Source of the DNA: a virus
Lineage: Duplodnaviria > Caudoviricetes
IMG/VR virus record: IMGVR_UViG_3300026121_000008
Span: 32,001 to 96,000 of that record
Direction: 5' to 3' (one strand)
Length of the DNA: 64,000 nt
The number at the start of each line of letters is the position of its first letter. Positions within the stretch are counted from its first letter, which is position 1. The notes below the pieces were generated by a model. The model did not search any database and was not told the DNA's origin. It worked only from the letters and a program-made list of their open reading frames with translations. This document shows, piece by piece, positions 1 through 64,000 of this stretch. Made by a program: the position numbers and the translations under genes.

Positions 1-1
1 G

Positions 2-2569
2 AAGGCGATTGAGAAAGAGCAGGGAAAAACCATCATCCCTGCGTTGGTCAAGTTAGAGGAAAAAGGTCCGCTCCAAAAGATGTTCCTCGCAGAGGAGGCG
101 ACGTATAAAGCGGATACCACTCAGCAGTCGTTGCTGGATCGTTTGATTCAGAAGAAGGCGGAAATCGATCAGGCGGCAACACTCGAAGAATCGACGCGGG
201 GTACTGCTGCAAACGAGTCGGCCAAACGTCTCTTGGAAAGAAAAAATGCGGAATTAGAATTCATTCAAGCCCAATTTGTCAGCATCCACGGGACGAATGA
301 GGCGGCAGCGGCGGAGGTCAAACTCTTCGAGGCGCAAAGCAAAAAGTGGGCCGCACAACGAGAAGTGTCGCGCACGCTGGAAGAACCGACAACAAAAGAA
401 AACAGCATCAAAGCCACCGACGCCTTGGCCGAGGCGGTGAAAAACGAGAAAAATGCGTGGAGTGATCTGGAAGCGGCCATCCGTAGCAATGTCAAGTTAG
501 ATCCCTACCAGCGGCAACAGCAAGTCGAGACCGCCGCACGAAACCGCCAACGTCGGGAAGATCAGGAGTTCGGAGATCGGGTGCGGGAGGCGAAGAAGCA
601 ACTCGGGCTGGACAAGTTCACGTTCCCCTTGGGGGGCACGGATGATACCGAACTTGCGGCGTTTACGCAAGGAGCTAAGAATTTTGAATTGGTGCTGGAA
701 GAGCGGACGAAGTCCCTTGCGTTGAAGACCCAAGCAGGAGCCGAACAGGCGAGGCAATCCGGGAAGACCCTGAAAGAGGCGTTGAAAGTCGTGTCCGAGT
801 CCGTCACAGACGCCTCGTCTGCCGAATTTCGGGAGTTGGTCAATAAGTATATCGCGTCCACAGGAGACGTAGCCACCGCGACCACGGCTCTGGGCAGGGC
901 CGCGCAAAATGCTCGACAAGCCCGATTGGCGTTCGCCGCTCCAGTTATCGCAGAACAGCGAGAAATTACCACGGATGCCACGAATAAGCGTATTGCTCAG
1001 GCCCAACGCACGGTCAACAGTCTTAACACGCAGGGACAGGTTCAGGGCAACGCCCTCGAAAATCTTCAACGACAGAATTTGATCCGGCTGGACGATTACT
1101 ATCGTCAACGGATGGATCGCATTAGGGAACAAGGGGAAGCGGAGATTAACCTTCAAGAAGAACAGATCAACCAAGCGTTGGAGTTACAGACACTGGCGAT
1201 CAAGTCGCGTGACCCGAAGCAGATCCGAGATGCAGAAGCGGCAGTCGCGAGGGAGCGGGAACAGGCCCGTGTGATTACCGGGAAAACGGAAGCCGAACTT
1301 GATAGGGAACGGCTCGACCGTGATGAGCGGCGTCGGGTGATGAACAAGGAGATCGAAGCGGGACTGATTGCTCAGAGTGCTCAATTTGGAGGGCAGAAGG
1401 AAGCCCTGATCCAATTGAACTACCAGTTGGATGAAGAGTACGACAAATTGTGGATTCTGGGGAATCCGCTGGCGGATCAACTCATCAAGATGAAGCGGCT
1501 CTCTGGTGAAGCAGAGATTGTCCGGAAAGAACGGGAACGCGCCCATCAGATTGAACTGGGGATTCAGACGGCCATCCAAGGCCAATTGGATTTACGACAG
1601 CAGATGCGGTCGGCTGAAGGAGCCAGTGACCGTCTGTTGAATCAACGGGGACGGATAACCGATGTGGAATTGACACGCCGGAACAATGAACGGGTACGAG
1701 AGGAAATGGCCGATAATCGGCAGCGACGACTGTCACAAGAAGAGCAACTGGCGAGTAACATTGTTGATTTCAAACGACAAGAAGGCGAATTGGTAATTCT
1801 GAGAGTCCAGCAAGGCTATGATGCCGTTGAGATCAATCAGCAGTTGCTTGTGCTGGAGCAGCAACATGCAGCGGCAATTCTCCAAAGTAAATTAGAGTTG
1901 GAGGGACTCAATACGGAATACGTAAACTTGGGGACTCAGATTGAACTCCAGAGTACCCGCATCCGAAAATCTATCGAAGATGGGTTCACTGACGCGATTA
2001 CCCGGACGATTGTCGATTTCAGGAAGGCCGGGGAAATCTGGAAACAGATGGCGAATCAGATCGTCAATGAGATTGTCAGCATTTTTGTGCGGTCTTTTGT
2101 GCAACGCGGCATCATCAATATGCTGGCGGCGTTTGGTGGCAGCGGTGGAACCGTGGGAAGCCTCGGTCGGGGATTCGTACCCGGTCGTGCTGAAGGCGGG
2201 GTTATCAGTGGCCCCGGTACCGGCACCAGCGATTCGGTGCCTGCGATGCTCTCCACGGGAGAGCACGTCATGCCTGCCTCCAAAACAGCCCAGTGGCTCC
2301 CCCTGCTGGAAGGTATCCGTCTGGGGAAGATCCTTCCCTCCTACGCCTTGGGCGGGGTGGTGGCGTTGCAATCAATTTCACTGCCTTCGGTCATCCCCCG
2401 TCGCTACGCCAACGGAGGCGTCGTGGTGTCTGATGGCGGGGCCTCTGCGGTGACCCCCGGAGGCGGTGGCCCCAGCAATATGGTGGTGTCCCTTCACCCG
2501 GATGCCATGAATATGACCCTCAGAGAGTGGTTGGAACACGAAGTCGTGCGTCAACAAGGGAGACGGTAA
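2..2569 (+). CDS. Tail tape measure protein, 3' part (frame open to the window edge)
   Basis: Long Ala/Glu/Gln/Arg-rich helical protein ending in the typical TMP C-terminal motif GRAEGGVISGPGTGTSDSVPAMLSTGEHV; followed by tail genes. Confidence 0.85.
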   Translation, partial: KAIEKEQGKTIIPALVKLEEKGPLQKMFLAEEATYKADTTQQSLLDRLIQKKAEIDQAATLEESTRGTAANESAKRLLERKNAELEFIQAQFVSIHGTNEAAAAEVKLFEAQSKKWAAQREVSRTLEEPTTKENSIKATDALAEAVKNEKNAWSDLEAAIRSNVKLDPYQRQQQVETAARNRQRREDQEFGDRVREAKKQLGLDKFTFPLGGTDDTELAAFTQGAKNFELVLEERTKSLALKTQAGAEQARQSGKTLKEALKVVSESVTDASSAEFRELVNKYIASTGDVATATTALGRAAQNARQARLAFAAPVIAEQREITTDATNKRIAQAQRTVNSLNTQGQVQGNALENLQRQNLIRLDDYYRQRMDRIREQGEAEINLQEEQINQALELQTLAIKSRDPKQIRDAEAAVAREREQARVITGKTEAELDRERLDRDERRRVMNKEIEAGLIAQSAQFGGQKEALIQLNYQLDEEYDKLWILGNPLADQLIKMKRLSGEAEIVRKERERAHQIELGIQTAIQGQLDLRQQMRSAEGASDRLLNQRGRITDVELTRRNNERVREEMADNRQRRLSQEEQLASNIVDFKRQEGELVILRVQQGYDAVEINQQLLVLEQQHAAAILQSKLELEGLNTEYVNLGTQIELQSTRIRKSIEDGFTDAITRTIVDFRKAGEIWKQMANQIVNEIVSIFVRSFVQRGIINMLAAFGGSGGTVGSLGRGFVPGRAEGGVISGPGTGTSDSVPAMLSTGEHVMPASKTAQWLPLLEGIRLGKILPSYALGGVVALQSISLPSVIPRRYANGGVVVSDGGASAVTPGGGGPSNMVVSLHPDAMNMTLREWLEHEVVRQQGRR

Positions 2570-2979
2570 TGCCACTGCAGTTTAGCGATACCCTGCGGAA
2601 CAACCGCATCAATCAGGTGGAGACGACCATCGGCAGCAGTCCGACCCTCCGCATCATGTCCGGAGCCATGCCTGCCAACTGTGCGGCGGCTGATGCGGGC
2701 ACGCTGCTGTGCTCGATGGTCCTGCCTGCCGACTGGCTCTCCAATGCCGCCTCTGGTGTCAAGTCCAAACAGGGGACGTGGACGGGCACTGCTGACGTGG
2801 CGGCAGGGGCAGGCACCAATGCAGGCTATTTCCGCCTGAAATCCGGAGCCACCACCCACTGTCAAGGCAACATCACGGTGTTCGGGGGAGGTGGGGCGAT
2901 GACCATCGATGACATCACGATCATTGCTGGCCAGCCGGTGAACGTGACGACCTTCGTCCTGACGGATGGCAACCCCTAG
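2569..2979 (+). CDS. Putative phage tail/structural protein (MPLQFSDTLRNNR...)
   Basis: ATG overlaps the TMP stop (TAATG); beta-rich, resembles small phage tail proteins. Confidence 0.65.
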   Translation: MPLQFSDTLRNNRINQVETTIGSSPTLRIMSGAMPANCAAADAGTLLCSMVLPADWLSNAASGVKSKQGTWTGTADVAAGAGTNAGYFRLKSGATTHCQGNITVFGGGGAMTIDDITIIAGQPVNVTTFVLTDGNP

Positions 2980-2985
2980 CAGGCC

Positions 2986-3498
2986 ATGGCGAACAATCTG
3001 GACCTGACCCAGACCGCAGACCCCGTCGTACTGGCGGGGACCGTCGCCCAGCATGAGCGCAACGTCGCGTTGGACCAGACCTGTGCGGCGACCTTGTCGG
3101 GCATGTTGGTCAAGGACCGGGCTCTGCATTTTGATCAGACGTGTGCCCCGGTCGGACTGACGTTCACGGCAGGGCTGGGCCGGGTGTTCAAGTTCGATAG
3201 CTCGACGGCAGAAGCCCGACTGACATCGTGGGTCGAAGTGGGTGATCCCCCGCTCCGTCCGCCCCGAAAGCCGGGTCTGTACAATCTGACGGGACGGGTG
3301 CTGGATTCGGGCGGAGCCATCCTGTCGTTCATCGGCCCGCCTTGGAGATCGGTGGAGTGGCGCATTATCAGTGGCACCGGGACGCTGACGCCCTTCACCG
3401 CGTACACCGATGCCCTCGGTCGGAGTTCGTGTCGGTTTGATGCCGGGTGGCATGGGCACAAGGTCGTGGTCGTCGTCGGCGTAGCCTACGTTCCGTGA
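2986..3498 (+). CDS. Putative virion protein with C-terminal Ig-like (invasin/Big_1-type) segment
   Basis: VEWRIISGTGTLTPFTAYTDALGRSS resembles the W...G.L.....TD..G.A pattern of bacterial Ig-like domains. Confidence 0.55.
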   Translation: MANNLDLTQTADPVVLAGTVAQHERNVALDQTCAATLSGMLVKDRALHFDQTCAPVGLTFTAGLGRVFKFDSSTAEARLTSWVEVGDPPLRPPRKPGLYNLTGRVLDSGGAILSFIGPPWRSVEWRIISGTGTLTPFTAYTDALGRSSCRFDAGWHGHKVVVVVGVAYVP

Positions 3499-3502
3499 GG
3501 CG

Positions 3503-4468
3503 ATGATGGCGGTGTGGAAGCTCGACGGCCCAACGGACGTGCAGAACCTGACCAATGAGTCGGTGTTCCTGAATTTTGGGGAATGGTATCCCTATGTTGG
3601 GCTGCTCGCGTCGGGGGGAGGACTGAGTTCGTTGGGCGTAGTGACCTTGGATGGGGTCTACCAACATCGTGCCACGTTCATCCACAACCTCACCAGCCAC
3701 TGGCCTGACCGGAAGAAGATGGTGAGCGTTGAAAGTCGCGGCGGGAAGTGGTTGGAACTATGGTGGGAGCCCATTGCCTTCATGACGCAGGCGACGAGCC
3801 CTGACGAAGTGGATTTTAGCATTCCGTCCCACACGAACTATGTGCGCCTGACGGATCGTCGGGTGTATACCTCGTTTCAACGGATTCACGGCATTAAAGA
3901 CGGCGTGGACACGATAGAAGGACCGCTTTTACCGGGATTCAGTGGCGCGTCCCCGTTTACGCATCCCGGTCGGAATCTGACGGAGGTGTTCATTTCGTGT
4001 GGGGGGGTCGATCCGCACGGCGTGTTTTACGACACCGAGCGACAGGTATTGTCCTCCAAGTACATCTATATCGACCAGACGCCAGCAGGGTTGATTTGTC
4101 AGGGGTTGATGTACGCGCCTGAATATGGCGTGCTGGTCTCGACCTATGCCAGTATCAATCGTGGCCTTCCTGATGTGAAGTTCCAGATCATCGTCTGGAG
4201 TCTGGAAGTCCGTCCCACGCAGTTGACTAACCCAGAGGTTTTTGAAGGCACTCTCCGCTCCGGTCAGTTTGTCACCTACCGCGTGCGATTGATGGGCGAT
4301 CAAGACGATCCTGCCCCAAATAACGTGGTGGTGTGGTTCCTAGAAGGTGCGGGAGAGTTGATGGACGTCCAGTCGGAGACCGATGAGGACGGGTACGCCA
4401 TCACGCGGGTCCGTTATGGGTTGCAGGAAACGGGCACGACGGTGCTCACAGCGAAGGTTTTATGCTGA
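3503..4468 (+). CDS. Tail protein A1 (beta-rich plus C-terminal Ig-like domain); paralog of 5483-6481
   Basis: Blocks shared with A2: VTLDGV, HPGR, GVFYD, VWSLEV.PT, EVFEG..RSGQ.VTYRV...GDQ.DPAPN. Confidence 0.7.
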   Translation: MMAVWKLDGPTDVQNLTNESVFLNFGEWYPYVGLLASGGGLSSLGVVTLDGVYQHRATFIHNLTSHWPDRKKMVSVESRGGKWLELWWEPIAFMTQATSPDEVDFSIPSHTNYVRLTDRRVYTSFQRIHGIKDGVDTIEGPLLPGFSGASPFTHPGRNLTEVFISCGGVDPHGVFYDTERQVLSSKYIYIDQTPAGLICQGLMYAPEYGVLVSTYASINRGLPDVKFQIIVWSLEVRPTQLTNPEVFEGTLRSGQFVTYRVRLMGDQDDPAPNNVVVWFLEGAGELMDVQSETDEDGYAITRVRYGLQETGTTVLTAKVLC

Positions 4469-5481
4469 GAGAAAACTGGCGTTCAACGATTCTCCCCTAC
4501 GAGACGGAAGACCAGTATAGGGCACGGGGTGGGACATGGGGGTTTGGATTTCGGTACTACCCCGAAAAAGTCAAACCCCCCTACGCCGAAGGGGCCATGA
4601 CCCAACTCTTAGGCGTGATCGCGAATGTGAATGCCTCGGAACAGATGCCCGGAGGCACGTCGGCGGTCTATGTGTTTGGGGTACCCACCGCGAGTTATTG
4701 GCCGGGGTGGTCGAATGCGTATTGGATGTGGGATGGGCAGACCGGAATCTTCATTCGACGCACGTCTGCCGTTGGAGGTTTTACCATTGGATTTGAGTGG
4801 CATAACGGGGTGATTGTCTCGCGGAATGGTTCGGTCTGGGGCCTTCATTACTACTCGAATGTGTTGAGTAAATTGCAAATTACGACTACTGGCGTGAAGA
4901 TCCTTGAGCAGGTTTCAGCGGATCGATTCGCTCCGACCATTTCGTTTTTCGGCGTGGTCGCCATTGATGACGCGAAAGACGTGTTTCTGAACGTCCAAGG
5001 GCAGACGTTACATGTGTTTGAGTTGAAATCGGGGAAGTTCAAGTACTCCATTCGTATGCCGGAATCTGTCGTGCAGATTTGCCTAGAAGATGACTCACGG
5101 TGTTACATCCTGATGGGCAACCGGGTGTTGGTGTTGTTTGACTACATGCGAGGCGAAGTGCTGGGGGCCGCTAAAGTACCTCAACTCAAAGGGGGGACGA
5201 ATTACGGCCCAGACCAACTCTGGAACAATGTGAACATCAGGATGGGGTATGACCGGATCTTCCGTCGAATTTTGTTCGCGGAAAACACGCCTGACAATCC
5301 TAATGGGTCGTCCACTATCGTGGTGCGTGGATTCTCAATGGTTAACGAACCCTACCGCCTGACTCGTCCTATTCCGTTGAAAGTCGCCCGAGTGGGACGC
5401 ACCATCCCGGTCCTCGTGCAAGTCGTGGACGACATGAATCAAGGTGTGGGCGGCTATATCGTGTCGGCGGAAGTGAAATGA
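4462..5481 (+). CDS. Tail protein B1 (propeller-like); truncated paralog of 6475-9003
   Basis: Shares MLRE.WR, DY.RGE.LGAAK.P.LK.G, PDNPNGS...VVRGFS.VNEP.RLT.P.PLKV.R.GRT.PVLVQVVDD.NQGVG with B2. Confidence 0.7.
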   Translation: MLRENWRSTILPYETEDQYRARGGTWGFGFRYYPEKVKPPYAEGAMTQLLGVIANVNASEQMPGGTSAVYVFGVPTASYWPGWSNAYWMWDGQTGIFIRRTSAVGGFTIGFEWHNGVIVSRNGSVWGLHYYSNVLSKLQITTTGVKILEQVSADRFAPTISFFGVVAIDDAKDVFLNVQGQTLHVFELKSGKFKYSIRMPESVVQICLEDDSRCYILMGNRVLVLFDYMRGEVLGAAKVPQLKGGTNYGPDQLWNNVNIRMGYDRIFRRILFAENTPDNPNGSSTIVVRGFSMVNEPYRLTRPIPLKVARVGRTIPVLVQVVDDMNQGVGGYIVSAEVK

Positions 5482-5482
5482 C

Positions 5483-6481
5483 ATGGCAGTGCGTCTCTTG
5501 GCCAAGTTCGACCTCCGGATTCCAGAGACGACCGCCATGGTGAACATGAACGTCCTGATGTGGCACCCGGCAGAGGGGTTGATTGCTGCCGGGAACGTGC
5601 AGGGAGAACCGGGGTCAGATGGCGTGGGGATCGTGACCCTCGACGGAGTGTTTCGAGATCGGGCCGATGAGTCGGTGTTCCAGTTGAATCAGGTGGGCTG
5701 GTGGCCCGCGAAGAAGCGCATGGTGGAGGTCTGGAACATGGCCAGCATTGGTCAGCCCATCAAGCCGGTGGAGATGGTGTTCGATCCCTACATATTCGGG
5801 CGGCAGAACGCGAATCCACCGGGGGTGCTGGCTGAGGGCCTGTATTTTCGCCGCTACGTGAGGTTCCCTGACCGGGCGGTGTACTACTCCGGGGGGCCGG
5901 GGGGTGATAAGTTCCTGCACGGGGTAGTCGGAGGGATCGATACGCGGGAAGGGACGGAGCTTCCGTTCTACTACGGAGATGTACATCCCGGACGCTCGAA
6001 CACGGAAACCTTTGTGGGGGAGGTGACCCGGTTTGTCGGAGACGATACCCGAGGCGTGTTCTATGACGCCGTGACGCACACGCTTTCTGACCTGTTGCAT
6101 ACCGGGGTGAAGTCCCGAGGGATCTACTACGCGACGGATTTCAGGGTGTTGGTGACGTGGCAATCTCCGGAGGAGACGCCGGGGTTGACCCAACACCAGT
6201 TGTGGGTCTGGAGTCTCGAAGTCAATCCCACCATCATGACGCCCGTGGAGGTGTTCGAGGGGGAGCCGAGGTCAGGGCAGATCGTCACGTATCGCGTGCA
6301 AGTGACCGGTGATCAGGAAGACCCTGCCCCGAATGAACTGGTGAACTGGGAGGTGACGGGCGTCGGGACACTCCTCACGCCGCAAAGCAAGACAGATGTC
6401 GAAGGCTTTGCCGTGGCCAAGGTGCAGTATGGCGTACAGGAGATCGGGACATCGGTGGTGGAGGCCAGCCTCCTGTGCTGA
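5483..6481 (+). CDS. Tail protein A2; paralog of 3503-4468
   Basis: Same conserved blocks as A1; Ig-like C-terminus (QSKTDVEGFAVAKVQYG). Confidence 0.7.
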   Translation: MAVRLLAKFDLRIPETTAMVNMNVLMWHPAEGLIAAGNVQGEPGSDGVGIVTLDGVFRDRADESVFQLNQVGWWPAKKRMVEVWNMASIGQPIKPVEMVFDPYIFGRQNANPPGVLAEGLYFRRYVRFPDRAVYYSGGPGGDKFLHGVVGGIDTREGTELPFYYGDVHPGRSNTETFVGEVTRFVGDDTRGVFYDAVTHTLSDLLHTGVKSRGIYYATDFRVLVTWQSPEETPGLTQHQLWVWSLEVNPTIMTPVEVFEGEPRSGQIVTYRVQVTGDQEDPAPNELVNWEVTGVGTLLTPQSKTDVEGFAVAKVQYGVQEIGTSVVEASLLC

Positions 6482-9003
6482 GAGAGATATGGAGAACCGT
6501 ACCTCTGTCGTACTACAAGGAGGGACAGCGGAAGACCGGGCTGGATATCGTGTATCACCCGGAGATTACATCGCCCTATATCGAGACGTTCAATACTCCG
6601 TTGGGGCTGATGGCGACGACGATTCCGGCTCCGAATGGCTACAGCGTCTACCTCGTTTCGACCATGGACGCCAAGTATCATCCGGGCTTCGACGTGGACT
6701 GCTGGCGGATCGACAGCCAGACCGGCGTGGAGATGGCGAAGTATGCCATCAAGTTCGTGGGCGAGGCATTGTCGATCTACTACATGACGACAGCCCGTTC
6801 CGGTACACAATGGTATGCCCCCGGTGGGGGAGGGACGCTGTATAAGTTCCACTGGGCCACGAAGGTGCAAGCCCTGAAGGAGGCGGACGACAAGCCCATC
6901 ATCGAGGTGGACCATCTGTATGCGGTCGATGGGGAGATGGGGCAGGCGCACTTCGAGAACGCGCCCACGATTGGGGGACCGTTCGCCATGGACGACCAGT
7001 CTGCCGGAGGAGGGACGTATCTCCAGCCGGTGGGGCGAGGGGGCGGAGTCGCCGCACTGGGCGTCTGGACTCTGACGACGGGCAAGTGGCGGTATGACAT
7101 CGTGGTGCCCCATCAGGTGATGGACATCGCGTTGGAAGACCCCAGTCGAGCCTATCTTCTGCTGGCGAACCGCACGGTGGCGTTGCTCGACTACACGCGA
7201 GGCGAGATTTTAGGGGCCGCGAAGATTCCCCCGTTGAAGGAAGGGCAAGTCTACGGAGATGGCGGGTTGCACTTGACTGCAGGAGCCCGGATTGCCTACG
7301 ACCGGATGTACAAGCGGCTGATGCTCATTGAGCCGTGGCCCGACAATCCGAACGGCAGTTGTGCGACGGTGGTCCGGGGCTTCAGTCTGGTCAATGAGCC
7401 GAACCGGTTGACGACGCCGTTTCCGTTGAAGGTACCGAGGATGGGACGCACCGTCCCGGTGCTCGTGCAAGTGGTCGATGACCTGAACCAAGGGGTCGGA
7501 AATTTCATCGTGGAGGCGACTGTGAGTGGGGTGGGATCACTCGTAGGCACACCAATCACCGACTACCGGGGGGATGCGCTGATCTATGTGGCGTGCATCG
7601 GCTCTCCGTTGTTCCAATCGCCTCCGGACACCTCGCCCCCTCCGTCCACCGGCCCCGGAGTCGGAGGCGACTTGGGCATTCCGGTCATCGGGAAGCCCAT
7701 GTGGGTGGGATTTTTTGAATTTCCACCTCACACGGAAATAGGCGACCTCGCCTACCTCCCTCCCGCGAACTGCCTGATGTGGGTGGACGAGATTACTCGT
7801 GTCGGCCCGATCAAGAACATTGTGACGGACGCAATCATCGCCCAGTGGATTCAGGGCACGTCGGTGGGAGAGATCAACACCAAGGTGGCGGCGACTTCCG
7901 GTCCTGCGGTGGCCTATTGGGACCACCGCGATTGGCCTTCGTGGCCCACGCTGAGAACCGGGGATTGGCTGGCTCTCCAAGCCTACTGTCGCGCCGAAGA
8001 AACAGCCGCGCAGTTTGAAGTGGCCATGCAGTCGGTCATTGCAACGGCTCCTTCCGGCAATGACATTTGTCTCGTGTGCCAGTGCTACACGTCGAATACG
8101 AACAACACGAATGACTTGGCGGGATTGGTCCCGGTCTACGCTCGACTCGCCCGAGACTTTCCGGAAGTGACGATGCTGCTGGTGTTCTCCGACCAAGGGC
8201 GAGCGACCGGCATGATGGATCACCCGGACGTGAAGCCCTACTGGGAAGAGTTGTATGAAGGGGTTGAAGGTGATCCGGGGTTGATGGCGTCTACGCTATC
8301 TTTCGACACCGGCTCATCGAGCGGTGGCATCGTGGGGACGGTGACGGTCATCGCCAAGATCCGTGTGCCGTTGGTCCCGACGATTGGCGTGCCTAGCGGA
8401 CAGTCTGCCACCACCCCTCCTGCGGGCTCAGGAGGCGGTACAGGAGGCGGAGGGACGCCACCCCCCACCACACCACCTCCTCCCGGTACGCCTCCCACAA
8501 CGCCTCCTACGGGTGGAGGGACACCTCCGACGACTCCCCCAAGTCCTCCGGGGACACCTCCCCCCGGTGGGGGCAATCCTCCGGTGCCTCCCCCCAACCC
8601 GGCTCCTCCGGGAGGTGGCACTGATCCGGGCACAGGCGCACAGGAAACAGCCCCGAATATGTATTTCAAAGTGCGGGAGGTGTACGATTCCCGTCCGTGG
8701 CGGTTGACGGAGCCCTACAAGTACGAGGCAGATGGAGCCGGGGCGTTCACGGAAGCGGTCACCGTCGCCATCCATGATGTGAACGCGAAGTTCGCACACC
8801 TGAGTCGGAATCCGGGACAAGTGCTCTACAACGGGCACTCCGTGGACTCTATCGCCTACAAAGCGGCGAGTGGCAACATCGAAGTCATTCAGGTGGTGAG
8901 TACGATCATGACCGGGAATGCGACTCCCGGCACCATCATGTGGCAGTGGATCAGTAGTTCTCTTGATACGGGCCAGTCGTTTTATCCCGTCCCTTTGAGG
9001 TAG
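6475..9003 (+). CDS. Multidomain tail protein B2 (propeller-like, Ig-like, alpha/beta domain, Pro/Gly/Thr linker, C-terminal domain)
   Basis: 842-aa ORF; N-terminal ~345 aa paralogous to B1; low-complexity PPPGT linker at ~8400-8640. Confidence 0.7.
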   Translation: MLREIWRTVPLSYYKEGQRKTGLDIVYHPEITSPYIETFNTPLGLMATTIPAPNGYSVYLVSTMDAKYHPGFDVDCWRIDSQTGVEMAKYAIKFVGEALSIYYMTTARSGTQWYAPGGGGTLYKFHWATKVQALKEADDKPIIEVDHLYAVDGEMGQAHFENAPTIGGPFAMDDQSAGGGTYLQPVGRGGGVAALGVWTLTTGKWRYDIVVPHQVMDIALEDPSRAYLLLANRTVALLDYTRGEILGAAKIPPLKEGQVYGDGGLHLTAGARIAYDRMYKRLMLIEPWPDNPNGSCATVVRGFSLVNEPNRLTTPFPLKVPRMGRTVPVLVQVVDDLNQGVGNFIVEATVSGVGSLVGTPITDYRGDALIYVACIGSPLFQSPPDTSPPPSTGPGVGGDLGIPVIGKPMWVGFFEFPPHTEIGDLAYLPPANCLMWVDEITRVGPIKNIVTDAIIAQWIQGTSVGEINTKVAATSGPAVAYWDHRDWPSWPTLRTGDWLALQAYCRAEETAAQFEVAMQSVIATAPSGNDICLVCQCYTSNTNNTNDLAGLVPVYARLARDFPEVTMLLVFSDQGRATGMMDHPDVKPYWEELYEGVEGDPGLMASTLSFDTGSSSGGIVGTVTVIAKIRVPLVPTIGVPSGQSATTPPAGSGGGTGGGGTPPPTTPPPPGTPPTTPPTGGGTPPTTPPSPPGTPPPGGGNPPVPPPNPAPPGGGTDPGTGAQETAPNMYFKVREVYDSRPWRLTEPYKYEADGAGAFTEAVTVAIHDVNAKFAHLSRNPGQVLYNGHSVDSIAYKAASGNIEVIQVVSTIMTGNATPGTIMWQWISSSLDTGQSFYPVPLR

Positions 9004-9005
9004 TC

Positions 9006-10439
9006 ATGCCATTTCTCAATGCCGCAGGACGCATCGCCCACGGAACCGGAGGCATGGGGGCGTTCCTCGATAACGTCGCCATTGATACGGGCGGAGGGGC
9101 GTGCTGGTACAACCCGACGACTATCATCTATCAGCATGGTGGGGGCGACGGGTATTACCTGAACTACTACAACATCAATAGTGGGGTGAAGTCCCGCGCT
9201 CATGATCTCGGCGCGAACCAGATTTTCGGGAGTGGGACCGGAGTCTGGGCGGCATGGTTGGCGGGAACCGGCGTATTCTCGTCTGTCGCGGCGTATGAAC
9301 TCCCCGCAGCGGGCCTGTTGGGGATGGGCGCGGACGGGGCTATGGCGTATCGCCCGGACTATCAAGGGTCCGGGCTTCGCATCCGGGAGTTGAGTGGCAA
9401 CGATTACTGGCTGAGCGATGGCCCTGCGATGCCCAAGGAACTGGCTATCGTGGGCCAGAATCAGGTGTTCTGGACGGAAGGCCCCAGCGTGGTGAAGACG
9501 GCGGGCTTGCCGCCTACGACCGTCTTGACGGGGCCGATCTATCAGCCCCATGCCGTGCTCCTCGATGGCTTGTGGTGGGTGGCCTACTACTCGTCTATCG
9601 GGGCCGTCCTGCACCCCATCAACTCCACGACGGGCTATCGCCCAGTGACTCCTGATCCTGCGGGGGATGCGTGGTTCGATATCACGGTCCTGAGCAGTGC
9701 GCCTCACACCATCCGGTTCGCGTGGTCCAGTACGGCAGGAGAGATTGCCGGAGACGTCCATTTTGTAGACATCAACGTCACGACGGCTCCCCGAACGAAT
9801 CTGGGCACGGGAGCGATTGTCCCGGAACACCCGATGCACCCCGGCATCGAGATTCCACCCATCAGTATTCAGGGCTACCGGACATTGACGAGTCAGGGGA
9901 CGTTTGAAGTCTACGGGGCGTCCGAAGAATTGATTACTCTGCCCCTCGAAGTGTGGCCGTCCTTCCCGGTGGAAGGGGGTTATGGACGGATCGTCCATCC
10001 GGTCCTTGGTGCGTTCGACTACGAGGTCAAGCCTGACGAGTGGGTGAACATCGATGCCGATGCCATCATTGCGCCCGTGTGGGCCTCGACACGCACGCTC
10101 ACTGGCGCGGCCAACGTGCTGTGGAACGGGAATCTCCGGGATGTGGTGGTGGAAGAGCGATGGAAAGCACTGGGCGGATTGGCGATGCCCATCACCCAGC
10201 TTCGGATGCTCATGGCTATCTGGACGATGCCGGTCGATCCGGACGTGGGGTATGTCATTTGGTACCCGAACTACATCACGCAAGAAGCCTTCAAAGTGCT
10301 CCCGGTGGGCTTGTCGTCCGGAGGGCAGGGCATCACCTTCGATGACGTGGTGAACTACAAGGACGAGAACGGAGAGCCCATCGGCTGGATGACAAATCCC
10401 GTGACGTTCACGCTCAAGCTGGTGGAGAGGCTGGTCTAA
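9006..10439 (+). CDS. Tail protein: N-terminal beta-repeat domain and C-terminal putative distal-tail-like domain
   Basis: Lies between the TMP and hub-like genes; N-terminus resembles that of 40927-42834. Confidence 0.55.
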   Translation: MPFLNAAGRIAHGTGGMGAFLDNVAIDTGGGACWYNPTTIIYQHGGGDGYYLNYYNINSGVKSRAHDLGANQIFGSGTGVWAAWLAGTGVFSSVAAYELPAAGLLGMGADGAMAYRPDYQGSGLRIRELSGNDYWLSDGPAMPKELAIVGQNQVFWTEGPSVVKTAGLPPTTVLTGPIYQPHAVLLDGLWWVAYYSSIGAVLHPINSTTGYRPVTPDPAGDAWFDITVLSSAPHTIRFAWSSTAGEIAGDVHFVDINVTTAPRTNLGTGAIVPEHPMHPGIEIPPISIQGYRTLTSQGTFEVYGASEELITLPLEVWPSFPVEGGYGRIVHPVLGAFDYEVKPDEWVNIDADAIIAPVWASTRTLTGAANVLWNGNLRDVVVEERWKALGGLAMPITQLRMLMAIWTMPVDPDVGYVIWYPNYITQEAFKVLPVGLSSGGQGITFDDVVNYKDENGEPIGWMTNPVTFTLKLVERLV

Positions 10440-13231
10440 TGGACTTCCGCTGGCGACCGATCACACGGGACAGTAAACGGGAGTTGAAGGTCATTCTGCA
10501 CCCGACTGCCGCGATCTGGGAAGTGCGGCGGGGGATGGAAGCGGGGTCCGATGACTCGGTAGACCTGACGGAGTTTGTCAAGGAGGTGACCCAGACCGCC
10601 TATGACCTGAAGCTCTCGCTGGTGTTCAATCGGGAACTGTTTGGCCCGACGCAACCCAAGCCGAACCAGACCATCGAAGTCCAGTTGAAGCAGGATGATC
10701 AGTGGAAGATCCTGTGGCTGGGTCACGTCGATAGCATCTCGAACTTCGCCATGTCCCGAGGCGAACGGCAGATGGACGTGCTGGCCAAGACTCGTGACCA
10801 GCAGGATATCTGGCGGGCCACGCCTCGTGTGACTCCGTTGTTCCCGGCCCTGACTGATCTGGTCTACATGGCCCAGTTGGTGGCCCGCTCTGCGGAGATG
10901 AAGAGCGACGAGATCGTGCTCCCGCATTCGGCCATTGCGACGGCCCACAGCAATACCCAGTTGGTGGATATGACCAACTGGGAGATGGTCAGTAACATCT
11001 TCGTGGCTCTGGGCTGGACCCCCTACATCGATGCGCTGGGGCGTCTGAGAGCCGCAGATCGGAGACTGCAAGGCCGGGAACCCGATACCAAACTGGATGA
11101 TGACCGCATCATCAAGGTGGGCGGCACCCGCATGAGGCCCCCGGTAAACCGGGTCCGGGTGAAGTGGCTCAGTCCGGAACTGCAAGTCTTCGAGCAGCAG
11201 CGGCGGGTCATCAAGTCCTTCAACGTGACTTTTGGGTTCTGGTTGCCCTACTGGCATCAAACGGTGAAGTTTTCGGATGACGGGTCACTCCGTGCGTTGA
11301 AGACGGAATGCAAGCCCAACCCGGATGGGGGCGGCGTCTTCCGGTGGGTGCAATTCGGCTATGAGAAATGGGTGCATCAATCGCCCACGCAGGGCAAGTT
11401 TTCGATTTTCAACTTCGGCTTTTTTGCAATGGCAGGGCTGCTGTTTGATTGGAATCGAGCGACGGCTGAACAAGACGAAATTCCAATACTGACCGTAAAT
11501 CAAGCTTTTATTCCTCATCTGGACGTTGTTGTTGCAGGGGCATTTGCAAGCGAAGGATATACCTTACCGGGAGATACAGACACTACGACCACCCAGCCCA
11601 GTATGACAAGATCTACGCCGTTAAATGGTCGAAAACACCAAGCCCTCGTGCAGGCGGGTATTACGGCCATGCTCGTCAACGCAGGTACTGGCACCTATGA
11701 TGTCTGGGGCACGCCCTACGACTGGATTCATGCCCGGAATACGTCCGAAGCCTTTGATATTTCCGTCCCAACGTGGGTGAACAACGTCTCTGACCTCGAA
11801 TGCGATTTCATCGGGAACGAAGAGCATGCCGGAGCTATTGCCGTCCGAGAACTGATTTATCTGGCCCGCTCTGCCAACAAGTGGTCCGTAACTATCGTGG
11901 ACGATCCCCGCATTGAGATAGGGGACATTCTGGCGTTCACCGATGGCAGTCAGTTGTATGTGGAGGATTATTCCCGGACGCTGTCCCGAGGCAGTGAAGC
12001 CGTGCTGGACGTGAAGGGATTTTTGGTCCCCACCCACTCGGCTCCACGGGCAGAAACGCCTATCGGAGGCGGAGGGGGAGGCAAGCCGGGGACCGGTCCC
12101 GGTGCGGGAGGCCCCACTCTGCCGCCCATTACGACCGCCGAGATGATCGGAGACTTCGCCCTGACGGATGTCACAGGCGAGAACGTCATCCCACCGGGTG
12201 ACTCGATTCGTCAAGGATACCTCTATTGCGCCCAGCCTCCCGAAGAGCGGAAAAAGTGGGTGGCGGATTGGGTGAAGCTGGGCATCAAGCACATGTGGAT
12301 TGCCCCTACGGTGAACTACGGGGGCGGGCTGCAACGCAACAATAATGCTTTCCTCCGGGACCGGGATGGGAATCTGTACGATGCCCGTGGCCGGTCTGGA
12401 CGGTGGGCGGTGAGACACGGGATTGCTCCCCGATCCAAGCCTTACGAAACGGCAATTGATTGCCGCCAAGACCCGCCGAGGTTCATCGAGTGTGTCAACG
12501 AACTGAAAGCCGCAGGCATCACCCCTTACGTCCAGATTGCCGCATCAGACGCTTATGGGACCAAAGACAATATCGATCTGGACAAGATTGCGCGTGATCT
12601 CGACAGTTGGAAAGGCTGGGGCTGGGTGGACGCTGTTGATGGCTACGGCACGGACCTGTGGCCGGAGTCGGATGCCGACACCTACCCGTGGCAAATGGTG
12701 GATATCTGCAGAATGGCGAAGGAAACCCTGCCCAACAGCATTCTGATGGCCCATGTGGGCCGGTCAGGAGATGGGTTGTATCAAGGCTACGGGGAAAACC
12801 CCGGCTCTCCTGATTACTGGGGCCGCGAGCGGTTTTGGACGGAGATGCACGCCGCAGGCTGTACCGCCTTGGGGTGGGAAGCGAAGACCGAGATCTTTGA
12901 AGACCCCGACTGGCAGCACATTCTTGTCCGCGAATATCTCGGAGCCTACACCCGGTTGACGGAACCGTTGAGTGACGAAGAGGCGACGGAACGGGCGGCA
13001 TCAGTGGGCGTGACGCTCACGCAGGAGGATTTGAATAACCTATACCATGGAGGCCCTGCCGGAGGAGCCAGTACGGCCCTCCCCTATTGGGAAGGTCCAG
13101 AATACGGATTGCAATGGGCCAGTTGGCAGAAGGCCGATGCCGCCCGTCTCCTGATCGGGTGTGGCGCACCGGGGTCCATGTCCGGAGCCGTGTCCATCCC
13201 ATCAGAAGCTCTGAAGAGGAGGCTCGTGTAA
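10439..13231 (+). CDS. Baseplate hub/tail-tip-like protein with C-terminal putative glycoside-hydrolase-like (TIM-barrel) domain
   Basis: Hub-like motifs YIDALGRL and DPRIEIGDILAF...YVEDYSRT; Gly/Pro linker, then an alpha/beta domain similar to 43901-44959. Confidence 0.6.
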   Translation: MDFRWRPITRDSKRELKVILHPTAAIWEVRRGMEAGSDDSVDLTEFVKEVTQTAYDLKLSLVFNRELFGPTQPKPNQTIEVQLKQDDQWKILWLGHVDSISNFAMSRGERQMDVLAKTRDQQDIWRATPRVTPLFPALTDLVYMAQLVARSAEMKSDEIVLPHSAIATAHSNTQLVDMTNWEMVSNIFVALGWTPYIDALGRLRAADRRLQGREPDTKLDDDRIIKVGGTRMRPPVNRVRVKWLSPELQVFEQQRRVIKSFNVTFGFWLPYWHQTVKFSDDGSLRALKTECKPNPDGGGVFRWVQFGYEKWVHQSPTQGKFSIFNFGFFAMAGLLFDWNRATAEQDEIPILTVNQAFIPHLDVVVAGAFASEGYTLPGDTDTTTTQPSMTRSTPLNGRKHQALVQAGITAMLVNAGTGTYDVWGTPYDWIHARNTSEAFDISVPTWVNNVSDLECDFIGNEEHAGAIAVRELIYLARSANKWSVTIVDDPRIEIGDILAFTDGSQLYVEDYSRTLSRGSEAVLDVKGFLVPTHSAPRAETPIGGGGGGKPGTGPGAGGPTLPPITTAEMIGDFALTDVTGENVIPPGDSIRQGYLYCAQPPEERKKWVADWVKLGIKHMWIAPTVNYGGGLQRNNNAFLRDRDGNLYDARGRSGRWAVRHGIAPRSKPYETAIDCRQDPPRFIECVNELKAAGITPYVQIAASDAYGTKDNIDLDKIARDLDSWKGWGWVDAVDGYGTDLWPESDADTYPWQMVDICRMAKETLPNSILMAHVGRSGDGLYQGYGENPGSPDYWGRERFWTEMHAAGCTALGWEAKTEIFEDPDWQHILVREYLGAYTRLTEPLSDEEATERAASVGVTLTQEDLNNLYHGGPAGGASTALPYWEGPEYGLQWASWQKADAARLLIGCGAPGSMSGAVSIPSEALKRRLV

Positions 13232-13816
13232 ATGGGCATGGTCATTACTGACATGGCGTCGGCCCAAGTCAAACTTGGGGTCACGACACTCTATGGCACC
13301 ACGACCAGCAATCCGACACTGCTCCTATCTGACGGGCTGAATGTGCAGTGGGTCTGCGATGTCAATATCGGGGAGTTCGATGCGTCAGGCGAGGTGAATC
13401 AGTACATCAAGAAGAACGGGCAACCGGGGTCGTTGACCGGCCTTCCCGGCCAGCCTCCGGAAGACTGGCAGTTGGACGACTCGTTGCCGGGGCATGTAGA
13501 CACCAGCATGCACAACGTGCCCATTGCCCGCAACAACGAAGAACTCCGGTATGCCCAGATTGGAGCCCCGGTCGTCCTCACGCGCAATCTCCGGGGCCAG
13601 TGGGAGATCACAGGATTCTCCCAAGAACAGCCGGGAACGCATATCATGTACCCGGTGGATTTGGGCGATGGGTCCATCCGAACGATCATCGACCTGACGA
13701 CGACCATCCGGATGTTGACGCTGGCGGAACTCGGAGAGATTCAGCCCTTTGGGGCCATCCCGTTCGGGGCGGGGGCCTTGTTCAAGGGCCAGACGTTCAT
13801 TCGAGTGACGGTGTAG
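13232..13816 (+). CDS. Hypothetical tail protein
   Basis: Abuts the previous stop codon; coding-like codon usage. Confidence 0.6.
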   Translation: MGMVITDMASAQVKLGVTTLYGTTTSNPTLLLSDGLNVQWVCDVNIGEFDASGEVNQYIKKNGQPGSLTGLPGQPPEDWQLDDSLPGHVDTSMHNVPIARNNEELRYAQIGAPVVLTRNLRGQWEITGFSQEQPGTHIMYPVDLGDGSIRTIIDLTTTIRMLTLAELGEIQPFGAIPFGAGALFKGQTFIRVTV

Positions 13817-13826
13817 GAGCTTTTCC

Positions 13827-14903
13827 ATGGAACTGGTCACGTTCAATAGCGGCGACACCGACTACATCGCCAAGCTGAATTCCAACATCGCCACCCTGAC
13901 GGACACCATCAACGGGATGGCGGTCCAGATCGGCGCGGTGTCTGGTGGGGACGCCCTGACCGTGGGCATGTTCCTCGACACCCTGTTCAACCGGGCGGAC
14001 GCCATCATTGGTCCAGAGAGTTATAAGGCGACGAAGTCCGCTTCGACCGTGACTATCGCGCCCGGTGGCATGTATCTGCAGTCTGAAACAGCGGTGGTGG
14101 CCTCGTTCAATGCGGTGCCCCTCAGCTTCATCGGGAAGCCGTCAGGCACCCAGTACATCGTGGTGGGTGTGGCCGGGATGCCAGTCTTGTCTCCGACGTT
14201 TGGCCCCGGAGCCATCTATCAAGTCTTCTGGACCGGGTCCGCCTTCTCCGGCAACGTCGAGTATCTCGTCCCGGTCTTCTTCGACACCGCCGAAGCGTCT
14301 GCGTCCCGCAAGAGTCTCGCTCTGAACACGGTCTACCCCACGCTGGATGCCCGTCTCGAAGCCGGAGAGGCTCTCTCCGTCCAAGCGCAATCAGATGCAG
14401 AATCTGCATTGGCGGTGGCCTATGAAAACCAAGCGGCCTTGGGGAGCGTCAGTTTTCGCAAGATCGGGATTACGGTGGATGGTACCGTGGGCGTCAAGGG
14501 CGCGATCCAGATCGACTTCGAGGGCACCATCGTAGGCTGGAGCATCATTGCCGATGCCGTAGGCAGTCTCACGGTAGAGGTGAGCCGGAGAGCGTCCTCA
14601 GAGCCTCCTGCTGTCCCTCAGATGCCAGACCCGGTGACCCACAAGATTTCAGCGTCCACCCCCATCACCCTGAGCACGGCTCAATCTGCCGCTCGTGACG
14701 AGGCGGGTGTCTCGACATGGGCCAGAGACCTCGAACCATGGGACGTGATCCAGTTCAAGGTGGCCTCCGTGACGACCATCACCCGTGCCACGCTCTACCT
14801 CCGGGTGTTGGAGCAGTTCCCGTCTCCTCCGGAAATCAACCCGCTGGAGATGTTGAGTCCACTGGACGAGATCGACATTGAGTTCCGCGAAGGAGATGAG
14901 TAA
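13827..14903 (+). CDS. Putative tail fibre/adaptor protein
   Basis: GGAG RBS; C-terminal G.KG.IQIDFEGTIVGWSI.AD..GS domain of the kind seen in phage fibre proteins. Confidence 0.55.
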   Translation: MELVTFNSGDTDYIAKLNSNIATLTDTINGMAVQIGAVSGGDALTVGMFLDTLFNRADAIIGPESYKATKSASTVTIAPGGMYLQSETAVVASFNAVPLSFIGKPSGTQYIVVGVAGMPVLSPTFGPGAIYQVFWTGSAFSGNVEYLVPVFFDTAEASASRKSLALNTVYPTLDARLEAGEALSVQAQSDAESALAVAYENQAALGSVSFRKIGITVDGTVGVKGAIQIDFEGTIVGWSIIADAVGSLTVEVSRRASSEPPAVPQMPDPVTHKISASTPITLSTAQSAARDEAGVSTWARDLEPWDVIQFKVASVTTITRATLYLRVLEQFPSPPEINPLEMLSPLDEIDIEFREGDE

Positions 14904-15991
14904 TGGCTCTACTGTTCATGGATTCGTTTGATCACTACGCCACGGCGGATATCACGGAAAAGTGGAGTACATCAGGGACGGGGGCTGGTGGCAGCATCTC
15001 TATTGGGAGTGGGAACGGTCGGCGGGGAACGAATGGATTTCGTTTCCTCACGGGGTTTAGTGGGGGTGGGGTGGGATTTTTGCAAAAAGCTCTCGTCCCT
15101 ACGGATGCCACGACGTGCATCATGGGGTTTGCCGTGGTCATCCCAGCCGGAGCCATTGGGACGGTAGGTGGGGTGATCGCCGTGATCAAGGATTCGACCA
15201 CCCCTCAAGTGACCCTCAAAGTTAATTCAGATTTCACCTTGACCGTTCTTCGAGGAAATCAGATTGGAACGTGGTTGGGCCAGTCCAGTGGGAGTCCCAT
15301 GTCGGCGGGGGTGATGGCGTACGTTGAATGGAAGGTGGTGATCCACCCCAGTGCAGGCACGGTGGAGGTGCGGGTGAATGGCAATGTGGTACCCGGATTG
15401 AATCTGACGGGACAGAATACTCGGGCCTCGGGATTTTCTACATGGACGAGCGTGGTTCTGGGCACGAATGACAACGTGGGAAGTTCGTGGTCCGGGGGCA
15501 ATCTAAATGTCGATTTTGACGATGTATATGTGTGCGATGGTAGTGGGTCTGCGCCGTGGAATACATTCCTTGGAGATTGTCGGGTCGATGCGCTTCGACC
15601 GACTGCCGAAGGGACGTCGTCGCAGTGGACTCCGCTCTCAGGAACAGACAACGCTGCCATGGTCAACCAAACGGCTCCCGATGATGATACGACGTACGTG
15701 TCCACGGTGACGTCGGGCCACACCGACACCTATGTGACTCCGGATGCTCCGGTCGCAGGAGCCGCCATCATGGGCGTGCAATTGAACGTGTCCATCAAGA
15801 AAGAAGACGCAGGCTCGTGTGCAGTGTCGGGTGTGGTTCGACACAGCGGCACGAATTACCCGGTAGTCCTTCCGAATCCGGGGACGACGTATGCGTATCA
15901 AACGGTCATGATGCCTACCAATCCCGGCACAGGCGTAGCGTGGACTGAAGCCGGGTTCAACGCCGCTGAATTTGGCTTCACTCGGTTGTAG
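14903..15991 (+). CDS. Putative virion protein with lectin/jelly-roll-like domain (MALLFMDSFDHY...)
   Basis: Beta-sandwich motifs YVEWKV...GTVEVRVNG and DFDDVYVCD; translationally coupled to the upstream gene. Confidence 0.6.
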   Translation: MALLFMDSFDHYATADITEKWSTSGTGAGGSISIGSGNGRRGTNGFRFLTGFSGGGVGFLQKALVPTDATTCIMGFAVVIPAGAIGTVGGVIAVIKDSTTPQVTLKVNSDFTLTVLRGNQIGTWLGQSSGSPMSAGVMAYVEWKVVIHPSAGTVEVRVNGNVVPGLNLTGQNTRASGFSTWTSVVLGTNDNVGSSWSGGNLNVDFDDVYVCDGSGSAPWNTFLGDCRVDALRPTAEGTSSQWTPLSGTDNAAMVNQTAPDDDTTYVSTVTSGHTDTYVTPDAPVAGAAIMGVQLNVSIKKEDAGSCAVSGVVRHSGTNYPVVLPNPGTTYAYQTVMMPTNPGTGVAWTEAGFNAAEFGFTRL

Positions 15992-15994
15992 CGC

Positions 15995-17518
15995 ATGGCC
16001 ATCGCCTTTGTTGCCGGTGACACCGCCACCGGAGCCACGACTGCCGCACTGAACTCTACAACGGCAAACTTCGCCATTGTGCAGGCGGGGTCATGGCCCA
16101 GTGCAGCGACCACGGTCACCGAAGGGGGTGGCTACTCGAATACGTGGACGGCCCTGACCGCCCTGAACAGTTCCAATCACTGTGAACGCATCTTCTATGC
16201 CTTCCTGACCAGTAAGGGCACAGGCCATACGTTCACTCACAACGGCGGGTCTCCGTGTGTGGCCGTCGCGCTGTTCAGTGGCGTACCCTCCGATGCGGGC
16301 ATTGTAGACATCAAGCAGGCTCTGACGCTGGCTCCCGGCACCGTCACGCCGAATGCCAATGGCCAGTTGATCGTGTCCGGGTGCATCTGCCAGAGCAGTG
16401 TGCAGACTGCCGTCAGTGGTGGATTGACTATCGTAGACACCCCCGTAGGGGCGGGGGGTAACGTCGGCGGTAGTTTAGGGTATCTGATTCAGACCACGTC
16501 CGCCCCGGTAACCCCCGCATGGACCGGGGGATCAGGCGCGGTGGCGACGACTTCTCTTGTCGTAGGGTCAGTGGCTCCACCTCCTCCGGATAGTCTCGTT
16601 GCGTTCATTGCTGCAGGCCCCGGTGCAACCGGGGGCACAACGACGGCCATCGACACGACTGGAGCTTCCCTCCTCGTGATCAGTACCTCTTTCTGGACCG
16701 GGGGAGGGGCCACGTCAACGACCGTCAGTGATTCCAAGAGCAATACGTGGATTCCAGTGTGGACGCAACCGGGGCAACCCGGCGGCGACATGGTGCAGCA
16801 GTTTTTCTACTGCTTTACCCCCACGGTCGGCACAGGCCATACGTTCACGGTGACCAGTCTCAGTGCGAGTGGCTATCCGTCTATTTTCGTGTTTGCCTTT
16901 TCGGGCATGACCGGTGGGGCGTATCAGACGCGCAGTGGGGCGGGTAATTTCGGGCAGGCGTCTCCTTTAGCGACAGGCAGTGTCACACCGAGTGTGAATG
17001 GAGCCCTTCTCCTGAGCGGGTTTGCGCCGAATATTGGGACGATTACTGGGCTGGCCCTCACGCCTACGGGATTTACGCTCAAGAATCTCGCGGGGGTGGG
17101 AGGGGTCAACTTCCCCGGCACGACGGCGTACACCGTCCAAGCGACGGCAGCGGCCATCAACCCAACATGGGCATGGACGCATGGAGCCGTCAGTACTGCC
17201 GCTTCAACGGTGGTGTTTCTCCCTGCGCTTCCACCGTCCCCCGCACGAGTCTCCCAAGCGGTCGTAGAGACCCTCAGCTATCCCACGGCGGGAGCCCGTG
17301 TCTCCCAGATGGTGGTGGAGGCATTACTGTTTCCTGCCACTCCCGGACGGGTTTCCCAGTTCGTCGTGGAGACGTTAATTCTGCCCGACTCCCCAAGTCG
17401 CGTGTCCCAGATGGTCGTGGAAACGCTACAATTTGCCCCAGAACCTCCCCCTACAGCAGGCGCAACCGCCAATGCCCTCTGGATGGGCGACAGCGGGGGA
17501 ATCATCTGGATCGACTGA
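15995..17518 (+). CDS. Thr/Gly/Ala-rich virion protein with an internally duplicated domain and four C-terminal ~17-aa repeats
   Basis: Two copies of SNTW...FY.F...GTGHTFT...VTP..NG.L; four RVSQ.VVE.L repeats; paralog of 62263-62973. Confidence 0.65.
   Translation: MAIAFVAGDTATGATTAALNSTTANFAIVQAGSWPSAATTVTEGGGYSNTWTALTALNSSNHCERIFYAFLTSKGTGHTFTHNGGSPCVAVALFSGVPSDAGIVDIKQALTLAPGTVTPNANGQLIVSGCICQSSVQTAVSGGLTIVDTPVGAGGNVGGSLGYLIQTTSAPVTPAWTGGSGAVATTSLVVGSVAPPPPDSLVAFIAAGPGATGGTTTAIDTTGASLLVISTSFWTGGGATSTTVSDSKSNTWIPVWTQPGQPGGDMVQQFFYCFTPTVGTGHTFTVTSLSASGYPSIFVFAFSGMTGGAYQTRSGAGNFGQASPLATGSVTPSVNGALLLSGFAPNIGTITGLALTPTGFTLKNLAGVGGVNFPGTTAYTVQATAAAINPTWAWTHGAVSTAASTVVFLPALPPSPARVSQAVVETLSYPTAGARVSQMVVEALLFPATPGRVSQFVVETLILPDSPSRVSQMVVETLQFAPEPPPTAGATANALWMGDSGGIIWID
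17223..17436 (+). repeat. Four ~51-nt tandem coding repeats (RVSQxVVExL)
   Basis: PARVSQAVVETL / GARVSQMVVEAL / PGRVSQFVVETL / PSRVSQMVVETL. Confidence 0.85.
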
Positions 17519-17546
17519 TTGCACTTGGTTGCAAAGGAGTTGCCTC

Positions 17547-17933
17547 ATGGCGTTGGTGCAACCCGTGGACGTCTATACCCCTCCGGCCCATTGCGTGGCC
17601 CTGACCCGGTACTTCTTCACGGTCACGGAGCGTCCGGACGCTGTCCTGTCCGTCCAACTCCACCGGGCGGAACGCATCGTGGACCGGGTGGTGGCCCGTC
17701 CGCTCCTCCCCACCCAGCGGGAAGCTCTCATCTGTCTGGTGTCGGATCTGGAGTCGGTCCCGGCCTTCGAGAAGTCCTTCCTTGTGACCGCGCTCAACAA
17801 GGGGATGTTCCAGATCGCGGCGGCAGAGTTCCCGATGTTCTGCTATCAGGACGGCAAGGTGCAGACCCGACTCTGGGAGAAGAGACGGGCCGAAGCGTTC
17901 CTGTTCAGTCGAGGAAAGTTGCTGTTTGACTAG
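17547..17933 (+). CDS. GH24 phage-lysozyme-like protein lacking the catalytic N-terminal lobe
   Basis: AAGGAG RBS; C-lobe motifs TQREAL..LV, S.LV..LNKG....AAAEF, GKVQ..L..RRAEA.LF; no FEG / D..G..TIGYG motif. Confidence 0.65.
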   Translation: MALVQPVDVYTPPAHCVALTRYFFTVTERPDAVLSVQLHRAERIVDRVVARPLLPTQREALICLVSDLESVPAFEKSFLVTALNKGMFQIAAAEFPMFCYQDGKVQTRLWEKRRAEAFLFSRGKLLFD

Positions 17934-17936
17934 GAC

Positions 17937-17965
17937 TTGACAAATAGTTTTTCCTCTGTCATACT
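17937..17965 (+). promoter_or_regulatory. sigma70-like promoter TTGACA-N17-CATACT
   Basis: Consensus -35 with 17-bp spacer, upstream of the AAA ATPase. Confidence 0.75.
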
Positions 17966-17992
17966 GCGCGGGTCCAATGGAGTGCCCGAACC

Positions 17993-19210
17993 GTGTTTGA
18001 TTTTGCGACGGCCTTTAAGGCCCATCTGCCGTTTATCGCGGTCAGGACGGACGACCCGGTGCATGTGAAAATCATGCTCCAGCATCTGTCTGGGAAGACC
18101 CTGCAGCCTCTGCCCATGGCCAAGCAGGCCACGGTGGGTGATAGTTATTTGTGGTGGACGGAAGACCTGTCCCAAGTCACCACAGAGATGTATCGGAAGC
18201 TCTGTGCGGCAGCAGCTAGCTGTGCGGTCATCAACCCGGACAAGCCCTCCCCGCTGGTGTACGACACGGGCATCCTCTCGACCCCGTCCGTGTTCTACCG
18301 GCAATATCTGAAGGAGTTCGTAGCCCCGGAGCAGATCGAGCCCGTGGTCATGCAGTTGAAGGGTCTGTCCCTCAAAGCGGCTCAAGAGGTGGTCCAACTG
18401 ACCATGGCCCGAACCGGGTCCATCGCGCCCCACGAGGTCCGCAAGACCCGGCAGATGATGGGCGGGGAGACCCCCGGCTTGACGACGCTGGAGACGGAGT
18501 ACGACTTCTACGAGTGGCCGGAGAGCCTGAAGAACTGGCTCGACCTGAACGACAGCTACTTTCTGGATCTGAACACGCCGATGCAATTAGTGCCACGGGG
18601 CCTGCTGTTAGCCGGTGACCCCGGTGTCGGCAAGTCCATGGCGGCACGGGTGTTGGCCAAGCACTGGGATGTGCCCCTGTTCCGTCTCGACGTCTCCACG
18701 TCCCTCAACCGCTATCTGGGCGAGTCGGAATCCCGTATCGCCCGCAACCTGAACGTCATCGAGCAGAATGCCCCGTGCGTGTGGCTCCTTGATGAAGCTG
18801 AGAAGCTGTTCGCCACGAACGGGGATGAGGGAACGACGCAACGCATCCTGTCCCAGATGCTCTGGTGGCTGCAGGCTCACACCTCACGGGTGCTGACCAT
18901 CATGACCACCAACAACCTGTCGATCCTTCCCAAGGAACTGTATCGGGCGGAGCGACTGGATAAGGTGCTCCATCTGGAGAAGCTCTCCCTCTCTGCCGCC
19001 AAACTGTTTGCGGCCAAGGTGTATCAATCTGTCACAGGTGACCTCATGCCGAAGAAGCGGCAGCGGCTGCTCCAAGAGGAGTTGGACCGAGGGGACAAGG
19101 GCACCTACTCCCATGCCGAAGTGCGCGTGTTGGTGTATGAGAGTATCAAAGAGAACGGATGGATGGTGAAGGAAACCGGGCCACTTGACATGGCTTTGCC
19201 CAAGGTGTAG
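17993..19210 (+). CDS. AAA+ ATPase (Ycf46-like architecture)
   Basis: Walker A GDPGVGKS; Walker B CVWLLDEAEK; YLGESE pore loop; PKELYRAERLD. Confidence 0.85.
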   Translation: MFDFATAFKAHLPFIAVRTDDPVHVKIMLQHLSGKTLQPLPMAKQATVGDSYLWWTEDLSQVTTEMYRKLCAAAASCAVINPDKPSPLVYDTGILSTPSVFYRQYLKEFVAPEQIEPVVMQLKGLSLKAAQEVVQLTMARTGSIAPHEVRKTRQMMGGETPGLTTLETEYDFYEWPESLKNWLDLNDSYFLDLNTPMQLVPRGLLLAGDPGVGKSMAARVLAKHWDVPLFRLDVSTSLNRYLGESESRIARNLNVIEQNAPCVWLLDEAEKLFATNGDEGTTQRILSQMLWWLQAHTSRVLTIMTTNNLSILPKELYRAERLDKVLHLEKLSLSAAKLFAAKVYQSVTGDLMPKKRQRLLQEELDRGDKGTYSHAEVRVLVYESIKENGWMVKETGPLDMALPKV

Positions 19211-19213
19211 ACT
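19185..19213 (+). promoter_or_regulatory. sigma70-like promoter TTGACA-N17-TAGACT
   Basis: Consensus spacing; upstream of 19252. Confidence 0.75.
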
Positions 19214-19251
19214 GCTCGAATCGGATCACATTTGATCCCCAATGGAGTGTT

Positions 19252-19839
19252 ATGGAACCGTTACGGTACTTCGGCTCAAGCAATCAGTACGTGGATTTTG
19301 CCATCCGTGGTGAAGGGGAATTCCTCGGCGTCGGCGTGGATTACGCCAAACATCCGTCCGGGGTGGGGTGTTTTGTCGTGCGCTTCGTGGCGCACGGTGC
19401 CGCCAACCCCTTGGAATTCAAGCACTTGTCTTATCGGGAACCGGCCCAGTTCGTCATTCCGAGTGGCACTATGCCCGAGTTGTTCGAGGGCTTCCGCCTC
19501 GACAAGGTGGCGTTCGGCGTCTTCGAGCCTGCCGTGCAGAAGCGGGAACTCGACTTCTTCGCCACCAAGTATGGCGTCTGGAGCCTGCTGACGAACTGGA
19601 TCGCGGATCAGGCCATGCTCGAAGGCTTCACCGTCGTGGTAGATCTCGAAAAGGAGATCAAGTCCCTCTTGATCGCCCGTCCCTCGAACGTGGACGAGGT
19701 GACCTGTGTCCTGCGGTTCCCGGATTTGACGTCGCCCGAATACCGGGCCAGCCTCAAGCCCGTGGTCAAGCCAGAGCCGGAAGAGGATGAGGACGACAAC
19801 GGCGACGAACCCCCGCCTACGAAGGGCTGGACGAACTAA
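19252..19839 (+). CDS. Hypothetical protein with acidic C-terminus
   Basis: GGAG RBS; own promoter. Confidence 0.7.
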   Translation: MEPLRYFGSSNQYVDFAIRGEGEFLGVGVDYAKHPSGVGCFVVRFVAHGAANPLEFKHLSYREPAQFVIPSGTMPELFEGFRLDKVAFGVFEPAVQKRELDFFATKYGVWSLLTNWIADQAMLEGFTVVVDLEKEIKSLLIARPSNVDEVTCVLRFPDLTSPEYRASLKPVVKPEPEEDEDDNGDEPPPTKGWTN

Positions 19840-19869
19840 CCGGACCATCAAGGTCCACAAGGAGTGTGC

Positions 19870-20220
19870 ATGAAGAAACTAGAGACGCGGGACGACCTGA
19901 GAGCGTTCGTGGACGGGCTGTTGAAGGCGGTGGAACACCATGCCGCCAACATCAAGGCACAGGTGCATGACCTGATTGTCAACATCACCCGCTATGCCGA
20001 AGACTGGGAGGCCCGGACGTGGAAGAACCGTCTGATGGCCAACGTCTGGGTGACGATGAACGGGCAGCGGTATGCCTTCGTGGGCGTCCGGGTAGCCAAG
20101 AACAACTACAAGGTCGTCGTCCATCGGAAGAACGCCAATGGCCCGGTGATCACGGAGGTTACGGACCAGACGTCCTCCGAAGCCATCGAAGTCCTGTTCA
20201 AGGTACTGAAAGCCGACTAA
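19870..20220 (+). CDS. Hypothetical protein
   Basis: AAGGAG RBS; coding-like codon bias. Confidence 0.65.
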   Translation: MKKLETRDDLRAFVDGLLKAVEHHAANIKAQVHDLIVNITRYAEDWEARTWKNRLMANVWVTMNGQRYAFVGVRVAKNNYKVVVHRKNANGPVITEVTDQTSSEAIEVLFKVLKAD

Positions 20221-20225
20221 GAGCC

Positions 20226-21323
20226 ATGGCATCACAGAAGATCGCCTTTTCTCCGAGTCTGATTCCCCTCGTCGGGGATGCGACTGCCGCCCTTGTCCTG
20301 TGTCAGATCATGTACTGGCACCAAGGGCGGCTGCGAGTTCCCCGCCACGGGAGGCTCTGGTTGGCCAAGTCTCGATTGGAGATGTGCGCGGAAACAGGGA
20401 TTACGCTTGAACAATACAAGCGCATTATGCCATTATTGGTCCAGCGTGGACTTATCCTCATGGAGCGGGGGTTGTTCAACAACAAAGTGACCCCCCACAT
20501 CCGGCTCACGGAGCTAGGATTTGCCACCATGAAAGAGCACTTGTTGGGAGATGACATCAAGCATCTGGCGGAGGTCTACTACAAACAATCGTTTGTAAAT
20601 GGCTCCAATCCATTATTTGCTCTTAACTCCAATCTTATAACAGAGATTACTACAGAGAACACGACAGAGAGTGATAAATCAAAGGTCAAGAAATACGCCG
20701 AAAAAACCGGCGTAGATCCGGAAGAGAAAGATCAAGATCAAGAGATCCGGCAAGAGCAAGAGCACAAGGGAAAGACGATCAAGAACAGTGAAGATCCGAA
20801 GAAGAACAATATAGCCCCGAATTTGCACTTTCTGAGTGCAAACGGTCAGCAGGAGCACGCGATGAAGGCCCACGAGATTCTGCAGGCGAAGGAACCCTCC
20901 CCACACGGTAGTCTCGTCGCCTATTGGAAATCCCGATGCCACACCGTCTCGGGAGAGTATCAGCATCACCTAACTGGGCAAGAGGGAGGACAATTGAAAC
21001 ACCTGTCCAAATTCTTGGGGGAGCAGACTCGCCCCGTCATCGACTACGCCGTGACGAACTGGTGGAAGTTCGCCAGTCTGGCGGCGCTCAAAGCGGGCCT
21101 GAAGACGTGGCCCACGGCTCCGCACATCGGGTATCTCTTGAAGCACTACCATGTGGCGGTGAATTTGCTTATCCCCTTGGCGACAGCCTCTCCGATAGGA
21201 GCGGAGGAGGCGGCTCCAGTGCAACCAATTGCACTCGCTGGAGTGACGAGTAAGAAGAGAGGCCATCTGCGTTCGCCAGAGGAGTTGGCGGCGTTACTGG
21301 AGAAGGATCTCAAATCTCCGTGA
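20226..21323 (+). CDS. Replication initiator (N-terminal wHTH, replisome-organizer type)
   Basis: AALVLCQIMYW...WLAKSRLEMCAETGIT wHTH motif; ITEITTENTT linker; directly upstream of loader and helicase genes. Confidence 0.7.
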   Translation: MASQKIAFSPSLIPLVGDATAALVLCQIMYWHQGRLRVPRHGRLWLAKSRLEMCAETGITLEQYKRIMPLLVQRGLILMERGLFNNKVTPHIRLTELGFATMKEHLLGDDIKHLAEVYYKQSFVNGSNPLFALNSNLITEITTENTTESDKSKVKKYAEKTGVDPEEKDQDQEIRQEQEHKGKTIKNSEDPKKNNIAPNLHFLSANGQQEHAMKAHEILQAKEPSPHGSLVAYWKSRCHTVSGEYQHHLTGQEGGQLKHLSKFLGEQTRPVIDYAVTNWWKFASLAALKAGLKTWPTAPHIGYLLKHYHVAVNLLIPLATASPIGAEEAAPVQPIALAGVTSKKRGHLRSPEELAALLEKDLKSP

Positions 21324-21877
21324 GGAGCAGGACCGTGATCACAACTGGAAGCGTACTCGACGCGGTGGAACATTCTCGAATCATCCAAGATTTCGAGAAC
21401 GTGTGTACGACGGCAGGGATTCAGGGACACTTTCTTCGTGAACCCTTGGCGCAGTATTGCGGGGACGTCGAGGTAGACTGGGTGCGGAAATTCCGGAAGT
21501 ATCGGGCCGAAGGTCTGCCCGGACTGGTCTTGGCCGGAGTGAAGCGTCCAGAAGTCCGGTGTCAGGCGATTGCGGCGGCATTCGTGCGGAACTATATCGA
21601 CGCCCGCGTGACGCCGTTGAATACGATCATCGATAGCACTATGGACGGGGGGCATCCGGCGTCTCCGACTGTGCTGCTGATTCCGAACCTCTACATGACG
21701 GTTCTGTCGGGGAAGTTCCCCGCATGGCGGGTGCAGGTCATGTATGACCTCCTGCTGGAGCGATCCATCAAGGAGAAGCCCACGGTGGTGTATGTCGAAA
21801 CGCTGGAAGGCGTGGCCGGGTTGTATGGCACGCCGTTCCGGGAATTTTTGGACGGTTTCAAACTCGTGACGGAGTAA
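21320..21877 (+). CDS. Degenerate DnaC/IstB-like helicase loader
   Basis: GLVLAG, VLLIPNL, YDLLLERSIKEKPTVV and LYG follow the DnaC layout, but the Walker A GKT and Walker B acidic residues are missing. Confidence 0.6.
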   Translation: MRSRTVITTGSVLDAVEHSRIIQDFENVCTTAGIQGHFLREPLAQYCGDVEVDWVRKFRKYRAEGLPGLVLAGVKRPEVRCQAIAAAFVRNYIDARVTPLNTIIDSTMDGGHPASPTVLLIPNLYMTVLSGKFPAWRVQVMYDLLLERSIKEKPTVVYVETLEGVAGLYGTPFREFLDGFKLVTE

Positions 21878-21879
21878 AC

Positions 21880-23166
21880 GTGGCGTATGGACTTGGCACC
21901 AAGGTGATTCGGCGGCTCTGTGAGGAACAGAGTTCGCTCCAGTGGTTCAAAGCAAAACTCCGGCCCGTGCTGTTCAAACCCTACGAACAAGATCTGTTCG
22001 AGTGGGTGTCGGACCATGTGCGGGTGCATCACACCCTGCCGCAACTGGTGACGATTGAAACCCAGTTCCCGGACGTGGCGGCAGTGGCGACCCCGGAACC
22101 GTCGAGCTACTACCTGCTGCAACTGGAGCAGCAGTACTGCTACGAGCGGCTGAACAAGGCGAACCTCGATTCGCAAGCCATTCTGAAAGAGGACCAGACG
22201 GCGAACGAGGCCGCACTGGAGGTGCAACGGACGGCCTTGCGGGAGATTGTGGCGCAGAAGTTCCGGGCGCGGATTCTGGACGTGGGGAAGGAAGCGGGAG
22301 ACTTGGTGCTCCATGCGTACCATCACACGCCGGAGTATGTCGCGGAGTTTGGGTGGCCCTATCTGGACCAGCAGTCCGGGGGCGTCATGCCGGGGGATGT
22401 CATCTCCTTCGTGGGACGGCCTGCCGCAGGCAAGACATGGTTGACCCTCTGGACGGCCCTCCACAACTGGGCCGGATTGAAGCTGAACGTCCTCTTCGCG
22501 TCCATGGAGATGGCGACACTCCCCGTCGCCCAGCGCATCACCTCGCTGTATACGCACCAGAACATTGCCCAGTTGAAGATGTCGGGGTATAGCCAGCAGA
22601 CCATGGCGAAGTTCACGCATGGGTTGAAATTTTTTAAGCTGGAAGAAGCCAGCATGTATCTCGTGGACGCCAACCTTGCGACGAGCGCGGAAGACCTGTT
22701 CGACTTAGCCGAGATGCTGAAATGCAAGGTGATTTTTATTGACGGGGCCTATCTGCTCCGGCACCAGAACCTCCGGCTGGACCGGTATACCCGTGCGGCG
22801 GAGAACGTCGAACTGATCAAGCGGTATTGTTCCAACCAAGAGGCCATGGCGTTTTGCTCGTGGCAGTTCAACCGCGAAGCCTCCAAGAAGCAGAAGAAGG
22901 GCAAGGGCGACCAAGGGGGCCTCGAAGACATCGGCTACTCGGATGCCATCGGCCAGATTTCCAGCATTGCCCTCTCGCTGTATCAGGAAGACGGCATCGA
23001 GACCTTGAAGGAGCGGAAGGTGAAAGTCCTGAAAGGCCGGAACGGGGAAGTGGGGCAGTTCTCGATTGCGTGGGATTTTACGGCGATGACGTTCAAGCAA
23101 CTGAATCCCGCGCCGGAAGAAGCGGTGAAGGTGTTCGAGGAACCGCAGGATGAGTTGTCGGTGTAG
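21880..23166 (+). CDS. dnaB: Replicative DnaB-like (SF4) helicase
   Basis: Walker A GRPAAGKT; FASMEM; IFIDGAYLL; QFNRE; IGYSDAIGQ; KGRNGE. Confidence 0.9.
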   Translation: MAYGLGTKVIRRLCEEQSSLQWFKAKLRPVLFKPYEQDLFEWVSDHVRVHHTLPQLVTIETQFPDVAAVATPEPSSYYLLQLEQQYCYERLNKANLDSQAILKEDQTANEAALEVQRTALREIVAQKFRARILDVGKEAGDLVLHAYHHTPEYVAEFGWPYLDQQSGGVMPGDVISFVGRPAAGKTWLTLWTALHNWAGLKLNVLFASMEMATLPVAQRITSLYTHQNIAQLKMSGYSQQTMAKFTHGLKFFKLEEASMYLVDANLATSAEDLFDLAEMLKCKVIFIDGAYLLRHQNLRLDRYTRAAENVELIKRYCSNQEAMAFCSWQFNREASKKQKKGKGDQGGLEDIGYSDAIGQISSIALSLYQEDGIETLKERKVKVLKGRNGEVGQFSIAWDFTAMTFKQLNPAPEEAVKVFEEPQDELSV

Positions 23167-23175
23167 GGGGACGTC

Positions 23176-23511
23176 GTGTTACGGTTTCTGAAAAGTAGAC
23201 TCACGCGCCACCCGTCATGGGTGTTGATCAAACGGCATCTGGAGATTCAGGCGTTACCGCCCCGGTGTGGGCGCACCCGGCTGGAGATTGATCGATCCCG
23301 GATTCCCCCAGACGAGCAACAGCAATTACTGGACATTGAGATGCCGTGCGTGGCGTGTGGGCAGATGATTCATCCGGTGAAAAAGCGGGTGGGGTGGCGG
23401 ACGTTGTATGTGCATGTGACGTGTGACGCGGATGTGAACAAGGGGTGTTCTCGGTCCAAAGCCGCACGCCGGGAAATTGATGCGATTGTTGTCGCGTTGT
23501 GGCAGGGGTAA
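23176..23511 (+). CDS. Hypothetical protein with CxxC motif
   Basis: ORF track; CVACG plus further Cys residues. Confidence 0.45.
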   Translation: MLRFLKSRLTRHPSWVLIKRHLEIQALPPRCGRTRLEIDRSRIPPDEQQQLLDIEMPCVACGQMIHPVKKRVGWRTLYVHVTCDADVNKGCSRSKAARREIDAIVVALWQG

Positions 23512-23534
23512 ACGGCATCCGCCACGGAGGGCCA

Positions 23535-23750
23535 ATGAAATCCATGGGTGATCACACCGGGAAGTTGTCAGAACGGATCGAGGAAGAAATTCGTGTATTG
23601 TTGGAGTGGAGCAACATTCACGGACGCACGAAGCGGGCCGTGATGGACCGGGTGCGGGAACTGCATGTCCGGGCCGTCGTAGAGAAGAAGTCCTCCCTGA
23701 AGTTGTTGAGACGTGGGGAACTGAAGGAGTCACGAGTCACATGGCATTGA
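23535..23750 (+). CDS. Small hypothetical protein
   Basis: GGAGG RBS. Confidence 0.5.
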   Translation: MKSMGDHTGKLSERIEEEIRVLLEWSNIHGRTKRAVMDRVRELHVRAVVEKKSSLKLLRRGELKESRVTWH

Positions 23751-24229
23751 AGATGCACACGAAAGTGATCACGGTCCCGGCTGAGCCGGTGGCGGTGATC
23801 GAGCCGCAGAAAGTCTTTGTGGAACTCCCCGACCAGACGGTCGTGGAGACGTTGACGGCGGAATACATCGACCTCTATCGGAAGTATGACTACTTCGAGG
23901 TCAAGGCCCTGCTGAAGCGGATGGACGAGATCAAAAAGCAGTTGCAGGCGGTGGCCAACGAGACGGTGGACGACCTGACCCCGGCGGTCTTCACCTCCCC
24001 AGAAGGGGACGTGGAGTTCTCACCGCGAGGCAAAAGTGTGGAGGTGCCAGACCCGCTGGGTCTCATCTACCAGTTGCTGGAGAAGTTTGGACCGGAGGTC
24101 ACGGCCAGTGTCATCACCATCGCCATCACGCCCCTGCGGAAGGTGCTGAGCGAGTACGAATTGAAACCGCACTTGCAGGAGAAGCTGGGCTCCCGTACGC
24201 TACGAGCCGTGCGTCCGTTGCACGGGTAG
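23741..24229 (+). CDS. Hypothetical protein (coiled-coil N-terminus)
   Basis: AAGGAG upstream; coding-like codon usage. Confidence 0.6.
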   Translation: MALKMHTKVITVPAEPVAVIEPQKVFVELPDQTVVETLTAEYIDLYRKYDYFEVKALLKRMDEIKKQLQAVANETVDDLTPAVFTSPEGDVEFSPRGKSVEVPDPLGLIYQLLEKFGPEVTASVITIAITPLRKVLSEYELKPHLQEKLGSRTLRAVRPLHG

Positions 24230-24331
24230 GGCGCAGGCCGGTCACCGGATGACCCTCTGCGTGTGCGGGGGGCACCGGGATGTGGGGGGCGGGTCTGCGT
24301 CCTACTGTGCGACGGACCAGAGGAGGTCATC

Positions 24332-24508
24332 GTGATTAGCCTGTTGATCGTGCTCGTGATTGTGGGCGTGCTGCTCTACCTCGTGGAAACGTACGTGCCC
24401 ATGGCTCCGCCTATCAAAGTCATCATCCGGGTCATCACGATCCTGTTGGTGGTCCTGTGGCTCCTGAAGGCGCTGACGGGCGAAGGCCCCGGTATCAATC
24501 TGCGGTAG
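24332..24508 (+). CDS. Small two-TM membrane protein (Thivi_2564-like)
   Basis: GGAGG RBS; LLIVLVIVGVLLYLVETYVPMAPPIKVII...VVLWLL. Confidence 0.7.
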   Translation: MISLLIVLVIVGVLLYLVETYVPMAPPIKVIIRVITILLVVLWLLKALTGEGPGINLR

Positions 24509-24510
24509 CC

Positions 24511-24738
24511 ATGGACGAGCAGATGTGCGGGTGGACCATCTACCGCCACCCCCTCGATTTCCCCGACCATTACGTGGTGCGGCAGTGGTGGGTGCTGGAG
24601 GGCGGGGTCTTGGTTGCGAAACTCGTGGGCATCGTATGCCACAGCTTGGAGGAGGCGCGGGAGCAGATCCCACCCTCCGCCATTTGCATTCCGAGAGAAG
24701 ATGCGGACGACGCGGTGATAGTCGAAACCTATTTGTGA
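24511..24738 (+). CDS. Conserved small phage hypothetical protein
   Basis: WTIY.HP.DFPDHYVVR.W ... LEEARE.IP ... R...DD.VIVET pattern. Confidence 0.65.
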   Translation: MDEQMCGWTIYRHPLDFPDHYVVRQWWVLEGGVLVAKLVGIVCHSLEEAREQIPPSAICIPREDADDAVIVETYL

Positions 24739-24746
24739 GGTGTGAG

Positions 24747-24947
24747 ATGGCGATTCCGAGACATGAGCAGTTGCTGAACTTCGTGCCGTCCTACCGGGCC
24801 GGGTATGTGTCATCCGGAGGCCGGGACGAAGACCTGAAGGATGATGAAGAGGTCGTCAAGAAAATGGATGCCGTGAACGTCCAGACGGAAGCCCAAGCCG
24901 AGAAGGCGGGCCGGGACGAAGGGTTCAAGGTGCGACAGCAGAGATGA
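24747..24947 (+). CDS. Small hypothetical protein
   Basis: GAGG RBS; stop overlaps the primase start (ATGA). Confidence 0.5.
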   Translation: MAIPRHEQLLNFVPSYRAGYVSSGGRDEDLKDDEEVVKKMDAVNVQTEAQAEKAGRDEGFKVRQQR

Positions 24948-25903
24948 GGGCCGATCAAGCCGTGGCCTTTTTGCAGGCCCTTCGAGCGAAGCAGATTCGC
25001 GTGAAAGAGAGCGGGTGGGTGGAGAGTAGTTGCCCACTCGCTCCATGGAATCATTCCAACCACCATGACCATCGGCCCAGCTTTGGGCTCAAAATTGCCC
25101 CCGGCAGTCGAAGCCACTTCCTGTGCTTCGCCTGTCGGCAGGGCAGTGCCGAAGCACTCCTCCATACCCTTGAACTGTACGCCAAGGGCACCGGCATTTA
25201 CGACTTCGGGACGTGCCACCAGATCCTGATGGACGAGGAGTATGTGGTGCCGCTCCCCCCGTTCGGGGAGACGCTGGCTCCGGAGCATGTCTTCAGCGAG
25301 TGGCCCGCATATTGGGTCGAAAACTTCACCCCCGCCACCTTTTCGCTGGAGGCGATGCTGTATCTGCAGGGCCGGGGTGTCTCGATGGAGACTGCCGAAG
25401 ACTTTAACCTCCGGTATGACCAGAAGCGGTCGATGATCATCAGTCCCTACTGGGACGTGTATGGGCGACTGGCCGGGGGCCGGGGCCGATCTGTCCTGTC
25501 ATCAAGTTCATTGAAGCATTACGATTACACGTTCCAAGGGGTGAACAACGCCCGGTTCGTCTGGTATAACGAGCCCGTCCTGAACCTTACGGGACCGGTG
25601 GTCGTCGTTGAAGGACAGTTCGATCTGTTCCGGACCATCCAAGCGTACCCGAAGGTTGTGGCCAACCTCACCGCGAAGCCTACCGCTGAGAAAATGAAGA
25701 AGCTCGGGGACAGCGGGACGGTCCTCCAGATTCCCGACCGGGATGAAGCGGGCTACCAGAGCGTGGGGTACTACTCTCGGCACTGTCAGCAGCTAGGGCT
25801 GACGCACAAAGTCATCTGGCTCGATGAGGGCGTGAAAGACGCGGCAGAGTGTGCCTCTGAGTATCTGAAAGAAAAAATTTATCAGGCACTCAATTGCACT
25901 TGA
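24944..25903 (+). CDS. DNA primase (Zn finger + TOPRIM)
   Basis: CPLAPWNH...D..PSF...CFAC; YLQGRG; VVVEGQFD; PDRDEAG; KDAAE. Confidence 0.9.
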   Translation: MRADQAVAFLQALRAKQIRVKESGWVESSCPLAPWNHSNHHDHRPSFGLKIAPGSRSHFLCFACRQGSAEALLHTLELYAKGTGIYDFGTCHQILMDEEYVVPLPPFGETLAPEHVFSEWPAYWVENFTPATFSLEAMLYLQGRGVSMETAEDFNLRYDQKRSMIISPYWDVYGRLAGGRGRSVLSSSSLKHYDYTFQGVNNARFVWYNEPVLNLTGPVVVVEGQFDLFRTIQAYPKVVANLTAKPTAEKMKKLGDSGTVLQIPDRDEAGYQSVGYYSRHCQQLGLTHKVIWLDEGVKDAAECASEYLKEKIYQALNCT

Positions 25904-25928
25904 CAAAGTAAAGGGTGCATGGTATCCT
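25900..25928 (+). promoter_or_regulatory. sigma70-like promoter TTGACA-N17-TATCCT
   Basis: Consensus spacing; the 14-bp palindrome at 25885 lies just upstream. Confidence 0.75.
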
Positions 25929-25968
25929 TGGCGACGGTCGAATTTCCGACCACAAGGAGTCCACCCCA

Positions 25969-26757
25969 TTGGCGTTCAAATTCCTCAAGACAGGCGCAGA
26001 GAGTGCCAAAATGGCACAACGAGCCGCCGCTGAAGCGGAACAACGGTTCTCGGACAAGGGCAAGATGTTCCGGTTCTGGCTCAAGGAGAAAGAAGAAGCC
26101 CGGATCACGTTCGTGGATGGCGACCTCGCTAAGGAAGGGGATCTGGCCGGGTATCTCGACCCGCCCCGTTACTACGAGCACAGCATCAAGCTGAATGGCT
26201 CGTGGAACAATCATTTCATCTGCCCGGAGCGCACGGACCCCGCGACCGGAGTGAAGTGCGTCATCTGTGAACTGAAACCGGACAACCGTCCATCCCTCGT
26301 GGCCCTGTTCACGGTCATCGACCATCGACAGGTCCAGTCTACCAAGGACAAGTCGAAGACGTGGAAGGACACGAAGAAGCTGTTCGTCGCCAAGTCCCAG
26401 ACGTTCGAGTTCCTCACCAAGCTGGCCATCAAGCGCAAGGGGTTGGCGGGTTGCACGTTCGACGCTTCTCGCGTGGGCGACAAGTCCGCTGCCGTGGGGA
26501 GCATGTTCGAGTTCGTGGAGAAGCACGACGTCGCGGAACTGCAGAAGCTCTACACCATCGAGAAGATCGATCCGAAGACCAACACCAAGGTCAAGGTGAC
26601 GAACTTCACGCCTGCGGACTACGAGGCAGAGATGCCCTACAAGACGCCGGAGGAACTGCGGAAGTTGCTGGCGGCTGATTCGGATGATCCCGTTCCTTTT
26701 AACAAGCCCGGAGGGAAGACGGGGACCGGGGCCGTAGACTACTCAGGCAAGTTGTAA
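25969..26757 (+). CDS. Single-stranded DNA-binding protein (gp32-like, Zn-binding)
   Basis: TTG start after AAGGAG; RFWLK...ARITFVD, YYEH, C...C..C, TVIDHR; replication-module context. Confidence 0.7.
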   Translation: MAFKFLKTGAESAKMAQRAAAEAEQRFSDKGKMFRFWLKEKEEARITFVDGDLAKEGDLAGYLDPPRYYEHSIKLNGSWNNHFICPERTDPATGVKCVICELKPDNRPSLVALFTVIDHRQVQSTKDKSKTWKDTKKLFVAKSQTFEFLTKLAIKRKGLAGCTFDASRVGDKSAAVGSMFEFVEKHDVAELQKLYTIEKIDPKTNTKVKVTNFTPADYEAEMPYKTPEELRKLLAADSDDPVPFNKPGGKTGTGAVDYSGKL

Positions 26758-26838
26758 CGAGGTTCAGGGGATGGGTCAGGGTCGTTTGCGGGTCTCATTC
26801 CGACAGACGGGGCTCCCTGCCCGTCCCCTGAGCAAGTC

Positions 26839-28185
26839 ATGGAGGAATGTGTGGGGTATGTAACGAACAACGTGCCGATCCGGACAGGGGCGATGAGTGC
26901 GTACCCCTATGCGAAGTGGCTGGAATCGCTCTACACGTTCCCGGACGCCTTCGAGGGTCTGATCGTGTGCGGGGCCGTCCGGAAGGGCAACATCCTCTGG
27001 GTGCCCCGTGAGAGCGTCCCGTATGCGCCTCCCCCGGAGGATTACCGGGTCAGCTATCCGCCGACGCCCATTCCGGTGACCTTCAAGCCCCGGAATCCGG
27101 AGCAGGCGACCCTGTGCCAGAAGTCCTTGAAACTTTTACGCGAGGGACAGAGTCATATCTTTGAAGCTCCTACGGGGTGGGGCAAGACCGTGGTCGGCGG
27201 AGCCATTGCGGCAGGCTTCGGTCAGCCGACGCTGATCGTGGTCACCAAAGAAGACCTGATGCACCAGTGGCGCGATTCGCTGACACAGGTGCTCGGGGTC
27301 TCCCCCTCGCTCATCGGCCAGATTCAGGCCGATGTGTGCGACTGGGAAGGCAAGCAGTTCGTCCTCGGTATGGTCCAGAGCCTGATCCTCGAAGACCGCT
27401 ACCCGCCGGAGATGTACCGGCACTTCGGTCTCCAGATTCTGGACGAAGTGCATTTGATGGCCGCAGATTGTTTCGTCCGGGTGTGCCAGAAGGTCTCCGC
27501 GAAGTACCGGCTGGGGTTCAGTGCGACCCCTACGCGCCGGGACGGCAAGACCCAGTTGCTCCACTGGCACATCGGCCCCACCATGGTCAAGGGCACGGTG
27601 CTCGACGCCAAGGCCAAGGTGCTCATCCGGCAGACGGGCTGGAAGATCCCCTGCCGTACCGGACGGTATGGGCAGGCAGAGCCGATTCCGCATTCGCCCG
27701 GTCGGATGATGCAAGTCTCCAAGGCCATGGCGTCCTCGGAAGGGCGCAATCTGGAGATTGTCAACTTCGTGGTGCAGTGCTACCAGAATGGACGGACGAC
27801 GCTGGTGCTCTCCGACCTGAGAGAGAGCCATCTGGACCGGCTGTTTCAGATGTTGACAAACGAGGGCGTACCGGGTAATGATATTGGGTATTACGTGGGC
27901 GGAATGTCCAAAATTGAATTGTCGTTCACCAAGCAACGACGAGTGGTCCTTGGGACTTATAAGATGTGCTCAACAGGCACCGACGTACCCGCATGGGATT
28001 CCTTGGTGATGGCGACACCCCGCGCTGATGTGAAGCAGGCGGTGGGCCGAGTGTTGAGAGCGGTTGACGGAAAGAAACAGCCAGTGATTTTGGATCTGGT
28101 TGACTCCAATGCCATCTTCCAAGGGTTCCACCTTGCTCGGCTCAAGCAGTATTACTCGCTTGGCGCGGAGATTGTACGTGTGTAA
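26839..28185 (+). CDS. SF2 DExH helicase (UvsW/XPB-like)
   Basis: APTGWGKT; ILDEVH; GFSATPTR.DG; TGTDVP; QAVGRVLR. Confidence 0.9.
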   Translation: MEECVGYVTNNVPIRTGAMSAYPYAKWLESLYTFPDAFEGLIVCGAVRKGNILWVPRESVPYAPPPEDYRVSYPPTPIPVTFKPRNPEQATLCQKSLKLLREGQSHIFEAPTGWGKTVVGGAIAAGFGQPTLIVVTKEDLMHQWRDSLTQVLGVSPSLIGQIQADVCDWEGKQFVLGMVQSLILEDRYPPEMYRHFGLQILDEVHLMAADCFVRVCQKVSAKYRLGFSATPTRRDGKTQLLHWHIGPTMVKGTVLDAKAKVLIRQTGWKIPCRTGRYGQAEPIPHSPGRMMQVSKAMASSEGRNLEIVNFVVQCYQNGRTTLVLSDLRESHLDRLFQMLTNEGVPGNDIGYYVGGMSKIELSFTKQRRVVLGTYKMCSTGTDVPAWDSLVMATPRADVKQAVGRVLRAVDGKKQPVILDLVDSNAIFQGFHLARLKQYYSLGAEIVRV

Positions 28186-28190
28186 GGAGA

Positions 28191-28664
28191 ATGGTTATGG
28201 CATTGATCTGGAAGGCACAGGAGGCACTCCCAACGATTCCTGAGCCCGTGAAACATCCCGGCTTCTCGTGGGATGACTGGTATGCAAAGAACCGGACCCG
28301 GCTCTCGGAAAAGCGGGCGAAGCGGTATCGTGAAGATGCAGGTTACCGGGCCGCTGCACTGGAGCGCAGCCGTCAACAGCGGGAAGCCAAGAAGACCCCG
28401 GTCACGGATGGGTACACGGTGTCCTTCAACGACGCCGCGCAGACGCTCGGCATCACGGTCTGGGTCTTGAGAGAGTGGCGACGGAAGAATTACTTTCCGG
28501 AGCCCCATCGGCGGGACGGACGTCTCTGGTTCAGTCCCGCGCAAGTGAAACTGATCGGGAAGGTGCGGCAGTTCTTCGATCAGCGCGGCCATCGGGTCAC
28601 GCAGGCCAATCGGTCGGATCTCGAAGACGTCGTGAATCTGGTGTACTCGAATTGGATCGACTAG
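28191..28664 (+). CDS. DNA-binding protein with C-terminal MerR/excisionase-like HTH
   Basis: SFNDAAQTLGITVWVLREWRRKNYFPEP...RLWFS. Confidence 0.7.
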   Translation: MVMALIWKAQEALPTIPEPVKHPGFSWDDWYAKNRTRLSEKRAKRYREDAGYRAAALERSRQQREAKKTPVTDGYTVSFNDAAQTLGITVWVLREWRRKNYFPEPHRRDGRLWFSPAQVKLIGKVRQFFDQRGHRVTQANRSDLEDVVNLVYSNWID

Positions 28665-28671
28665 CCAAGGA

Positions 28672-29043
28672 GTGGGTGTGGGATTGATCGTGAAGGGCGG
28701 GAAGACACCGGGCGTGAAAAAACCCGGCGTGAACTACGGGCACCATCTGACGACCCAGCCGGTCACCGGCAAAGTGTCGTCGGCCAAGTCGGTGGCAGGC
28801 ACGGTGGTCGCAGAGACGCTGGACGAAACGACCACGGTGCATCCGGGGGTGTTCACGGACGGCATGTCCATCACGGTCACGGGGGGACGGACACTGAATC
28901 TGGGCAACTACGAGTCAGCCAAGGTGTCCGTCTCTCTGACTGTCCCGTGTGACACCAATTGCATCAACGAGGCGTATGACTGGGCCACGTCGTGGGTGTC
29001 CAACCGCATCGAAATCGCGGTGGCTCAAGCGAAAAAGGCTTGA
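28672..29043 (+). CDS. Hypothetical phage protein (RTLNLGNYES motif)
   Basis: AAGGAG RBS; T.NLGNYES..V motif recurrent in phage replication modules. Confidence 0.65.
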   Translation: MGVGLIVKGGKTPGVKKPGVNYGHHLTTQPVTGKVSSAKSVAGTVVAETLDETTTVHPGVFTDGMSITVTGGRTLNLGNYESAKVSVSLTVPCDTNCINEAYDWATSWVSNRIEIAVAQAKKA

Positions 29044-29068
29044 CTCTTTGCCCCAGACCCGGTATACT
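29040..29068 (+). promoter_or_regulatory. sigma70-like promoter TTGACT-N17-TATACT
   Basis: Near-consensus; upstream of the RecA-like gene. Confidence 0.75.
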
Positions 29069-29092
29069 CTCCGTTTCCGCAAGGAGTGCTGA

Positions 29093-30352
29093 GTGGCCTT
29101 AAACCTCAAGCCCGTGCCGAACCTGCCCAACCTCACGGTGGTGAACCCGAAGTCTCTCAAGCGACCGTTAGCCAAGGCCACACAGGGCAAGGGACGCCCC
29201 TTCTCCGGGAACACGGAGGAAGTTCTCGCCGGGATCACCAAGGACAAGGGCGACAAGGTCGTGGTCCGGGGCAACGAGATCAAGCCCGTCCGACGTCTCC
29301 CGACCGGCATCTTCGAGTTCGACTTCTACACGGGCGGAGGGTTCCCCTGTGGCCGCTACAGCACGGTGTATGGTCCTGAAAGCTCGAATAAGACCAACCT
29401 GTGCCTGAAGGCTGTGGCCAGTGCCCAGCGGCAGAAGCCCCCCTGTAACAAAGCCGTGTGGGTCAACATCGAGCAGACCTTCGATCCGGCATGGGCCGAG
29501 AAGATGGGGGTGGACACCAAGGAACTGTTGGTAGTGCAGGCGGGCTACGGGGAAGAGGCCATCGACCTCGTGGATGCACTGGTCCGGGCGGAGGACGTCG
29601 CCATCCTCGTGGTGGATTCGCTGGCGGGCCTGATTGCCTCGAAGGAGATTTCCCAGTCGGTGGAGCAGTATGACATCGGCACGTCCGCCCTCCTCATCAA
29701 GCGCATGGTCAATAAGCTCTCCGTGGCCTTTGGCGACGAGATGAAGCGGGACCATGACCCGTGCGTCATCCTCATCAACCAGACCCGCTACAAGCCGGGG
29801 GTCATGTTCGGTGACCCCGAGACGATGCCGGGAGGCGAAGCCCATAAGTTCTTGTCGTCCCTTCGAGTCCGCCTGAGTTCCAAGAACATCATCGACAAGG
29901 CCCGGAACCTGCTGGTGTTCAAGGACACCCATGTGATCGTGAAGAAGGCCAAGGTGCCCGTCCGGGCGGTCAGCTTCGACTTCAAGCTGTGCATGTATAC
30001 CCACGACACCATGCAAGTCGGGGAGACGGACAGCTTCCACATGGTGAAGTCGCATCTGCAGGCATTGAATTTGCTAGGGAAGACCCCGAAGGGGACGTAT
30101 TCGATTACCTCGAAGAACAAGAAGACGAAACTGGAATTCGCCACGTTGACGCTCTTGCAGAACAAATACGAGCAGGACGCTGTCTTCCGGGCGCAACTCC
30201 AGAAGCTCGTGATCGAGGCGTATGGGGACCGTCTGATTCTGGTGGACGAGCCTACTGCTGTGCAGGCCAAGGACATTCAACCCGGTACCGCTGTGGAGGT
30301 GGATGATGGAACCGAAGACCCCGCCGACGACGATCCCGACCCCGCCCAGTAA
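29093..30352 (+). CDS. recA: RecA/UvsX-like recombinase
   Basis: LPTG...D...GGGFP.GR; YGPESSNKT; LVVDSLA; ILINQ.R; MFGDPETMPGG. Confidence 0.9.
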   Translation: MALNLKPVPNLPNLTVVNPKSLKRPLAKATQGKGRPFSGNTEEVLAGITKDKGDKVVVRGNEIKPVRRLPTGIFEFDFYTGGGFPCGRYSTVYGPESSNKTNLCLKAVASAQRQKPPCNKAVWVNIEQTFDPAWAEKMGVDTKELLVVQAGYGEEAIDLVDALVRAEDVAILVVDSLAGLIASKEISQSVEQYDIGTSALLIKRMVNKLSVAFGDEMKRDHDPCVILINQTRYKPGVMFGDPETMPGGEAHKFLSSLRVRLSSKNIIDKARNLLVFKDTHVIVKKAKVPVRAVSFDFKLCMYTHDTMQVGETDSFHMVKSHLQALNLLGKTPKGTYSITSKNKKTKLEFATLTLLQNKYEQDAVFRAQLQKLVIEAYGDRLILVDEPTAVQAKDIQPGTAVEVDDGTEDPADDDPDPAQ

Positions 30353-30450
30353 GACGGAGTCCGAGTCCAAGGCGTCCGAGAAGCCTCTACCGGGCAAGAG
30401 CAAGGCTCCAGACTCGGTGAGAGAACCCCCAGCCGGGAAGACGAGGGAGA

Positions 30451-30846
30451 ATGCGGCGAAAGAGAAAAAACGGCGAGAGTCCCAGCGGTAACCCGTATCT
30501 CACCCGGTTAGCCGCTGAAGGGCTGAACGCCCACGGGAAGAAATCTGAGCAGGTCGTGGCCACGAAGCTCGGAGCGAGATTGCACTTGAATTCCGGAGCG
30601 ATGGTCCAGAACAAATCGGACGCCAGCATGAAGAAGTACCGGTTGGAGGTGAAGTCCACGGTGACCTCGGTCCTCCCCCTCGATCTGGCGTGGCTGGTGA
30701 AGATTGCTCAGGAAGCCCTCGACCATGGGCAGACCCCCGCTGTGGTGGTATCGTTCGTGGACTCGCATGGGGAGTCCCGATTGAGACACTACGCAGATTG
30801 GGTGGTCGTGCCCATGGCGGTTTTCAAGGAATTGACCGAGACCTAA
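30451..30846 (+). CDS. PD-(D/E)XK nuclease (Holliday-junction-resolvase-like)
   Basis: GKKSE...SGAM...KSD....LEVKST; WLVKI..EA. Confidence 0.7.
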   Translation: MRRKRKNGESPSGNPYLTRLAAEGLNAHGKKSEQVVATKLGARLHLNSGAMVQNKSDASMKKYRLEVKSTVTSVLPLDLAWLVKIAQEALDHGQTPAVVVSFVDSHGESRLRHYADWVVVPMAVFKELTET

Positions 30847-31730
30847 TGTCGTGGCTCCGTAATGCTCTGCATCAATCGACGCGCCCGAAGCAGTCCATCA
30901 TCGGCGTGCTGAAGCTGAATCTGGGCGGTCCACAACAGGGCCGGTCCATGAAGGTGCTGCACGCTTCAGATGTCACCAAGTCGGATTTCTGCCCCCGGAA
31001 GTGGGCACTGTTCGATGTGCTGGAGAAGGACGCTCAGACGGAATTCATCTCAACCGCCCTCGACGTGACGTTCCGGATGGGGAACATGACCGAGACCCTC
31101 CTCGTGGAGGAGTGGGGCGGGGAGGCGGTGGTGGGGAACTGGCTGTGCCGCTACTGCGGAGAGCAGCGCACCATGGTGCCGCATCCCGCAGGCAAGTGTT
31201 CGGATGGCCGCTGGCACTGGTGGAAGTACCTGCAACTGGTCGTGGAGGCCCCGGAGTATGGCATCCAAGGTGGTATCGATGCGCTGTTCAACATTGGAGC
31301 CCCGCAACTGGTCGTCACCGAGATCAAGACGATGAACCCGGATGACTTCGACAAGATCCTGACCCCGCTCCCGGAGCATCGGCTCCGCACGAACCTGTAT
31401 ATGTGGATCTTGGACAAATCTTTGCATCCGTTCCGGGACAAGATCAACACGCAGGAAGCCAGAGTGCTCTATGTGAGCCGAGGGTATGGGAAGATGAACG
31501 CGACGTGGAACGAGATCCTCCCGTTCAAAGAGTTCACGGTCAAACGGAATGACCCGGACCTTGATGAGTTCCTGAAGCGGGCCACGTCGTTGCAAGTGTT
31601 CCGGGGAGCGCAGCAGACCATGCCGTCAGGCATCTGTGCCACAGCGGTGGACAAGATTGCCAAGCAGTGTAGCGTGTGCCCGCAGTGCTTTTCTGGAGAC
31701 TACCCAGCGGGGAAACAGGTCAGCGCATGA
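30846..31730 (+). CDS. Cas4-like/RecB-family exonuclease with probable Fe-S Cys ligands
   Basis: HASD...CPR; GGIDAL; EIKT; C-terminal C...C..C..C. Confidence 0.75.
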   Translation: MSWLRNALHQSTRPKQSIIGVLKLNLGGPQQGRSMKVLHASDVTKSDFCPRKWALFDVLEKDAQTEFISTALDVTFRMGNMTETLLVEEWGGEAVVGNWLCRYCGEQRTMVPHPAGKCSDGRWHWWKYLQLVVEAPEYGIQGGIDALFNIGAPQLVVTEIKTMNPDDFDKILTPLPEHRLRTNLYMWILDKSLHPFRDKINTQEARVLYVSRGYGKMNATWNEILPFKEFTVKRNDPDLDEFLKRATSLQVFRGAQQTMPSGICATAVDKIAKQCSVCPQCFSGDYPAGKQVSA

Positions 31731-32203
31731 TCACCGTGGGGATTGACCCCGCCTCGTGTACCGGGATGGCCCTCGTGGGAGAAGAGGAAGATCGGGGCAA
31801 GACCATCGAAGTCCCCAAGGAACGTGGGTTTTTGAGGTTGCAACTGATTGCCGAAGATGTGTCCCGGACGCTCCAAGTCTGGGAACCTGCGTTCGTGGCC
31901 GTCGAGGGCTATGCCTACGTCCGGAACGTCAGCAGCTTCGTGACGCTCGTGGAGATCGGGACCGTGATTCGCATGACCCTGAGAGACCTCCACCTCCCAT
32001 GGGTGGAAGTCCCTCCGACTGTGCTGAAGAAATGGGTTGCGGGGAAAGGGAATGCCACGAAGGAAGACATGGCGGCATGGGCGGAACTCTTGTGGGGCTT
32101 CAGCAGCCATAGCCACGATATCGTGGACGCATATTGCTTGGCGCAGATGGCCCAGCTAGGGTGGGATGAGGTTTTGGCGATCAAGGGTGTGACCGTAAGA
32201 TAA
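31727..32203 (+). CDS. ruvC: RuvC-like Holliday junction resolvase
   Basis: VGIDP...TG; VAVEGY; PTVLKKWVAGKGNATKEDM; DIVDAYCLA. Confidence 0.9.
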   Translation: MITVGIDPASCTGMALVGEEEDRGKTIEVPKERGFLRLQLIAEDVSRTLQVWEPAFVAVEGYAYVRNVSSFVTLVEIGTVIRMTLRDLHLPWVEVPPTVLKKWVAGKGNATKEDMAAWAELLWGFSSHSHDIVDAYCLAQMAQLGWDEVLAIKGVTVR

Positions 32204-32217
32204 TTTTTAATTAGGGG

Positions 32218-32246
32218 TTGACAAACACTCCCAAGACGAATAGACT
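32218..32246 (+). promoter_or_regulatory. sigma70-like promoter TTGACA-N17-TAGACT
   Basis: Consensus spacing; AT-rich UP-like element upstream. Confidence 0.8.
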
Positions 32247-32301
32247 ACGACCGGTTGTGAAAACTCGGGCTACTGTAGTCCAAGGAGTGGAAGGAGAGGA
32301 C

Positions 32302-32973
32302 ATGCAGATAGGAACTTTTCGGCGTCAGGTGATGAAGACCGTGGCCACCAAGAGCACGAAGCTCGCGTTGCGGGCGGTCTCGAAGAGCACAGCCCGAACC
32401 CATGCGGCCAGTGCGACCGTGGCTTTGAAGGGCCATACCGGCCAGTTGCTGCAGGCGACCAACCAGTATTTGCTGGGATTGCCCCAGTCACAGGCGATGA
32501 AGGACGAGGCGTCCCGTATTCTCGGAGACATCGGCTACGACCTCACGGTCCTCGCCCGTGTGCTCAAGGTCAAGATGCCCTCGGCCACCAAGAAGTCCCG
32601 GTTGCAGGGCACCCGTGGCGCGGCCATCCTCCAGTTGGACAGTCTGGCGACGGACCTGATCCGGCAGGTGGAGCAGGGCCTGTTCGTAGCCCCGCAGATG
32701 ACCACGGTGAAGAAGATGGTCCCGATGCCCCTCAAGGGCGGCAAGAAGGAAGAGCGGGACGTGGACGTGATCAACGTGACGGCGGAGGGCCTTGCTGAGG
32801 TGACCCGACAGGACCAGATGCGGGAGGCCCTCAAGCTGGCCATCGACGTGTTCTGGCGGCTCTGCTACGACCTGACGGGCACCGCTCCGGTGGGGGTGCT
32901 GGAGGCCAAGTACGACCGGCTCAAGCAGGAGTTTCCCGACGTCGAGTTCGAGAAAGATGCGGCGACCGCTTGA
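32302..32973 (+). CDS. Degenerate MazG-like (all-alpha NTP-PPase fold) protein
   Basis: GHTGQLLQATNQYL, RILGDIGYDLTVLARVL and VLEAKYDRLKQEFP parallel MazG GEAGE..D..KK, EELGD.LWY and N..KL..RYP. Confidence 0.5.
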   Translation: MQIGTFRRQVMKTVATKSTKLALRAVSKSTARTHAASATVALKGHTGQLLQATNQYLLGLPQSQAMKDEASRILGDIGYDLTVLARVLKVKMPSATKKSRLQGTRGAAILQLDSLATDLIRQVEQGLFVAPQMTTVKKMVPMPLKGGKKEERDVDVINVTAEGLAEVTRQDQMREALKLAIDVFWRLCYDLTGTAPVGVLEAKYDRLKQEFPDVEFEKDAATA

Positions 32974-32998
32974 CAAACAGATGCCCATGTGGCATCAT
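32970..32998 (+). promoter_or_regulatory. sigma70-like promoter TTGACA-N17-CATCAT
   Basis: Consensus -35 with 17-bp spacer. Confidence 0.6.
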
Positions 32999-33046
32999 GA
33001 GTCATTGACTGTGGTTCCCCAAGGAAGGGGATAGGGAGAATTTGAC

Positions 33047-33847
33047 ATGAGTGAAGCAGAAGCGGTGGTCGAAGAGGCCAAGCCGGAAGTCAGCACCATC
33101 GGGAAGAAGAAGGTCGAGAAGACGGGCAACCTCCTCCTCGATATCGCCCACGAGGTCGAGAGCCTGAGCAAGACCAAGGCCCTGAATCTCGCGGACACGT
33201 TGTCGGAGAACATCGATACCAACGAGTTCAAGCTCGGGGGCGTCCTGAAGCTCATCAACGACAACTCGTGGTTCGAGGGGTTCGACTCCTTCGAGAAGTT
33301 CGTCTACGAGAAGTACGGGTTCCAGAGCCGCAAGGCCCGCTACCTGATCTCGATTTACGACAACCTCGTCACCAAGATGATCCCGTGGGAGAAGGTCTCC
33401 CATCTGGGCTGGACCAAGCTCAAGGATCTCGCCCCGATCATCAACGTGGACAACGTCGATGAGTGGGTGGAGAAGGCCGAGAAGCTCACCGTCATCGAAC
33501 TGCAGGCTATCATCAAGCAGGCCGGGACCGAAGGTGGGGAGAAGCAGGCCAAGACGTCGGACGAGATCGTCAAGGTCACCTTCAAGCTGAAGGCGAGTCA
33601 GGCGGAGACCGTCCAGCAGGCTCTCGCCAAAGCGAAGGGTGAGCTTCAGACGGAGTTCGATACGGTCGCTCTGGAGAACGTGTGCTTGGGCTATCTGGGC
33701 GGCGTCTCCACCGTGAACAAGCCCTTCTCTCTGGACGAGGTCATCGAATCGGTGGGCTTCGAGCCGATGATGAAGGCTATCGCGGACAAATTTCCGAATT
33801 GGGATATTACCGTCGCCCCGGTCGAAGGGGCCGAAGGCGCGGAGTAG
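33047..33847 (+). CDS. Putative DNA-binding protein (likely highly expressed)
   Basis: FDSFEKFVYEKYGFQSRKARYLISIY...LGWTKL helical motif; strong C/G-ending codon bias. Confidence 0.55.
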   Translation: MSEAEAVVEEAKPEVSTIGKKKVEKTGNLLLDIAHEVESLSKTKALNLADTLSENIDTNEFKLGGVLKLINDNSWFEGFDSFEKFVYEKYGFQSRKARYLISIYDNLVTKMIPWEKVSHLGWTKLKDLAPIINVDNVDEWVEKAEKLTVIELQAIIKQAGTEGGEKQAKTSDEIVKVTFKLKASQAETVQQALAKAKGELQTEFDTVALENVCLGYLGGVSTVNKPFSLDEVIESVGFEPMMKAIADKFPNWDITVAPVEGAEGAE

Positions 33848-33980
33848 TCCCAACCACATTGCTGGGGAGCCGGGTCTGGGAACCGGCTCGACTCCCTCAG
33901 CACTCGTCTGGACACGCAGACGTAAATCCCAGTGGAGATGGGTGTAACCCCTGTCATGTTCGGAGTGGGAGTCGTTGGGG
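33848..33980 (+). ncRNA. Candidate structured RNA (unclassified)
   Basis: Nested stems CCCAAC/GTTGGG, GAGCCGG/CCGGCTC, GACTCC..CACTC/GAGTG-GGAGTC, CGTCTG/CAGACG, GGGT/ACCC filling an intergenic gap. Confidence 0.4.
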
Positions 33981-34040
33981 TATACTCAGCACCTCCCTTT
34001 TGCACTTGATTGCCGTTCCGTCCCATGGGAGATTTACCGT

Positions 34041-34793
34041 ATGAAAAAACTCGTAGTTGCCCTCCTCTTCACCCTCAGTTCGATGGTGGGAGTCAGTCAG
34101 GCGAACGCTCTCCTGATGATCTCCGGCACCATCGGGGGCGTGAATTTCTGCGCCACTGACAACAACGTCGCCTGCGGCTTCGGCATGCAGTTGACGGACA
34201 CCGCAGGTGCGGCCAACGTGATCAACCTCGACAACCAGACGCTGGGCGGGATTGCGTTCACGGGTAGTGCCCAGCAGGCCACGTTCGGGCCGTCGCAGAA
34301 CATCCTGAACACGTCGTTCCTGCAGGCCACGAACACGACCGGCGCGACCATCACGGGCAGTGTGGCCGTGAGCGCGACGAACTTCCTCCCGGTCGCCAGC
34401 ACGGCGTTCGTGAGTGGCTCGGCCACGTATCAGAATGCCATCGGGACCACCTCCACGTATGGGTGGTACAACGACCCGACGAACCAGCAGGGCGCGGAGA
34501 ACCCGGCTGATCGTCCGGGTACCCTGATCAGCACGGTGACGAAGAATGTCACGCTGATCTCGGATGCGTTGGCCCACGCGGTGGGTCCGATTGCGGTCAA
34601 CGACCCGACCCTGTTCTCGATGACGCTGAGCAACGACTTCAGCCTCGTCGCGGGCGGGACCATCGTGGGTAATTCCTCGACGGAGATCAAGCCGTTCGTC
34701 GCAGCGGCGAACGTCCCGGAACCCGCGACTCTGGTCCTCTTCGGATCAGGACTCGCGGCTCTGGCGGCTCGGCGTCGTCGTAACAAGCAGTAG
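34041..34793 (+). CDS. PEP-CTERM sorting-domain surface protein
   Basis: Signal peptide MKKLVVALLFTLSSMVGVSQANA; C-terminal VPEPATLVLFGSGLAALAARRRRNKQ (PEP, TM helix, basic tail). Confidence 0.92.
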   Translation: MKKLVVALLFTLSSMVGVSQANALLMISGTIGGVNFCATDNNVACGFGMQLTDTAGAANVINLDNQTLGGIAFTGSAQQATFGPSQNILNTSFLQATNTTGATITGSVAVSATNFLPVASTAFVSGSATYQNAIGTTSTYGWYNDPTNQQGAENPADRPGTLISTVTKNVTLISDALAHAVGPIAVNDPTLFSMTLSNDFSLVAGGTIVGNSSTEIKPFVAAANVPEPATLVLFGSGLAALAARRRRNKQ

Positions 34794-34816
34794 TTCGTCG
34801 TTCTCCCTAGCTAGGT

Positions 34817-34872
34817 GGTCCTCGTTCCCCATCCGTCATTCACCCGCCGGATGGGGAACGAGGACCTTTTTG
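34817..34872 (+). terminator. Intrinsic terminator with a 19-bp perfect stem
   Basis: GGTCCTCGTTCCCCATCCG-N12-CGGATGGGGAACGAGGACC followed by a T run. Confidence 0.85.
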
Positions 34873-34896
34873 ATTTTACCGGGAAGGTTGTGTAGT

Positions 34897-35139
34897 ATGT
34901 CGATGATTACCGTGGACTTGACCGAAGAAGAACGTCTCGCCTGTGATGAGGCGAAGCGTGTCCTGACCATCCAGACGGATGCCGATCTCGTGAGGCTGGG
35001 CTTGTTCAAGGTGTGCCACCATGCGGAGGTCCGGACGTCAGCCACCGCCTTTTCTCCCAGAAAGATTCAGGCTCCCGCTGGGGAACCCCAGCAGCTTGAA
35101 CTGGACTTCGGGGAGCCCCGTGACTACGCTGGTCAGTGA
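34897..35139 (+). CDS. Small hypothetical protein (possibly RHH-like)
   Basis: ITVDLTEEE...DADLVRLGL; TTGATT-N17-TAGTAT promoter at 34870 (the start may be ATG 34903). Confidence 0.45.
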   Translation: MSMITVDLTEEERLACDEAKRVLTIQTDADLVRLGLFKVCHHAEVRTSATAFSPRKIQAPAGEPQQLELDFGEPRDYAGQ

Positions 35140-35347
35140 TGCCCGTCTGAACGGCACCGTGGTGAAGCTGATGGCGGACAAGGGCTTCGGCTTCATCCAA
35201 GGGGACGACCTGAAGGAGTACTTCTTCCATCGGTCGTCTGTCCGGAAGGGCGGCTGGGCGATGATTAGCGTGAACCAGACCGTGTCGTTCATCCCCAGAC
35301 TCCCAGACAAAGGCCCCAGAGCGGAGGACGTCGAGGTGCTGGTGTGA
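35120..35347 (+). CDS. Cold-shock domain protein
   Basis: GTVVKL..DKGFGFI (RNP1); YFFHRS (RNP2); KGPRAEDV. Confidence 0.9.
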   Translation: MTTLVSDARLNGTVVKLMADKGFGFIQGDDLKEYFFHRSSVRKGGWAMISVNQTVSFIPRLPDKGPRAEDVEVLV

Positions 35348-35601
35348 TGACACTACGCCCAAAGTCCAATGGGCAGTCCGGGATGGCCTATGGTAGACTC
35401 CCCGGCCAGCCATGGTGTCTTGCCATACCTGCCGTCATTGGAAAAAGGATTGGGGCGTTTGGGCACACAATCGCTGGACCGGTACCCACCTCACACGAGG
35501 CTGGTGCCTTCACACCCCGCATGACCCTCCCCTTGCGATGCCCTCCGATGCCCTCCCCTGTCACCACTATCACGAAGCTCCGGCTCCCCCAGAGGTCTTC
35601 T

Positions 35602-35790
35602 ATGCCCCTCGACAAGCAGAGACGGGAGCTAGTCGAAGCGATGATGACGGCTCTCGAAACCCCTACCCAAGACCTCACGAAGTGGGAAGAGCACTTCTTA
35701 GAATCACTCGCTGAGCAGTTGGAGACGAAACATTTTGTTTCCGACCGGCAGTTCGAGATCCTCGACCGGATCTATACGCAGAAAACCTGA
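35602..35790 (+). CDS. Small hypothetical protein
   Basis: LTKWEEHFLESL..Q......SDRQ...L.RIY motif. Confidence 0.6.
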   Translation: MPLDKQRRELVEAMMTALETPTQDLTKWEEHFLESLAEQLETKHFVSDRQFEILDRIYTQKT

Positions 35791-35792
35791 CC

Positions 35793-36611
35793 ATGCCCAT
35801 CACCACCCACGAGCAGCAGCGCAGTGATCTCCTCCTGAAGAAACTCCAAGCTGGTGTGGCTACCCCCGAGGAACAGCAGGAAGCGTCGGTCCAGTTCCAA
35901 CGGCAGCAGTCTCAGATGGACCAGCTTCAACGGATCATCGAGATGACATACCAGTCACTGGCTCCGCTGATCCGTCCCGGACGTCGGTAAGGTGTCTCAT
36001 GCTTCGCTGGCTCGAAGACGGTCACCTCGCAGACAGAGAGCGGTGGATACAGAGACGACGCCTGACAGCGGGGGATCGGTTTAGCCAAGAGGCCCGGTCC
36101 AACGGCGGATTGACCCGCGCTAAGCGTCTCTCCCCTGAACGCCGAGAGCAGATCGCCCGTCTTGCCGCCTTGACCCGGTGGAGGCTCTACCAGTGATGGT
36201 CTTCGTGGTGATACTGGTGGTCGCCTCGCTGGTGATCGTCGGCGGGATTGCGGCTCTTATTTTGCTGGGGAGTGTCATCAAGGACCATGAGGAGAAAGAT
36301 CGGTGACGAGACCTGAGTTGTTGCGCGTGTTCGTTGGCTTCCTGTCGGCCAATCTCTCCGAGTTGCATACCGTCGAGATTCCTCTCCTCGCCCAACAGGT
36401 GGAGAAGTTCTTGCACCACTTCCCGCGTGAAGCGAAGGATGAGTTGGTGGAGCCGGTCCTGCGACTGAGGGAAGACCTCACAGCCAAAACGGCAGCACTC
36501 TATCGGGCGCATAGTGATTACACCGAAGGCAAAGCCGATGCGTTTGATCAGGTCGTGGATTGTTTGGATGCGATCCTTACGGAAGCGGGGCAGGCCCTCC
36601 CGAAAAGTTGA
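35793..36611 (+). other. Cluster of small hypothetical ORFs (35793-35990, 35999-36196, 36303-36611)
   Basis: Closely packed ORFs; 35999 has the basic GG..RAK.LSPERR..IAR.AA..RW motif. Confidence 0.5.
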
Positions 36612-36637
36612 CGAATATTACCCTCTCGTGGTAGAGT
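36608..36637 (+). promoter_or_regulatory. Promoter TTGACG-N18-TAGAGT for the terminase operon
   Basis: Immediately followed by the 14-bp palindrome at 36638. Confidence 0.6.
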
Positions 36638-36675
36638 TGCACTCAAGTGCCACGAGTCGGACAAGGAGCAGGTCC

Positions 36676-36819
36676 ATGGGCAAGAAAAGTCCTCTCAAGC
36701 CGACGACGCATGGTGTGAGTCAGACCCCCGGTGTGCAAAAACCGGACACCTTCAAGCCGAAGGACGACAAGGAACCGCATGTGATCGCGCCTGCGGAGAA
36801 GTCGATGCCCAAGAAGTAG
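36676..36819 (+). CDS. Small Lys/Pro-rich protein
   Basis: AAGGAG RBS; first ORF after the promoter. Confidence 0.5.
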   Translation: MGKKSPLKPTTHGVSQTPGVQKPDTFKPKDDKEPHVIAPAEKSMPKK

Positions 36820-36986
36820 AGTCACGATGATCGACTGGGTGTGGTTCACGAACCGATGGGGGGCGTCACGGCTCAGACCCGTGGTGGTCCCCCCACCTCC
36901 AGTGACAACCGTTCTGCGTCGATTGGCGGCGAAGAAGGCACAGAAGCAGGACCGGGCTCTCGCCCGATGGGCGAAGAAGAAGACCG

Positions 36987-37607
36987 ATGGCTCTTAGCTT
37001 CTTTGACCGCTTCCAAGCCCTTGGGGAAGTCAAGTTTCGGAAGCTCCTGAACCGCCTGATGCGCGGCCAGCCTCCGGCGGCTCTCGCCCATGAGATGCAG
37101 CAGAAGCCTCCACTGGGTTGGGGGGACTTCCAGAACGTCTCGGAGCGGCACCTCACCCTCCACCTGATTCGCCTCCGGAAGGGCATGGCTGAGGGTCTGT
37201 TCGGGGAAGAGATGGCCAAGAAGATCGCCCAAGGGGAGCGGCCCCAGATTAAGTATCTGGAGAAAATCTCCACAGGGTCACTGGGCCGTCTCGAAGAACT
37301 CTCCGACGTGCAGCGGGATCGCGTCTTCACGCTCATCGAGCAGGAGAAGGAGACGCTCACGGGCTACGCTACCACCAACGACGTGGTCGATGGCTATCGC
37401 AAGCTCCTCCTCGACATCCAGAAGATCCGGTTCGAGATGGGCCTCGATGAATACAAAGGCCCCGTCAGTGGCACGCTGGTGCGCGGAGCCAGTCAGACGA
37501 CCGCCTTCTCCGATGGCACCAGTGTGCAGAAGCAAGTCTACGAAGCCGTCTCGACCATCGAGAAGATTTTCGACGCTCGAAGAATCCCGCACGCCTCGAA
37601 TGACTGA
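36987..37607 (+). CDS. Putative terminase small subunit
   Basis: Helical ~200-aa protein shortly upstream of the large subunit (positional inference). Confidence 0.45.
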   Translation: MALSFFDRFQALGEVKFRKLLNRLMRGQPPAALAHEMQQKPPLGWGDFQNVSERHLTLHLIRLRKGMAEGLFGEEMAKKIAQGERPQIKYLEKISTGSLGRLEELSDVQRDRVFTLIEQEKETLTGYATTNDVVDGYRKLLLDIQKIRFEMGLDEYKGPVSGTLVRGASQTTAFSDGTSVQKQVYEAVSTIEKIFDARRIPHASND

Positions 37608-37819
37608 TGCTGATTTTCAGGAGGACGGAAGTCCACGAAGAGATTACCCTGCAGTGTCCGCACTGTGAGTACCCATGGCATGCCGCGACGAATGTCGTGG
37701 GCGCGTGGTGGGTGGTGCCCGTGCAAGTGATTGCCATGCAGTGCTACTGTCCCCGGTGTGACGGCCCTCCGCCCATGGATGTGCGGAACGTGACCCATGC
37801 TCATTATCAAGTCCGGTAA
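37607..37819 (+). CDS. Small Zn-ribbon protein
   Basis: CPHC...CYCPRC. Confidence 0.5.
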   Translation: MLIFRRTEVHEEITLQCPHCEYPWHAATNVVGAWWVVPVQVIAMQCYCPRCDGPPPMDVRNVTHAHYQVR

Positions 37820-39791
37820 TGCACTCCCCAAGCCCAAACCGCCGAAGGACTATCTGGACGAGGTGAATGCACGGGCCTATGACTACCTGAAGCACTATCT
37901 GGGACAGCAGCACGCCGAGGATCTCTGGCAGACCGGGCAGAGCCTGTCCGACCCGCATGAGCGGGCGATGTTCTTCGCGCAGGCCGTCATCCATGTCGAG
38001 CAGGAACTGCGTGGGCAGAAATCGACCGCCATGCAGGAGTTCGCCCAGTACCGCTGGAAGCCTGTGGGCGTCCGGGAGTTCATTTGCTCGAAGCATTACT
38101 TGAACAAGGAACAGGAAATCTATCCGGGCGTGCTCGAAGCCGCTGAGGAATTGAACAACGGACAGTACGTCGAAGCCATCATGACCGGGGGCATCGGCTC
38201 CGGGAAGACGACGCTGGCTCTCTACACCAACGCCTACCAGTTGTATCTCCTCTCGTGCCTGCGAAGCCCGCATAAGCAGTTCGGGTTGGACCCAAGCTCC
38301 GAAATTCTCCTCGTGTTCCAGTCCATGACGATGCAGTTGGCCCGAGGGGTGGACTACCAACGCTTCCGGAACATGATCGAGGGCAGTGCCTACTTTTTGA
38401 AGCACTACCCCTTCGACAAGCAGGTGACGTCTAAGCTCGTGTTCCCCAACCGGGTGGAGGTGCTCCCGATCTCCGGCTCCGAGACTGCGGCCATCGGCCA
38501 GAACGTGATGGGTGGATTGATCGATGAGTTGAACTACATGGCGGTGGTGGAGAAGTCTCGTGTCGCCGTGGACCGAGGCACGTATGATCAGGCGGTCCTG
38601 ATCTACAACTCCATCGCTCGCCGCCGCAAGTCCCGGTTCATGGAGAACGGTAAACTTCCCGGCATCCTGTGTCTCGTGTCCAGTAAGAAGTACCCCGGCC
38701 AGTTCACAGATCAGAAGGTGGCCGAGGCCGAGAAAGATCCAACCATCTTCATCTACGACAAGCGGGTCTGGGACATTAAGCCAGAGGGCTTTGGGAACCA
38801 AGGCTGGTTTCAGGTGTTCGCGGGCGACCTGACCCGTAAACCCCGCATCCTGACGACCGAGGACCGGGTGGCGGAGATTGACCGGCCTCTTGTGGTCCAC
38901 GTCCCGGAGGAGTTCCGGTTGGAGTTCGAGAAGGACGTCATCAACGCCCTCCGTGAGATTGCCGGAGTCAGCACGCTGGCTCGTCATCCCTTCTTCCTCG
39001 AAGTGGACAAGGTCCATGCGGCCTTCAAGTCCCGAGAGTCCATCTTCTCCCAGCCTGTGGTAGACTTCGTCACGCAACGGCTCACGCTCCTCAAGCAGCA
39101 CTTCTGGAATCCGGAGGTACCTCGCTTCGCCCACTGTGACTTGGCCCTCTCTGGGGACAGCGCAGGGCTGGCGATTGGCACGGTGAAAGGGTTCAAGGCC
39201 GTCTCCAGTGATCCGCAACAGCCTGCCTACATGCCGGAGATCTGGATCGACGGGGTGCTGGAGATCCGGCCCCCGAGGAATTGCGAGATCCTGCTCGGCA
39301 AGATCCGGGAGGTCATCATCGTCTTGAAACGGATGGGCCTGAACATCGTCTGGGTCACGTTCGACCAGTTCCAGTCGAGCGACTCCCAGCAGATTCTGCG
39401 ACAGCAGGGGTTGATTACCGGACATCAGTCCATGGACGACATGCCCTGCAGGCCCTATGATTTCTGTAAGACGGCAATGTATGAGGGGCGGATGAATATT
39501 CCGGTCCACTCGAAGCTCCAGCGGGAGATCCTGATGCTGGAGAAGGATATGAAGACCGGGAAGGTGGATCATCCCCCAGCCGGGAGCAAGGACTTGTCCG
39601 ATGCCCTCGCCGGGGTGACGTATGGCCTGACCATGCGGCGGGAACTGTGGGGCCTGTACCGCATCCCCACCCTGATGATCCCGCAGAGTGTCTATGCCAA
39701 CGTAGACAAGCTGAAGAAGCCGGAGGACCAACCCAACTATCAATCGGAACTGTCGTTGGCCTCCTCGACGTTCGGCGCAGGCGTGGCCTGA
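37797..39791 (+). CDS. terL: Terminase large subunit
   Basis: Walker A TGGIGSGKT; Walker B GLIDELNYM; nuclease motifs AHCDLALSGDSAG, VTFDQFQS, KVDHPPAGSKDLSDA. Confidence 0.92.
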   Translation: MLIIKSGNALPKPKPPKDYLDEVNARAYDYLKHYLGQQHAEDLWQTGQSLSDPHERAMFFAQAVIHVEQELRGQKSTAMQEFAQYRWKPVGVREFICSKHYLNKEQEIYPGVLEAAEELNNGQYVEAIMTGGIGSGKTTLALYTNAYQLYLLSCLRSPHKQFGLDPSSEILLVFQSMTMQLARGVDYQRFRNMIEGSAYFLKHYPFDKQVTSKLVFPNRVEVLPISGSETAAIGQNVMGGLIDELNYMAVVEKSRVAVDRGTYDQAVLIYNSIARRRKSRFMENGKLPGILCLVSSKKYPGQFTDQKVAEAEKDPTIFIYDKRVWDIKPEGFGNQGWFQVFAGDLTRKPRILTTEDRVAEIDRPLVVHVPEEFRLEFEKDVINALREIAGVSTLARHPFFLEVDKVHAAFKSRESIFSQPVVDFVTQRLTLLKQHFWNPEVPRFAHCDLALSGDSAGLAIGTVKGFKAVSSDPQQPAYMPEIWIDGVLEIRPPRNCEILLGKIREVIIVLKRMGLNIVWVTFDQFQSSDSQQILRQQGLITGHQSMDDMPCRPYDFCKTAMYEGRMNIPVHSKLQREILMLEKDMKTGKVDHPPAGSKDLSDALAGVTYGLTMRRELWGLYRIPTLMIPQSVYANVDKLKKPEDQPNYQSELSLASSTFGAGVA

Positions 39792-40111
39792 CAGTCCTCC
39801 GAGAAGGCAGGCCCGTAGATGTCCTCGAAGTCCAACGGCGTCTCGGTGCAGACTACCAGAGCCCGGTTACAACTTGTACAAAAAGCGTTCCAACGGCCTG
39901 CCGGGTCGTTGGGCCTTCGATGCCATGGACGAAGGTCATGCCCCAGCTTGCGGGCCTGAGCCCCGGCAGCACGCTTCCGAGCGGCGACGTCTCCGAACTG
40001 GTCCACAACCTCGTAGTCCTGTCGGAACGCCTTGGGTTGCGCCTTGGAGAGCAACAATGACTTGCGCGGTTTGTAGTCCTTCCGTTTAGCCGCAACGAAC
40101 TTCAGTGCCAT
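39740..40111 (-). CDS. Hypothetical protein; the only convincing minus-strand gene
   Basis: AAGGAG RBS and a dedicated minus-strand promoter; GHDLRPW...C..C...C putative Zn site. Confidence 0.65.
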   Translation of the reverse strand: MALKFVAAKRKDYKPRKSLLLSKAQPKAFRQDYEVVDQFGDVAARKRAAGAQARKLGHDLRPWHRRPNDPAGRWNAFCTSCNRALVVCTETPLDFEDIYGPAFSEDCQATPAPNVEEANDSSD

Positions 40112-40150
40112 GCACACACTCCTTTTGAGTTACGCTCACTCCTTGAGCCT

Positions 40151-40242
40151 CATAGATCTTAGCACAGGTCCGGGAAGTTTGTCAAACTGCAAGTAAATGC
40201 AGGCGAGTTGACAAAGCCCGAAGTGGTGTGCTAAGATCTATG
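40151..40242. promoter_or_regulatory. Back-to-back divergent promoters (each TTGACAAA...TGTGCTAAGATCTATG)
   Basis: 16-bp perfect inverted repeat at 40151-40166 / 40227-40242; both are TTGACA-N18-TAAGAT. Confidence 0.85.
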
Positions 40243-40279
40243 GAGCGTCGAAAGCTCAGACGCACAGAAGGAGTCTGAC

Positions 40280-40522
40280 ATGCGAAAGAAGAAGACCACC
40301 CCGCTGCTCGTGCCCCAGCCCGTCAAGATCGATAGCCGGATCTGTTTCGGGATTGCCTACTTCACGTCCAAGAAAGACGCCGAGACATACGACCGCTACG
40401 TGCGGGAGCAGGGACTCACCTACAATGGCGGCTACTTCCATGGGATGTCGTGTGGACGAGACGCGACGTGGGATCACGTTGATCAATCCTCTGGTAAGCA
40501 GTTGTATGCGGTGACGATGTAA
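40280..40522 (+). CDS. Small hypothetical protein
   Basis: AAGGAG RBS after the promoter. Confidence 0.7.
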   Translation: MRKKKTTPLLVPQPVKIDSRICFGIAYFTSKKDAETYDRYVREQGLTYNGGYFHGMSCGRDATWDHVDQSSGKQLYAVTM

Positions 40523-40734
40523 TGAACCTCATTCGTTGGCGGCTGAACGATCCAGCAGACGAATGGACTACCCGGTGGACGAAAGTCCATCGGGTCTCTT
40601 TGCACGCGAATGACTTGACGGCGTGTCATATGGCCATTCCGGAATATCCGTACATGACAGATAGGGATGACCAGATTCCAGAAGATGCGCCACGGTGTAA
40701 ACGATGTGCCAAGCCAGATCATCGTGAGGGATAA
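40522..40734 (+). CDS. Small hypothetical protein (His/Cys putative Zn site)
   Basis: TAATG coupling; VH...TAC...CKRC. Confidence 0.6.
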   Translation: MNLIRWRLNDPADEWTTRWTKVHRVSLHANDLTACHMAIPEYPYMTDRDDQIPEDAPRCKRCAKPDHREG

Positions 40735-40926
40735 ATTAACGTGACAAAGAAAGAACGAGACAAGCTCCAGAAGGAGCAGCGGCTGTTGCGATATCGCCAG
40801 ATCGTGGGTACGAGCACACGGGATGACCGGGCGCGGATCGCGGAGATCCAGAAGACGCTGAACCCGCAATCGGACGATCAAGTAGGGCTTGCACCCCGCT
40901 TGATAAAGTGATAGAGTGCGCCCAGC

Positions 40927-42834
40927 ATGCCGCGCTATGACCGTCTGGGCAATATCGCGTTCGGAGTAGATCGCTACGTAGGGGTGCAACGACGGGGTGA
41001 GGCGGCGCGGGTCATCGCGGAGCCTGCGAACCAACCCGGTTGGCTCTTCGACAACGTCCTCCTCTGGCAGCAGGATGCGTTCAACGACCCACCCCTGCCC
41101 GAGCCTTACTTCAAGGCCGAGGATGGACGGACGTGGCCGGGACGGGCCAATGAGTTATGCGCCGGAGGCAACCGGTGGGTGAGTCTCCTCATCCCAGCGG
41201 AAGGCCCCCGGCTCACCACCAGTGAGGGCCGGGTCATCCCGCATGCGGGCAAGCACGCCGTGGGGGTGGACGGCACCCTGATCTACAGTCCGTATCGCCA
41301 ACTGGCCAACGGGGTCCGGATTGAACTGTCCAATGGGAGCGTCATCCTCGATGACCCGAACTCCCCCATCGTCAGCAGTACGTGCATCGACCGTCATGCT
41401 GCTGCATGGTGGAACAACACGACCACACTGGGAGTCTACGAGGATGGCAACGTCCGCTACTGCCAACTGGCCTACCCGGCGTATGGTGGCAAGCTCTTCC
41501 GACTCGACGGGGACTTGCATGTGGTCTACTCTGGCCCCCAGAATCTCGTTATCCATGCTGTCGATGATGCGACGAGAGGCTGGCTGGTCGGTCCAGTCGA
41601 GCATACCTACAACCCTGACGCGATTGAGCTTCCCAACGGCCAGTTTTTCGTCTGCTTCTCGCTGACCGCCGGGGAGCGAGTCGAGGACATTCGTGAAGCC
41701 CAGATCACGATGGAGCCTCAGCCCTTCCCGAAGCCCGAGGAGCCCCCTCCTGCGACCGTGCCGGAGTTCGTGGTGGCCCATCGTCCCCTGCCTGTGGGTG
41801 CGTGGTTCGAGGGCAACCAGTACAACCTCGCAGAGGCGGGAGCGGGCGCGGAGCGGCACCCCGTGGACCGGATGACCCGAGGGGTGTTCGTGGATATTTC
41901 CGCAGAGAACCCCCCCACAGCCAACGCCCGGAGCTTAGCCCGGAGTATCGGCTGGCCTTGTTACGAGTACGTGGATGGTCGCCCTCATGATCGGGAGGTC
42001 GCCGCTGATTCGTATGCGATGGTGTGCGCGTATGCGAACAGCCACGAGTCCGCTGAACAGAACCTGCACTCAATTGCAGAGGACGTGTCCAGAAACCAAA
42101 GCCGTCCATGGGCGATGGCCCTCTCCCTCCATCGAGGTATCACCGGAGAGGGCTATGACCGCCCGGAGCAGTTAGTCCTCGACGTGGCCGCAGGCGCATG
42201 GAAGCTGGCGGTCGATCATGGGGCCAAGGCCGTCTGGATCTTCGCCTTCGACCGAGGGAATGGCCGGGACGGCTGCACCCGTTTCCCGACGTTCATGACC
42301 GCCCTCCATAAGATGCGGTATGCCAGTGACAACTGGGAGGCGTTTCCGCCCTACTCCATTCCTGTCCCTCCCAAACCCCCCACCGGCCTGTATCCGACAG
42401 TGCCACTCTACAAAGGACACGGTATGACTGAAGTCGATGGATTTCTGATTGGAGCCGCCGCGAAGACGGGTCGTGTGGACCCGAATGACCGGGACCAGAA
42501 TGGTCGTCCGAAGGTGCATTGGGATCGGCAACTCCGTCCCGGTGATCGAGCCGGTGGGCAGGAACTGGTCCGCGCCAAGAAGCAGAGCAACGGCAAGTGG
42601 ATCTTGGTGTACGTGGAAGCAAACGTCGCCATGAACGGGGCTCCGGACTGGCAGTGTGCCGACGCCAGCAGCCGCCAGTTCGAGACCCGCCCCCTCGACC
42701 AAGTTGGTGGAGACGAGCAGTGGATGCTCGTGGTCATGCCCGATGGGCGCATCCAAGGCCAGACCATCTTCGACTGGGAGAACGGGATCAAGTTCTCGGG
42801 CGTCCCGGTGACCTTTGTCGAGAATCCCAAGTGA
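40927..42834 (+). CDS. Multidomain protein: beta-repeat domain, alpha/beta putative hydrolase domain, beta-trefoil-like C-terminus
   Basis: Promoter TTGCAC-N17-TAGAGT at 40889; segments resemble 9006 (N-terminus) and 6475 (middle). Confidence 0.6.
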   Translation: MPRYDRLGNIAFGVDRYVGVQRRGEAARVIAEPANQPGWLFDNVLLWQQDAFNDPPLPEPYFKAEDGRTWPGRANELCAGGNRWVSLLIPAEGPRLTTSEGRVIPHAGKHAVGVDGTLIYSPYRQLANGVRIELSNGSVILDDPNSPIVSSTCIDRHAAAWWNNTTTLGVYEDGNVRYCQLAYPAYGGKLFRLDGDLHVVYSGPQNLVIHAVDDATRGWLVGPVEHTYNPDAIELPNGQFFVCFSLTAGERVEDIREAQITMEPQPFPKPEEPPPATVPEFVVAHRPLPVGAWFEGNQYNLAEAGAGAERHPVDRMTRGVFVDISAENPPTANARSLARSIGWPCYEYVDGRPHDREVAADSYAMVCAYANSHESAEQNLHSIAEDVSRNQSRPWAMALSLHRGITGEGYDRPEQLVLDVAAGAWKLAVDHGAKAVWIFAFDRGNGRDGCTRFPTFMTALHKMRYASDNWEAFPPYSIPVPPKPPTGLYPTVPLYKGHGMTEVDGFLIGAAAKTGRVDPNDRDQNGRPKVHWDRQLRPGDRAGGQELVRAKKQSNGKWILVYVEANVAMNGAPDWQCADASSRQFETRPLDQVGGDEQWMLVVMPDGRIQGQTIFDWENGIKFSGVPVTFVENPK

Positions 42835-42907
42835 CCTGCTGTGGATCAAGTGGATGTTGATCGTCAACATCCTGCTGTGGCTGCTGATTCTTGTAAAGGT
42901 GTGGTGA
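42815..42907 (+). CDS. Possible 30-aa single-TM peptide (not in the ORF track)
   Basis: TTG start; MSRIPSDLLWIKWMLIVNILLWLLILVKVW; TGATG overlap with the next gene. Confidence 0.4.
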   Translation: MSRIPSDLLWIKWMLIVNILLWLLILVKVW

Positions 42908-43155
42908 TGACCAAGTCCCCGATGACGGACCAAGACTGGCAGGAGATCCGGTTCGCCCTGCAGGATGCCATTGACCGGATGATCACGGCGCGTGATCAGC
43001 GAGCCGATGTGGACAGCCGCGCCATCTCGATTGCCATCACGCATGCCCAGACGGCCTTGCTGTGGCTCTTGCAGTCGCGGCAGGATCTGATCACGCCGAC
43101 TGAATCGACGGACCCGGACGAACCCATGAACCGCAAGCAAGTGTCCGGTCGGTGA
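42907..43155 (+). CDS. Small helical-hairpin protein, Tad1/Acb2-like candidate
   Basis: AIDRM...[18 protein letters not shown] resembles the Tad1-type IDRL...RENA.AITKLEEAL.WL helix pair. Confidence 0.45.
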
Positions 43156-43901
43156 CCCTCATGGCCTGCACTTGTCCAACTGAACTGCCGCCGCTGAGTG
43201 TTTCGAGCTTTAACGAATCGATTTACATCATCCTACAGTGTCAGGATCACGGCGTGGCGGCGTGGGCACCGGGGGGCATTCCCGGTCCTCCCGGCGCACA
43301 AGGCCCTCCCGGTCCTCAAGGGGAACCCGGCCCTGCTGGACCGCAAGGAGAGACAGGGCCAGCCGGTCCTCCCGGTCCTGAAGGTCCATTAGGACCAGAG
43401 GGAGAGCGTGGTGAACCCGGAGCGGACGGGGCGTTAGGCCCTACGGGGCCGATGGGTCCGACTGGACCTACTGGTGAACCCGGCCAACGTGGCCCTGACG
43501 GGGCCAAGGGTGAGATGGGACCGATGGGGCCTCCCGGAGAGCAAGGCCCGCAAGGCGACACCGGGAAAGACGGCATGGACGGGCGAGACGGGTCCACCGG
43601 CCCCCAAGGTGACCCCGGACGAGATGGCCCGCCCGGACCCATGGGGCCACAAGGCCCTCCCGGTGAAGAGGGTCCAGCCGGTCCTGCCGGGATGACCCGT
43701 GAAGAAGTCCAGTCGATGATCGAATCCGCCCTCCGGGATGCCGTCATGCTGGGCATGAAGATCGCGCTGCAGTCGGATAGCGGGAAGATCCTCTCTGCCA
43801 TCAACGGTGGCCCGATGGTCGATGAGATGCCGTTCCAACTGGTCGCCAAGAGTGAAGTGCATGCCCACGAGACGTGGGTCATCGTGAAGGGACAAGGCTA
43901 A
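43152..43901 (+). CDS. Collagen-like protein with a C-terminal fascin/beta-trefoil-like repeat
   Basis: About 45 Gly-X-Y triplets; [18 protein letters not shown]...LVAK...HETW. Confidence 0.8.
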
Positions 43902-44959
43902 TGGGTATCGCTGACGAACTTCCGCACGTCCCGCTGTATGACCCTATCTCCGGAGGCGGGCCTATCGGGAGCCGTCCGTCGAGAGACGAGATCCTGAAGG
44001 CATGGTTGGTCGCGGATATCGCCCCCACCTACATCGAGGAAATCTGGCGCACGTCGAGGTCCGTCCCTGAGACCGTGACTCTCGGACGACGTCCTATCCC
44101 CCGGCAGCTTGTGGCTATCGAAGGCCGAGGCTCCGGTCTTGGAGAGGGCAAAGACATTTTGGGAACGTGGCACTGGCTTGATTTCGATGACCAGTTGTTC
44201 CACACCGTCGCCCCGAAGTATCGGGACATAGGTGGCAATCGTTGCATCCCCTGCTCCCTGATGGTCTCGAACTACCAAGGGCGCACGTTCGACTTCACTC
44301 AGAACCCCGATCTCCTCCGACGACGACTGGAGCGGTGCTACGAGTATGGGCTGCTCCCCATGATCTCTCTGCACTGTCGAGGCGGAGCCGTGGGAGAGGG
44401 TGCGGCTTCCGTGGACATTTTGCGGAATTTGTTCCCAAAAATCGCAGATCTGGTCGATGCCGCCTTCCTCGACTGGGAACTCGTGGTGGATGGCAGTCAA
44501 GCTGCGTATGAGCCACAGGACATCGAGCACACGCTGGACATCGTCCGGGAGCATCGTCCCCAGTGTGTGATCGGCGTCGAGTTCGCGACTCCCTACGGCC
44601 ACGAACCTATCTGCTATGACGGGAGAGCCGTCCCCAAAGGGGAAGAAGCCAATTGGTATTGGAACAAAGGTCCGGGCCAGCGGATGGACGTCCTCATGCT
44701 GGAGATCGCCTACGACCGAGCCGATGACCCGGCCCAGCATGTGGATGACGTTGCCGGAGCGACGTGTCGCTTCCAAGGGACGTGGCAGAACAAACCCAAC
44801 GATCCGGACAACTGGAGAGGGCCTGACTACGGGTGCCACAAGACCGTGATGCAGTTCGAGTATGCCGCCTACCTCCGATGGTCCACTGCCCGGAAAAAAG
44901 AACGCCGGGAACTGACCCAACGGCATGTGCCGCCTCTTCGGGCTTGGGGTGAAGGCTAG
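43901..44959 (+). CDS. Putative glycoside-hydrolase-like (TIM-barrel) protein
   Basis: Similar to the C-terminal domain of 10439-13231; candidate catalytic Glu in DWEL and QFEY. Confidence 0.5.
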   Translation: MGIADELPHVPLYDPISGGGPIGSRPSRDEILKAWLVADIAPTYIEEIWRTSRSVPETVTLGRRPIPRQLVAIEGRGSGLGEGKDILGTWHWLDFDDQLFHTVAPKYRDIGGNRCIPCSLMVSNYQGRTFDFTQNPDLLRRRLERCYEYGLLPMISLHCRGGAVGEGAASVDILRNLFPKIADLVDAAFLDWELVVDGSQAAYEPQDIEHTLDIVREHRPQCVIGVEFATPYGHEPICYDGRAVPKGEEANWYWNKGPGQRMDVLMLEIAYDRADDPAQHVDDVAGATCRFQGTWQNKPNDPDNWRGPDYGCHKTVMQFEYAAYLRWSTARKKERRELTQRHVPPLRAWGEG

Positions 44960-44995
44960 TCTGTGTTATGATGGAGGTTCCCAAGGAGTGGGCAG

Positions 44996-45184
44996 ATGCA
45001 GAACCGCTACAAGGTATTACTGAACGGCGAACAGCCCGTCCCGGAATTCGAGGGCACGTTGGAACAGGCCAACGACCTCGTGGACTGGCTCGTGGACTTT
45101 TGGGGCTTCAAGCGGACGGACGACTTCGAGATCCTCCCATTTATCACCCAAATCCGAGGACTTGACAAACCCTCACAGTTGTGA
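44996..45184 (+). CDS. Small hypothetical protein
   Basis: AAGGAG RBS. Confidence 0.55.
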   Translation: MQNRYKVLLNGEQPVPEFEGTLEQANDLVDWLVDFWGFKRTDDFEILPFITQIRGLDKPSQL

Positions 45185-45314
45185 GAGACTAAAGATTCAA
45201 GGCCACCGTCGCCAAGAGGCAAGGCACGGGTTTGCAACACCCGGATCACCGGTTCGAGTCCGGTCGGTGGCTCCAAATTTAGAGTTTGACAAACTCTCAC
45301 AGTTGTGAGAAACT
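45162..45314 (+). repeat. Two near-identical ~29-bp promoter repeats flanking the tRNA
   Basis: TTGACAAAC[C/T]CTCACAGTTGTGAGA[G/A]ACT at 45162 and 45286. Confidence 0.9.
45202..45275 (+). tRNA. tRNA-Cys(GCA)
   Basis: Acceptor stem GCCACCG/CGGTGGC; U discriminator; encoded CCA; anticodon stem CGGGT/ACCCG with GCA at 45234-45236; T-loop TTCGAGT. Confidence 0.93.
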
Positions 45315-45334
45315 AGGTGAAGTCCAAGGAGGAC

Positions 45335-45694
45335 ATGGCAATGGTGACGCTCTTCAGAATCTCGATCAAGACGAAGGAAACGGACAAGCGCAAGAATGCC
45401 ACGGTGTTCCGTTACGTCGTGGCCGCGCTCTCACTGGACGAGGCGAAGGTACTGGCGGTGGCGAAGTGGATGGACCGGGAGTTGGACGAAAACGACCTGA
45501 AGGCCAAATTCCCCCGCATCCGGACGCACACCCTCGACAAGATCGCGGAGGTCTACGGGCACGGGATGGACACGCTGGTCTACAACTGCGACATTCAGGG
45601 CGACAAGGATCACTCTGAACAACCTGACACGGTTCCGGCCCTGTCCCATGTGCGGGCGGCACGGGCGCGACTCGACGCCATGGACACGGAGTGA
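45335..45694 (+). CDS. Hypothetical protein
   Basis: AAGGAGG RBS; own promoter at 45286. Confidence 0.7.
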   Translation: MAMVTLFRISIKTKETDKRKNATVFRYVVAALSLDEAKVLAVAKWMDRELDENDLKAKFPRIRTHTLDKIAEVYGHGMDTLVYNCDIQGDKDHSEQPDTVPALSHVRAARARLDAMDTE

Positions 45695-45747
45695 GTTGAC
45701 AAACCCTTCGGGGTGTGAGATACTGAATGGGTCAAGGAGTGGCCGAA

Positions 45748-45951
45748 ATGAATCTGTGTGACAAGTGTCAGCAAACGGAAGACGTGGAGACCTTCGAGGT
45801 CTGCACCTCCCCCCGGTCATGGGGTTCCCCAGCGGAGTACGACACCGTACGCCTCTGTGGGGACTGCCAGCGGCTGGAGGAGTATCTGAACAGCCCGGAC
45901 GCTCGTGAGGACGCCCGTGAGCGGTACGCGGCAGAGGAGGAGGGCTACTGA
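45748..45951 (+). CDS. Small Zn-finger protein
   Basis: CDKC...CGDC; promoter at 45696; RBS. Confidence 0.65.
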   Translation: MNLCDKCQQTEDVETFEVCTSPRSWGSPAEYDTVRLCGDCQRLEEYLNSPDAREDARERYAAEEEGY

Positions 45952-46829
45952 TGGCCCTCATCACTTGCCGGTCGGGCAAGGTGTCTCACCCCAGCCGGGA
46001 GGCGGCACTGGCCCACCAGAAGGCCCTCATCTTCAAGAACAATCTGGAAGGCGTCCCAGAGCGGTCCAAGGGCCTGAACGTCTACCCGTGCCCGGAGTGC
46101 GCGGACTGGCACGTCGGTCACAAGCCGGATGAAACGCCGCTGGTGTACCACTACACCACGGGATACCACCTCGATCTGATTCTGAAGGCCAAGAAGTTGC
46201 GCCCTCGAAATGCGAAGAAAGAGAGTCGAGCTATCAACGAACCCAAGCCCCTCCTGTGGTTTTCTTGGAACGCCATATGGGAACTTTCTGTGCTGAAAGA
46301 TCCTCGCCCGTCATGGGCGCGTTCGGTGGTGCCGACTGGACGGGCGATTACCGAACTGTGTAACGGAGGCTTGGTGCGGTTCAGTGCCCCCGCATTTGTG
46401 GCGAAGCTCCGCTGGTATGACTATCTCGTGCGAAACAAGACGCCGAAGCTCCAGCAGGAGATGATGACGCAGATCGGGAATCCCATCGAGTGGCTGGCGA
46501 CGGATCGTCCGGTCCCCCTGTCAGAGTGCCGTGCCGTGGAGGTGTGGTATCACGGGCAGTGGGTGGATCGACTGTCGGTGTCCGATGAAGAGTTTGAGGC
46601 GTATCTCGCAGGGCGGAACAAGGCGTATAAGGCGGCATGGGAGCGTCTCTCCGCTCGTGAGCCGATAGCCCTGTCTCCAGATGCGAATGACGCCGAAGTG
46701 ATTCTGTTCGAGGACTACCTGCAGGAGGTGCGGGAGCACAACTGGATACAGACGCATCGTGCGGAGATTGACCGGTTCAAGGCCACGCTGAAGCGGACGC
46801 CCCAAGGCGTGCGGACCATCACGCGGTAG
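45951..46829 (+). CDS. Zn ribbon plus putative ADP-ribosyltransferase-fold domain
   Basis: YPCPECADWHVGH, then YHYTT...L..IL....LRP...LLWFS....WE. Confidence 0.45.
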   Translation: MALITCRSGKVSHPSREAALAHQKALIFKNNLEGVPERSKGLNVYPCPECADWHVGHKPDETPLVYHYTTGYHLDLILKAKKLRPRNAKKESRAINEPKPLLWFSWNAIWELSVLKDPRPSWARSVVPTGRAITELCNGGLVRFSAPAFVAKLRWYDYLVRNKTPKLQQEMMTQIGNPIEWLATDRPVPLSECRAVEVWYHGQWVDRLSVSDEEFEAYLAGRNKAYKAAWERLSAREPIALSPDANDAEVILFEDYLQEVREHNWIQTHRAEIDRFKATLKRTPQGVRTITR

Positions 46830-46901
46830 GCACTCAAGTGCAGTGTTGACAAACGCTGGTGTGTGTGCGAGAATGGTTGCAGGTCACAGGAGGACCGACA
46901 G

Positions 46902-47341
46902 ATGGAAACCTACTTCAGCGTGAGTCTCAACGGGCGGTTTGTGTTTCGGACGGACGTGTTTCAGAATGCGACGGACAACGAATTGGCGCGGGTCGAGAAC
47001 GCCCTGCTGGCTCTGCGTCACAGCGGCGAGAACTTCATCATCACCCGGAGCGACCGTCCTGCCTCGTGGACGTCTACGGAAGTGCTCTGAGGCCATCAGG
47101 GGCCGGGAAACCGGCCCTTGACAAACCCCTCTGGGTGTGGGAGAATAGAGGTATGGAAAACGAACTCAAACAGCAGCCGGTGGTCATCCTGCACAAGGGC
47201 TGGACCAACGAGCACACGCGGACGGTTTGGAACCTCCATCTGCGTCCCAACGAGGCTCAGGTCTACGGACAGGTGCGGGATCAGGGTCGGGTGTGGTTGG
47301 TGGGCCTGCGGACAGACGGCAAGTGGGAGCTTTACAAGTAA
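46902..47341 (+). other. Two small early ORFs (46902-47090 and 47153-47341), each with its own promoter
   Basis: Promoters at 46846 and 47118; the second ORF appears leaderless. Confidence 0.65.
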
Positions 47342-47421
47342 GCTCTTGACAAACCCTACCGGACCTGTCAGAATGGTCTGGTAAGGCAGACACGGCAACC
47401 GTTCAAAAGGAGTTTGAACCC

Positions 47422-48285
47422 ATGGCGAAAAAGACCCCGACCGTCCACAACCCGACGCACTTCGAGCCCTCCGCGTACGAGGTCGTGAACTACTTCGACA
47501 ACCGTCGCCCCCAGTACTACGGGCAGGGCCTTCCGGCCTACGAGCAGGAAGTCCGCGACTGGGAGAACGAGCTTCAGGCGACGTTCGGCCCGGACTGGCG
47601 CAGCAAGGTGTTCCACTGCGTGCATTGCGGGAACGGCAACGTCCGCTGGATCACGGCGACGTTCCACGCGCCCACGGGCGAGACGGTAGTGTTCGGGTCG
47701 GACTGCACGGCGCGTCTCGGGTTCCGCAACCACGTCGCGTTCAAGCTGGCGCAGCTTCAGGCCAAGGCCGAAGTCGGTCACAAGCGCATGAAGATCTGGA
47801 AGGCCCGTGTCGCCTTCCTCGAAGCCAACCCGGTGTTCGCGGCAGCGGTCGAGCAAGCCAAGAACGACCTGCACGCGAAGAACGGCTTTGTGCAGGACGT
47901 CATCAGCAAGCTGGGCCAGTACGGTTCGCTCTCTGAGCGTCAGGTGGCGGCTGTCCTGAAGTCCCTCGCCCGCGACGTCGAGATGTCCAAGGCCAAGGTG
48001 GTGGAGGCTGCTGAGGTCAAGGGACCGGCTCCAGAGGGCCGTCAGACGGTCTCAGGGGTCGTCCTGAGCACGAAGGTGCAAGAAGGGGCCTATGGCTCGG
48101 TTCGCAAGATGCTCGTCAAATTGGCGAACGCTTCGCGGGTCTGGGTGACGGTCCCCAGCAAGCTGGCGGTCAACCGGAATGACGCCATCACCTTCTCGGC
48201 TACCTTCGAGGTGTCCAAGGACGACAAGAGCTTTGCCTTCGGGTCACGCCCCACGGTGGTGAGCGTGACTCCGGCAGCGGCGTAA
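47422..48285 (+). CDS. Putative nucleic-acid-binding protein (Zn site plus C-terminal OB-like fold)
   Basis: CVHCG...FGSDC; FVQDV..KL.QYGSLSERQ; GRQTVSGVVLSTK...YG...KMLV; promoter at 47346. Confidence 0.6.
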   Translation: MAKKTPTVHNPTHFEPSAYEVVNYFDNRRPQYYGQGLPAYEQEVRDWENELQATFGPDWRSKVFHCVHCGNGNVRWITATFHAPTGETVVFGSDCTARLGFRNHVAFKLAQLQAKAEVGHKRMKIWKARVAFLEANPVFAAAVEQAKNDLHAKNGFVQDVISKLGQYGSLSERQVAAVLKSLARDVEMSKAKVVEAAEVKGPAPEGRQTVSGVVLSTKVQEGAYGSVRKMLVKLANASRVWVTVPSKLAVNRNDAITFSATFEVSKDDKSFAFGSRPTVVSVTPAAA

Positions 48286-48291
48286 ATAAAC

Positions 48292-48325
48292 CGGGCGAGG
48301 GGATTGACAAACCTCTCGCCCGTTT
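48292..48325 (+). terminator. Hairpin terminator overlapping the next promoter
   Basis: CGGGCGAGGGG/CCTCTCGCCCG followed by TTT, with TTGACA in the loop. Confidence 0.6.
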
Positions 48326-48368
48326 GATAGACTGCGTCAGCTTCCCCAACAGGAGTGGGTGAGTATCC

Positions 48369-48877
48369 ATGATGAGACGACGACTGGTACGACGACTACG
48401 GGTGGCGGAGTTCCACTTCAGGGCGTACACTGGCCCGGAGATGGTGTCCTCGACGGCAGAGCGGCTGTATGCCATGGCTCCACCCGGATTCAAGGTGACG
48501 ACCGTGGGCACACAGCACGTCCACTTCGCGGTGCTGTCCCTGACGCCGTATGGTGCGGAGTTGGCGACCCGGTCGTGGTGGCTCTCGGCAGGCTTGCGGT
48601 TGAAGCCGTCCGATCTGGAGCCCCTCGGGGAGCATGGCATTCAAGTGCAATCCGAAGCGGTGGTGTCATGACAACGTGTGCGGTGTGCCAAGGCACGGAG
48701 GCGTTGTCAGACATGACCGATGGACAGACCCACCACACCCTCTGTCAGGAGTGCCGGGAACTGGTGACGACGTTGTTCTACATCCACGGGACCATGAGCG
48801 TGGCCGTCATGGAGAGCACACGGGCGAAGCGGGGACGCAGGGAGACGGGCGATGCGGATTGGGTTTTCTGGAACTAG
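48369..48877 (+). other. Two small ORFs (48369-48671; 48668-48877 Zn-finger)
   Basis: RBS; ATGA coupling; CAVC...CQEC. Confidence 0.55.
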
Positions 48878-49349
48878 CGCGGGCATGACCAATGACCAGA
48901 TGCTCCAAGTCCACATGCTGCTCGGAGATATGTGGACGGGGGGAGCCACGCAGGCGAGTCATGGGATGTGCCAAGGGGCCGATGAGCAGTTTCACGGCAT
49001 GGCCAAGGTGCTCGGCTACTTTCTGATCGGCTGTCCCGGCGTGTCCCACAAGGACACCCTCTGGAAGCGGTCGGAGAAGTGCCAGTGCGACATGGTGATG
49101 CCGGTGAAGTTCTTCCTCGACCGCAATCGGGACATCGTCCGGGAGTCGGATATCCTGATTGCGACTCCCAAGGAAACGAAGGAGCAGATGCGGGGCTCCG
49201 GGACGTGGGCGACCATTCGGTATGCGCGACAGGCCCACCGGCCCCTCATCATCGTCTGGCCGGATGGCACGAGCACGGTGGAGCATCTCCCCGGCGTCTC
49301 GACGGCAGAGGATTATCGGATGCAGTGTTTGAGAGGAGAATGGGTATGA
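48852..49349 (+). CDS. SLOG-superfamily (DprA/YspA-like) protein
   Basis: IGFSGT; HGMCQGAD; RNRDIV..SDILIA; SGTWATIRYAR. Confidence 0.8.
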   Translation: MRIGFSGTSAGMTNDQMLQVHMLLGDMWTGGATQASHGMCQGADEQFHGMAKVLGYFLIGCPGVSHKDTLWKRSEKCQCDMVMPVKFFLDRNRDIVRESDILIATPKETKEQMRGSGTWATIRYARQAHRPLIIVWPDGTSTVEHLPGVSTAEDYRMQCLRGEWV

Positions 49350-50161
49350 AGGACTTATATCTCGATGCCGTGTTCAAGGGCACGGCGGAATACGGACGGC
49401 AGAATCCGGCGGTGGTCCGCCCGGAGATCCAGCCCATCTTCGGCCCCAAGGGGGTCGGCTACTGGATTGCCCGCCATGCGGCCCGAGAGGCCACAGGAGC
49501 CCTGCTGGAGGAGGCACGGCGGGTTGGGGTCACGGAACAGCAGTGGGAGGCTCTCAGAGCCGTTGCAGCGGACGTGGCCTATGACTAACCACCAGAACCA
49601 CCATCTGCCCCCGGAACTGCCCCCAGACGACCCCACGTTGACCGTGGAGGCCCAGAAGTTCGTCATCAAGGAGTTGACTGCCAAGGTCCAGTTGCTCGTG
49701 GATTACCTCGACAACATGACTCTGCTGGAGGACCACACGTTCACGTTCCCGGACGGAGATGTCTGGAAGGCACAGGACTGACATGAGAGCAGAAGATCCG
49801 ATGACAGTGGAAGTGGCGGTCACCCCCGAAGGGAACGTGTCGATCAACATCCAGCATTTGCCCGTGGGCGCGGATGGATGGGGACATCTGACGTTCAACG
49901 TGCCGCAGGCGATTGAGTTCATCAAGGCGTTCGAGGGTGCCACCCTTGCCGCCTATGGCATGACGCAGGAGCCGGGGCTCAGTCAAAACAAGATGAATTG
50001 AGATGGGCCTCATGAAGAAGGGCAAGTACGTCGTGGTTCACAACGGGGAGGTCTTCGGCGTCTGGTCGAAGCTCTTGCTGGCAGAGCAGTGGGCGGATGG
50101 GAATCTGCGGGGGGAGTACTACGTGGCATTGCTCAAGGAAATCCCCCGGCTGGAGCGGTAG
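49346..50161 (+). other. Run of small hypothetical ORFs (49346-49588, 49581-49781, 49783-50001, ~50003-50161)
   Basis: Tightly coupled short ORFs. Confidence 0.5.
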
Positions 50162-50197
50162 TTGACAAACTCCAGCGAGGTGTGAGAGAATCTCTGT

Positions 50198-50563
50198 ATG
50201 GCAAATCTTCAAGTGGCACAAACGATTCTCGAACAACTCGGCGGGCGCAAGTTTCTCGTCATGACCGGCGCGAAAAATCTGATCGGCAGTGAGAACACCC
50301 TGTCGATGCGGATCAACTCGGTGAACTCCGAGGGCAAGCGGGTGAACGTCGTACATATCGTGTTGGACCTTTCGGATACCTACACGGTCGTGGCGAGCTA
50401 CCTCCGGGCAGGGAAGCTCAAGAACGTCGCCACGGTGAGCGAGGTGTACAACGATGCGCTTCAGAGCGTCTTTACGCGGGTGACCGGGCTCGACACGTCG
50501 CTCGGCACCATGGGGTTCTCGGCAGCAGAGATGCGGGCGTTCAACAACCGGCACGAGGACTGA
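50198..50563 (+). CDS. Conserved phage hypothetical protein (VAQTILEQLGG..F..MTGAK), leaderless
   Basis: Recurrent phage motif ...DTYTV...VY.D.LQ..F...TGL.T.L; promoter at 50162 with ATG 6 nt after the -10. Confidence 0.75.
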   Translation: MANLQVAQTILEQLGGRKFLVMTGAKNLIGSENTLSMRINSVNSEGKRVNVVHIVLDLSDTYTVVASYLRAGKLKNVATVSEVYNDALQSVFTRVTGLDTSLGTMGFSAAEMRAFNNRHED

Positions 50564-50766
50564 GATGAGTGAGATCGGACTACCGCTGATTGTTGGGATG
50601 TTCGCAGGATTGTTGGCAGCTATCTTCGCCCGTTTAGGGGAGGTCAAGGCGGAGTGTGTCCAGACTAACCGATGGCTCTCGGCTATTTACGATGAGGAAC
50701 GAAGGAAGTAGTTGACAAGGTTTCTCCCATGTGAGAAACTCAGGGTCCGATTCAAGGAGTGAACAA

Positions 50767-51224
50767 GTGACTCGCAAGGAACTGGCAAGCAAACTCGCAC
50801 AGGCTCTGACGTCCACGAGCGACCGCTATCTGGCGGGGTGCATGTCCCGGCCCACATGGTCCTCACACATCTCGTCCCTCTGGGGACAGGTGGATGCAGC
50901 GGGCCTGAAGAAGGACGTCCTCAAGTTGGTGGACCCGGCCAAGGTCGGTCTGCGTCCGCTCAGTGAGCAGAGGATCTGACCATGGAACGGCGAAACGTGT
51001 ATTTCGTGACCTACGATCTGGTGATCAACAACAGCGTGCAGGTAGACGACGAACCCGCAGGGGAGGCGTACGTCATGGGCCTCGACTTCGAGGAAGCGTA
51101 CGAACTGGCACAGGCCATCCGATTTGACCTGCGACCGAGTGCGGTCTACAAGGAACTGGCGATTCGGAGTCTGACGCTGGTCCATCCGGGTGTGGTGATT
51201 GGACCCAAGGAGGCAGGACAGTGA
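50767..51224 (+). other. Two small ORFs (50767-50979; 50982-51224)
   Basis: Promoter at 50712; AAGGAG RBS. Confidence 0.55.
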
Positions 51225-51793
51225 AGCGGCAAGTGGCGTGGTGGCTCGTGGTGAGTACGCTGACCATGGGCGGGCGAGTGTGGGCACAGGGAGAAAGTAC
51301 CCCTTTGCTGGAGATAAAACCAAAGTGTGAAGTGTCAGAGGCAGAGTTCATGGCCGCATACTGGCCGGTGATGTCTGTCGAACAGAAGAATATTGCCTGT
51401 GATATCGCGGAGACAGGACGAAGACGGGCGGCAGCACGCGCCAAGCTCGATGCTCCGCCGACGACCAAGGCCCGGAGTCCGATCATGACGTTCGTCGGGC
51501 TAGGATTAGCCGTAGCGGGGGTCATCACAGCGGTACCGCAGGGGGACACGGTAGATGTCGTGGGACATTCGTACTGCGTGAACACGGATACGTCGTGGGG
51601 ATCACATGCGAGTGTGAATTCAGGCGCATGTTCGAGAGGCCCGAATGCTCGATTGGTGGGTGGGTTGATGATTGCAGCGGGTTTACCCATGATTTACTTC
51701 AGCATGCAGCAGGTGGCTATCGAGCCGAGAGTGGGATCATCGGGAGTGGGTGTGACCACTACGGTCAGTTGGGGGAGCAGTCATGCCAAATGA
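51221..51793 (+). CDS. Exported/membrane protein
   Basis: Signal peptide MKRQVAWWLVVSTLTMGGRVWA; two hydrophobic segments. Confidence 0.6.
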   Translation: MKRQVAWWLVVSTLTMGGRVWAQGESTPLLEIKPKCEVSEAEFMAAYWPVMSVEQKNIACDIAETGRRRAAARAKLDAPPTTKARSPIMTFVGLGLAVAGVITAVPQGDTVDVVGHSYCVNTDTSWGSHASVNSGACSRGPNARLVGGLMIAAGLPMIYFSMQQVAIEPRVGSSGVGVTTTVSWGSSHAK

Positions 51794-51992
51794 CGATCTA
51801 TTGAAGATGACCGTGGCGGCGTCGAAGTTCGGGTGGACGGTACCGGTGGCGGAAGCGGAATGGCCCCAGACCCTGATCCATGACGACACGGAGTGGACGA
51901 AGGACGAGATGACACTCGCCGGGAACGGCGAGGTCCAGTGTGTGAACTACACGGATGGCAAGGAGAACTGGCTGGTGGTTTGGAACGAATGA
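51783..51992 (+). CDS. Small hypothetical protein
   Basis: GGAG RBS; coupled to neighbours. Confidence 0.55.
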   Translation: MPNDDLLKMTVAASKFGWTVPVAEAEWPQTLIHDDTEWTKDEMTLAGNGEVQCVNYTDGKENWLVVWNE

Positions 51993-52387
51993 CCAAAAAG
52001 AAAGCGACCCTCGAAGCTGTGCAGGACGTGCAACCAGTTGCCACGGTGGGCTTGAAGAAGATCGTCTCCTTTGGCTACAAGTATGCGCCTCCCCCCAAAG
52101 ATGCCGGGGGGATCGTGGTGGACGTGCGGCAGATGTTCCGGAACCCGTATGCCAATCGGAGCCTGCGTCATAAGACTGGTTTTGACCAGTCTGTGCAGGA
52201 CGAGATCAAAAAGACTCCGGCTTTCCGGACGAAGGTCCGGGCTCTCAAGGCCCTGATGAAAAGCCCCGGCATTTCGGCGGGCTACATCGGGTGCGTCGGT
52301 GGCAAGCATCGGAGCGTGTTTCTGGCGGAGTTACTCGGCAGTGAGTTAGGCGTCCCGGTCGAACACCGTGACGTGCATCGGCCATAG
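51989..52387 (+). CDS. Stand-alone RapZ/YvcJ C-terminal domain protein
   Basis: IVSFGYKY; VDVR...RNPY; IGCVGGKHRSVFLAE.L; HRD. Confidence 0.85.
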   Translation: MTKKKATLEAVQDVQPVATVGLKKIVSFGYKYAPPPKDAGGIVVDVRQMFRNPYANRSLRHKTGFDQSVQDEIKKTPAFRTKVRALKALMKSPGISAGYIGCVGGKHRSVFLAELLGSELGVPVEHRDVHRP

Positions 52388-52397
52388 GAGGGCAGTG

Positions 52398-52670
52398 ATG
52401 GGTGTGATGAGAGACGTGAAGGTGTTGGCGAAGCGGTTGCGGGCCTGTGCGAACGTGTTGGACGCCCTGTTCGAGGAAGACGCGACTCCGGCCAAGGCGG
52501 AACAGATCCGCCAGTCGTTGCCGATGGTGCGACTCCCACGAAAGAAGCGGTTGCACTGGACGCAGAAGCCGGAGAACCGGGAAAAGCTGGTCGAGAAGTC
52601 TCGACGTGCTGCCCAGACAAGGATCGCGCAACGCCGTGCCCAACAAAATCAGACGCCAGAAGCCAGTTAA
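52398..52670 (+). CDS. Small basic hypothetical protein
   Basis: AGGAGG RBS; KLHWTQ.PEN-like motif. Confidence 0.6.
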   Translation: MGVMRDVKVLAKRLRACANVLDALFEEDATPAKAEQIRQSLPMVRLPRKKRLHWTQKPENREKLVEKSRRAAQTRIAQRRAQQNQTPEAS

Positions 52671-52860
52671 GGGCGGGCGGGAGGCTCTGCCGTCCTGCGT
52701 GCTGAAGTCCATCCGGAGGGAGGTCGAGGAGCGGGCCTCCCGCTACCGGGTCTCGAAGTCTTTCGTGATCGCCGTGGCACTGGCCGAGGCATTTGGGGTC
52801 AGGGGACAGGAGTCCTACATGGAGAATCCTGAGAAATCCCGAGGGAAACAGGCGAGTTGA
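52636..52860 (+). CDS. Putative ribbon-helix-helix DNA-binding protein
   Basis: IRREVEERASRYRVSKSFVIAVALAEAF. Confidence 0.5.
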   Translation: MPNKIRRQKPVKGGREALPSCVLKSIRREVEERASRYRVSKSFVIAVALAEAFGVRGQESYMENPEKSRGKQAS

Positions 52861-52934
52861 CAAACTCCAGAGGGGGTGCTAGAATTGGTGTGTAAGTCGG
52901 ACACACGCCAATGGAATGGCACAAGGAGCCCAGT

Positions 52935-53933
52935 ATGAACCTTCACGAAAACGTCGCCAAGCTGCAGTCGGTCCTCTCAAGCCTCAAGTTCAATGACGCG
53001 AAGTTTGCGTCGGACCTGATCGCGTCCTACAAGAAGTACGGCGGCTTGACGCCGAAGCAGGCCCCGTGGATCGAGAAGCTGATCGCCCGTGCGACGGCTC
53101 CGGTCGTGGCCCCCGTCGTGGCCCCGGTCGTCGTGAGCGTCGGTGACTTCTCGGGTGTCGTGGCCCTCTTCAACAAGGCCAAGGAACACCTCAAGTTCCC
53201 GAAGGTCCGTCTGGTGCTCAACAACGTCAAGGTCGTCATCTCGGTGAACGGCCCGAAGTCGAAGACTCCGGGGCACCTGTCGGTGATGGGCGAGGGGCAG
53301 TATCCTCACCGCACGTTCTACGGTCGGGTGAGCCCGGAAGGTCAGTTCTTCGCAGGCCACCTCACGCAGGAACTGAAGGACGCACTGGTGGTGCTCCTGC
53401 AGGAATTCAGCAAGAACCCGGCGCGTGTCGCCAAGGACCATGGCAAGCTGACGGGGAACTGCTGCTTCTGCAACAAGGAAGTCGGCAAGGGCAAGGAGCA
53501 GCGGTCGGTGCATGCGGGGTTCGGCCCGGATTGCGCGGAGCACTACGGGCTCAAGGCCGAGTGGCTGGCAGCGGTGGAGAAGGCGGAGGCGAAAGCCTCC
53601 GTCGCCACGACCTCAATTGAGGCACCGGTCACCTCAATTGAGGTGCCGACTCTCGCGGAGTCATTGGCCAAGGCGACGGGCGCGGTGTCGGTGACCGTGA
53701 CGGATGGCTCGAACGTGGACAGCTACGGCCCGAACCCCGGTGATCTGGGCGACCTCGAACCTTTAGCGGCAGACGAATTTCTGGAGTCGGTGCTCGTGGC
53801 CACGAAGGCGGAAGTGAATTGTTTCTTCTGTGAGCAGCCGTCGTTCGAGACCAAAGTGCTCCATGGCTATGCGGTGTGCCCCGCCTGTGTGCAGGCGTTG
53901 GTGAGCCCCGCGCAGCCGGTCGCACTTTACTGA
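52935..53933 (+). CDS. DUF6011-like Zn-finger protein
   Basis: HGKLTGNCCFCNKE...RSVHAGFGPDCA; second CFFC...CPAC; promoter at 52857. Confidence 0.7.
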   Translation: MNLHENVAKLQSVLSSLKFNDAKFASDLIASYKKYGGLTPKQAPWIEKLIARATAPVVAPVVAPVVVSVGDFSGVVALFNKAKEHLKFPKVRLVLNNVKVVISVNGPKSKTPGHLSVMGEGQYPHRTFYGRVSPEGQFFAGHLTQELKDALVVLLQEFSKNPARVAKDHGKLTGNCCFCNKEVGKGKEQRSVHAGFGPDCAEHYGLKAEWLAAVEKAEAKASVATTSIEAPVTSIEVPTLAESLAKATGAVSVTVTDGSNVDSYGPNPGDLGDLEPLAADEFLESVLVATKAEVNCFFCEQPSFETKVLHGYAVCPACVQALVSPAQPVALY

Positions 53934-53937
53934 GCCC

Positions 53938-54119
53938 AGCCGGATCACGACCGGCTAGTCTGGGGACCAATCCCCGATGAAGATGAAGCGGTGTAGTGGC
54001 CGCAAACAAAGGACGGCCCGTATGGGCTGAGTTTCCGGACCAAAGAAACCGGCGTGAATGAAGGACGCGAGAGACCGGGGGGACGAGCCGCAAGGCGATG
54101 ACTCTTTCCGGTCCCTTCA
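53938..54119 (+). ncRNA. Candidate multi-hairpin structured RNA with a kink-turn-like element
   Basis: Five short hairpins plus a long stem ending in GA-GCC(GCAA)GGC-GAT-GA. Confidence 0.45.
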
Positions 54120-54135
54120 CTGTTTGGAGGAAACT

Positions 54136-54294
54136 ATGGCAATCATCGTGGTGGGTCTGGTAATGGTCGTGACAGCGTTCGCGCTCTGGGTTCGTCGCAA
54201 CAACCAATGGGACGTGACACAGGATGCGATGTCCGATTCGTGGATGCGGGACCATGTCTACCGTACCGGAGCGACTCGGGCATGGCCTGATTAA
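54136..54294 (+). CDS. Small single-TM protein
   Basis: GGAGG RBS; MAIIVVGLVMVVTAFALW...MSDSWM. Confidence 0.6.
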   Translation: MAIIVVGLVMVVTAFALWVRRNNQWDVTQDAMSDSWMRDHVYRTGATRAWPD

Positions 54295-54322
54295 CTGCAA
54301 CCAAGTGCAGGAAAAATAGGGG

Positions 54323-54351
54323 TTGTGTCGGTGCAGGGCTGAGGGTACACT
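54323..54351 (+). promoter_or_regulatory. Possible promoter TTGTGT-N17-TACACT for the fibre operon
   Basis: Weak -35, good -10; the 14-bp palindrome lies 13 bp upstream. Confidence 0.45.
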
Positions 54352-54382
54352 GTGGCGTCCCTGACAGGAGTCTGCTGAGCCG

Positions 54383-57259
54383 ATGGACGCCTATACGAAC
54401 TTTGCTGTAGCAACGGTCGTAACAGCCCCCACTCCTCCGGGGTCCGGGGATCTCCTCGTGGTGAAGGCGGGCCAAGGCACACGGTTCCCTGCCGTGCCCT
54501 TTAATGCGTCCGTCTGGCCGAAGAATCTCCTCCCCGAACCCACCAACGCCGAGATCATCCGTGTCCTCGCCATTGACGGCGACACGCTGACGGTGGAGCG
54601 AGGGGCAGAAGCGACCTCGACGCGGAACATCCTCGCAGGCGACTGGGTGGCGGCGACCATCACGAAGAAGATGCTCGATGACCTGAGACAGTCAGGCATC
54701 GTTGGTCCTCCCGGTCCTGAAGGTCCAGTGGGTCCGGAAGGCCCCGAAGGTCCACCGGGAGCCGGTCTCGCTATCGAAGGCTCGGTGCCCACGTCCGATG
54801 ATCTCCCGCCCACGGGTGACCCCGGTGAAGGGTGGATCACCGAAGACACCGGACATCTGTGGGTCTGGGATTCGACGTCGGAGACGTGGATTGACACCGG
54901 ACAGATTCAAGGCCCTGTGGGACCGCAAGGTCCGCAAGGAGATCAAGGGCCGACTGGAGCCCAAGGGGATTCGGGTGTGCCCGGTCCCCAAGGTGATCCC
55001 GGCCCGGATGGCCCGCAAGGGATCGAGGGACCAGCGGGAAGCCAAGGTCCACAAGGTCCGGAAGGCACGATAGGTCCGGAAGGTCCGATTGGGCCGACTG
55101 GCCCTCCGGGGACGAGCATCGATCTGCAGGGCACGGTGCCCACTGCCGATGATCTCCCCTCTACCGCTCAGCCGGGAGACGCATGGATCACCGCCGATAC
55201 CGGACATCTCTGGGTCTGGGATGCGGACACCTCTGCATGGTTCGACGCGGGCGCGTTTCCCCAAGGTCCGCAGGGACCAGAAGGCCCGCAAGGCCCGGTC
55301 GGTCCCCAAGGCGAGATTGGCCCCGCAGGCTCCGAAGGTCCACAGGGGATTCAGGGCATCCAAGGCTCCACTGGCGTCCAAGGCATACAGGGCATCCCCG
55401 GCAACACCGGGGCGACTGGCCCAGCCGGGGCGACCGGGTCCACCGGCCCCGCAGGCCCCAAGGGTGATACGGGGCTCACAGGGGCCACAGGAGCGACCGG
55501 ACCCGCTGGAGCCACCGGACCCCCCGGAGAGACCGGGATCGCCGGTCCTGAAGGCCCCCAAGGGGTGCCCGGAGCCGATGGGGAGGACGGGGCGACTGGA
55601 CCTCCCGGAGCCACTGGCCCCGCAGGCCCTACGGGGGCACAGGGGCCTCAAGGCGTGGCGGGAGCGACCGGAGGCACTGGACCCGCCGGGGCGACCGGAT
55701 CGACCGGCCCAGAGGGGCCTATGGGTCCACAGGGGCCACAGGGCGTCCAAGGGCTGAAAGGCAATACCGGCGACCAAGGCCCTGCCGGGGTACAGGGGGA
55801 GATGGGGTTCCCCGGACCCGAAGGTCCGACTGGTCCGAAGGGCGATACCGGGAACACCGGAGCTACGGGATCGACCGGCCCTCAAGGCATCCAAGGTCCG
55901 ACTGGTCCCCAAGGTGTGCCCGGACCCGAAGGCCCCGATGGTCCCGAAGGCCCACCCGGAACCGGCATTGCCATCAAAGGCAGCGTTCCCACATACACGA
56001 GCCTGCCCTCCACGGGCAACGCCGAAGGCGATGCGTGGATCACGTCTGACACGGGTCACCTCTGGGTGTGGGATGGCGATTCATGGGTGGACGCAGGCAA
56101 TCTGCAAGGCCCACCCGGACCCGCAGGCCCCGAAGGTCCAGAGGGAGATCAGGGCATCCCCGGCTCGACCGGTCCTCAAGGCCCTGCTGGTGCGACGGGA
56201 TCGACGGGACCAGCCGGTCCCCAAGGTGATCCCGGACCTACCGGAGCCACGGGCTCGACAGGAGCTACCGGATCGACCGGTCCCAAGGGGGACACGGGCA
56301 ACACCGGCCCGCAAGGCATTCAAGGCATTCAGGGCACGACTGGCGCGACGGGATCGCAAGGCCCCAAAGGTGACACGGGTGATACCGGAGCGACCGGTCC
56401 CCAAGGCATCCAAGGTATTCAAGGGCCAGCCGGTCCCGAAGGTCCAGAGGGTCCACAAGGCCCACCGGGAGAAGACGGCTCAGGCACAGGCGGCAGTACC
56501 GATCTCGATTACGTGGGCGATTACACCTCCGGCACCTACAACGATGGGGACATCGTCATCGGGGCGGACGGCATCGCCTACATGTGCGTGAAGTCGGGGG
56601 TCACCACCCCCCCTGAACCATGGCCGGGGATCGGCGCAACGACCGCAGTCGGGCCTCCCGGACCCACCGGCCCGACTGGGCCAACAGGACCGGCTGGAGC
56701 CGCCGGAGCCGCAGGGGTGACTGGGCCAACCGGTGCGCCCGGAACTCCCGGTGAAGCGTGGTTCTCTGGTTCCGGTGTTCCGTCAGGATCGCTCTCCGGC
56801 AGCGTGGTCGGAGACTGGTACCTGAACACGTCGAACGGTGACGTCTACGAGAAGACTGGGAGTTCCGCGTGGACCCAGCGCATGAACTTGACCGGTCCTG
56901 CGGGAAGCACGGGAGCCGCTGGCATCACTCGTCCCTTCCGCCTCGGCCATACGTGGGCGTTGTATGGTGACGTGACCGCGATTACCACGATGCCCTCGAT
57001 GTTCGTCCCGTTCAACGGCACGCAGGCCGCGACGTTGATTGGATTGCGCCACAAGATTGGTTCCGGAACCAGTGTGGGTGTGCAGTTGAGGCGGAACGGG
57101 AGCAATCTCGGCAGCGTGATTACGGTCACCGGAACGGCGACCACGACGGCCTTCAGTCAGGCACTGGCCGCAGACGATGAATTGACGCTGGTCTTGTCGT
57201 CGCCAGCGGTGACCCCGTCGAATCTCACGGTCACGCTGTACATCGAGCACACGCCATGA
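54383..57259 (+). CDS. Collagen-like fibre protein
   Basis: Extensive Gly-X-Y runs interrupted by three G.VPT...LP.....[13 protein letters not shown] modules. Confidence 0.88.
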
Positions 57260-57900
57260 CGATTCAAGGCACAGGTGGCGCGGCGGCAACCAGTGTGGCG
57301 ATCCCGACGCACGCCGCAGGCGATTTGATCTGGGTCATCACGCGAGCGGCGAGTAACACGGCTCCAACCAAACCCACGGCGAGTGGGACCGTGCCGAACT
57401 GGACGGTGGCATACACCGGGGGCGCGAACACGCTCGCGTTTGTGTCTGCGTGGTTCGTGGCAACGGCGTCCACCACGACGACCGGAGCGTGGACCGGTGC
57501 CTCCCATATTGCTGTGATTGTGTTGCGTCCGATCCCCGGAATGCTCTTGGGAGTGAATGCGGCCCCAACCGGCACAGCCAATGGGTCGAACTCCCAGACG
57601 ATTGACTACCCGTCTTGTGCGCCCGTCACCACCATTAACGGTTCGTCGTCTGGATTGCGGATGGCGACACGCGGCACGGCGGCGACCTCGATGAACACGC
57701 CTCCCACTGGGTGGACGAATCAGTTGGTGCAACCGTCAGGAGCGGGCGCGTTGATCGCGGTGCATACGTTTGCGCCCTTGACGCAAAACATCGGTCTTCT
57801 CACGGTGAGTTTGACCGGCACGACGAATGCGCCGTGGCGTGCTCATTCGTTTGAGATCACAGAAAAACCGCCACAGCAGCGGATGATGGTCATCACATGA
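57256..57900 (+). CDS. Thr/Ala-rich putative virion protein
   Basis: ATGA coupling at both ends; [10 protein letters not shown] motif. Confidence 0.6.
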
Positions 57901-60900
57901 GCAGTCCCGATCCCGCTACCACGGAGTGGGTACCCATCTGGAATCCGATGGGAGCCGGAGAGACTGGTCCCGCTGGTCCGACTGGTCCCGCTGGTCCCGA
58001 AGGCCCGCCCGGACCCGGCATCGAACTGACCGGGACGGTCTCGACTCGTGCGGCATTGCCAACAACTGGTACGGCTGGTGATGCGTACCTCGTTGCGGAC
58101 ACCGGCCATGTCTGGGCGTGGGATTCCACGGCGAGTCACCCGGACTATGCGACTGTCCGTGCGTCCGACTCGTTCAATCGATCCAATGGGGCGTTGACTG
58201 GTTCCTCACTGGACCATGCGGCAGGAGGATTCGGATCGCTGCACTGGGCGAACGTGGCGACCACTTGGACGGTGACCAGTAACCGCGCCACGGCTGGAGG
58301 GACGGATGGCATCACCGTCGTGACGGATGCGCCCGATGAGATGCAGACGGCCATCGAAGCCACGATTGGTCTTCACAACGATGGGATCGGCCTCATCACC
58401 CGGTGGGCGGCGAACGGCGCAACAGGCAATGGCTATGTGTTTCGTGCGCTCGGTCACGGCGGTGGGCTGAGCATCGAGAAGAAGACGGACCTTGCCTACG
58501 TCACGCTGGCAACCAATGCGTTCCCCACGGGCGCGGGCTACACGTTGCGGTTCGAGGTCGATGGGCCGTACCTGAAGGGCTACGTCAACGGAGCCTTGTT
58601 CGTCGCCGCAGAGGACGACACCTATCTGCTCGGCAAGCCGGGTCTGTTGGGGATCTCCTCGTCCGACGCCATCGACAACTTCAAGTATTACCAAGCGGGC
58701 ACGAGTTCAGGCGGCTGGGTGGATGCCGGTCCCATCGTCGGCCCAGAAGGCCCGACCGGACCCGAAGGCCCCTCCGGAGGGGGACTGACCATCCAAGGTA
58801 TCGTTTCGACCGAAGAAGAGTTGCCAGAAACTGGCGATCCCGGAGATGTGTGGATCGTTGAAGACACCGGCCATCTCTGGGGATGGAAGGAAGCTGTCGG
58901 AGCGTGGACGGTCGTCGCCTCGGACTCGTTCATCCGCTCGAATGGTGCTCTGACCGGCTCCACTCTCGATAACACCTACGGCGGCAGTGGCTCACACCAG
59001 TGGCTGGATCTGAATCAGTCGTGGGCGATCAACACCAACCGATGCGAACCCGGAGGCGGGGGCATCGGGATGTCCTACCCGTACAACCTGTCTCCGTCTG
59101 CGAATCAGGCCGTCGAGTCCAAAGTAACGACCTCCAGCACAAACAGTCCCGGCATCATGGTGCGGCTCTCCCCGAATGGGGCGGATAGCAACGGCTACCT
59201 GTTCTACGTGGTGGGGTTGACCTCGTGTGAACTCTACAGAAAGACGGCGATGACGTTCACCAGTCTCGGGACTGGTCCAGCGGTGGCTACCGGATCGGTG
59301 CTGCGCTTGGAAGCGGAAGGCTCGACGCTCCGGGCGTACGTCAACGGCACGCTGGTGATCACCGGCACGGACAGTACCTACGCCACGGGTGGGATGGGGT
59401 TGTACGGCGGTGGCAACAGCATTTTTCACACCGAGACGAAGTTCTACGAAGCAGGCGGGGGCGGGGGGGAGTCTGGCTGGGTCGATCTTGGGCCGGTCGG
59501 CCTTGTCGTGCATCATGCGACTCACGAACCGGGTGGCACCGACGTCATCGAACTGACCGACGAGAACCTGCTGTTCGGTCGGGGTGACGGAGCCGGTGGC
59601 GGCGACATGCAGGAGATCAGCCTCGGCCCGTATCTGACCATGACCGGCACCGTGATTGACGTCGCGGGCGCAGGCATGACGCCGTTCATCGTGCAAGATC
59701 TCGGAGGAGCCAGACGGGCGTTGCAGAAAGCGGGGCGTGCCCCGGAGGGCTACCTGCCCAACGCACAGGAGCTATCGGCCCTGCCCTCCGGCTACGTCAC
59801 GGTGGAGACGGGGACGGGGGTGCTGGGGTCCATGTCCACCATCCCGTCGTCTGGACTCGCCTCGAATGTGGCCTTGACCGATGTCCAGAACGTGTTCAGA
59901 GAGGATCAGTCGATTGCGCGTGGCAGCATGGACGTGGGGCGGTTGTCCTTTGGGACGGCGGGCGCGGGCTATCTCGACTGGGATGGCCGCAATCTGCGGG
60001 TGGAAGCCTACGCCATCATCCCCGCGACCTCGGTCCCGCTCGGCCAACCTGATCAGGAGTTCGGAGAGATCTGGACGAGTGATGGCATCCGGGCGGGGCA
60101 ACATCCGGCCACGTCTGGGGCACTGGGATTTGCGAATGATCAGGGCATCTTCGCCCGGAACGAGGCTGATACCGAAGACATCGAACTGCTGAACCTCGGG
60201 TCAGATGATGTGGTCCGCGTGGCAGGCATCGATATCGTGGCCGCACTGGCGGAACCCGGTCCAGTGGGTCCGCAAGGCCCACAAGGCCCACAGGGCGTGA
60301 AAGGTGATACCGGAGCCACAGGGAGTCAAGGCCCACAGGGCGTCAAGGGAGATACCGGGGCACAGGGCACACAAGGTCCGCAGGGTATCCAAGGCCCACA
60401 GGGCGTGCCGCCAGCGAACTGCGCCATCACGAACCAGACGAACAATTTCACAGTGGCGCAGACGTTCTCGTCACAGGTCAACATGCCTTCCGGCATCCTT
60501 GAACTGTCCAGTGCTGCTCCAGAGGTCCGGTTCAAAGAAACGACCGCCCCGGTGGACCAGCGCATGTTTCGCTGGGTGGCCAATTCACAGGCGTTGATTC
60601 TGCAAGCCACGAATGATGCCGGAACGGTGGCGTCAACGACTCCGGTGTATTTCAGTCGAGCAGGCAGTGCCTACATCCAGCAGAACGTCTACGAGCGGGG
60701 CCGTCCGAACCCGATGGGCCGCTGGTATGACGTGCCATTTGCCGCTGGTAACTTCGCGGCCAATGGGGCGACGTGGACGGTTGCCGCCCAAGCCATCCTC
60801 CGGCATCGCGTCATGCTGATTGACAACACGATGTGGTGGAGTATCTATGTCTCGTGGTTCTCTGGAGGCAACACCCTGACCGGATCGGCCACACAGTTGT

Positions 60901-61094
60901 ATATCGGGATGCCGTGGAACATGGCCCCGTACCAGTTGAATCACATTGACTACGCCATTGACGGGGCGTCAGGCCGGGTCGCGCTCGATGTGAACCCCAG
61001 CGGGTCCACCATGGTGATCACACGCAAGGATGGCGCGAACTTCAACGGCACACCGGGGTTCATCGTCTCAGGACAGGCGTGGGAGATCCAGTAA
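57897..61094 (+). CDS. Fibre protein with short collagen runs and two lectin-like beta-sandwich domains
   Basis: Duplicated [15 protein letters not shown]...LR.E..G..L..YVNG domain; Gly-X-Y segments; fibre-like C-terminus. Confidence 0.8.
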
Positions 61095-61388
61095 GTGATC
61101 GTTGGCGGCGTCTATCCCGGTGCGTATTGGCTAGAGACGGCACCCGTCCCGGTCATCCCCGGATTCGCCCCCTGCCTCATCAGCACCATCAAGGTCCGGA
61201 CATTGGTGGTAGCCTGTGCGGCACTTGATTGCACGACGCTTGTCGAAGCCACTATGGTACAGGTACAACAGATGGCCACAGGGATCGAGATCAACGGGCA
61301 TACCATCACCGCGACGGCCATGGTGAAGATCCGCTACCTGATTACCAGTGAAGGTATGAAGACGTGCTGTGTGGAGCGAGTCCTATGA
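61095..61388 (+). CDS. Hypothetical protein
   Basis: Fills the gap between coupled genes. Confidence 0.45.
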   Translation: MIVGGVYPGAYWLETAPVPVIPGFAPCLISTIKVRTLVVACAALDCTTLVEATMVQVQQMATGIEINGHTITATAMVKIRYLITSEGMKTCCVERVL

Positions 61389-61696
61389 GAATTGTGGTGA
61401 AGCGCGGCAACGACCAGATCATCTCGCTGATGGGCCTCAAGTCCACGGACGACAACATCTACCTGAACTCCGCCACGGTGACGGCCTCCCTCCGAGACTA
61501 CCGGGGCAACGTCGTCCCTCCTTTCGAGGAGGTGCCCATGGCCTACGTCACAGGGAGCGATGGGAATTACGAGTGGTTCATCGACTCCATTGACAGTATG
61601 CTCCCCAAGGGCGTCGAATATCAACTGGAAATTAAAGCGGAGCAGGCGGGCGTCAATTACAGGACCGTCCATGTCGTGTCGGTGGTGGACGCATGA
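61385..61696 (+). CDS. Small beta-rich structural protein (BppU-N-like)
   Basis: VKRGND...YLNSATVTASL...G.Y.W...YQLEI. Confidence 0.5.
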   Translation: MRIVVKRGNDQIISLMGLKSTDDNIYLNSATVTASLRDYRGNVVPPFEEVPMAYVTGSDGNYEWFIDSIDSMLPKGVEYQLEIKAEQAGVNYRTVHVVSVVDA

Positions 61697-61875
61697 CCTA
61701 CGCCCAGATTCTCAAGTGGGATGTTCGCAAAAACAAGAAGGCGAAGTTCCTGCGGGTGTCTCAGGCGGCACGCGCCCGGTTCCCGAAACACCGTCTCCGT
61801 GGAGCCCAAGAAGTGCCCATGGACCTCGATAAAATCAATGCGTCGTGGAGTATGACGCAGAAACCACAGGGGTGA
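61693..61875 (+). CDS. Small basic protein carrying the YAQILKWD tag
   Basis: ATGA coupling; shares its N-terminal motif with the two ART ORFs. Confidence 0.6.
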   Translation: MTYAQILKWDVRKNKKAKFLRVSQAARARFPKHRLRGAQEVPMDLDKINASWSMTQKPQG

Positions 61876-61880
61876 TCTTC

Positions 61881-62255
61881 ATGCCAGTCTATGGAACCGG
61901 AACCGTTGCGACCTTGACCCCCGGCTACCCAGCGGTGGTCTGGAACGATGAGAACATCACGATGAGCGGGAATGGGCAGAACAGTCAAGCCATCAACATG
62001 AAGCGGCACGCCAACATGCCGAACTGCCTCTCGGTGGAGATCCTGTTTGCCGCCACTCCGGGGACGTTTGCGGTGGATCTCCAAACGGCAGACACCAACG
62101 AGGAAAAGTACTACGTCACCAAAGCCACACTGAACACCGGGCTGAACACCACGTTCGTGGGCCGCATCGAAGTGATGAACATCGTGGCCAAGTTCGCTCG
62201 TCTGAAGATGGTCACACTGACCAATGCCGTGAAAGTGACCGCTCGGATCTTCTGA
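61881..62255 (+). CDS. Putative structural (beta-sandwich) protein
   Basis: Strong coding codon bias; late-operon context. Confidence 0.6.
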   Translation: MPVYGTGTVATLTPGYPAVVWNDENITMSGNGQNSQAINMKRHANMPNCLSVEILFAATPGTFAVDLQTADTNEEKYYVTKATLNTGLNTTFVGRIEVMNIVAKFARLKMVTLTNAVKVTARIF

Positions 62256-62262
62256 GGTGATC

Positions 62263-62973
62263 ATGGGGTATGTCCAAAATTTCTACGCCCAGAACACGGT
62301 GGCGTCGGACTTTAGCGGCCCGGTCACACTGGCCGCTGATACCTCGGCGTGTGATCTGCTCCTTATCTGTGGACGTTGGGAGAATCCGACTGCGCCCACG
62401 GTGGATGACAACAAAGGCAATACGTGGACCCCTGTGGGAACACCCGTCGCGGGACGACAGGTGGGCATCTGGTGGTGTCAGCACCCGACTGTCGGCGCGG
62501 GCCACACGTTTCATATGGGCGGCAGTTGGTACATGCAGATCATCGTGTTGGGATTTGCCGGGTCGGGTGTGGCACCGAAGGATCAGCACCTCGGGGTGAT
62601 CACAGCGAACGACCCCATTACGCTGGGACCGATTACGCCCACTGCCAACGGGGAATTAGTGGTGTCGGTGATCATGGCAGCGGGGAATGGAGCGACGACC
62701 ACCGCGAGTGCGCCCTTCATCGTGATGACGGGAGACAAGCATCTCAGCATGGCGACGGCCTATGCGATTCAGGCGACTGCTGCGCCGATCTCCGTTACGA
62801 TGTCTTCCTCGCCGGGGACGGGTGTCCCCGGTCTGATCGCGTCGTTCAAGGGAGTTGCTGTGCAGACAGCCTCCGTATTGACGTTGACACCCTGTGATCA
62901 AGTCACGGTGGGGACGCTGTCGGCTCAGGGAGGGCTCGTCCAGACGGTGACTCCCTGTGGGGACGTGGACTGA
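62263..62973 (+). CDS. Putative virion protein; paralog of the repeated domain of 15995-17518
   Basis: DNKGNTWT...PTVGAGHTF...ITPTANGELVVS...AYAIQATAAPI. Confidence 0.65.
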   Translation: MGYVQNFYAQNTVASDFSGPVTLAADTSACDLLLICGRWENPTAPTVDDNKGNTWTPVGTPVAGRQVGIWWCQHPTVGAGHTFHMGGSWYMQIIVLGFAGSGVAPKDQHLGVITANDPITLGPITPTANGELVVSVIMAAGNGATTTASAPFIVMTGDKHLSMATAYAIQATAAPISVTMSSSPGTGVPGLIASFKGVAVQTASVLTLTPCDQVTVGTLSAQGGLVQTVTPCGDVD

Positions 62974-63623
62974 TGCTGGTCGATCAGCTTCGCGCCGAGT
63001 ACCGAGACCGCTTTGCGGTGAAGCGGGACTATCTCTGGGCGTTGAAGTACGATCCTGCCCAACCCAGAGATGCCGAAGGTCAGTGGACGAAGATGACCGA
63101 AGGCGCGGCGAAGGATTTTGACAAAGCCCTCTATGATAAACTCCAGCGAGGTAACGACACCAATTTCGCTATTTTTGATTATGTGCAGGGAGGGGCTCGA
63201 TATACGAATGAGCATCTCCGTGCTGGGAAGGTCCGATATAACGACCGGCGAAAAGTCGAACTCATTGATGCCCAGATGCAGCGAAATCCTCTCACGGAAG
63301 ACGCGACGTTGGCCCGCACGATCCTCGATCAGGTCGTGAACACACTCAAGGTTGGAGACGTCTTTCAGGATAATGGCTACGTATCCACCACGAAAAATCT
63401 CTCAAAAATCGAGGATATCCGTAAGGATATTGGAGCCAATCCAACTCGGCACTTCATGATGACCGTCTTGGCCCCCAAAGGATTGGGCCACATTGATGTG
63501 AATGAAGAACTCGGCGCACATGGCTACGAGGATCAAGAGGAAGTGATCCTTCCCCGTGGTACCCGGTTTGAGGTGGTGAGCAAAGGGCCGGGGAAGACGA
63601 TGACCGTGAAGGTGCTCCAGTGA
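62973..63623 (+). CDS. ADP-ribosyltransferase (R-S-E clade, VIP2/C3/Alt-like) with N-terminal LKYDPAQPRD tag
   Basis: AIFDY.......NEHLR.G; TLAR; FQDNGYVSTT; DQEEVILPRGTRFEV. Confidence 0.88.
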   Translation: MLVDQLRAEYRDRFAVKRDYLWALKYDPAQPRDAEGQWTKMTEGAAKDFDKALYDKLQRGNDTNFAIFDYVQGGARYTNEHLRAGKVRYNDRRKVELIDAQMQRNPLTEDATLARTILDQVVNTLKVGDVFQDNGYVSTTKNLSKIEDIRKDIGANPTRHFMMTVLAPKGLGHIDVNEELGAHGYEDQEEVILPRGTRFEVVSKGPGKTMTVKVLQ

Positions 63624-64000
63624 GTGATCCTAATGCCGCCCGGTTTGAAATGCGGGAGGGCGATTTCTTCATTATCACGAAATTTTCTGGAGTGCTGAAG
63701 TACGATCCCGATCAGCCCCGTGACAAGCAGGGACAATGGTCGAAGACTACAGGCCGTAGCTTTACCAGTGACGAGGGCTACGAGTTCCATGAGAAAGGGC
63801 CGGGAGCCAAGTGGGCCAAGGCCATGCCCTACGAGGATCAGCGGGCATTGAGTGGTTATGCCGGGTTTGGGTACCACGACATCAACGATTTGCGGCGAGG
63901 CACGTATAAACCCCCGATTAAAGCGCATTTTGTGCGGGCATCGAGCAAGGAGGAGCACGAAGCCTCGACCATGACGGTCGATGAAGAATATCTCAAACAT
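63620..64000 (+). CDS. Second tagged ADP-ribosyltransferase-like protein, 5' part (runs off the window; not in the ORF track)
   Basis: GTGA coupling; my translation contains FSGVLKYDPDQPRDKQGQWSK and EDQRALSGYAGFGYHDINDLRRG (ART N-terminal helices). Confidence 0.7.
   Translation, partial: MSDPNAARFEMREGDFFIITKFSGVLKYDPDQPRDKQGQWSKTTGRSFTSDEGYEFHEKGPGAKWAKAMPYEDQRALSGYAGFGYHDINDLRRGTYKPPIKAHFVRASSKEEHEASTMTVDEEYLKH

Follow-up and report, generated by a model that had tools for sequence, protein, structure and literature searches.

A short near-palindrome recurs throughout the 64,000-nt window of phage DNA analysed here (positions 32,001 to 96,000 of IMGVR_UViG_3300026121_000008; all coordinates below use window numbering). 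The motif is a 14-mer with TGCA arms and a 6-bp centre with a pyrimidine-purine middle; no strand is assigned to any of its copies. Throughout, G000 denotes the study phage, whose whole record is 111,942 bp, and G001, G002, and so on denote uncultured relatives. The original prediction listed 12 exact copies in the window, and all 12 are present. The first lies within a 930-aa tail-region gene (12451–12464), and the second occupies the gap between a stop codon and an RBS (17520–17533), with the next ATG 14 nt on; G001 and G002 also carry a site in this gap. A 320-aa core gene has a third near its 3′ end (21220–21233), where 4 of 4 compared relatives have a site no more than 60 nt from the aligned position. 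The 3′ end of the primase gene holds the copy at 25885–25898, which precedes a stop codon by 5 nt and, by 1 nt, the −35 hexamer TTGACA (25900–25905) of a promoter that drives an operon of helicase, MerR-like, and RecA genes. A RuvC-like gene contains a copy (31839–31852) at a codon position that is identical in 5 of 5 compared genomes, with one residue differing where the centre dinucleotide flips. The plus-strand gene for a 266-aa protein, p266 (33047–33847), has a strong promoter of its own, and the gap 3′ of it holds a further copy (34001–34014), with the next ATG 27 nt on. The remaining exact copies are located immediately 3′ of a −10 hexamer, in an operator-like position (36638–36651); deep within a 635-aa gene, where relatives have no conserved site (42065–42078); across a stop codon and 3 nt upstream of a −35 hexamer at 46846–46851 (46829–46842); within a 135-aa gene, 49 nt in (52029–52042); in intergenic DNA, 74 nt ahead of the start of a collagen-like fibre gene (54296–54309); and within a 97-aa gene (61220–61233).

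The five near copies of the original list are likewise present as printed. These are a copy with one arm base altered in the tape-measure gene (2367–2380), one-mismatch copies at 7268–7281, 48636–48649, and 37722–37735 (intergenic, ahead of the large terminase gene), and a two-mismatch copy at 40188–40201, between divergent promoters and adjoining the sole minus-strand gene of the genome. A further one-mismatch copy, at 10497–10510, was absent from that list. Across the whole genome there are 23 exact copies and some 11 near ones, more than the window had shown. Genome-wide, the mismatches among GCA-N6-TGC 14-mers are bimodal (23 with none, 8 with one, and 3 with two, followed by background), and an unbiased search over palindromic arms and gaps of every kind returns this dyad as the sole outlier in the relatives.

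Chance is excluded as the origin of the repeat. The 12 exact copies in the window compare with 0.06 expected from dinucleotide shuffles, and none of 100 shuffles reaches 12. Copies within genes withstand codon-preserving shuffles too: in 3 genomes, observed over expected counts are 14/0.36 (G000), 22/0.97, and 28/1.21, an excess of about 20- to 40-fold. The sites are an established feature of the genome, and so is their spacing. Exact copies in G000 are distributed with a coefficient of variation (CV) of 0.62, where random placement gives 0.94 (P = 0.011), and the value drops to 0.46 once one-mismatch copies are added. All 5 genomes examined are more evenly spaced than chance (CV 0.43–0.62, where randomly placed sites give about 0.95; P ≤ 0.011). 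The typical interval is 2–5 kb, genes included, and the smallest gap between exact sites is 676 bp.

This lattice is selected at the DNA level. Several in-gene copies are kept in relatives, in agreement with the conservation that had been proposed as a check on the repeat. In the RuvC-like, ThyX, and PPDK-like genes, the site occupies identical codon positions across genomes at protein identities of 37–69%. At such conserved sites, the amino acids change in ways that retain the motif, and residues shift where the centre flips. Where positions are conserved, selection on the lattice is strong enough to prevail over the protein sequence.

The repeat is a dyad with no orientation relative to transcription. 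On the coding strand, centre CA and TG occur 11:11 in G000, and 14:14, 17:10, 26:16, and 21:10 in relatives. Self-complementarity of this kind could also signal a hairpin in RNA or single-stranded DNA, acting in termination, processing, or priming, and some copies do lie right after a terminator or before an RBS. The arms, however, lack compensatory covariation: at the three variable arm positions, symmetric pairs are found in 8, 10, and 14 of the 23 sites of G000. The arms vary independently, and the repeat is therefore not a hairpin; moreover, the stem would be merely 5 bp. The flanks of 351 pooled sites hold no conserved signal, which argues against a hairpin, and no −10 at a fixed phase; on these two grounds, the motif was rejected as a promoter element. 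A by-product of restriction-modification would have to contend with the avoidance of restriction targets in phage genomes, where they are neither enriched nor positionally conserved, and a by-product of chance with the dinucleotide and synonymous-codon shuffles. We consider this whole group of explanations, hairpin included, extremely improbable.

Intergenic DNA, which makes up 7.6% of the genome, is touched by 9 of the 23 sites. The claim that about half of the copies occupy regulatory positions holds in the window: the copies at 17520, 34001, 36638, 46829, and 54296 lie between genes or reach the end of one, those at 25885 and 46829 adjoin a −35, and that at 36638 adjoins a −10. Promoter-linked sites lie 1–13 nt upstream of −35 hexamers, and the nearest upstream site is closer to promoters than chance. 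Downstream sites, compared with random points, are not closer to promoters (closer in G000 only, and farther in three genomes); the distances between sites and promoters thus lend no support to a roadblock just downstream of promoters. Strong promoters with a site number 1 of 6, 2 of 18, 4 of 14, and 6 of 10 per genome, which we regard as a minority, and the majority of sites have no promoter nearby. Because few strong promoters carry a site and most sites are promoter-distal, control of transcription initiation cannot be the main role.

The motif is present in every relative examined. Nine uncultured relatives carry 25–52 copies each, and the Stenotrophomonas phages DLP5 and Summit carry 32 and 33. 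Variants of the motif are enriched over expectation in Rhodobacter phage RcZahn (28/1.9), Rhizobium phage RHph_Y1_11 (15/1.3), and Vibrio phage SIO-2 (9/0.3). In the assembly of a Burkholderia ubonensis isolate, the lattice is found on a separate 98.8-kb contig that corresponds to a full-length relative. Megablast of 20 kb of phage sequence against a phage collection gave no match, nor did a scan of viral contigs with one protein. Relatives that were isolated as plaque formers retain the lattice, so that a role restricted to lysogeny is doubtful. Cultured carriers include DLP5, DLP3, Summit, SIO-2-type vibriophages, and RcZahn. Therapy against Stenotrophomonas and Vibrio is under consideration for some carriers, which lends practical interest to a system of genome-wide regulation or episome maintenance. 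We found no mention of the lattice in the papers on DLP5 and DLP3; literature searches with the motif strings returned only unrelated papers, and a word search for SIO-2 likewise gave no relevant result. We found no published description of the lattice in these phages; dispersed dyad arrays as such are already known from Cluster O.

The breadth of this distribution bears on who reads the sites. A host factor was among the binders first proposed; it could be a global regulator or a nucleoid protein, for example, and the 5+4+5 architecture of the 14-mer is reminiscent of sites of the CRP/FNR family. However, the motif-bearing phages infect Alpha-, Beta-, and Gammaproteobacteria of at least 5 host genera, and the arms are retained from Stenotrophomonas and Vibrio phages to those of Rhodobacter, Rhizobium, and Burkholderia. 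A 14-bp specificity common to hosts of three proteobacterial classes is improbable, and the clade-specific spelling of the motif changes in small steps that follow the phage lineages. A host reader is, in our judgment, very unlikely.

Among phage proteins, p266 is the leading candidate reader. Its co-occurrence with the motif is established: p266 is encoded in every motif-bearing genome checked, namely 10 of 10 relatives compared by tblastn and, in addition, G003, G006, G009, G013, and G014, and G010 (96% complete) has neither p266 nor the motif. The DLP5 orthologue is YP_009619961.1, and the p266 family comprises 967 homologues at E ≤ 1e-5. The co-occurrence is confounded by phylogeny, as the entire replication-recombination module, which is universally conserved and closed by the p266 gene, co-occurs with the motif. 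The p266 gene's own promoter carries a site 7–8 nt upstream of the −35 in G004, G005, G008, DLP5, and RcZahn, and the Burkholderia element has one about 95 nt ahead of the gene.

The ORF at 33047 had been proposed as a ribbon-helix-helix-like (RHH-like) binder; it is the best candidate, and its model resembles a ParB/KorB-like helix-turn-helix domain, not RHH. In the AF2 model, pLDDT is about 90 over residues 30–160. Structural comparison with VIA-align matched it to the ParB-parS domain 6s6h_B (Z 7.7, rmsd 3.6, 111 aligned), Spo0J 1vz0_A (Z 7.0), and the KorB-operator domain 1r71_A (Z 6.4, 107/114 aligned); the Rubisco factor Raf1 outscores ParB (Z 8.2), and all Foldseek matches have E ≥ 0.6. 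For a helical domain, such scores are middling, and the match may reflect just a common arrangement. Neither sequence nor Pfam links p266 to ParB: there is no Pfam match, and profile comparison with PDB sequences and Pfam gave chance-level results only. The ESM Atlas leads, all sub-threshold, were ParB-HTH/DUF1016 (0.83) and DUF3102 (0.82). A homodimer is predicted with a score of 0.72, against 0.00 for the best control; in the benchmark for this score, 20 of 30 solved same-chain pairs and 1 of 23 solved single chains attained this value. The runs agreed on at least 82% of contacts, with a partner pLDDT of at least 74.

A ParB CTPase as reader was rejected, since G000 has no such domain: a search of the whole genome for PF02195, the ParB N-terminal CTP-binding domain, found none at E ≤ 0.1, and positive controls worked. 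The G000 homologue of the DLP5 “ParB-like” gp002 gives only Mu-F-like and PFIN matches, both under the Pfam cut-off. ParB_N genes are present in DLP5, the Burkholderia element, and another contig. Given that G000 lacks a ParB CTPase domain, sliding in the style of KorB cannot be assumed. An AAA+ protein is the only ATPase that was examined.

A second candidate reader is the MerR/AlpA-like winged-HTH protein encoded between the helicase and RecA genes (28197–28664, plus strand). Here the protein would serve as a global transcription regulator, and p266 would have another role. Consistent with the original proposal of an HTH binder at 28191, it is the sole Pfam-recognisable HTH of the conserved core (MerR_1, E 4.7e-06; PHROG “transcriptional regulator”), its recognition helix has invariant residues, it is syntenic in the DLP5-like group and SIO-2, and its operon has a site adjoining the −35 in G000, G001, and G002. 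However, the gene has no promoter of its own, and profile searches of RcZahn and RHph_Y1_11, the two relatives that keep a strongly enriched lattice without it, gave no homologue at E ≤ 1. We find this assignment unlikely. Covariation between motif spelling and the recognition helices gave no guidance as to the reader: G014, which has only an ACT-type arm, shows changes in both candidates, whereas G000, with a relaxed motif, shows changes in neither. That G000 and G001 share the same p266 recognition helix, despite the relaxed half-sites of G000, speaks against p266. The ORF near 52636, also put forward as a binder, has no Pfam match and no homologue in any relative, and was rejected. Two universal core proteins of 121 and 180 aa were set aside as well; by eye they are not HTH-like, and their family matches are uninformative.

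Taken together, we infer that the 14-mers form a genome-wide lattice of putative double-stranded DNA binding sites for a phage-encoded, two-fold-symmetric protein, most likely p266, working in the manner of KorB operators, a reading to which we give about an even chance. The dimeric protein originally envisaged along the whole genome fits the independent half-sites, the absent strand orientation, the DNA-level conservation, and the even spacing; its likening to stoperators holds up less well. The two subunits would occupy neighbouring major grooves, each reading a TGCA-type arm, with flexibility supplied by the pyrimidine-purine step at the centre. The predicted p266 would combine a ParB/KorB-type DNA-binding domain with a dimerisation part and lack the CTP-binding N-domain. 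The bound lattice may act as the KorB operator set of plasmid RK2 does: strong early sigma-70 promoters with a copy a short way upstream, the reader gene's own among them in six relatives, would be tuned or shut by it, and at the evenly spaced distal copies one bound dimer per few kb could insulate or silence the one-directional genome or organise it as an episome.

The lattice could instead serve DNA metabolism and not transcription: it may mark phage DNA as self, halt or modulate the phage's RecA, Cas4-like exonuclease, and helicase machinery, or give order to replication, to packaging, or to the segregation of an episome. Even spacing with a minimum gap, the promoter-distal majority of sites, the conserved sites deep within essential genes, and the position of the p266 gene at the close of the replication-recombination module favour this role, as do the maintenance of DLP5 as a phagemid (PMC5834331) and the separate contig of the Burkholderia relative. 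However, such a role alone does not predict the intergenic and promoter-upstream enrichment, and the recombination hot spots known so far, unlike the motif, have an asymmetric sequence and a strand orientation. We view it as possible rather than probable. Returning to p266 as reader, we suggest tentatively that a CTPase-less ParB/KorB-like dimer and its evenly spaced, positionally conserved lattice constitute an unrecognised genome-marking or genome-organising system. Such a system would be an ancestral component of the replication-recombination core in a large lineage of phages that infect Alpha-, Beta-, and Gammaproteobacteria.

Several known systems employ dispersed sites. The motif differs from Chi-like hot spots, which are asymmetric with a strand bias, in having neither property, and from REP-like or terminator hairpins in showing no compensatory arm changes. 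In the large episomal phages P1 and N15, C1 operators (about 17, asymmetric) and sopC repeats (about 4) are dispersed over the genomes; these are far fewer than the lattice sites, and to our knowledge neither even spacing nor in-gene conservation has been described for them. The stoperators of Cluster A mycobacteriophages (L5 gp71; PMC4351075 and general background) are likewise tens of short genome-wide sites, often in tiny intergenic gaps, but they are asymmetric, transcription-oriented, and active in lysogeny, whereas the motif is symmetric, unoriented, and not promoter-downstream; the stoperator analogy of the original prediction is therefore weak.

Cluster O mycobacteriophages carry more than 30 copies of a 17-bp dyad repeat, about one-third in coding regions and mostly off promoters, with an unoriented central asymmetry; the authors predicted a dimeric binder, proposed no reader, and left the function unknown (Cresawn et al. 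2015, PMC4351075). The present lattice is similar in its dyad copies throughout the genome, many of them in genes, mostly off promoters, and with an unoriented centre. It differs in sequence, in site length and architecture (7-3-7 in Cluster O), in host phylum, and probably in phage lineage; in addition, Cluster O sites are denser toward one genome end. The purpose of dispersed dyad repeats in phages, long open since Cluster O, is now directly testable with cultured carriers and two candidate readers.

Of the OB operators bound by KorB in RK2 (IncP-1), some lie 4–10 bp upstream of promoters and others are distant (PMC11790492). The phage lattice is similarly a short palindrome dispersed over a replicon of about 60–100 kb, with both promoter-proximal and distal copies, and a dispersed 13–16 bp palindrome of this kind is a trait of ParB/KorB/Noc-type systems. 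The predicted domain of p266 can be superposed, with middling scores (Z 6.4–7.7), on the DNA-binding domains of KorB and ParB, a similarity that is not significant by sequence and may be that of a common helical arrangement. Differences are that the phage lacks the ParB N-terminal CTPase domain, that no KorA/IncC partner was identified, and that its lattice comprises about 30–50 evenly spaced sites, many of them in genes. By this comparison, a KorB/Noc-type or Cluster O-type site array is a closer analogue than stoperators.

The pattern KGCAMYYRRKTGCM occurs 12 times in the window, at exactly the coordinates originally predicted for a dispersed 14-bp near-palindrome, and the predicted near copies are present as printed. 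Dinucleotide-preserving shuffles of the window hold a mean of 0.06 copies, and none of 100 reaches 12. The window comprises bases 32001-96000 of a 111,942-bp IMG/VR virus record, 59% G+C; the whole record carries 23 exact copies and none of a reversed-pattern control. Mismatches among the GCA-N6-TGC 14-mers of the genome are bimodal: 23 have none, 8 have one, and 3 have two, after which counts fall to background. The real site set is therefore about 31-34.

The motif is widespread across related phages. Relatives of approximately 100-120 kb were reached through RecA-like homologues. Four complete relatives hold 31, 31, 28, and 42 copies of the exact pattern, and 4 further relatives hold 52, 43, 27, and 25; a ninth has 26 copies of a 12-bp core with different outer bases. 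Among cultured Stenotrophomonas phages, DLP5 carries 32 copies and Summit 33 core copies. Distant relatives also have the replication-recombination synteny in common, and variants of the motif are kept there: TGCA-N6-TGCA occurs 28 times in Rhodobacter phage RcZahn (1.9 expected), 15 times in Rhizobium phage RHph_Y1_11 (1.3 expected), and 9 times in Vibrio phage SIO-2 (0.3 expected). In the assembly of a Burkholderia ubonensis isolate, one 98.8-kb contig holds 9 copies in 20 kb. This contig (GCA_001528345.1, LPCD01000108.1), also found in an independent run, is a full-length lineage member that includes two ParB_N genes and one H-NS-like gene; its separate state is consistent with an episomal prophage. 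In unbiased scans over every combination of palindromic arm and gap, this dyad is the single outlier. Across the family, the consensus reads TGCAAT-YR-ATTGCA; the arms are relaxed in the window's phage, and one relative has an ACT-type arm exclusively. No conserved flank was found among 351 pooled sites. Just outside the 14-mer, the preceding base is rarely A (8%) and the following base rarely T (8%), a bias that looks like avoidance of a longer palindrome.

Selection acts on this motif at the level of the DNA. In 3 genomes, genes contain 14, 22, and 28 copies, versus 0.36, 0.97, and 1.21 when synonymous codons are shuffled within genes. Several in-gene sites fall on identical aligned codons in relatives, in genes whose proteins are 37-69% identical between the compared genomes. 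This holds for a RuvC-like gene and ThyX in 5 of 5 genomes and for a PPDK-like kinase gene in 4 of 5; a site also lies near the C-terminus of a 320-aa core gene in all 5. A flip of the central dinucleotide or a difference in an arm base alters the encoded residue but retains the motif, as in LQLIA to LQSIA. Turnover occurs as well, since other sites are restricted to particular lineages.

The sites are also regularly arranged. In all 5 genomes examined, sites are spaced more evenly than randomly placed ones would be (circular CV 0.43-0.62 versus approximately 0.95; P from <0.0002 to 0.011), and exact sites are never closer than 676 bp. The centre is CA or TG without clear strand bias (11:11 in this phage). 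At the 3 variable arm positions, symmetric pairs number 8, 10, and 14 of 23: the arms vary independently, which argues against a hairpin and for the dimer originally proposed, bound to two half-sites of duplex DNA.

Sites are enriched near gene boundaries, and 9 of 23 touch intergenic DNA, which makes up 7.6% of the genome. Certain contexts recur, several of them conserved between genomes. Sites lie between a stop codon and the next RBS, with the start codon 11-16 nt past the site; ahead of a strong TTGACA-type -35, at a distance of 1-13 nt (mostly 8 nt in the uncultured relative G004, and at the p266 promoter, discussed below, in G005 and RcZahn); just past the -10 of a promoter that is conserved near the protease gene; immediately after the major-capsid terminator; and ahead of the portal gene by approximately 60 nt. 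Upstream of the portal gene (genome 109594; L037:13594-13607, beyond the window) and at homologous places in relatives G001 and G002, the base preceding the site and its left arm together make up a -35-like hexamer, with a -10-like hexamer 17-18 nt away; the site there is thus within the promoter, not beside it. Strong promoters with an adjacent site are a minority (1 of 6, 2 of 18, 4 of 14, and 6 of 10). The median distance from a promoter to the nearest upstream site is 28 nt versus 1098 by chance, 215 versus 1483, 878 versus 1606, and 1151 versus 1853; in the same test, downstream sites are no nearer than chance. By the gene calls made for this analysis, 128 of 129 genes are on the plus strand. 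The sole minus-strand gene (window 39740-40111; 123 aa, no family) is common only to the two closest relatives; in the adjoining region (40150-40280), a degenerate motif copy separates it from an opposing plus-strand promoter, a switch-like layout.

What reads the motif? Because it is retained in phages of three proteobacterial classes, a host factor, the other option first raised, is much less probable than a phage-encoded reader. Among proteins common to all compared genomes, two could be sequence-specific duplex binders. One is a 155-aa MerR/AlpA-like protein (window 28197-28664, plus strand). The HTH predicted near 28191 is borne out as a winged HTH, and profile searches recover the protein from the DLP5-like phages and SIO-2, with no match in RcZahn or RHph_Y1_11, both lattice-bearing. 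The other is p266, a 266-aa protein (window 33047-33847, plus strand) first listed as RHH-like; it is retained as a candidate, with a predicted domain that aligns with ParB/KorB DNA-binding domains. All motif-bearing genomes checked encode it, and p266 and the motif are jointly absent from a 96%-complete distant relative. Its family comprises at least 967 uncharacterised proteins. Residues 30-160 are modelled with confidence by AF2; this domain aligns with the ParB-parS domain (Z 7.7, rmsd 3.6, 111 residues), Spo0J (Z 7.0), and the KorB-operator domain (Z 6.4, 107/114 residues), and also the Rubisco factor Raf1 (Z 8.2), values of a size that is not conclusive for helical domains. Homodimer prediction scored 0.72 versus 0.00 for the best control; among proteins of solved structure, 20 of 30 same-chain pairs and 1 of 23 single chains attain the mark of 0.72. 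Contact agreement between runs was at least 82% and pLDDT at least 74. This modelling supports self-pairing of p266. The gene has a strong promoter of its own, with a site 7-8 nt upstream of its -35 in 5 relatives; in the Burkholderia element, a site lies approximately 95 nt before the gene. Covariation of motif spelling with the recognition helix was uninformative for both candidates.

Other loci of the phage also stand out. A protein at window 34041-34793 has a C-terminal PEP-CTERM sorting motif (PF07589, E 1.8e-08), which hints at a host with an exosortase system. Beside the DNA polymerase lies a cluster outside the window (genome 97154-106179; L037:1154-10179), conserved across most of the lineage and perhaps a pathway that modifies nucleotides or DNA bases; its products are ThyX, a small thymidylate-synthase-like protein, a 655-aa phosphotransferase of the PPDK_N/PEP-utilizer type, and two uncharacterised proteins. 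Giant genes at the record start (L035:75-11393; 1109, 449, 1665, and 564 aa) carry GNAT acetyltransferase, APH-like (under Pfam's cut-off), and PI3/PI4-kinase-like domains. Collagen-like tail fibres are encoded by two very large genes (window 54383-57259 and 57897-61094); neither has a BLASTP homologue in the 4 relatives compared, and they are therefore probably a swapped host-range module. The same 12 bases occur at both record ends (1-12 and 111931-111942), so the "linear" record probably reflects either circular closure of the assembly or a terminal repeat.

For the arrangement of sites, we favour a role like that of KorB: early promoters would be regulated by the copies close to them, and the remaining, evenly spaced copies would insulate, silence, or organise a one-directional genome, which at least in DLP5 is able to persist as a phagemid (PMC5834331). 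Almost equally likely is that the sites serve DNA metabolism or maintenance of an episome. The stoperator analogy of the original prediction does not fit in its strict mechanism. The closest match is KorB on RK2, whose operators precede their target promoters by 4-10 bp or by distances that reach beyond 1 kb (PMC11790492); the likeness stops short of the CTPase part of a KorB-type reader, as no ParB CTPase domain was found in the phage genome. Palindromes and promoters are absent from the paper on Stenotrophomonas phage DLP3, and the motif strings gave no relevant literature match. Likewise close in arrangement are the 17-bp dyad repeats of Cluster O mycobacteriophages: more than 30 copies, approximately one-third within coding regions, most away from promoters, and unexplained (PMC4351075). 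As an observation, a dispersed lattice of this kind is already known; new here are the phage lineage, the depth of conservation, and a candidate reader.

Follow-up and report, generated by a model that had tools for sequence, protein, structure and literature searches.

Close to the end of the window considered here, by which we mean the whole analysed stretch of 64,000 nucleotides, two adjacent genes of a tailed phage encode putative ADP-ribosyltransferases (ART1 and ART2) bearing a similar short peptide (the tag) near their N-termini. The question raised by this locus is whether that peptide is an address label by which interchangeable enzymes are loaded into the virion, as a reading of the sequence alone had suggested. 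Capsid-carried phage proteins acting in the first seconds of infection are largely unknown beyond a few model phages, and a tag marking such proteins would make them searchable by sequence. The phage, which is uncultured, has a circular genome of 112 kb and is related to Delepquintavirus-like siphophages; the features under discussion are collected in Table 1.

Table 1. Positions, in the window, of the two tagged genes, their parts and the ORF holding the third string.
Feature	Position	Strand	Description
60-aa ORF holding YAQILKWD	61693..61875	+	not a tag bearer; string at 61699-61722
ART1	62973..63623	+	216-aa stand-alone tagged predicted ADP-ribosyltransferase, R-S-QxE type
ART1 leader	62973..63044	+	residues 1-24
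ART1 tag	63045..63089	+	K25, then Y-D-P-A-Q-P-R-D-A-E-G-Q-W-T, residues 25-39
ART1 catalytic signature (predicted)	63315..63542	+	R115 63315-63317; S138-T139-T140 63384-63392; Q188-x-E190 63534-63542
ART2	63620..64000 within the window	+	first 127 of 413 residues
ART2 leader	63620..63697	+	residues 1-26; recurring family D-P-x-A-x-R-F-x-x-x-x-G-D-F-x-I-[IV]
ART2 tag	63698..63742	+	K27, then Y-D-P-D-Q-P-R-D-K-Q-G-Q-W-S, residues 27-41

As deduced from aligned sequences, the tag consensus is [KR]-[FYW]-[DN]-x-x-[QK]-[PH]-R-[DG]-x-x-G-x-[WF], about 15 residues. It is represented by YLWALKYD-PAQPRDAEGQW (63030-63086) in ART1 and by FSGVLKYD-PDQPRDKQGQW (63683-63739) in ART2. When a tag profile built from 26 tags, all from other viral contigs, was compared with the six frames of the 112-kb genome, ART2 (36.8 bits) and ART1 (34.1 bits) were the two top matches; the core regular expression matched six times, against 0.03 matches in codon shuffles. 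In the AlphaFold2 (AF2) models both tags lie on a low-confidence N-terminal extension, the folds starting at about residues 44 and 50: the ART1 leader has low pLDDT and its tag a pLDDT below 50, as does the ART2 leader. ART1 and ART2 are thus recognized by an independent profile and carry the peptide on a flexible segment N-terminal to a folded module, as expected of the junction-tag family, to which the 60-aa ORF upstream does not belong. The sequence-only reading had counted three ORFs sharing the motif; all three strings are present and the two ART tags are real, but the third, YAQILKWD, has been discarded as a chance resemblance. It gives no match to the tag profile and the QPRD..G.W half is absent, while the two positional orthologues of its ORF (L031, L032) begin at the equivalent of K16 and do not contain the segment; the fragment L-[KR]-[FYW]-[DN] alone occurs 17 times, versus about 7 expected by chance.

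Two adjacent genes that both encode ARTs might owe a common peptide to chance or to a recent duplication of one ART gene, the latter having been named beforehand as fatal to the address label. This explanation has been checked and ruled out, its probability being practically negligible: only a 29-residue region aligns between ART1 and ART2, with 15 of 29 residues identical, all at the tag. The top ranking by an independent profile and the excess of regular-expression matches over shuffles speak against it too, and tag instances elsewhere number in the thousands.

The two tagged proteins are, from their sequences and structure models, predicted R-S-E ADP-ribosyltransferases of the VIP2/C3 type. 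ART1 had been read as a complete ART, which Pfam PF03496 (ADPrib_exo_Tox) confirms with an E-value of 1.3e-8 (34.9 bits, cut-off 23.4). The family alignment shows no variation in the columns of R115, S138-T139-T140 and Q188-x-E190, a phmmer search against PDB sequences found no match, and the AF2 model (pLDDT 78.4) has VIP2 and C3 exoenzymes as its best Foldseek matches (probability 1.0). ART2, previously described as ART N-terminal helices running off the window, does leave it, but is in fact a complete 413-aa predicted ART of the R-S-ExE type that overruns the window by 861 nt and ends at genome position 96861 (L003:3620-4861). On its own ART2 scores 21.1 bits with PF03496, under the cut-off; it has 40 homologues (E down to 1e-152), many with precomputed PF03496 or PF18760 matches, in whose alignment R216 and S245-T246 never vary and E361-x-E363 is conserved to 90% or more. 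Its AF2 model (pLDDT 88.6, pTM 0.81) is best matched by VIP2, CDTa, Certhrax and C3 (probability 1.0), and Foldseek assigns this same probability to VIP2, C3, CDTa, Certhrax and Plx2a for the models of both proteins. The targets of the predicted enzymes probably differ, as the signature is ExE in ART2 and QxE in ART1.

The ATG of ART1 overlaps the stop codon of a 238-aa late ORF lying upstream, and the GTG start of ART2 overlaps the ART1 stop (GTGA), in agreement with the adjacency and translational coupling described earlier. From gene orientation and overlapping start and stop codons only, we infer that ART1 and ART2 would be expressed late; a simple terminator scan found no terminator on the + strand after ART2. 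The expectation that the array would continue beyond position 64000 does not hold as stated. Past the window there is only the rest of ART2 and a decayed third member, a 47-aa leader remnant with a stop inside its tag, and a scan of the genome found no further tags among the kinase-like, ThyX-like, DNA polymerase and portal genes downstream.

Beyond this locus, the tag is a conserved and portable short linear motif, situated on a disordered extension before each module of polyvalent proteins, and it very often shares a polypeptide with a portal or MuF domain. Its profile matches 1,677 protein cluster representatives (clusters at <50% identity), with up to 20 tags per protein, and the top tag-bearing proteins contain polyvalent-protein domains. 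The median spacing between tags is 250 aa, the first tag lies at about residue 37 and some 277 aa follow the last one, from which a grammar leader-[tag-module]n can be derived, each tag going with the module downstream of it. The core aromatic residue is invariant (144/144), and the aromatic, P-R-D and G-x-W are conserved across the 1,677 clusters. Variants of the tag include QPRD..W, HPRD..F, GHPFRGNQW and GNFGHAGRPG. A census of 79 tag-bearing ORFs from other viral contigs returned a portal domain in 15 of them (four Pfam families), MuF in five and an S78 protease in one; their cargo includes 12 ARTs, Zeta toxins, CDI/REase nucleases, Acb1 and GNATs. The scan that had been proposed, for the motif on diverse cargo near portal and protease genes, has therefore given hits both here and in many other phages, and the earlier statement that such a motif precedes toxin domains in MuF-type proteins holds, as it precedes ART and toxin domains in proteins of the MuF/portal type. 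The MuF-holding phrog_595 aligns, over its C-terminal part, with residues 26-204 of ART1, a stretch that takes in the second half of the tag; Pfam, NCBIfam and PHROGs contain no model for the tag itself.

The residues directly upstream of the core behave differently from the core. Lys precedes the aromatic in 33-38% of tags across phages and in at least 90% of the tags of this genome, and positions -1 to -4 are alike within a protein and unlike between proteins (z 13-24, but only about 6 at positions -5 and -6). Internal duplication could partly account for the within-protein likeness of these upstream residues. A lineage-specific element of four residues (here phi-x-K) abutting a universal core fits a cut site beside a docking peptide. 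As a general cut site, Lys before the aromatic (LK|YD) was rejected given its frequency across phages, and Asp-Pro self-cleavage was likewise rejected, as an abundant W-D-E-x-x-H-P-R-D variant has no D-P. The “modular address label” of the sequence-only reading is retained in part: the tag is modular, sits on otherwise unrelated enzymes and is not a remnant of duplication, but its Lys is not general.

These same observations could be read as a processing signal and nothing else, the tag being the element that is recognized, or acts catalytically, in (auto)proteolytic module separation and leader removal, with entry into the head ensured by fusion to portal or MuF, or by the leaders. Tags are found at every module boundary, including those between portal/MuF and cargo, where release is needed and an address is not; cargo already fused to portal or MuF makes an address redundant, which favours a processing role. 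The lineage-specific element lies directly upstream, and split and fused forms interchange at tags. We nonetheless regard this explanation as rather unlikely, since the first module too has a tag in front of it, behind a leader of just 5-40 residues, and Damien-type proteins carry it at the extreme N-terminus with almost nothing to remove. A 14-residue core with an invariant aromatic far exceeds the needs of known prohead-protease sites, and the same core coexists with different protease types (XkdF here, S78 in one census ORF, Mu-like_Pro_N in L033). Stand-alone ARTs far from the head genes, furthermore, show no other recognizable head determinant.

The distribution of tags in this genome bears on the same choice. 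The coding strand carries 17 tags, and the opposite strand gives one regular-expression match; the ART1 tag aligns in register with 14 other tags of the genome. Fifteen of the 17 lie between the portal and an XkdF-type head protease (Peptidase_S78_2), where they precede GNAT/SprT-like, kinase-like, MuF-containing and unknown modules. The ART1/ART2 locus closes the tail-fibre block. That its cargo is encoded 77 kb away from the head genes, with no fusion to portal or MuF, argues for a label acting in trans. Tagged putative effectors can accordingly be encoded as separate genes, at a conserved but fast-changing site after the tail fibres, which is what such a label predicts. On the other hand, the ART genes follow the tail fibres and are outside the head module, an observation that counts against the address reading.

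The locus is syntenic in relatives of 114 and 118 kb, in which ART1 or ART2 appear at the same place as modules of fused two- or three-module, multi-tag proteins. The same ART bodies occur solo, fused, in head-proximal arrays and at the tail-distal locus, an ART1 homologue lying inside the head array of L033. The leader and tag of ART1 show 61% identity to the N-terminus of P0018 and 52% to that of P0014, two proteins in which this type of leader and tag heads other cargo, and they also match L032:6053-7771; the ART2 leader type starts P0036 (L032:8001) and L033:8654 as well. In the relatives of ART2, the tag or a variant directly precedes a conserved body starting with G-R-[ST]-F-T-S-[DE]-E-G-Y. 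Such shuffling invites the view that tags are kept merely as recombination handles or neutral linkers, as cassette breakpoints comparable to VENN and other pre-toxin motifs and devoid of function at the protein level. One leader and tag heading different cargo, the same ART body found behind different tag variants, and a third cassette deleted exactly within its tag would all be expected. The view is very improbable, however: the DNA of the two ART tags agrees at only 37 of 60 positions, which places the conservation in the protein sequence, and retention of the aromatic, P-R-D and G-x-W over clusters with less than 50% identity requires selection on the peptide.

With a probability of roughly 55%, we favour the reading in which the tag is both a modular junction and an address peptide for capsid-carried, injected effectors, ART1 and ART2 being single-module members of the class. 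Each protein would consist of a short leader, the tag of about 15 residues, a flexible linker and an enzyme module. Late in infection, the tag would bring separately made modules such as ART1 and ART2 into the procapsid interior or to the portal vertex, and the XkdF-type head protease would trim leaders and separate fused modules at the phi-x-K residues just upstream. In the manner of T4 Alt, the ARTs may then accompany the DNA into the next host cell and modify host targets by ADP-ribosylation, while the tags would double as breakpoints for the exchange, fusion, splitting or loss of cargo cassettes. A bolder version makes the tag a portable, near-universal address code of tailed phages: by binding a conserved head component (portal, MuF or the capsid interior), these roughly 15 residues would be enough to bring any protein into the capsid for injection, even one whose gene is distant from the head module. 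This version can only be put forward tentatively, and we lean against it. The peptide could also work after injection, by binding a conserved host factor or as a signal for threading through the portal and tail channel. A disordered N-terminal motif with a Gly-rich linker suits a threading or hub-binding peptide, and phages of hosts as distant as Actinobacteria and Proteobacteria carry it; we consider this role decidedly unlikely, given that the strongest association of the tag is with portal and MuF in cis and with head modules, that no result points to a host partner, and that up to 20 copies per polypeptide would be odd for a ligand of a host hub.

Several known systems follow a comparable logic. 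Encapsulin cargo-loading peptides address diverse enzymes into an HK97-fold shell by a short peptide and a flexible linker, and VENN and the Rhs PxxxxDPxGL junctions mark the limits of exchangeable toxin cassettes, which can be cut at the junction (Rhs, CdiA). The likeness is an analogy of logic only, as those sequences and positions are others, whereas the tag is N-terminal to each module. In T4, the capsid-targeting sequence is a leader of about ten residues removed at L/I-x-E, and the packaging of Alt is proven. T4 Alt and the internal proteins carry this sequence for cutting by the prohead protease gp21 (summarized in PMC5512222). ART1 and ART2 resemble Alt as putative late ARTs with an N-terminal peptide, for which head loading, protease trimming and injection are proposed, but they show no sequence similarity to that system. 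Their tag core has 14-15 residues and is also internal and repeated, the tag is no gp21-type targeting sequence cut at L/I-x-E, the head protease is Peptidase_S78_2/XkdF, and packaging, a proven fact for Alt, is something that we infer for ART1 and ART2.

Iyer et al. (2017; PMC5512222) describe phage polyvalent proteins, with 2-15 effector domains per polypeptide, and propose their packing in the head and injection. The cargo repertoire described there (ART-PolyVal/ADPrib_exo_Tox, GNAT, MuF, metallopeptidase-like, nucleases) and the portal/MuF neighbourhood are shared with the tagged proteins, the same tag heading a MuF-containing array beside the portal here; unlike them, ART1 and ART2 have one module each and are stand-alone genes ending a tail-fibre block. 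MuF polymorphic toxins, in which ART or other toxin domains are attached to a head-internal MuF scaffold, are those of Firmicutes temperate phages in Jamet et al. (2017; PMC5576092), whereas this phage is a relative of Delepquintavirus-like siphophages and neither ART1 nor ART2 has a MuF domain match. By keyword search, a junction peptide is not mentioned in Iyer et al. (2017; PMC5512222), nor is a junction motif described in Jamet et al. (2017; PMC5576092). Elsewhere in the literature no description of the motif was found, full-text searching for 'QPRD' yielded no relevant paper, and for capsid-targeting or cargo motifs only work on T4, SPN3US, P1 and crAss was retrieved.

The tag links ARTs, kinases, GNATs, nucleases, Zeta toxins and the anti-CBASS Acb1 to portal or MuF in more than 1,600 protein clusters. 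If the address code were true, a tag scan would list the injected effectors, including anti-defence enzymes, of thousands of uncultured phages, and a portable tag would also be of practical use in filling phage capsids with chosen proteins. ART1 and ART2, different ARTs with the same tag, are a natural test case. As to cultured phages, a tblastn search with ART2 found no match, and with ART1 only the ART bodies of Gordonia and Streptomyces phages match; no tags were found in the ART-containing proteins scanned from these (LazerLemon gp8, GMA6 Orf11-14), nor in the 23-26-kb head-containing stretches scanned from Stenotrophomonas phage DLP_5 and Vibrio phage SIO-2, the closest cultured relatives by portal; the absence of tags from these stretches counts against the favoured reading. 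Tag-bearing phages in culture include Mycobacterium phages Damien, Konstantine and Predator and Nocardia phage P3.1. In support of the favoured reading, a head-module protein of cultured actinophages begins directly with the tag, as M-S-F-N-P-R-Q-P-R-D.

A conserved, portable and disordered peptide of about 15 residues ([KR]-[FYW]-[DN]-x-x-[QK]-[PH]-R-[DG]-x-x-G-x-[WF], hereafter the tag) stands on the N-terminal side of effector modules, and is linked to the portal vertex in cis and by gene order. The sequence-only reading had reported three tagged ORFs, and all three strings are present where it placed them. A profile built from 26 tags, all of other viral contigs, was used to scan this genome in six frames; its top two matches were ART2 (36.8 bits) and ART1 (34.1 bits), two neighbouring ADP-ribosyltransferase (ART) genes, and the 60-aa ORF with YAQILKWD went undetected in the scan. 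Both positional orthologues of this ORF, in the syntenic relatives L031 and L032, align from K16 on, the N-terminal segment being missing, and L-[KR]-[FYW]-[DN] alone reaches only about twice its frequency in shuffles. Thus, the ART1 and ART2 copies are real, and YAQILKWD is rejected as a third tag and taken as a chance match.

ART1 is a member of Pfam ADPrib_exo_Tox (E 1.3e-8), with R115, S138-T139-T140 and Q188-x-E190 invariant among relatives. The earlier description of one complete ART holds for ART1; ART2, credited only with N-terminal helices, is a complete ART of 413 aa, in which R216 and S245-T246 are invariant and E361-x-E363 is at least 90% conserved across 40 relatives. AlphaFold models of both match ARTs of the VIP2, C3, CDTa and Certhrax type (probability 1.0). 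The possibility, raised in the sequence-only reading itself, that the tag is a remnant of one duplicated ART gene was examined by BLASTP and fails, since the sole alignment between ART1 and ART2 covers a stretch of 29 residues that contains the tag (52% identity). Model confidence is below 50 for ART2 residues 1–28 and about 58 for residues 31–40, and mostly below 50 for ART1 residues 9–47; confident folding begins near residue 44 of ART2 and near residue 50 of ART1. In these models the tag is a flexible N-terminal extension outside the ART fold.

The IMG/VR record (111,942 bp, the window spanning bases 32001–96000) is given as “linear”. Nonetheless, an ORF running off its 3' end (111525 onward; L003:19525-19942) is in phase with a 5'-open ORF (L002:3-3404), reading through as ...K-A-L-P-K-V-A-Y-D-P-G-Q-A-R-D-A-H-G-R-W..., and hence the record is a complete closed circle. 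The first cargo polyprotein begins directly after the portal gene. A loose regex returned 20 matches on the coding strand (three in short spurious frames) and one on the other strand, leaving 17 real copies, 15 of them at genome positions 1–18 kb, between the portal and an XkdF-type protease. The modules behind these head-array tags include GNAT and SprT-like domains, an APH-like kinase, a PI3/4-kinase-like domain and several of unassigned type, some tags lying inside a 1,266-aa MuF-containing protein. The 15 clearest copies, both ARTs included, align in register with invariant P and G, and at least 90% of them have Lys before the aromatic residue. ART1 and ART2, located where the structural gene block ends, carry the only copies outside the head array, about 77 kb away, and these are the nearest of all to the canonical Q-P-R-D..G-Q-W. 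The two genes are adjacent and translationally coupled, as had been proposed. The tail-fibre genes before them encode two very large collagen-repeat proteins (958 and 1,065 aa), the second with repeated weak 3-keto-disaccharide-hydrolase/LamG-like segments.

Coordinates of the features discussed (L002 and L003, same genome; L029 and L030, cultured actinophages; L031 and L032, syntenic relatives; L033, another phage)
Feature	Location	Remarks
Peptidase_S78_2/XkdF protease	genome 18575-19162	E 1.2e-22
Collagen-like tail-fibre genes	window 54383-61094	five small ORFs, then ART1 and ART2, come next
ART1	window 62973-63623	ATG overlaps stop of preceding 238-aa ORF
ART2	window 63620 onward	GTG start overlaps ART1 stop (GTGA)
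D-P-x-A-x-R-F leader	window 63626-63680; L032:8001; L033:8654	in window, ART2 residues 3-20
47-aa ORF	L003:4861-5004 (genome 96861-97004)	861-1004 nt past window end; TGATG overlap with ART2 stop
PPDK-like and thymidylate synthase-like genes	L003:5139-10152 (genome 97139-102152)	directly downstream of ART locus
Portal	genome 109652-111532	
77-aa ORF	L031:10967-11200; L032:7768-8001	
Tag-initial head-module proteins	L029:3489-4199	Nocardia phage P3.1
Tag-initial head-module protein	L030:3507-4280	Mycobacterium phage Damien gp10; also Konstantine, Predator

The tag is widespread in other phages. The back-translated pattern K-Y-D-P-x-Q-P-R-D-x-x-G-x-W matched 22 viral contigs, and at least 120 loci once the two upstream residues were dropped. 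Among 144 unique instances, the residue before D-P, left free in the pattern, is always aromatic, T or S and next a Gly-rich stretch come after the tag W, and Lys occupies position -2 in only 33%. Of 117 cases, 65 have over 120 ORF residues ahead of the tag, and 38 have it within the first 60. A profile of this genome's own tags matched 1,677 representatives of 50%-identity clusters at an E-value cut-off of 0.001, and 347 at 1e-10. The count of 1,677 is a lower bound, since proteins with a single copy cannot reach significance; one 7,334-aa protein bears as many as 20 copies. The best matches, which carry MuF, six ART-PolyVal domains, ADPrib_exo_Tox, GNAT and LigT, are the “polyvalent proteins” described by Iyer et al. 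(PMC5512222). Across 147 proteins of this kind, which hold 727 tags, median spacing is 250 aa, the first tag falls at about residue 37 and some 277 residues follow the last, so that the architecture is leader-[tag-module]n, each tag belonging to the module behind it. Furthermore, 79 complete tag-bearing ORFs from unrelated contigs include a portal domain in 15 (four Pfam portal families), MuF in five and a prohead protease in one, the cargo comprising 12 ARTs of four families, Zeta toxins, CDI/REase nucleases, GNATs, Acb1 and topoisomerase IB.

Modules are swapped, fused and split at the tags, as the relatives of the two ARTs show. Nearly all ART2 bodies are preceded by a tag or variant (Q-P-R-D..G-Q-W, Q-P-R-G-P-K-G-S..G-G-R-W, H-P-R...G-R-F or G-S-G-N-F-G-H-A-G-R-P-G..G-G-S), and in many relatives the body comes second or third among the modules of a multi-tag protein. 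The 41-residue leader and tag of ART1 share 61% and 52% identity with the N-terminal ends of the homologous proteins P0018 and P0014, where the first modules behind them are different ones and a second tag with an ART2 body comes next. In the two relatives of 114–118 kb the cassette sits at the same site, with the same small late ORFs upstream and the PPDK-like gene downstream, and in L032 a two-tag protein of 572 aa has the ART1 orthologue as its first module; the ART1 homologue P0008 lies in the head-proximal array of L033, just upstream of Mu-like prohead protease and major capsid genes. In other relatives, ART1 bodies also follow G-H-P-F-R-G-N-Q-W and G-G-Q-F junctions. The same ART bodies stand behind other junction peptides in P0006, P0008, L033 genes, P0031, P0037 and P0042-P0049, such as L-G-D-V-E-G-H-P-F-R-G-N-Q-W and G-S-G-N-F-G-H-A-G-R-P-G-x-x-G-G-S, and these sequences suggest a wider superfamily of junction tags. 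A second recurring element, the leader D-P-x-A-x-R-F-x-x-x-x-G-D-F-x-I-[IV], occurs only at true starts of cargo genes in several phages. Besides, a 77-aa ORF conserved with the ART cassettes of L031 and L032, with no counterpart in this genome, could encode an immunity or partner protein.

The array had been expected to go on past the window end. What lies there is the rest of ART2 and a 47-aa ORF, with no further tags downstream of it in a regex scan of the genome up to the portal. This ORF is homologous (47% identity, E 1e-10) to the leader of a tagged 370-aa cargo protein that occupies the corresponding position in L031, and it terminates inside the tag (...V-L-K-F-A-P-K-K-P-A-stop); it is a decayed, leader-only remnant of a third cassette. 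The tail-distal ART site is a conserved, polymorphic cargo locus. Next come PPDK-like, two ThyX-like, DNA polymerase, transposase and portal genes. The PPDK-like protein (660 aa, phrog_18609) has an L031 orthologue with PPDK_N/PEP-utilizers domains, and two proteins of the same stretch match a PHROG family annotated as thymidylate synthase (phrog_17568); together they may form a nucleotide-modification module.

The tag would serve to address proteins to the procapsid interior or to retain them there, because each module, including the first, has its own copy, because stand-alone ARTs far from head genes still bear it, and because Damien-type proteins of cultured actinophages have it at a free N-terminus. 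Cleavage beside the tag is plausible, though secondary. Positions -1 to -4 are far more alike within than between proteins (z 13–24, and about 6 at -5 and -6, values that internal duplication can inflate), and this consistency fits a phage-specific protease site that would adjoin the universal core, the candidate here being phi-x-K. That the tag serves for processing and not as an address retains real weight, since portal- and MuF-fused cargo would need no address. The address reading shares its working logic with T4 Alt and its capsid-targeting sequence, polyvalent proteins and MuF-toxin proteins. ART1 and ART2 belong to none of these groups: they are single-module proteins that lack MuF, and both peptide and protease differ from those of T4 Alt, the peptide being unrelated. 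No Pfam, NCBIfam or PHROG model covers the junction peptide, and a literature search found no description of it, the polyvalent-protein (PMC5512222) and MuF-toxin papers included. The tag-initial proteins of P3.1, Damien, Konstantine and Predator are basic, of low complexity and annotated as “capsid maturation protease”, an assignment that looks doubtful; the P3.1 and Damien-type proteins have no Pfam protease domain. As cultured cases, they can be used at the bench for testing the tag.
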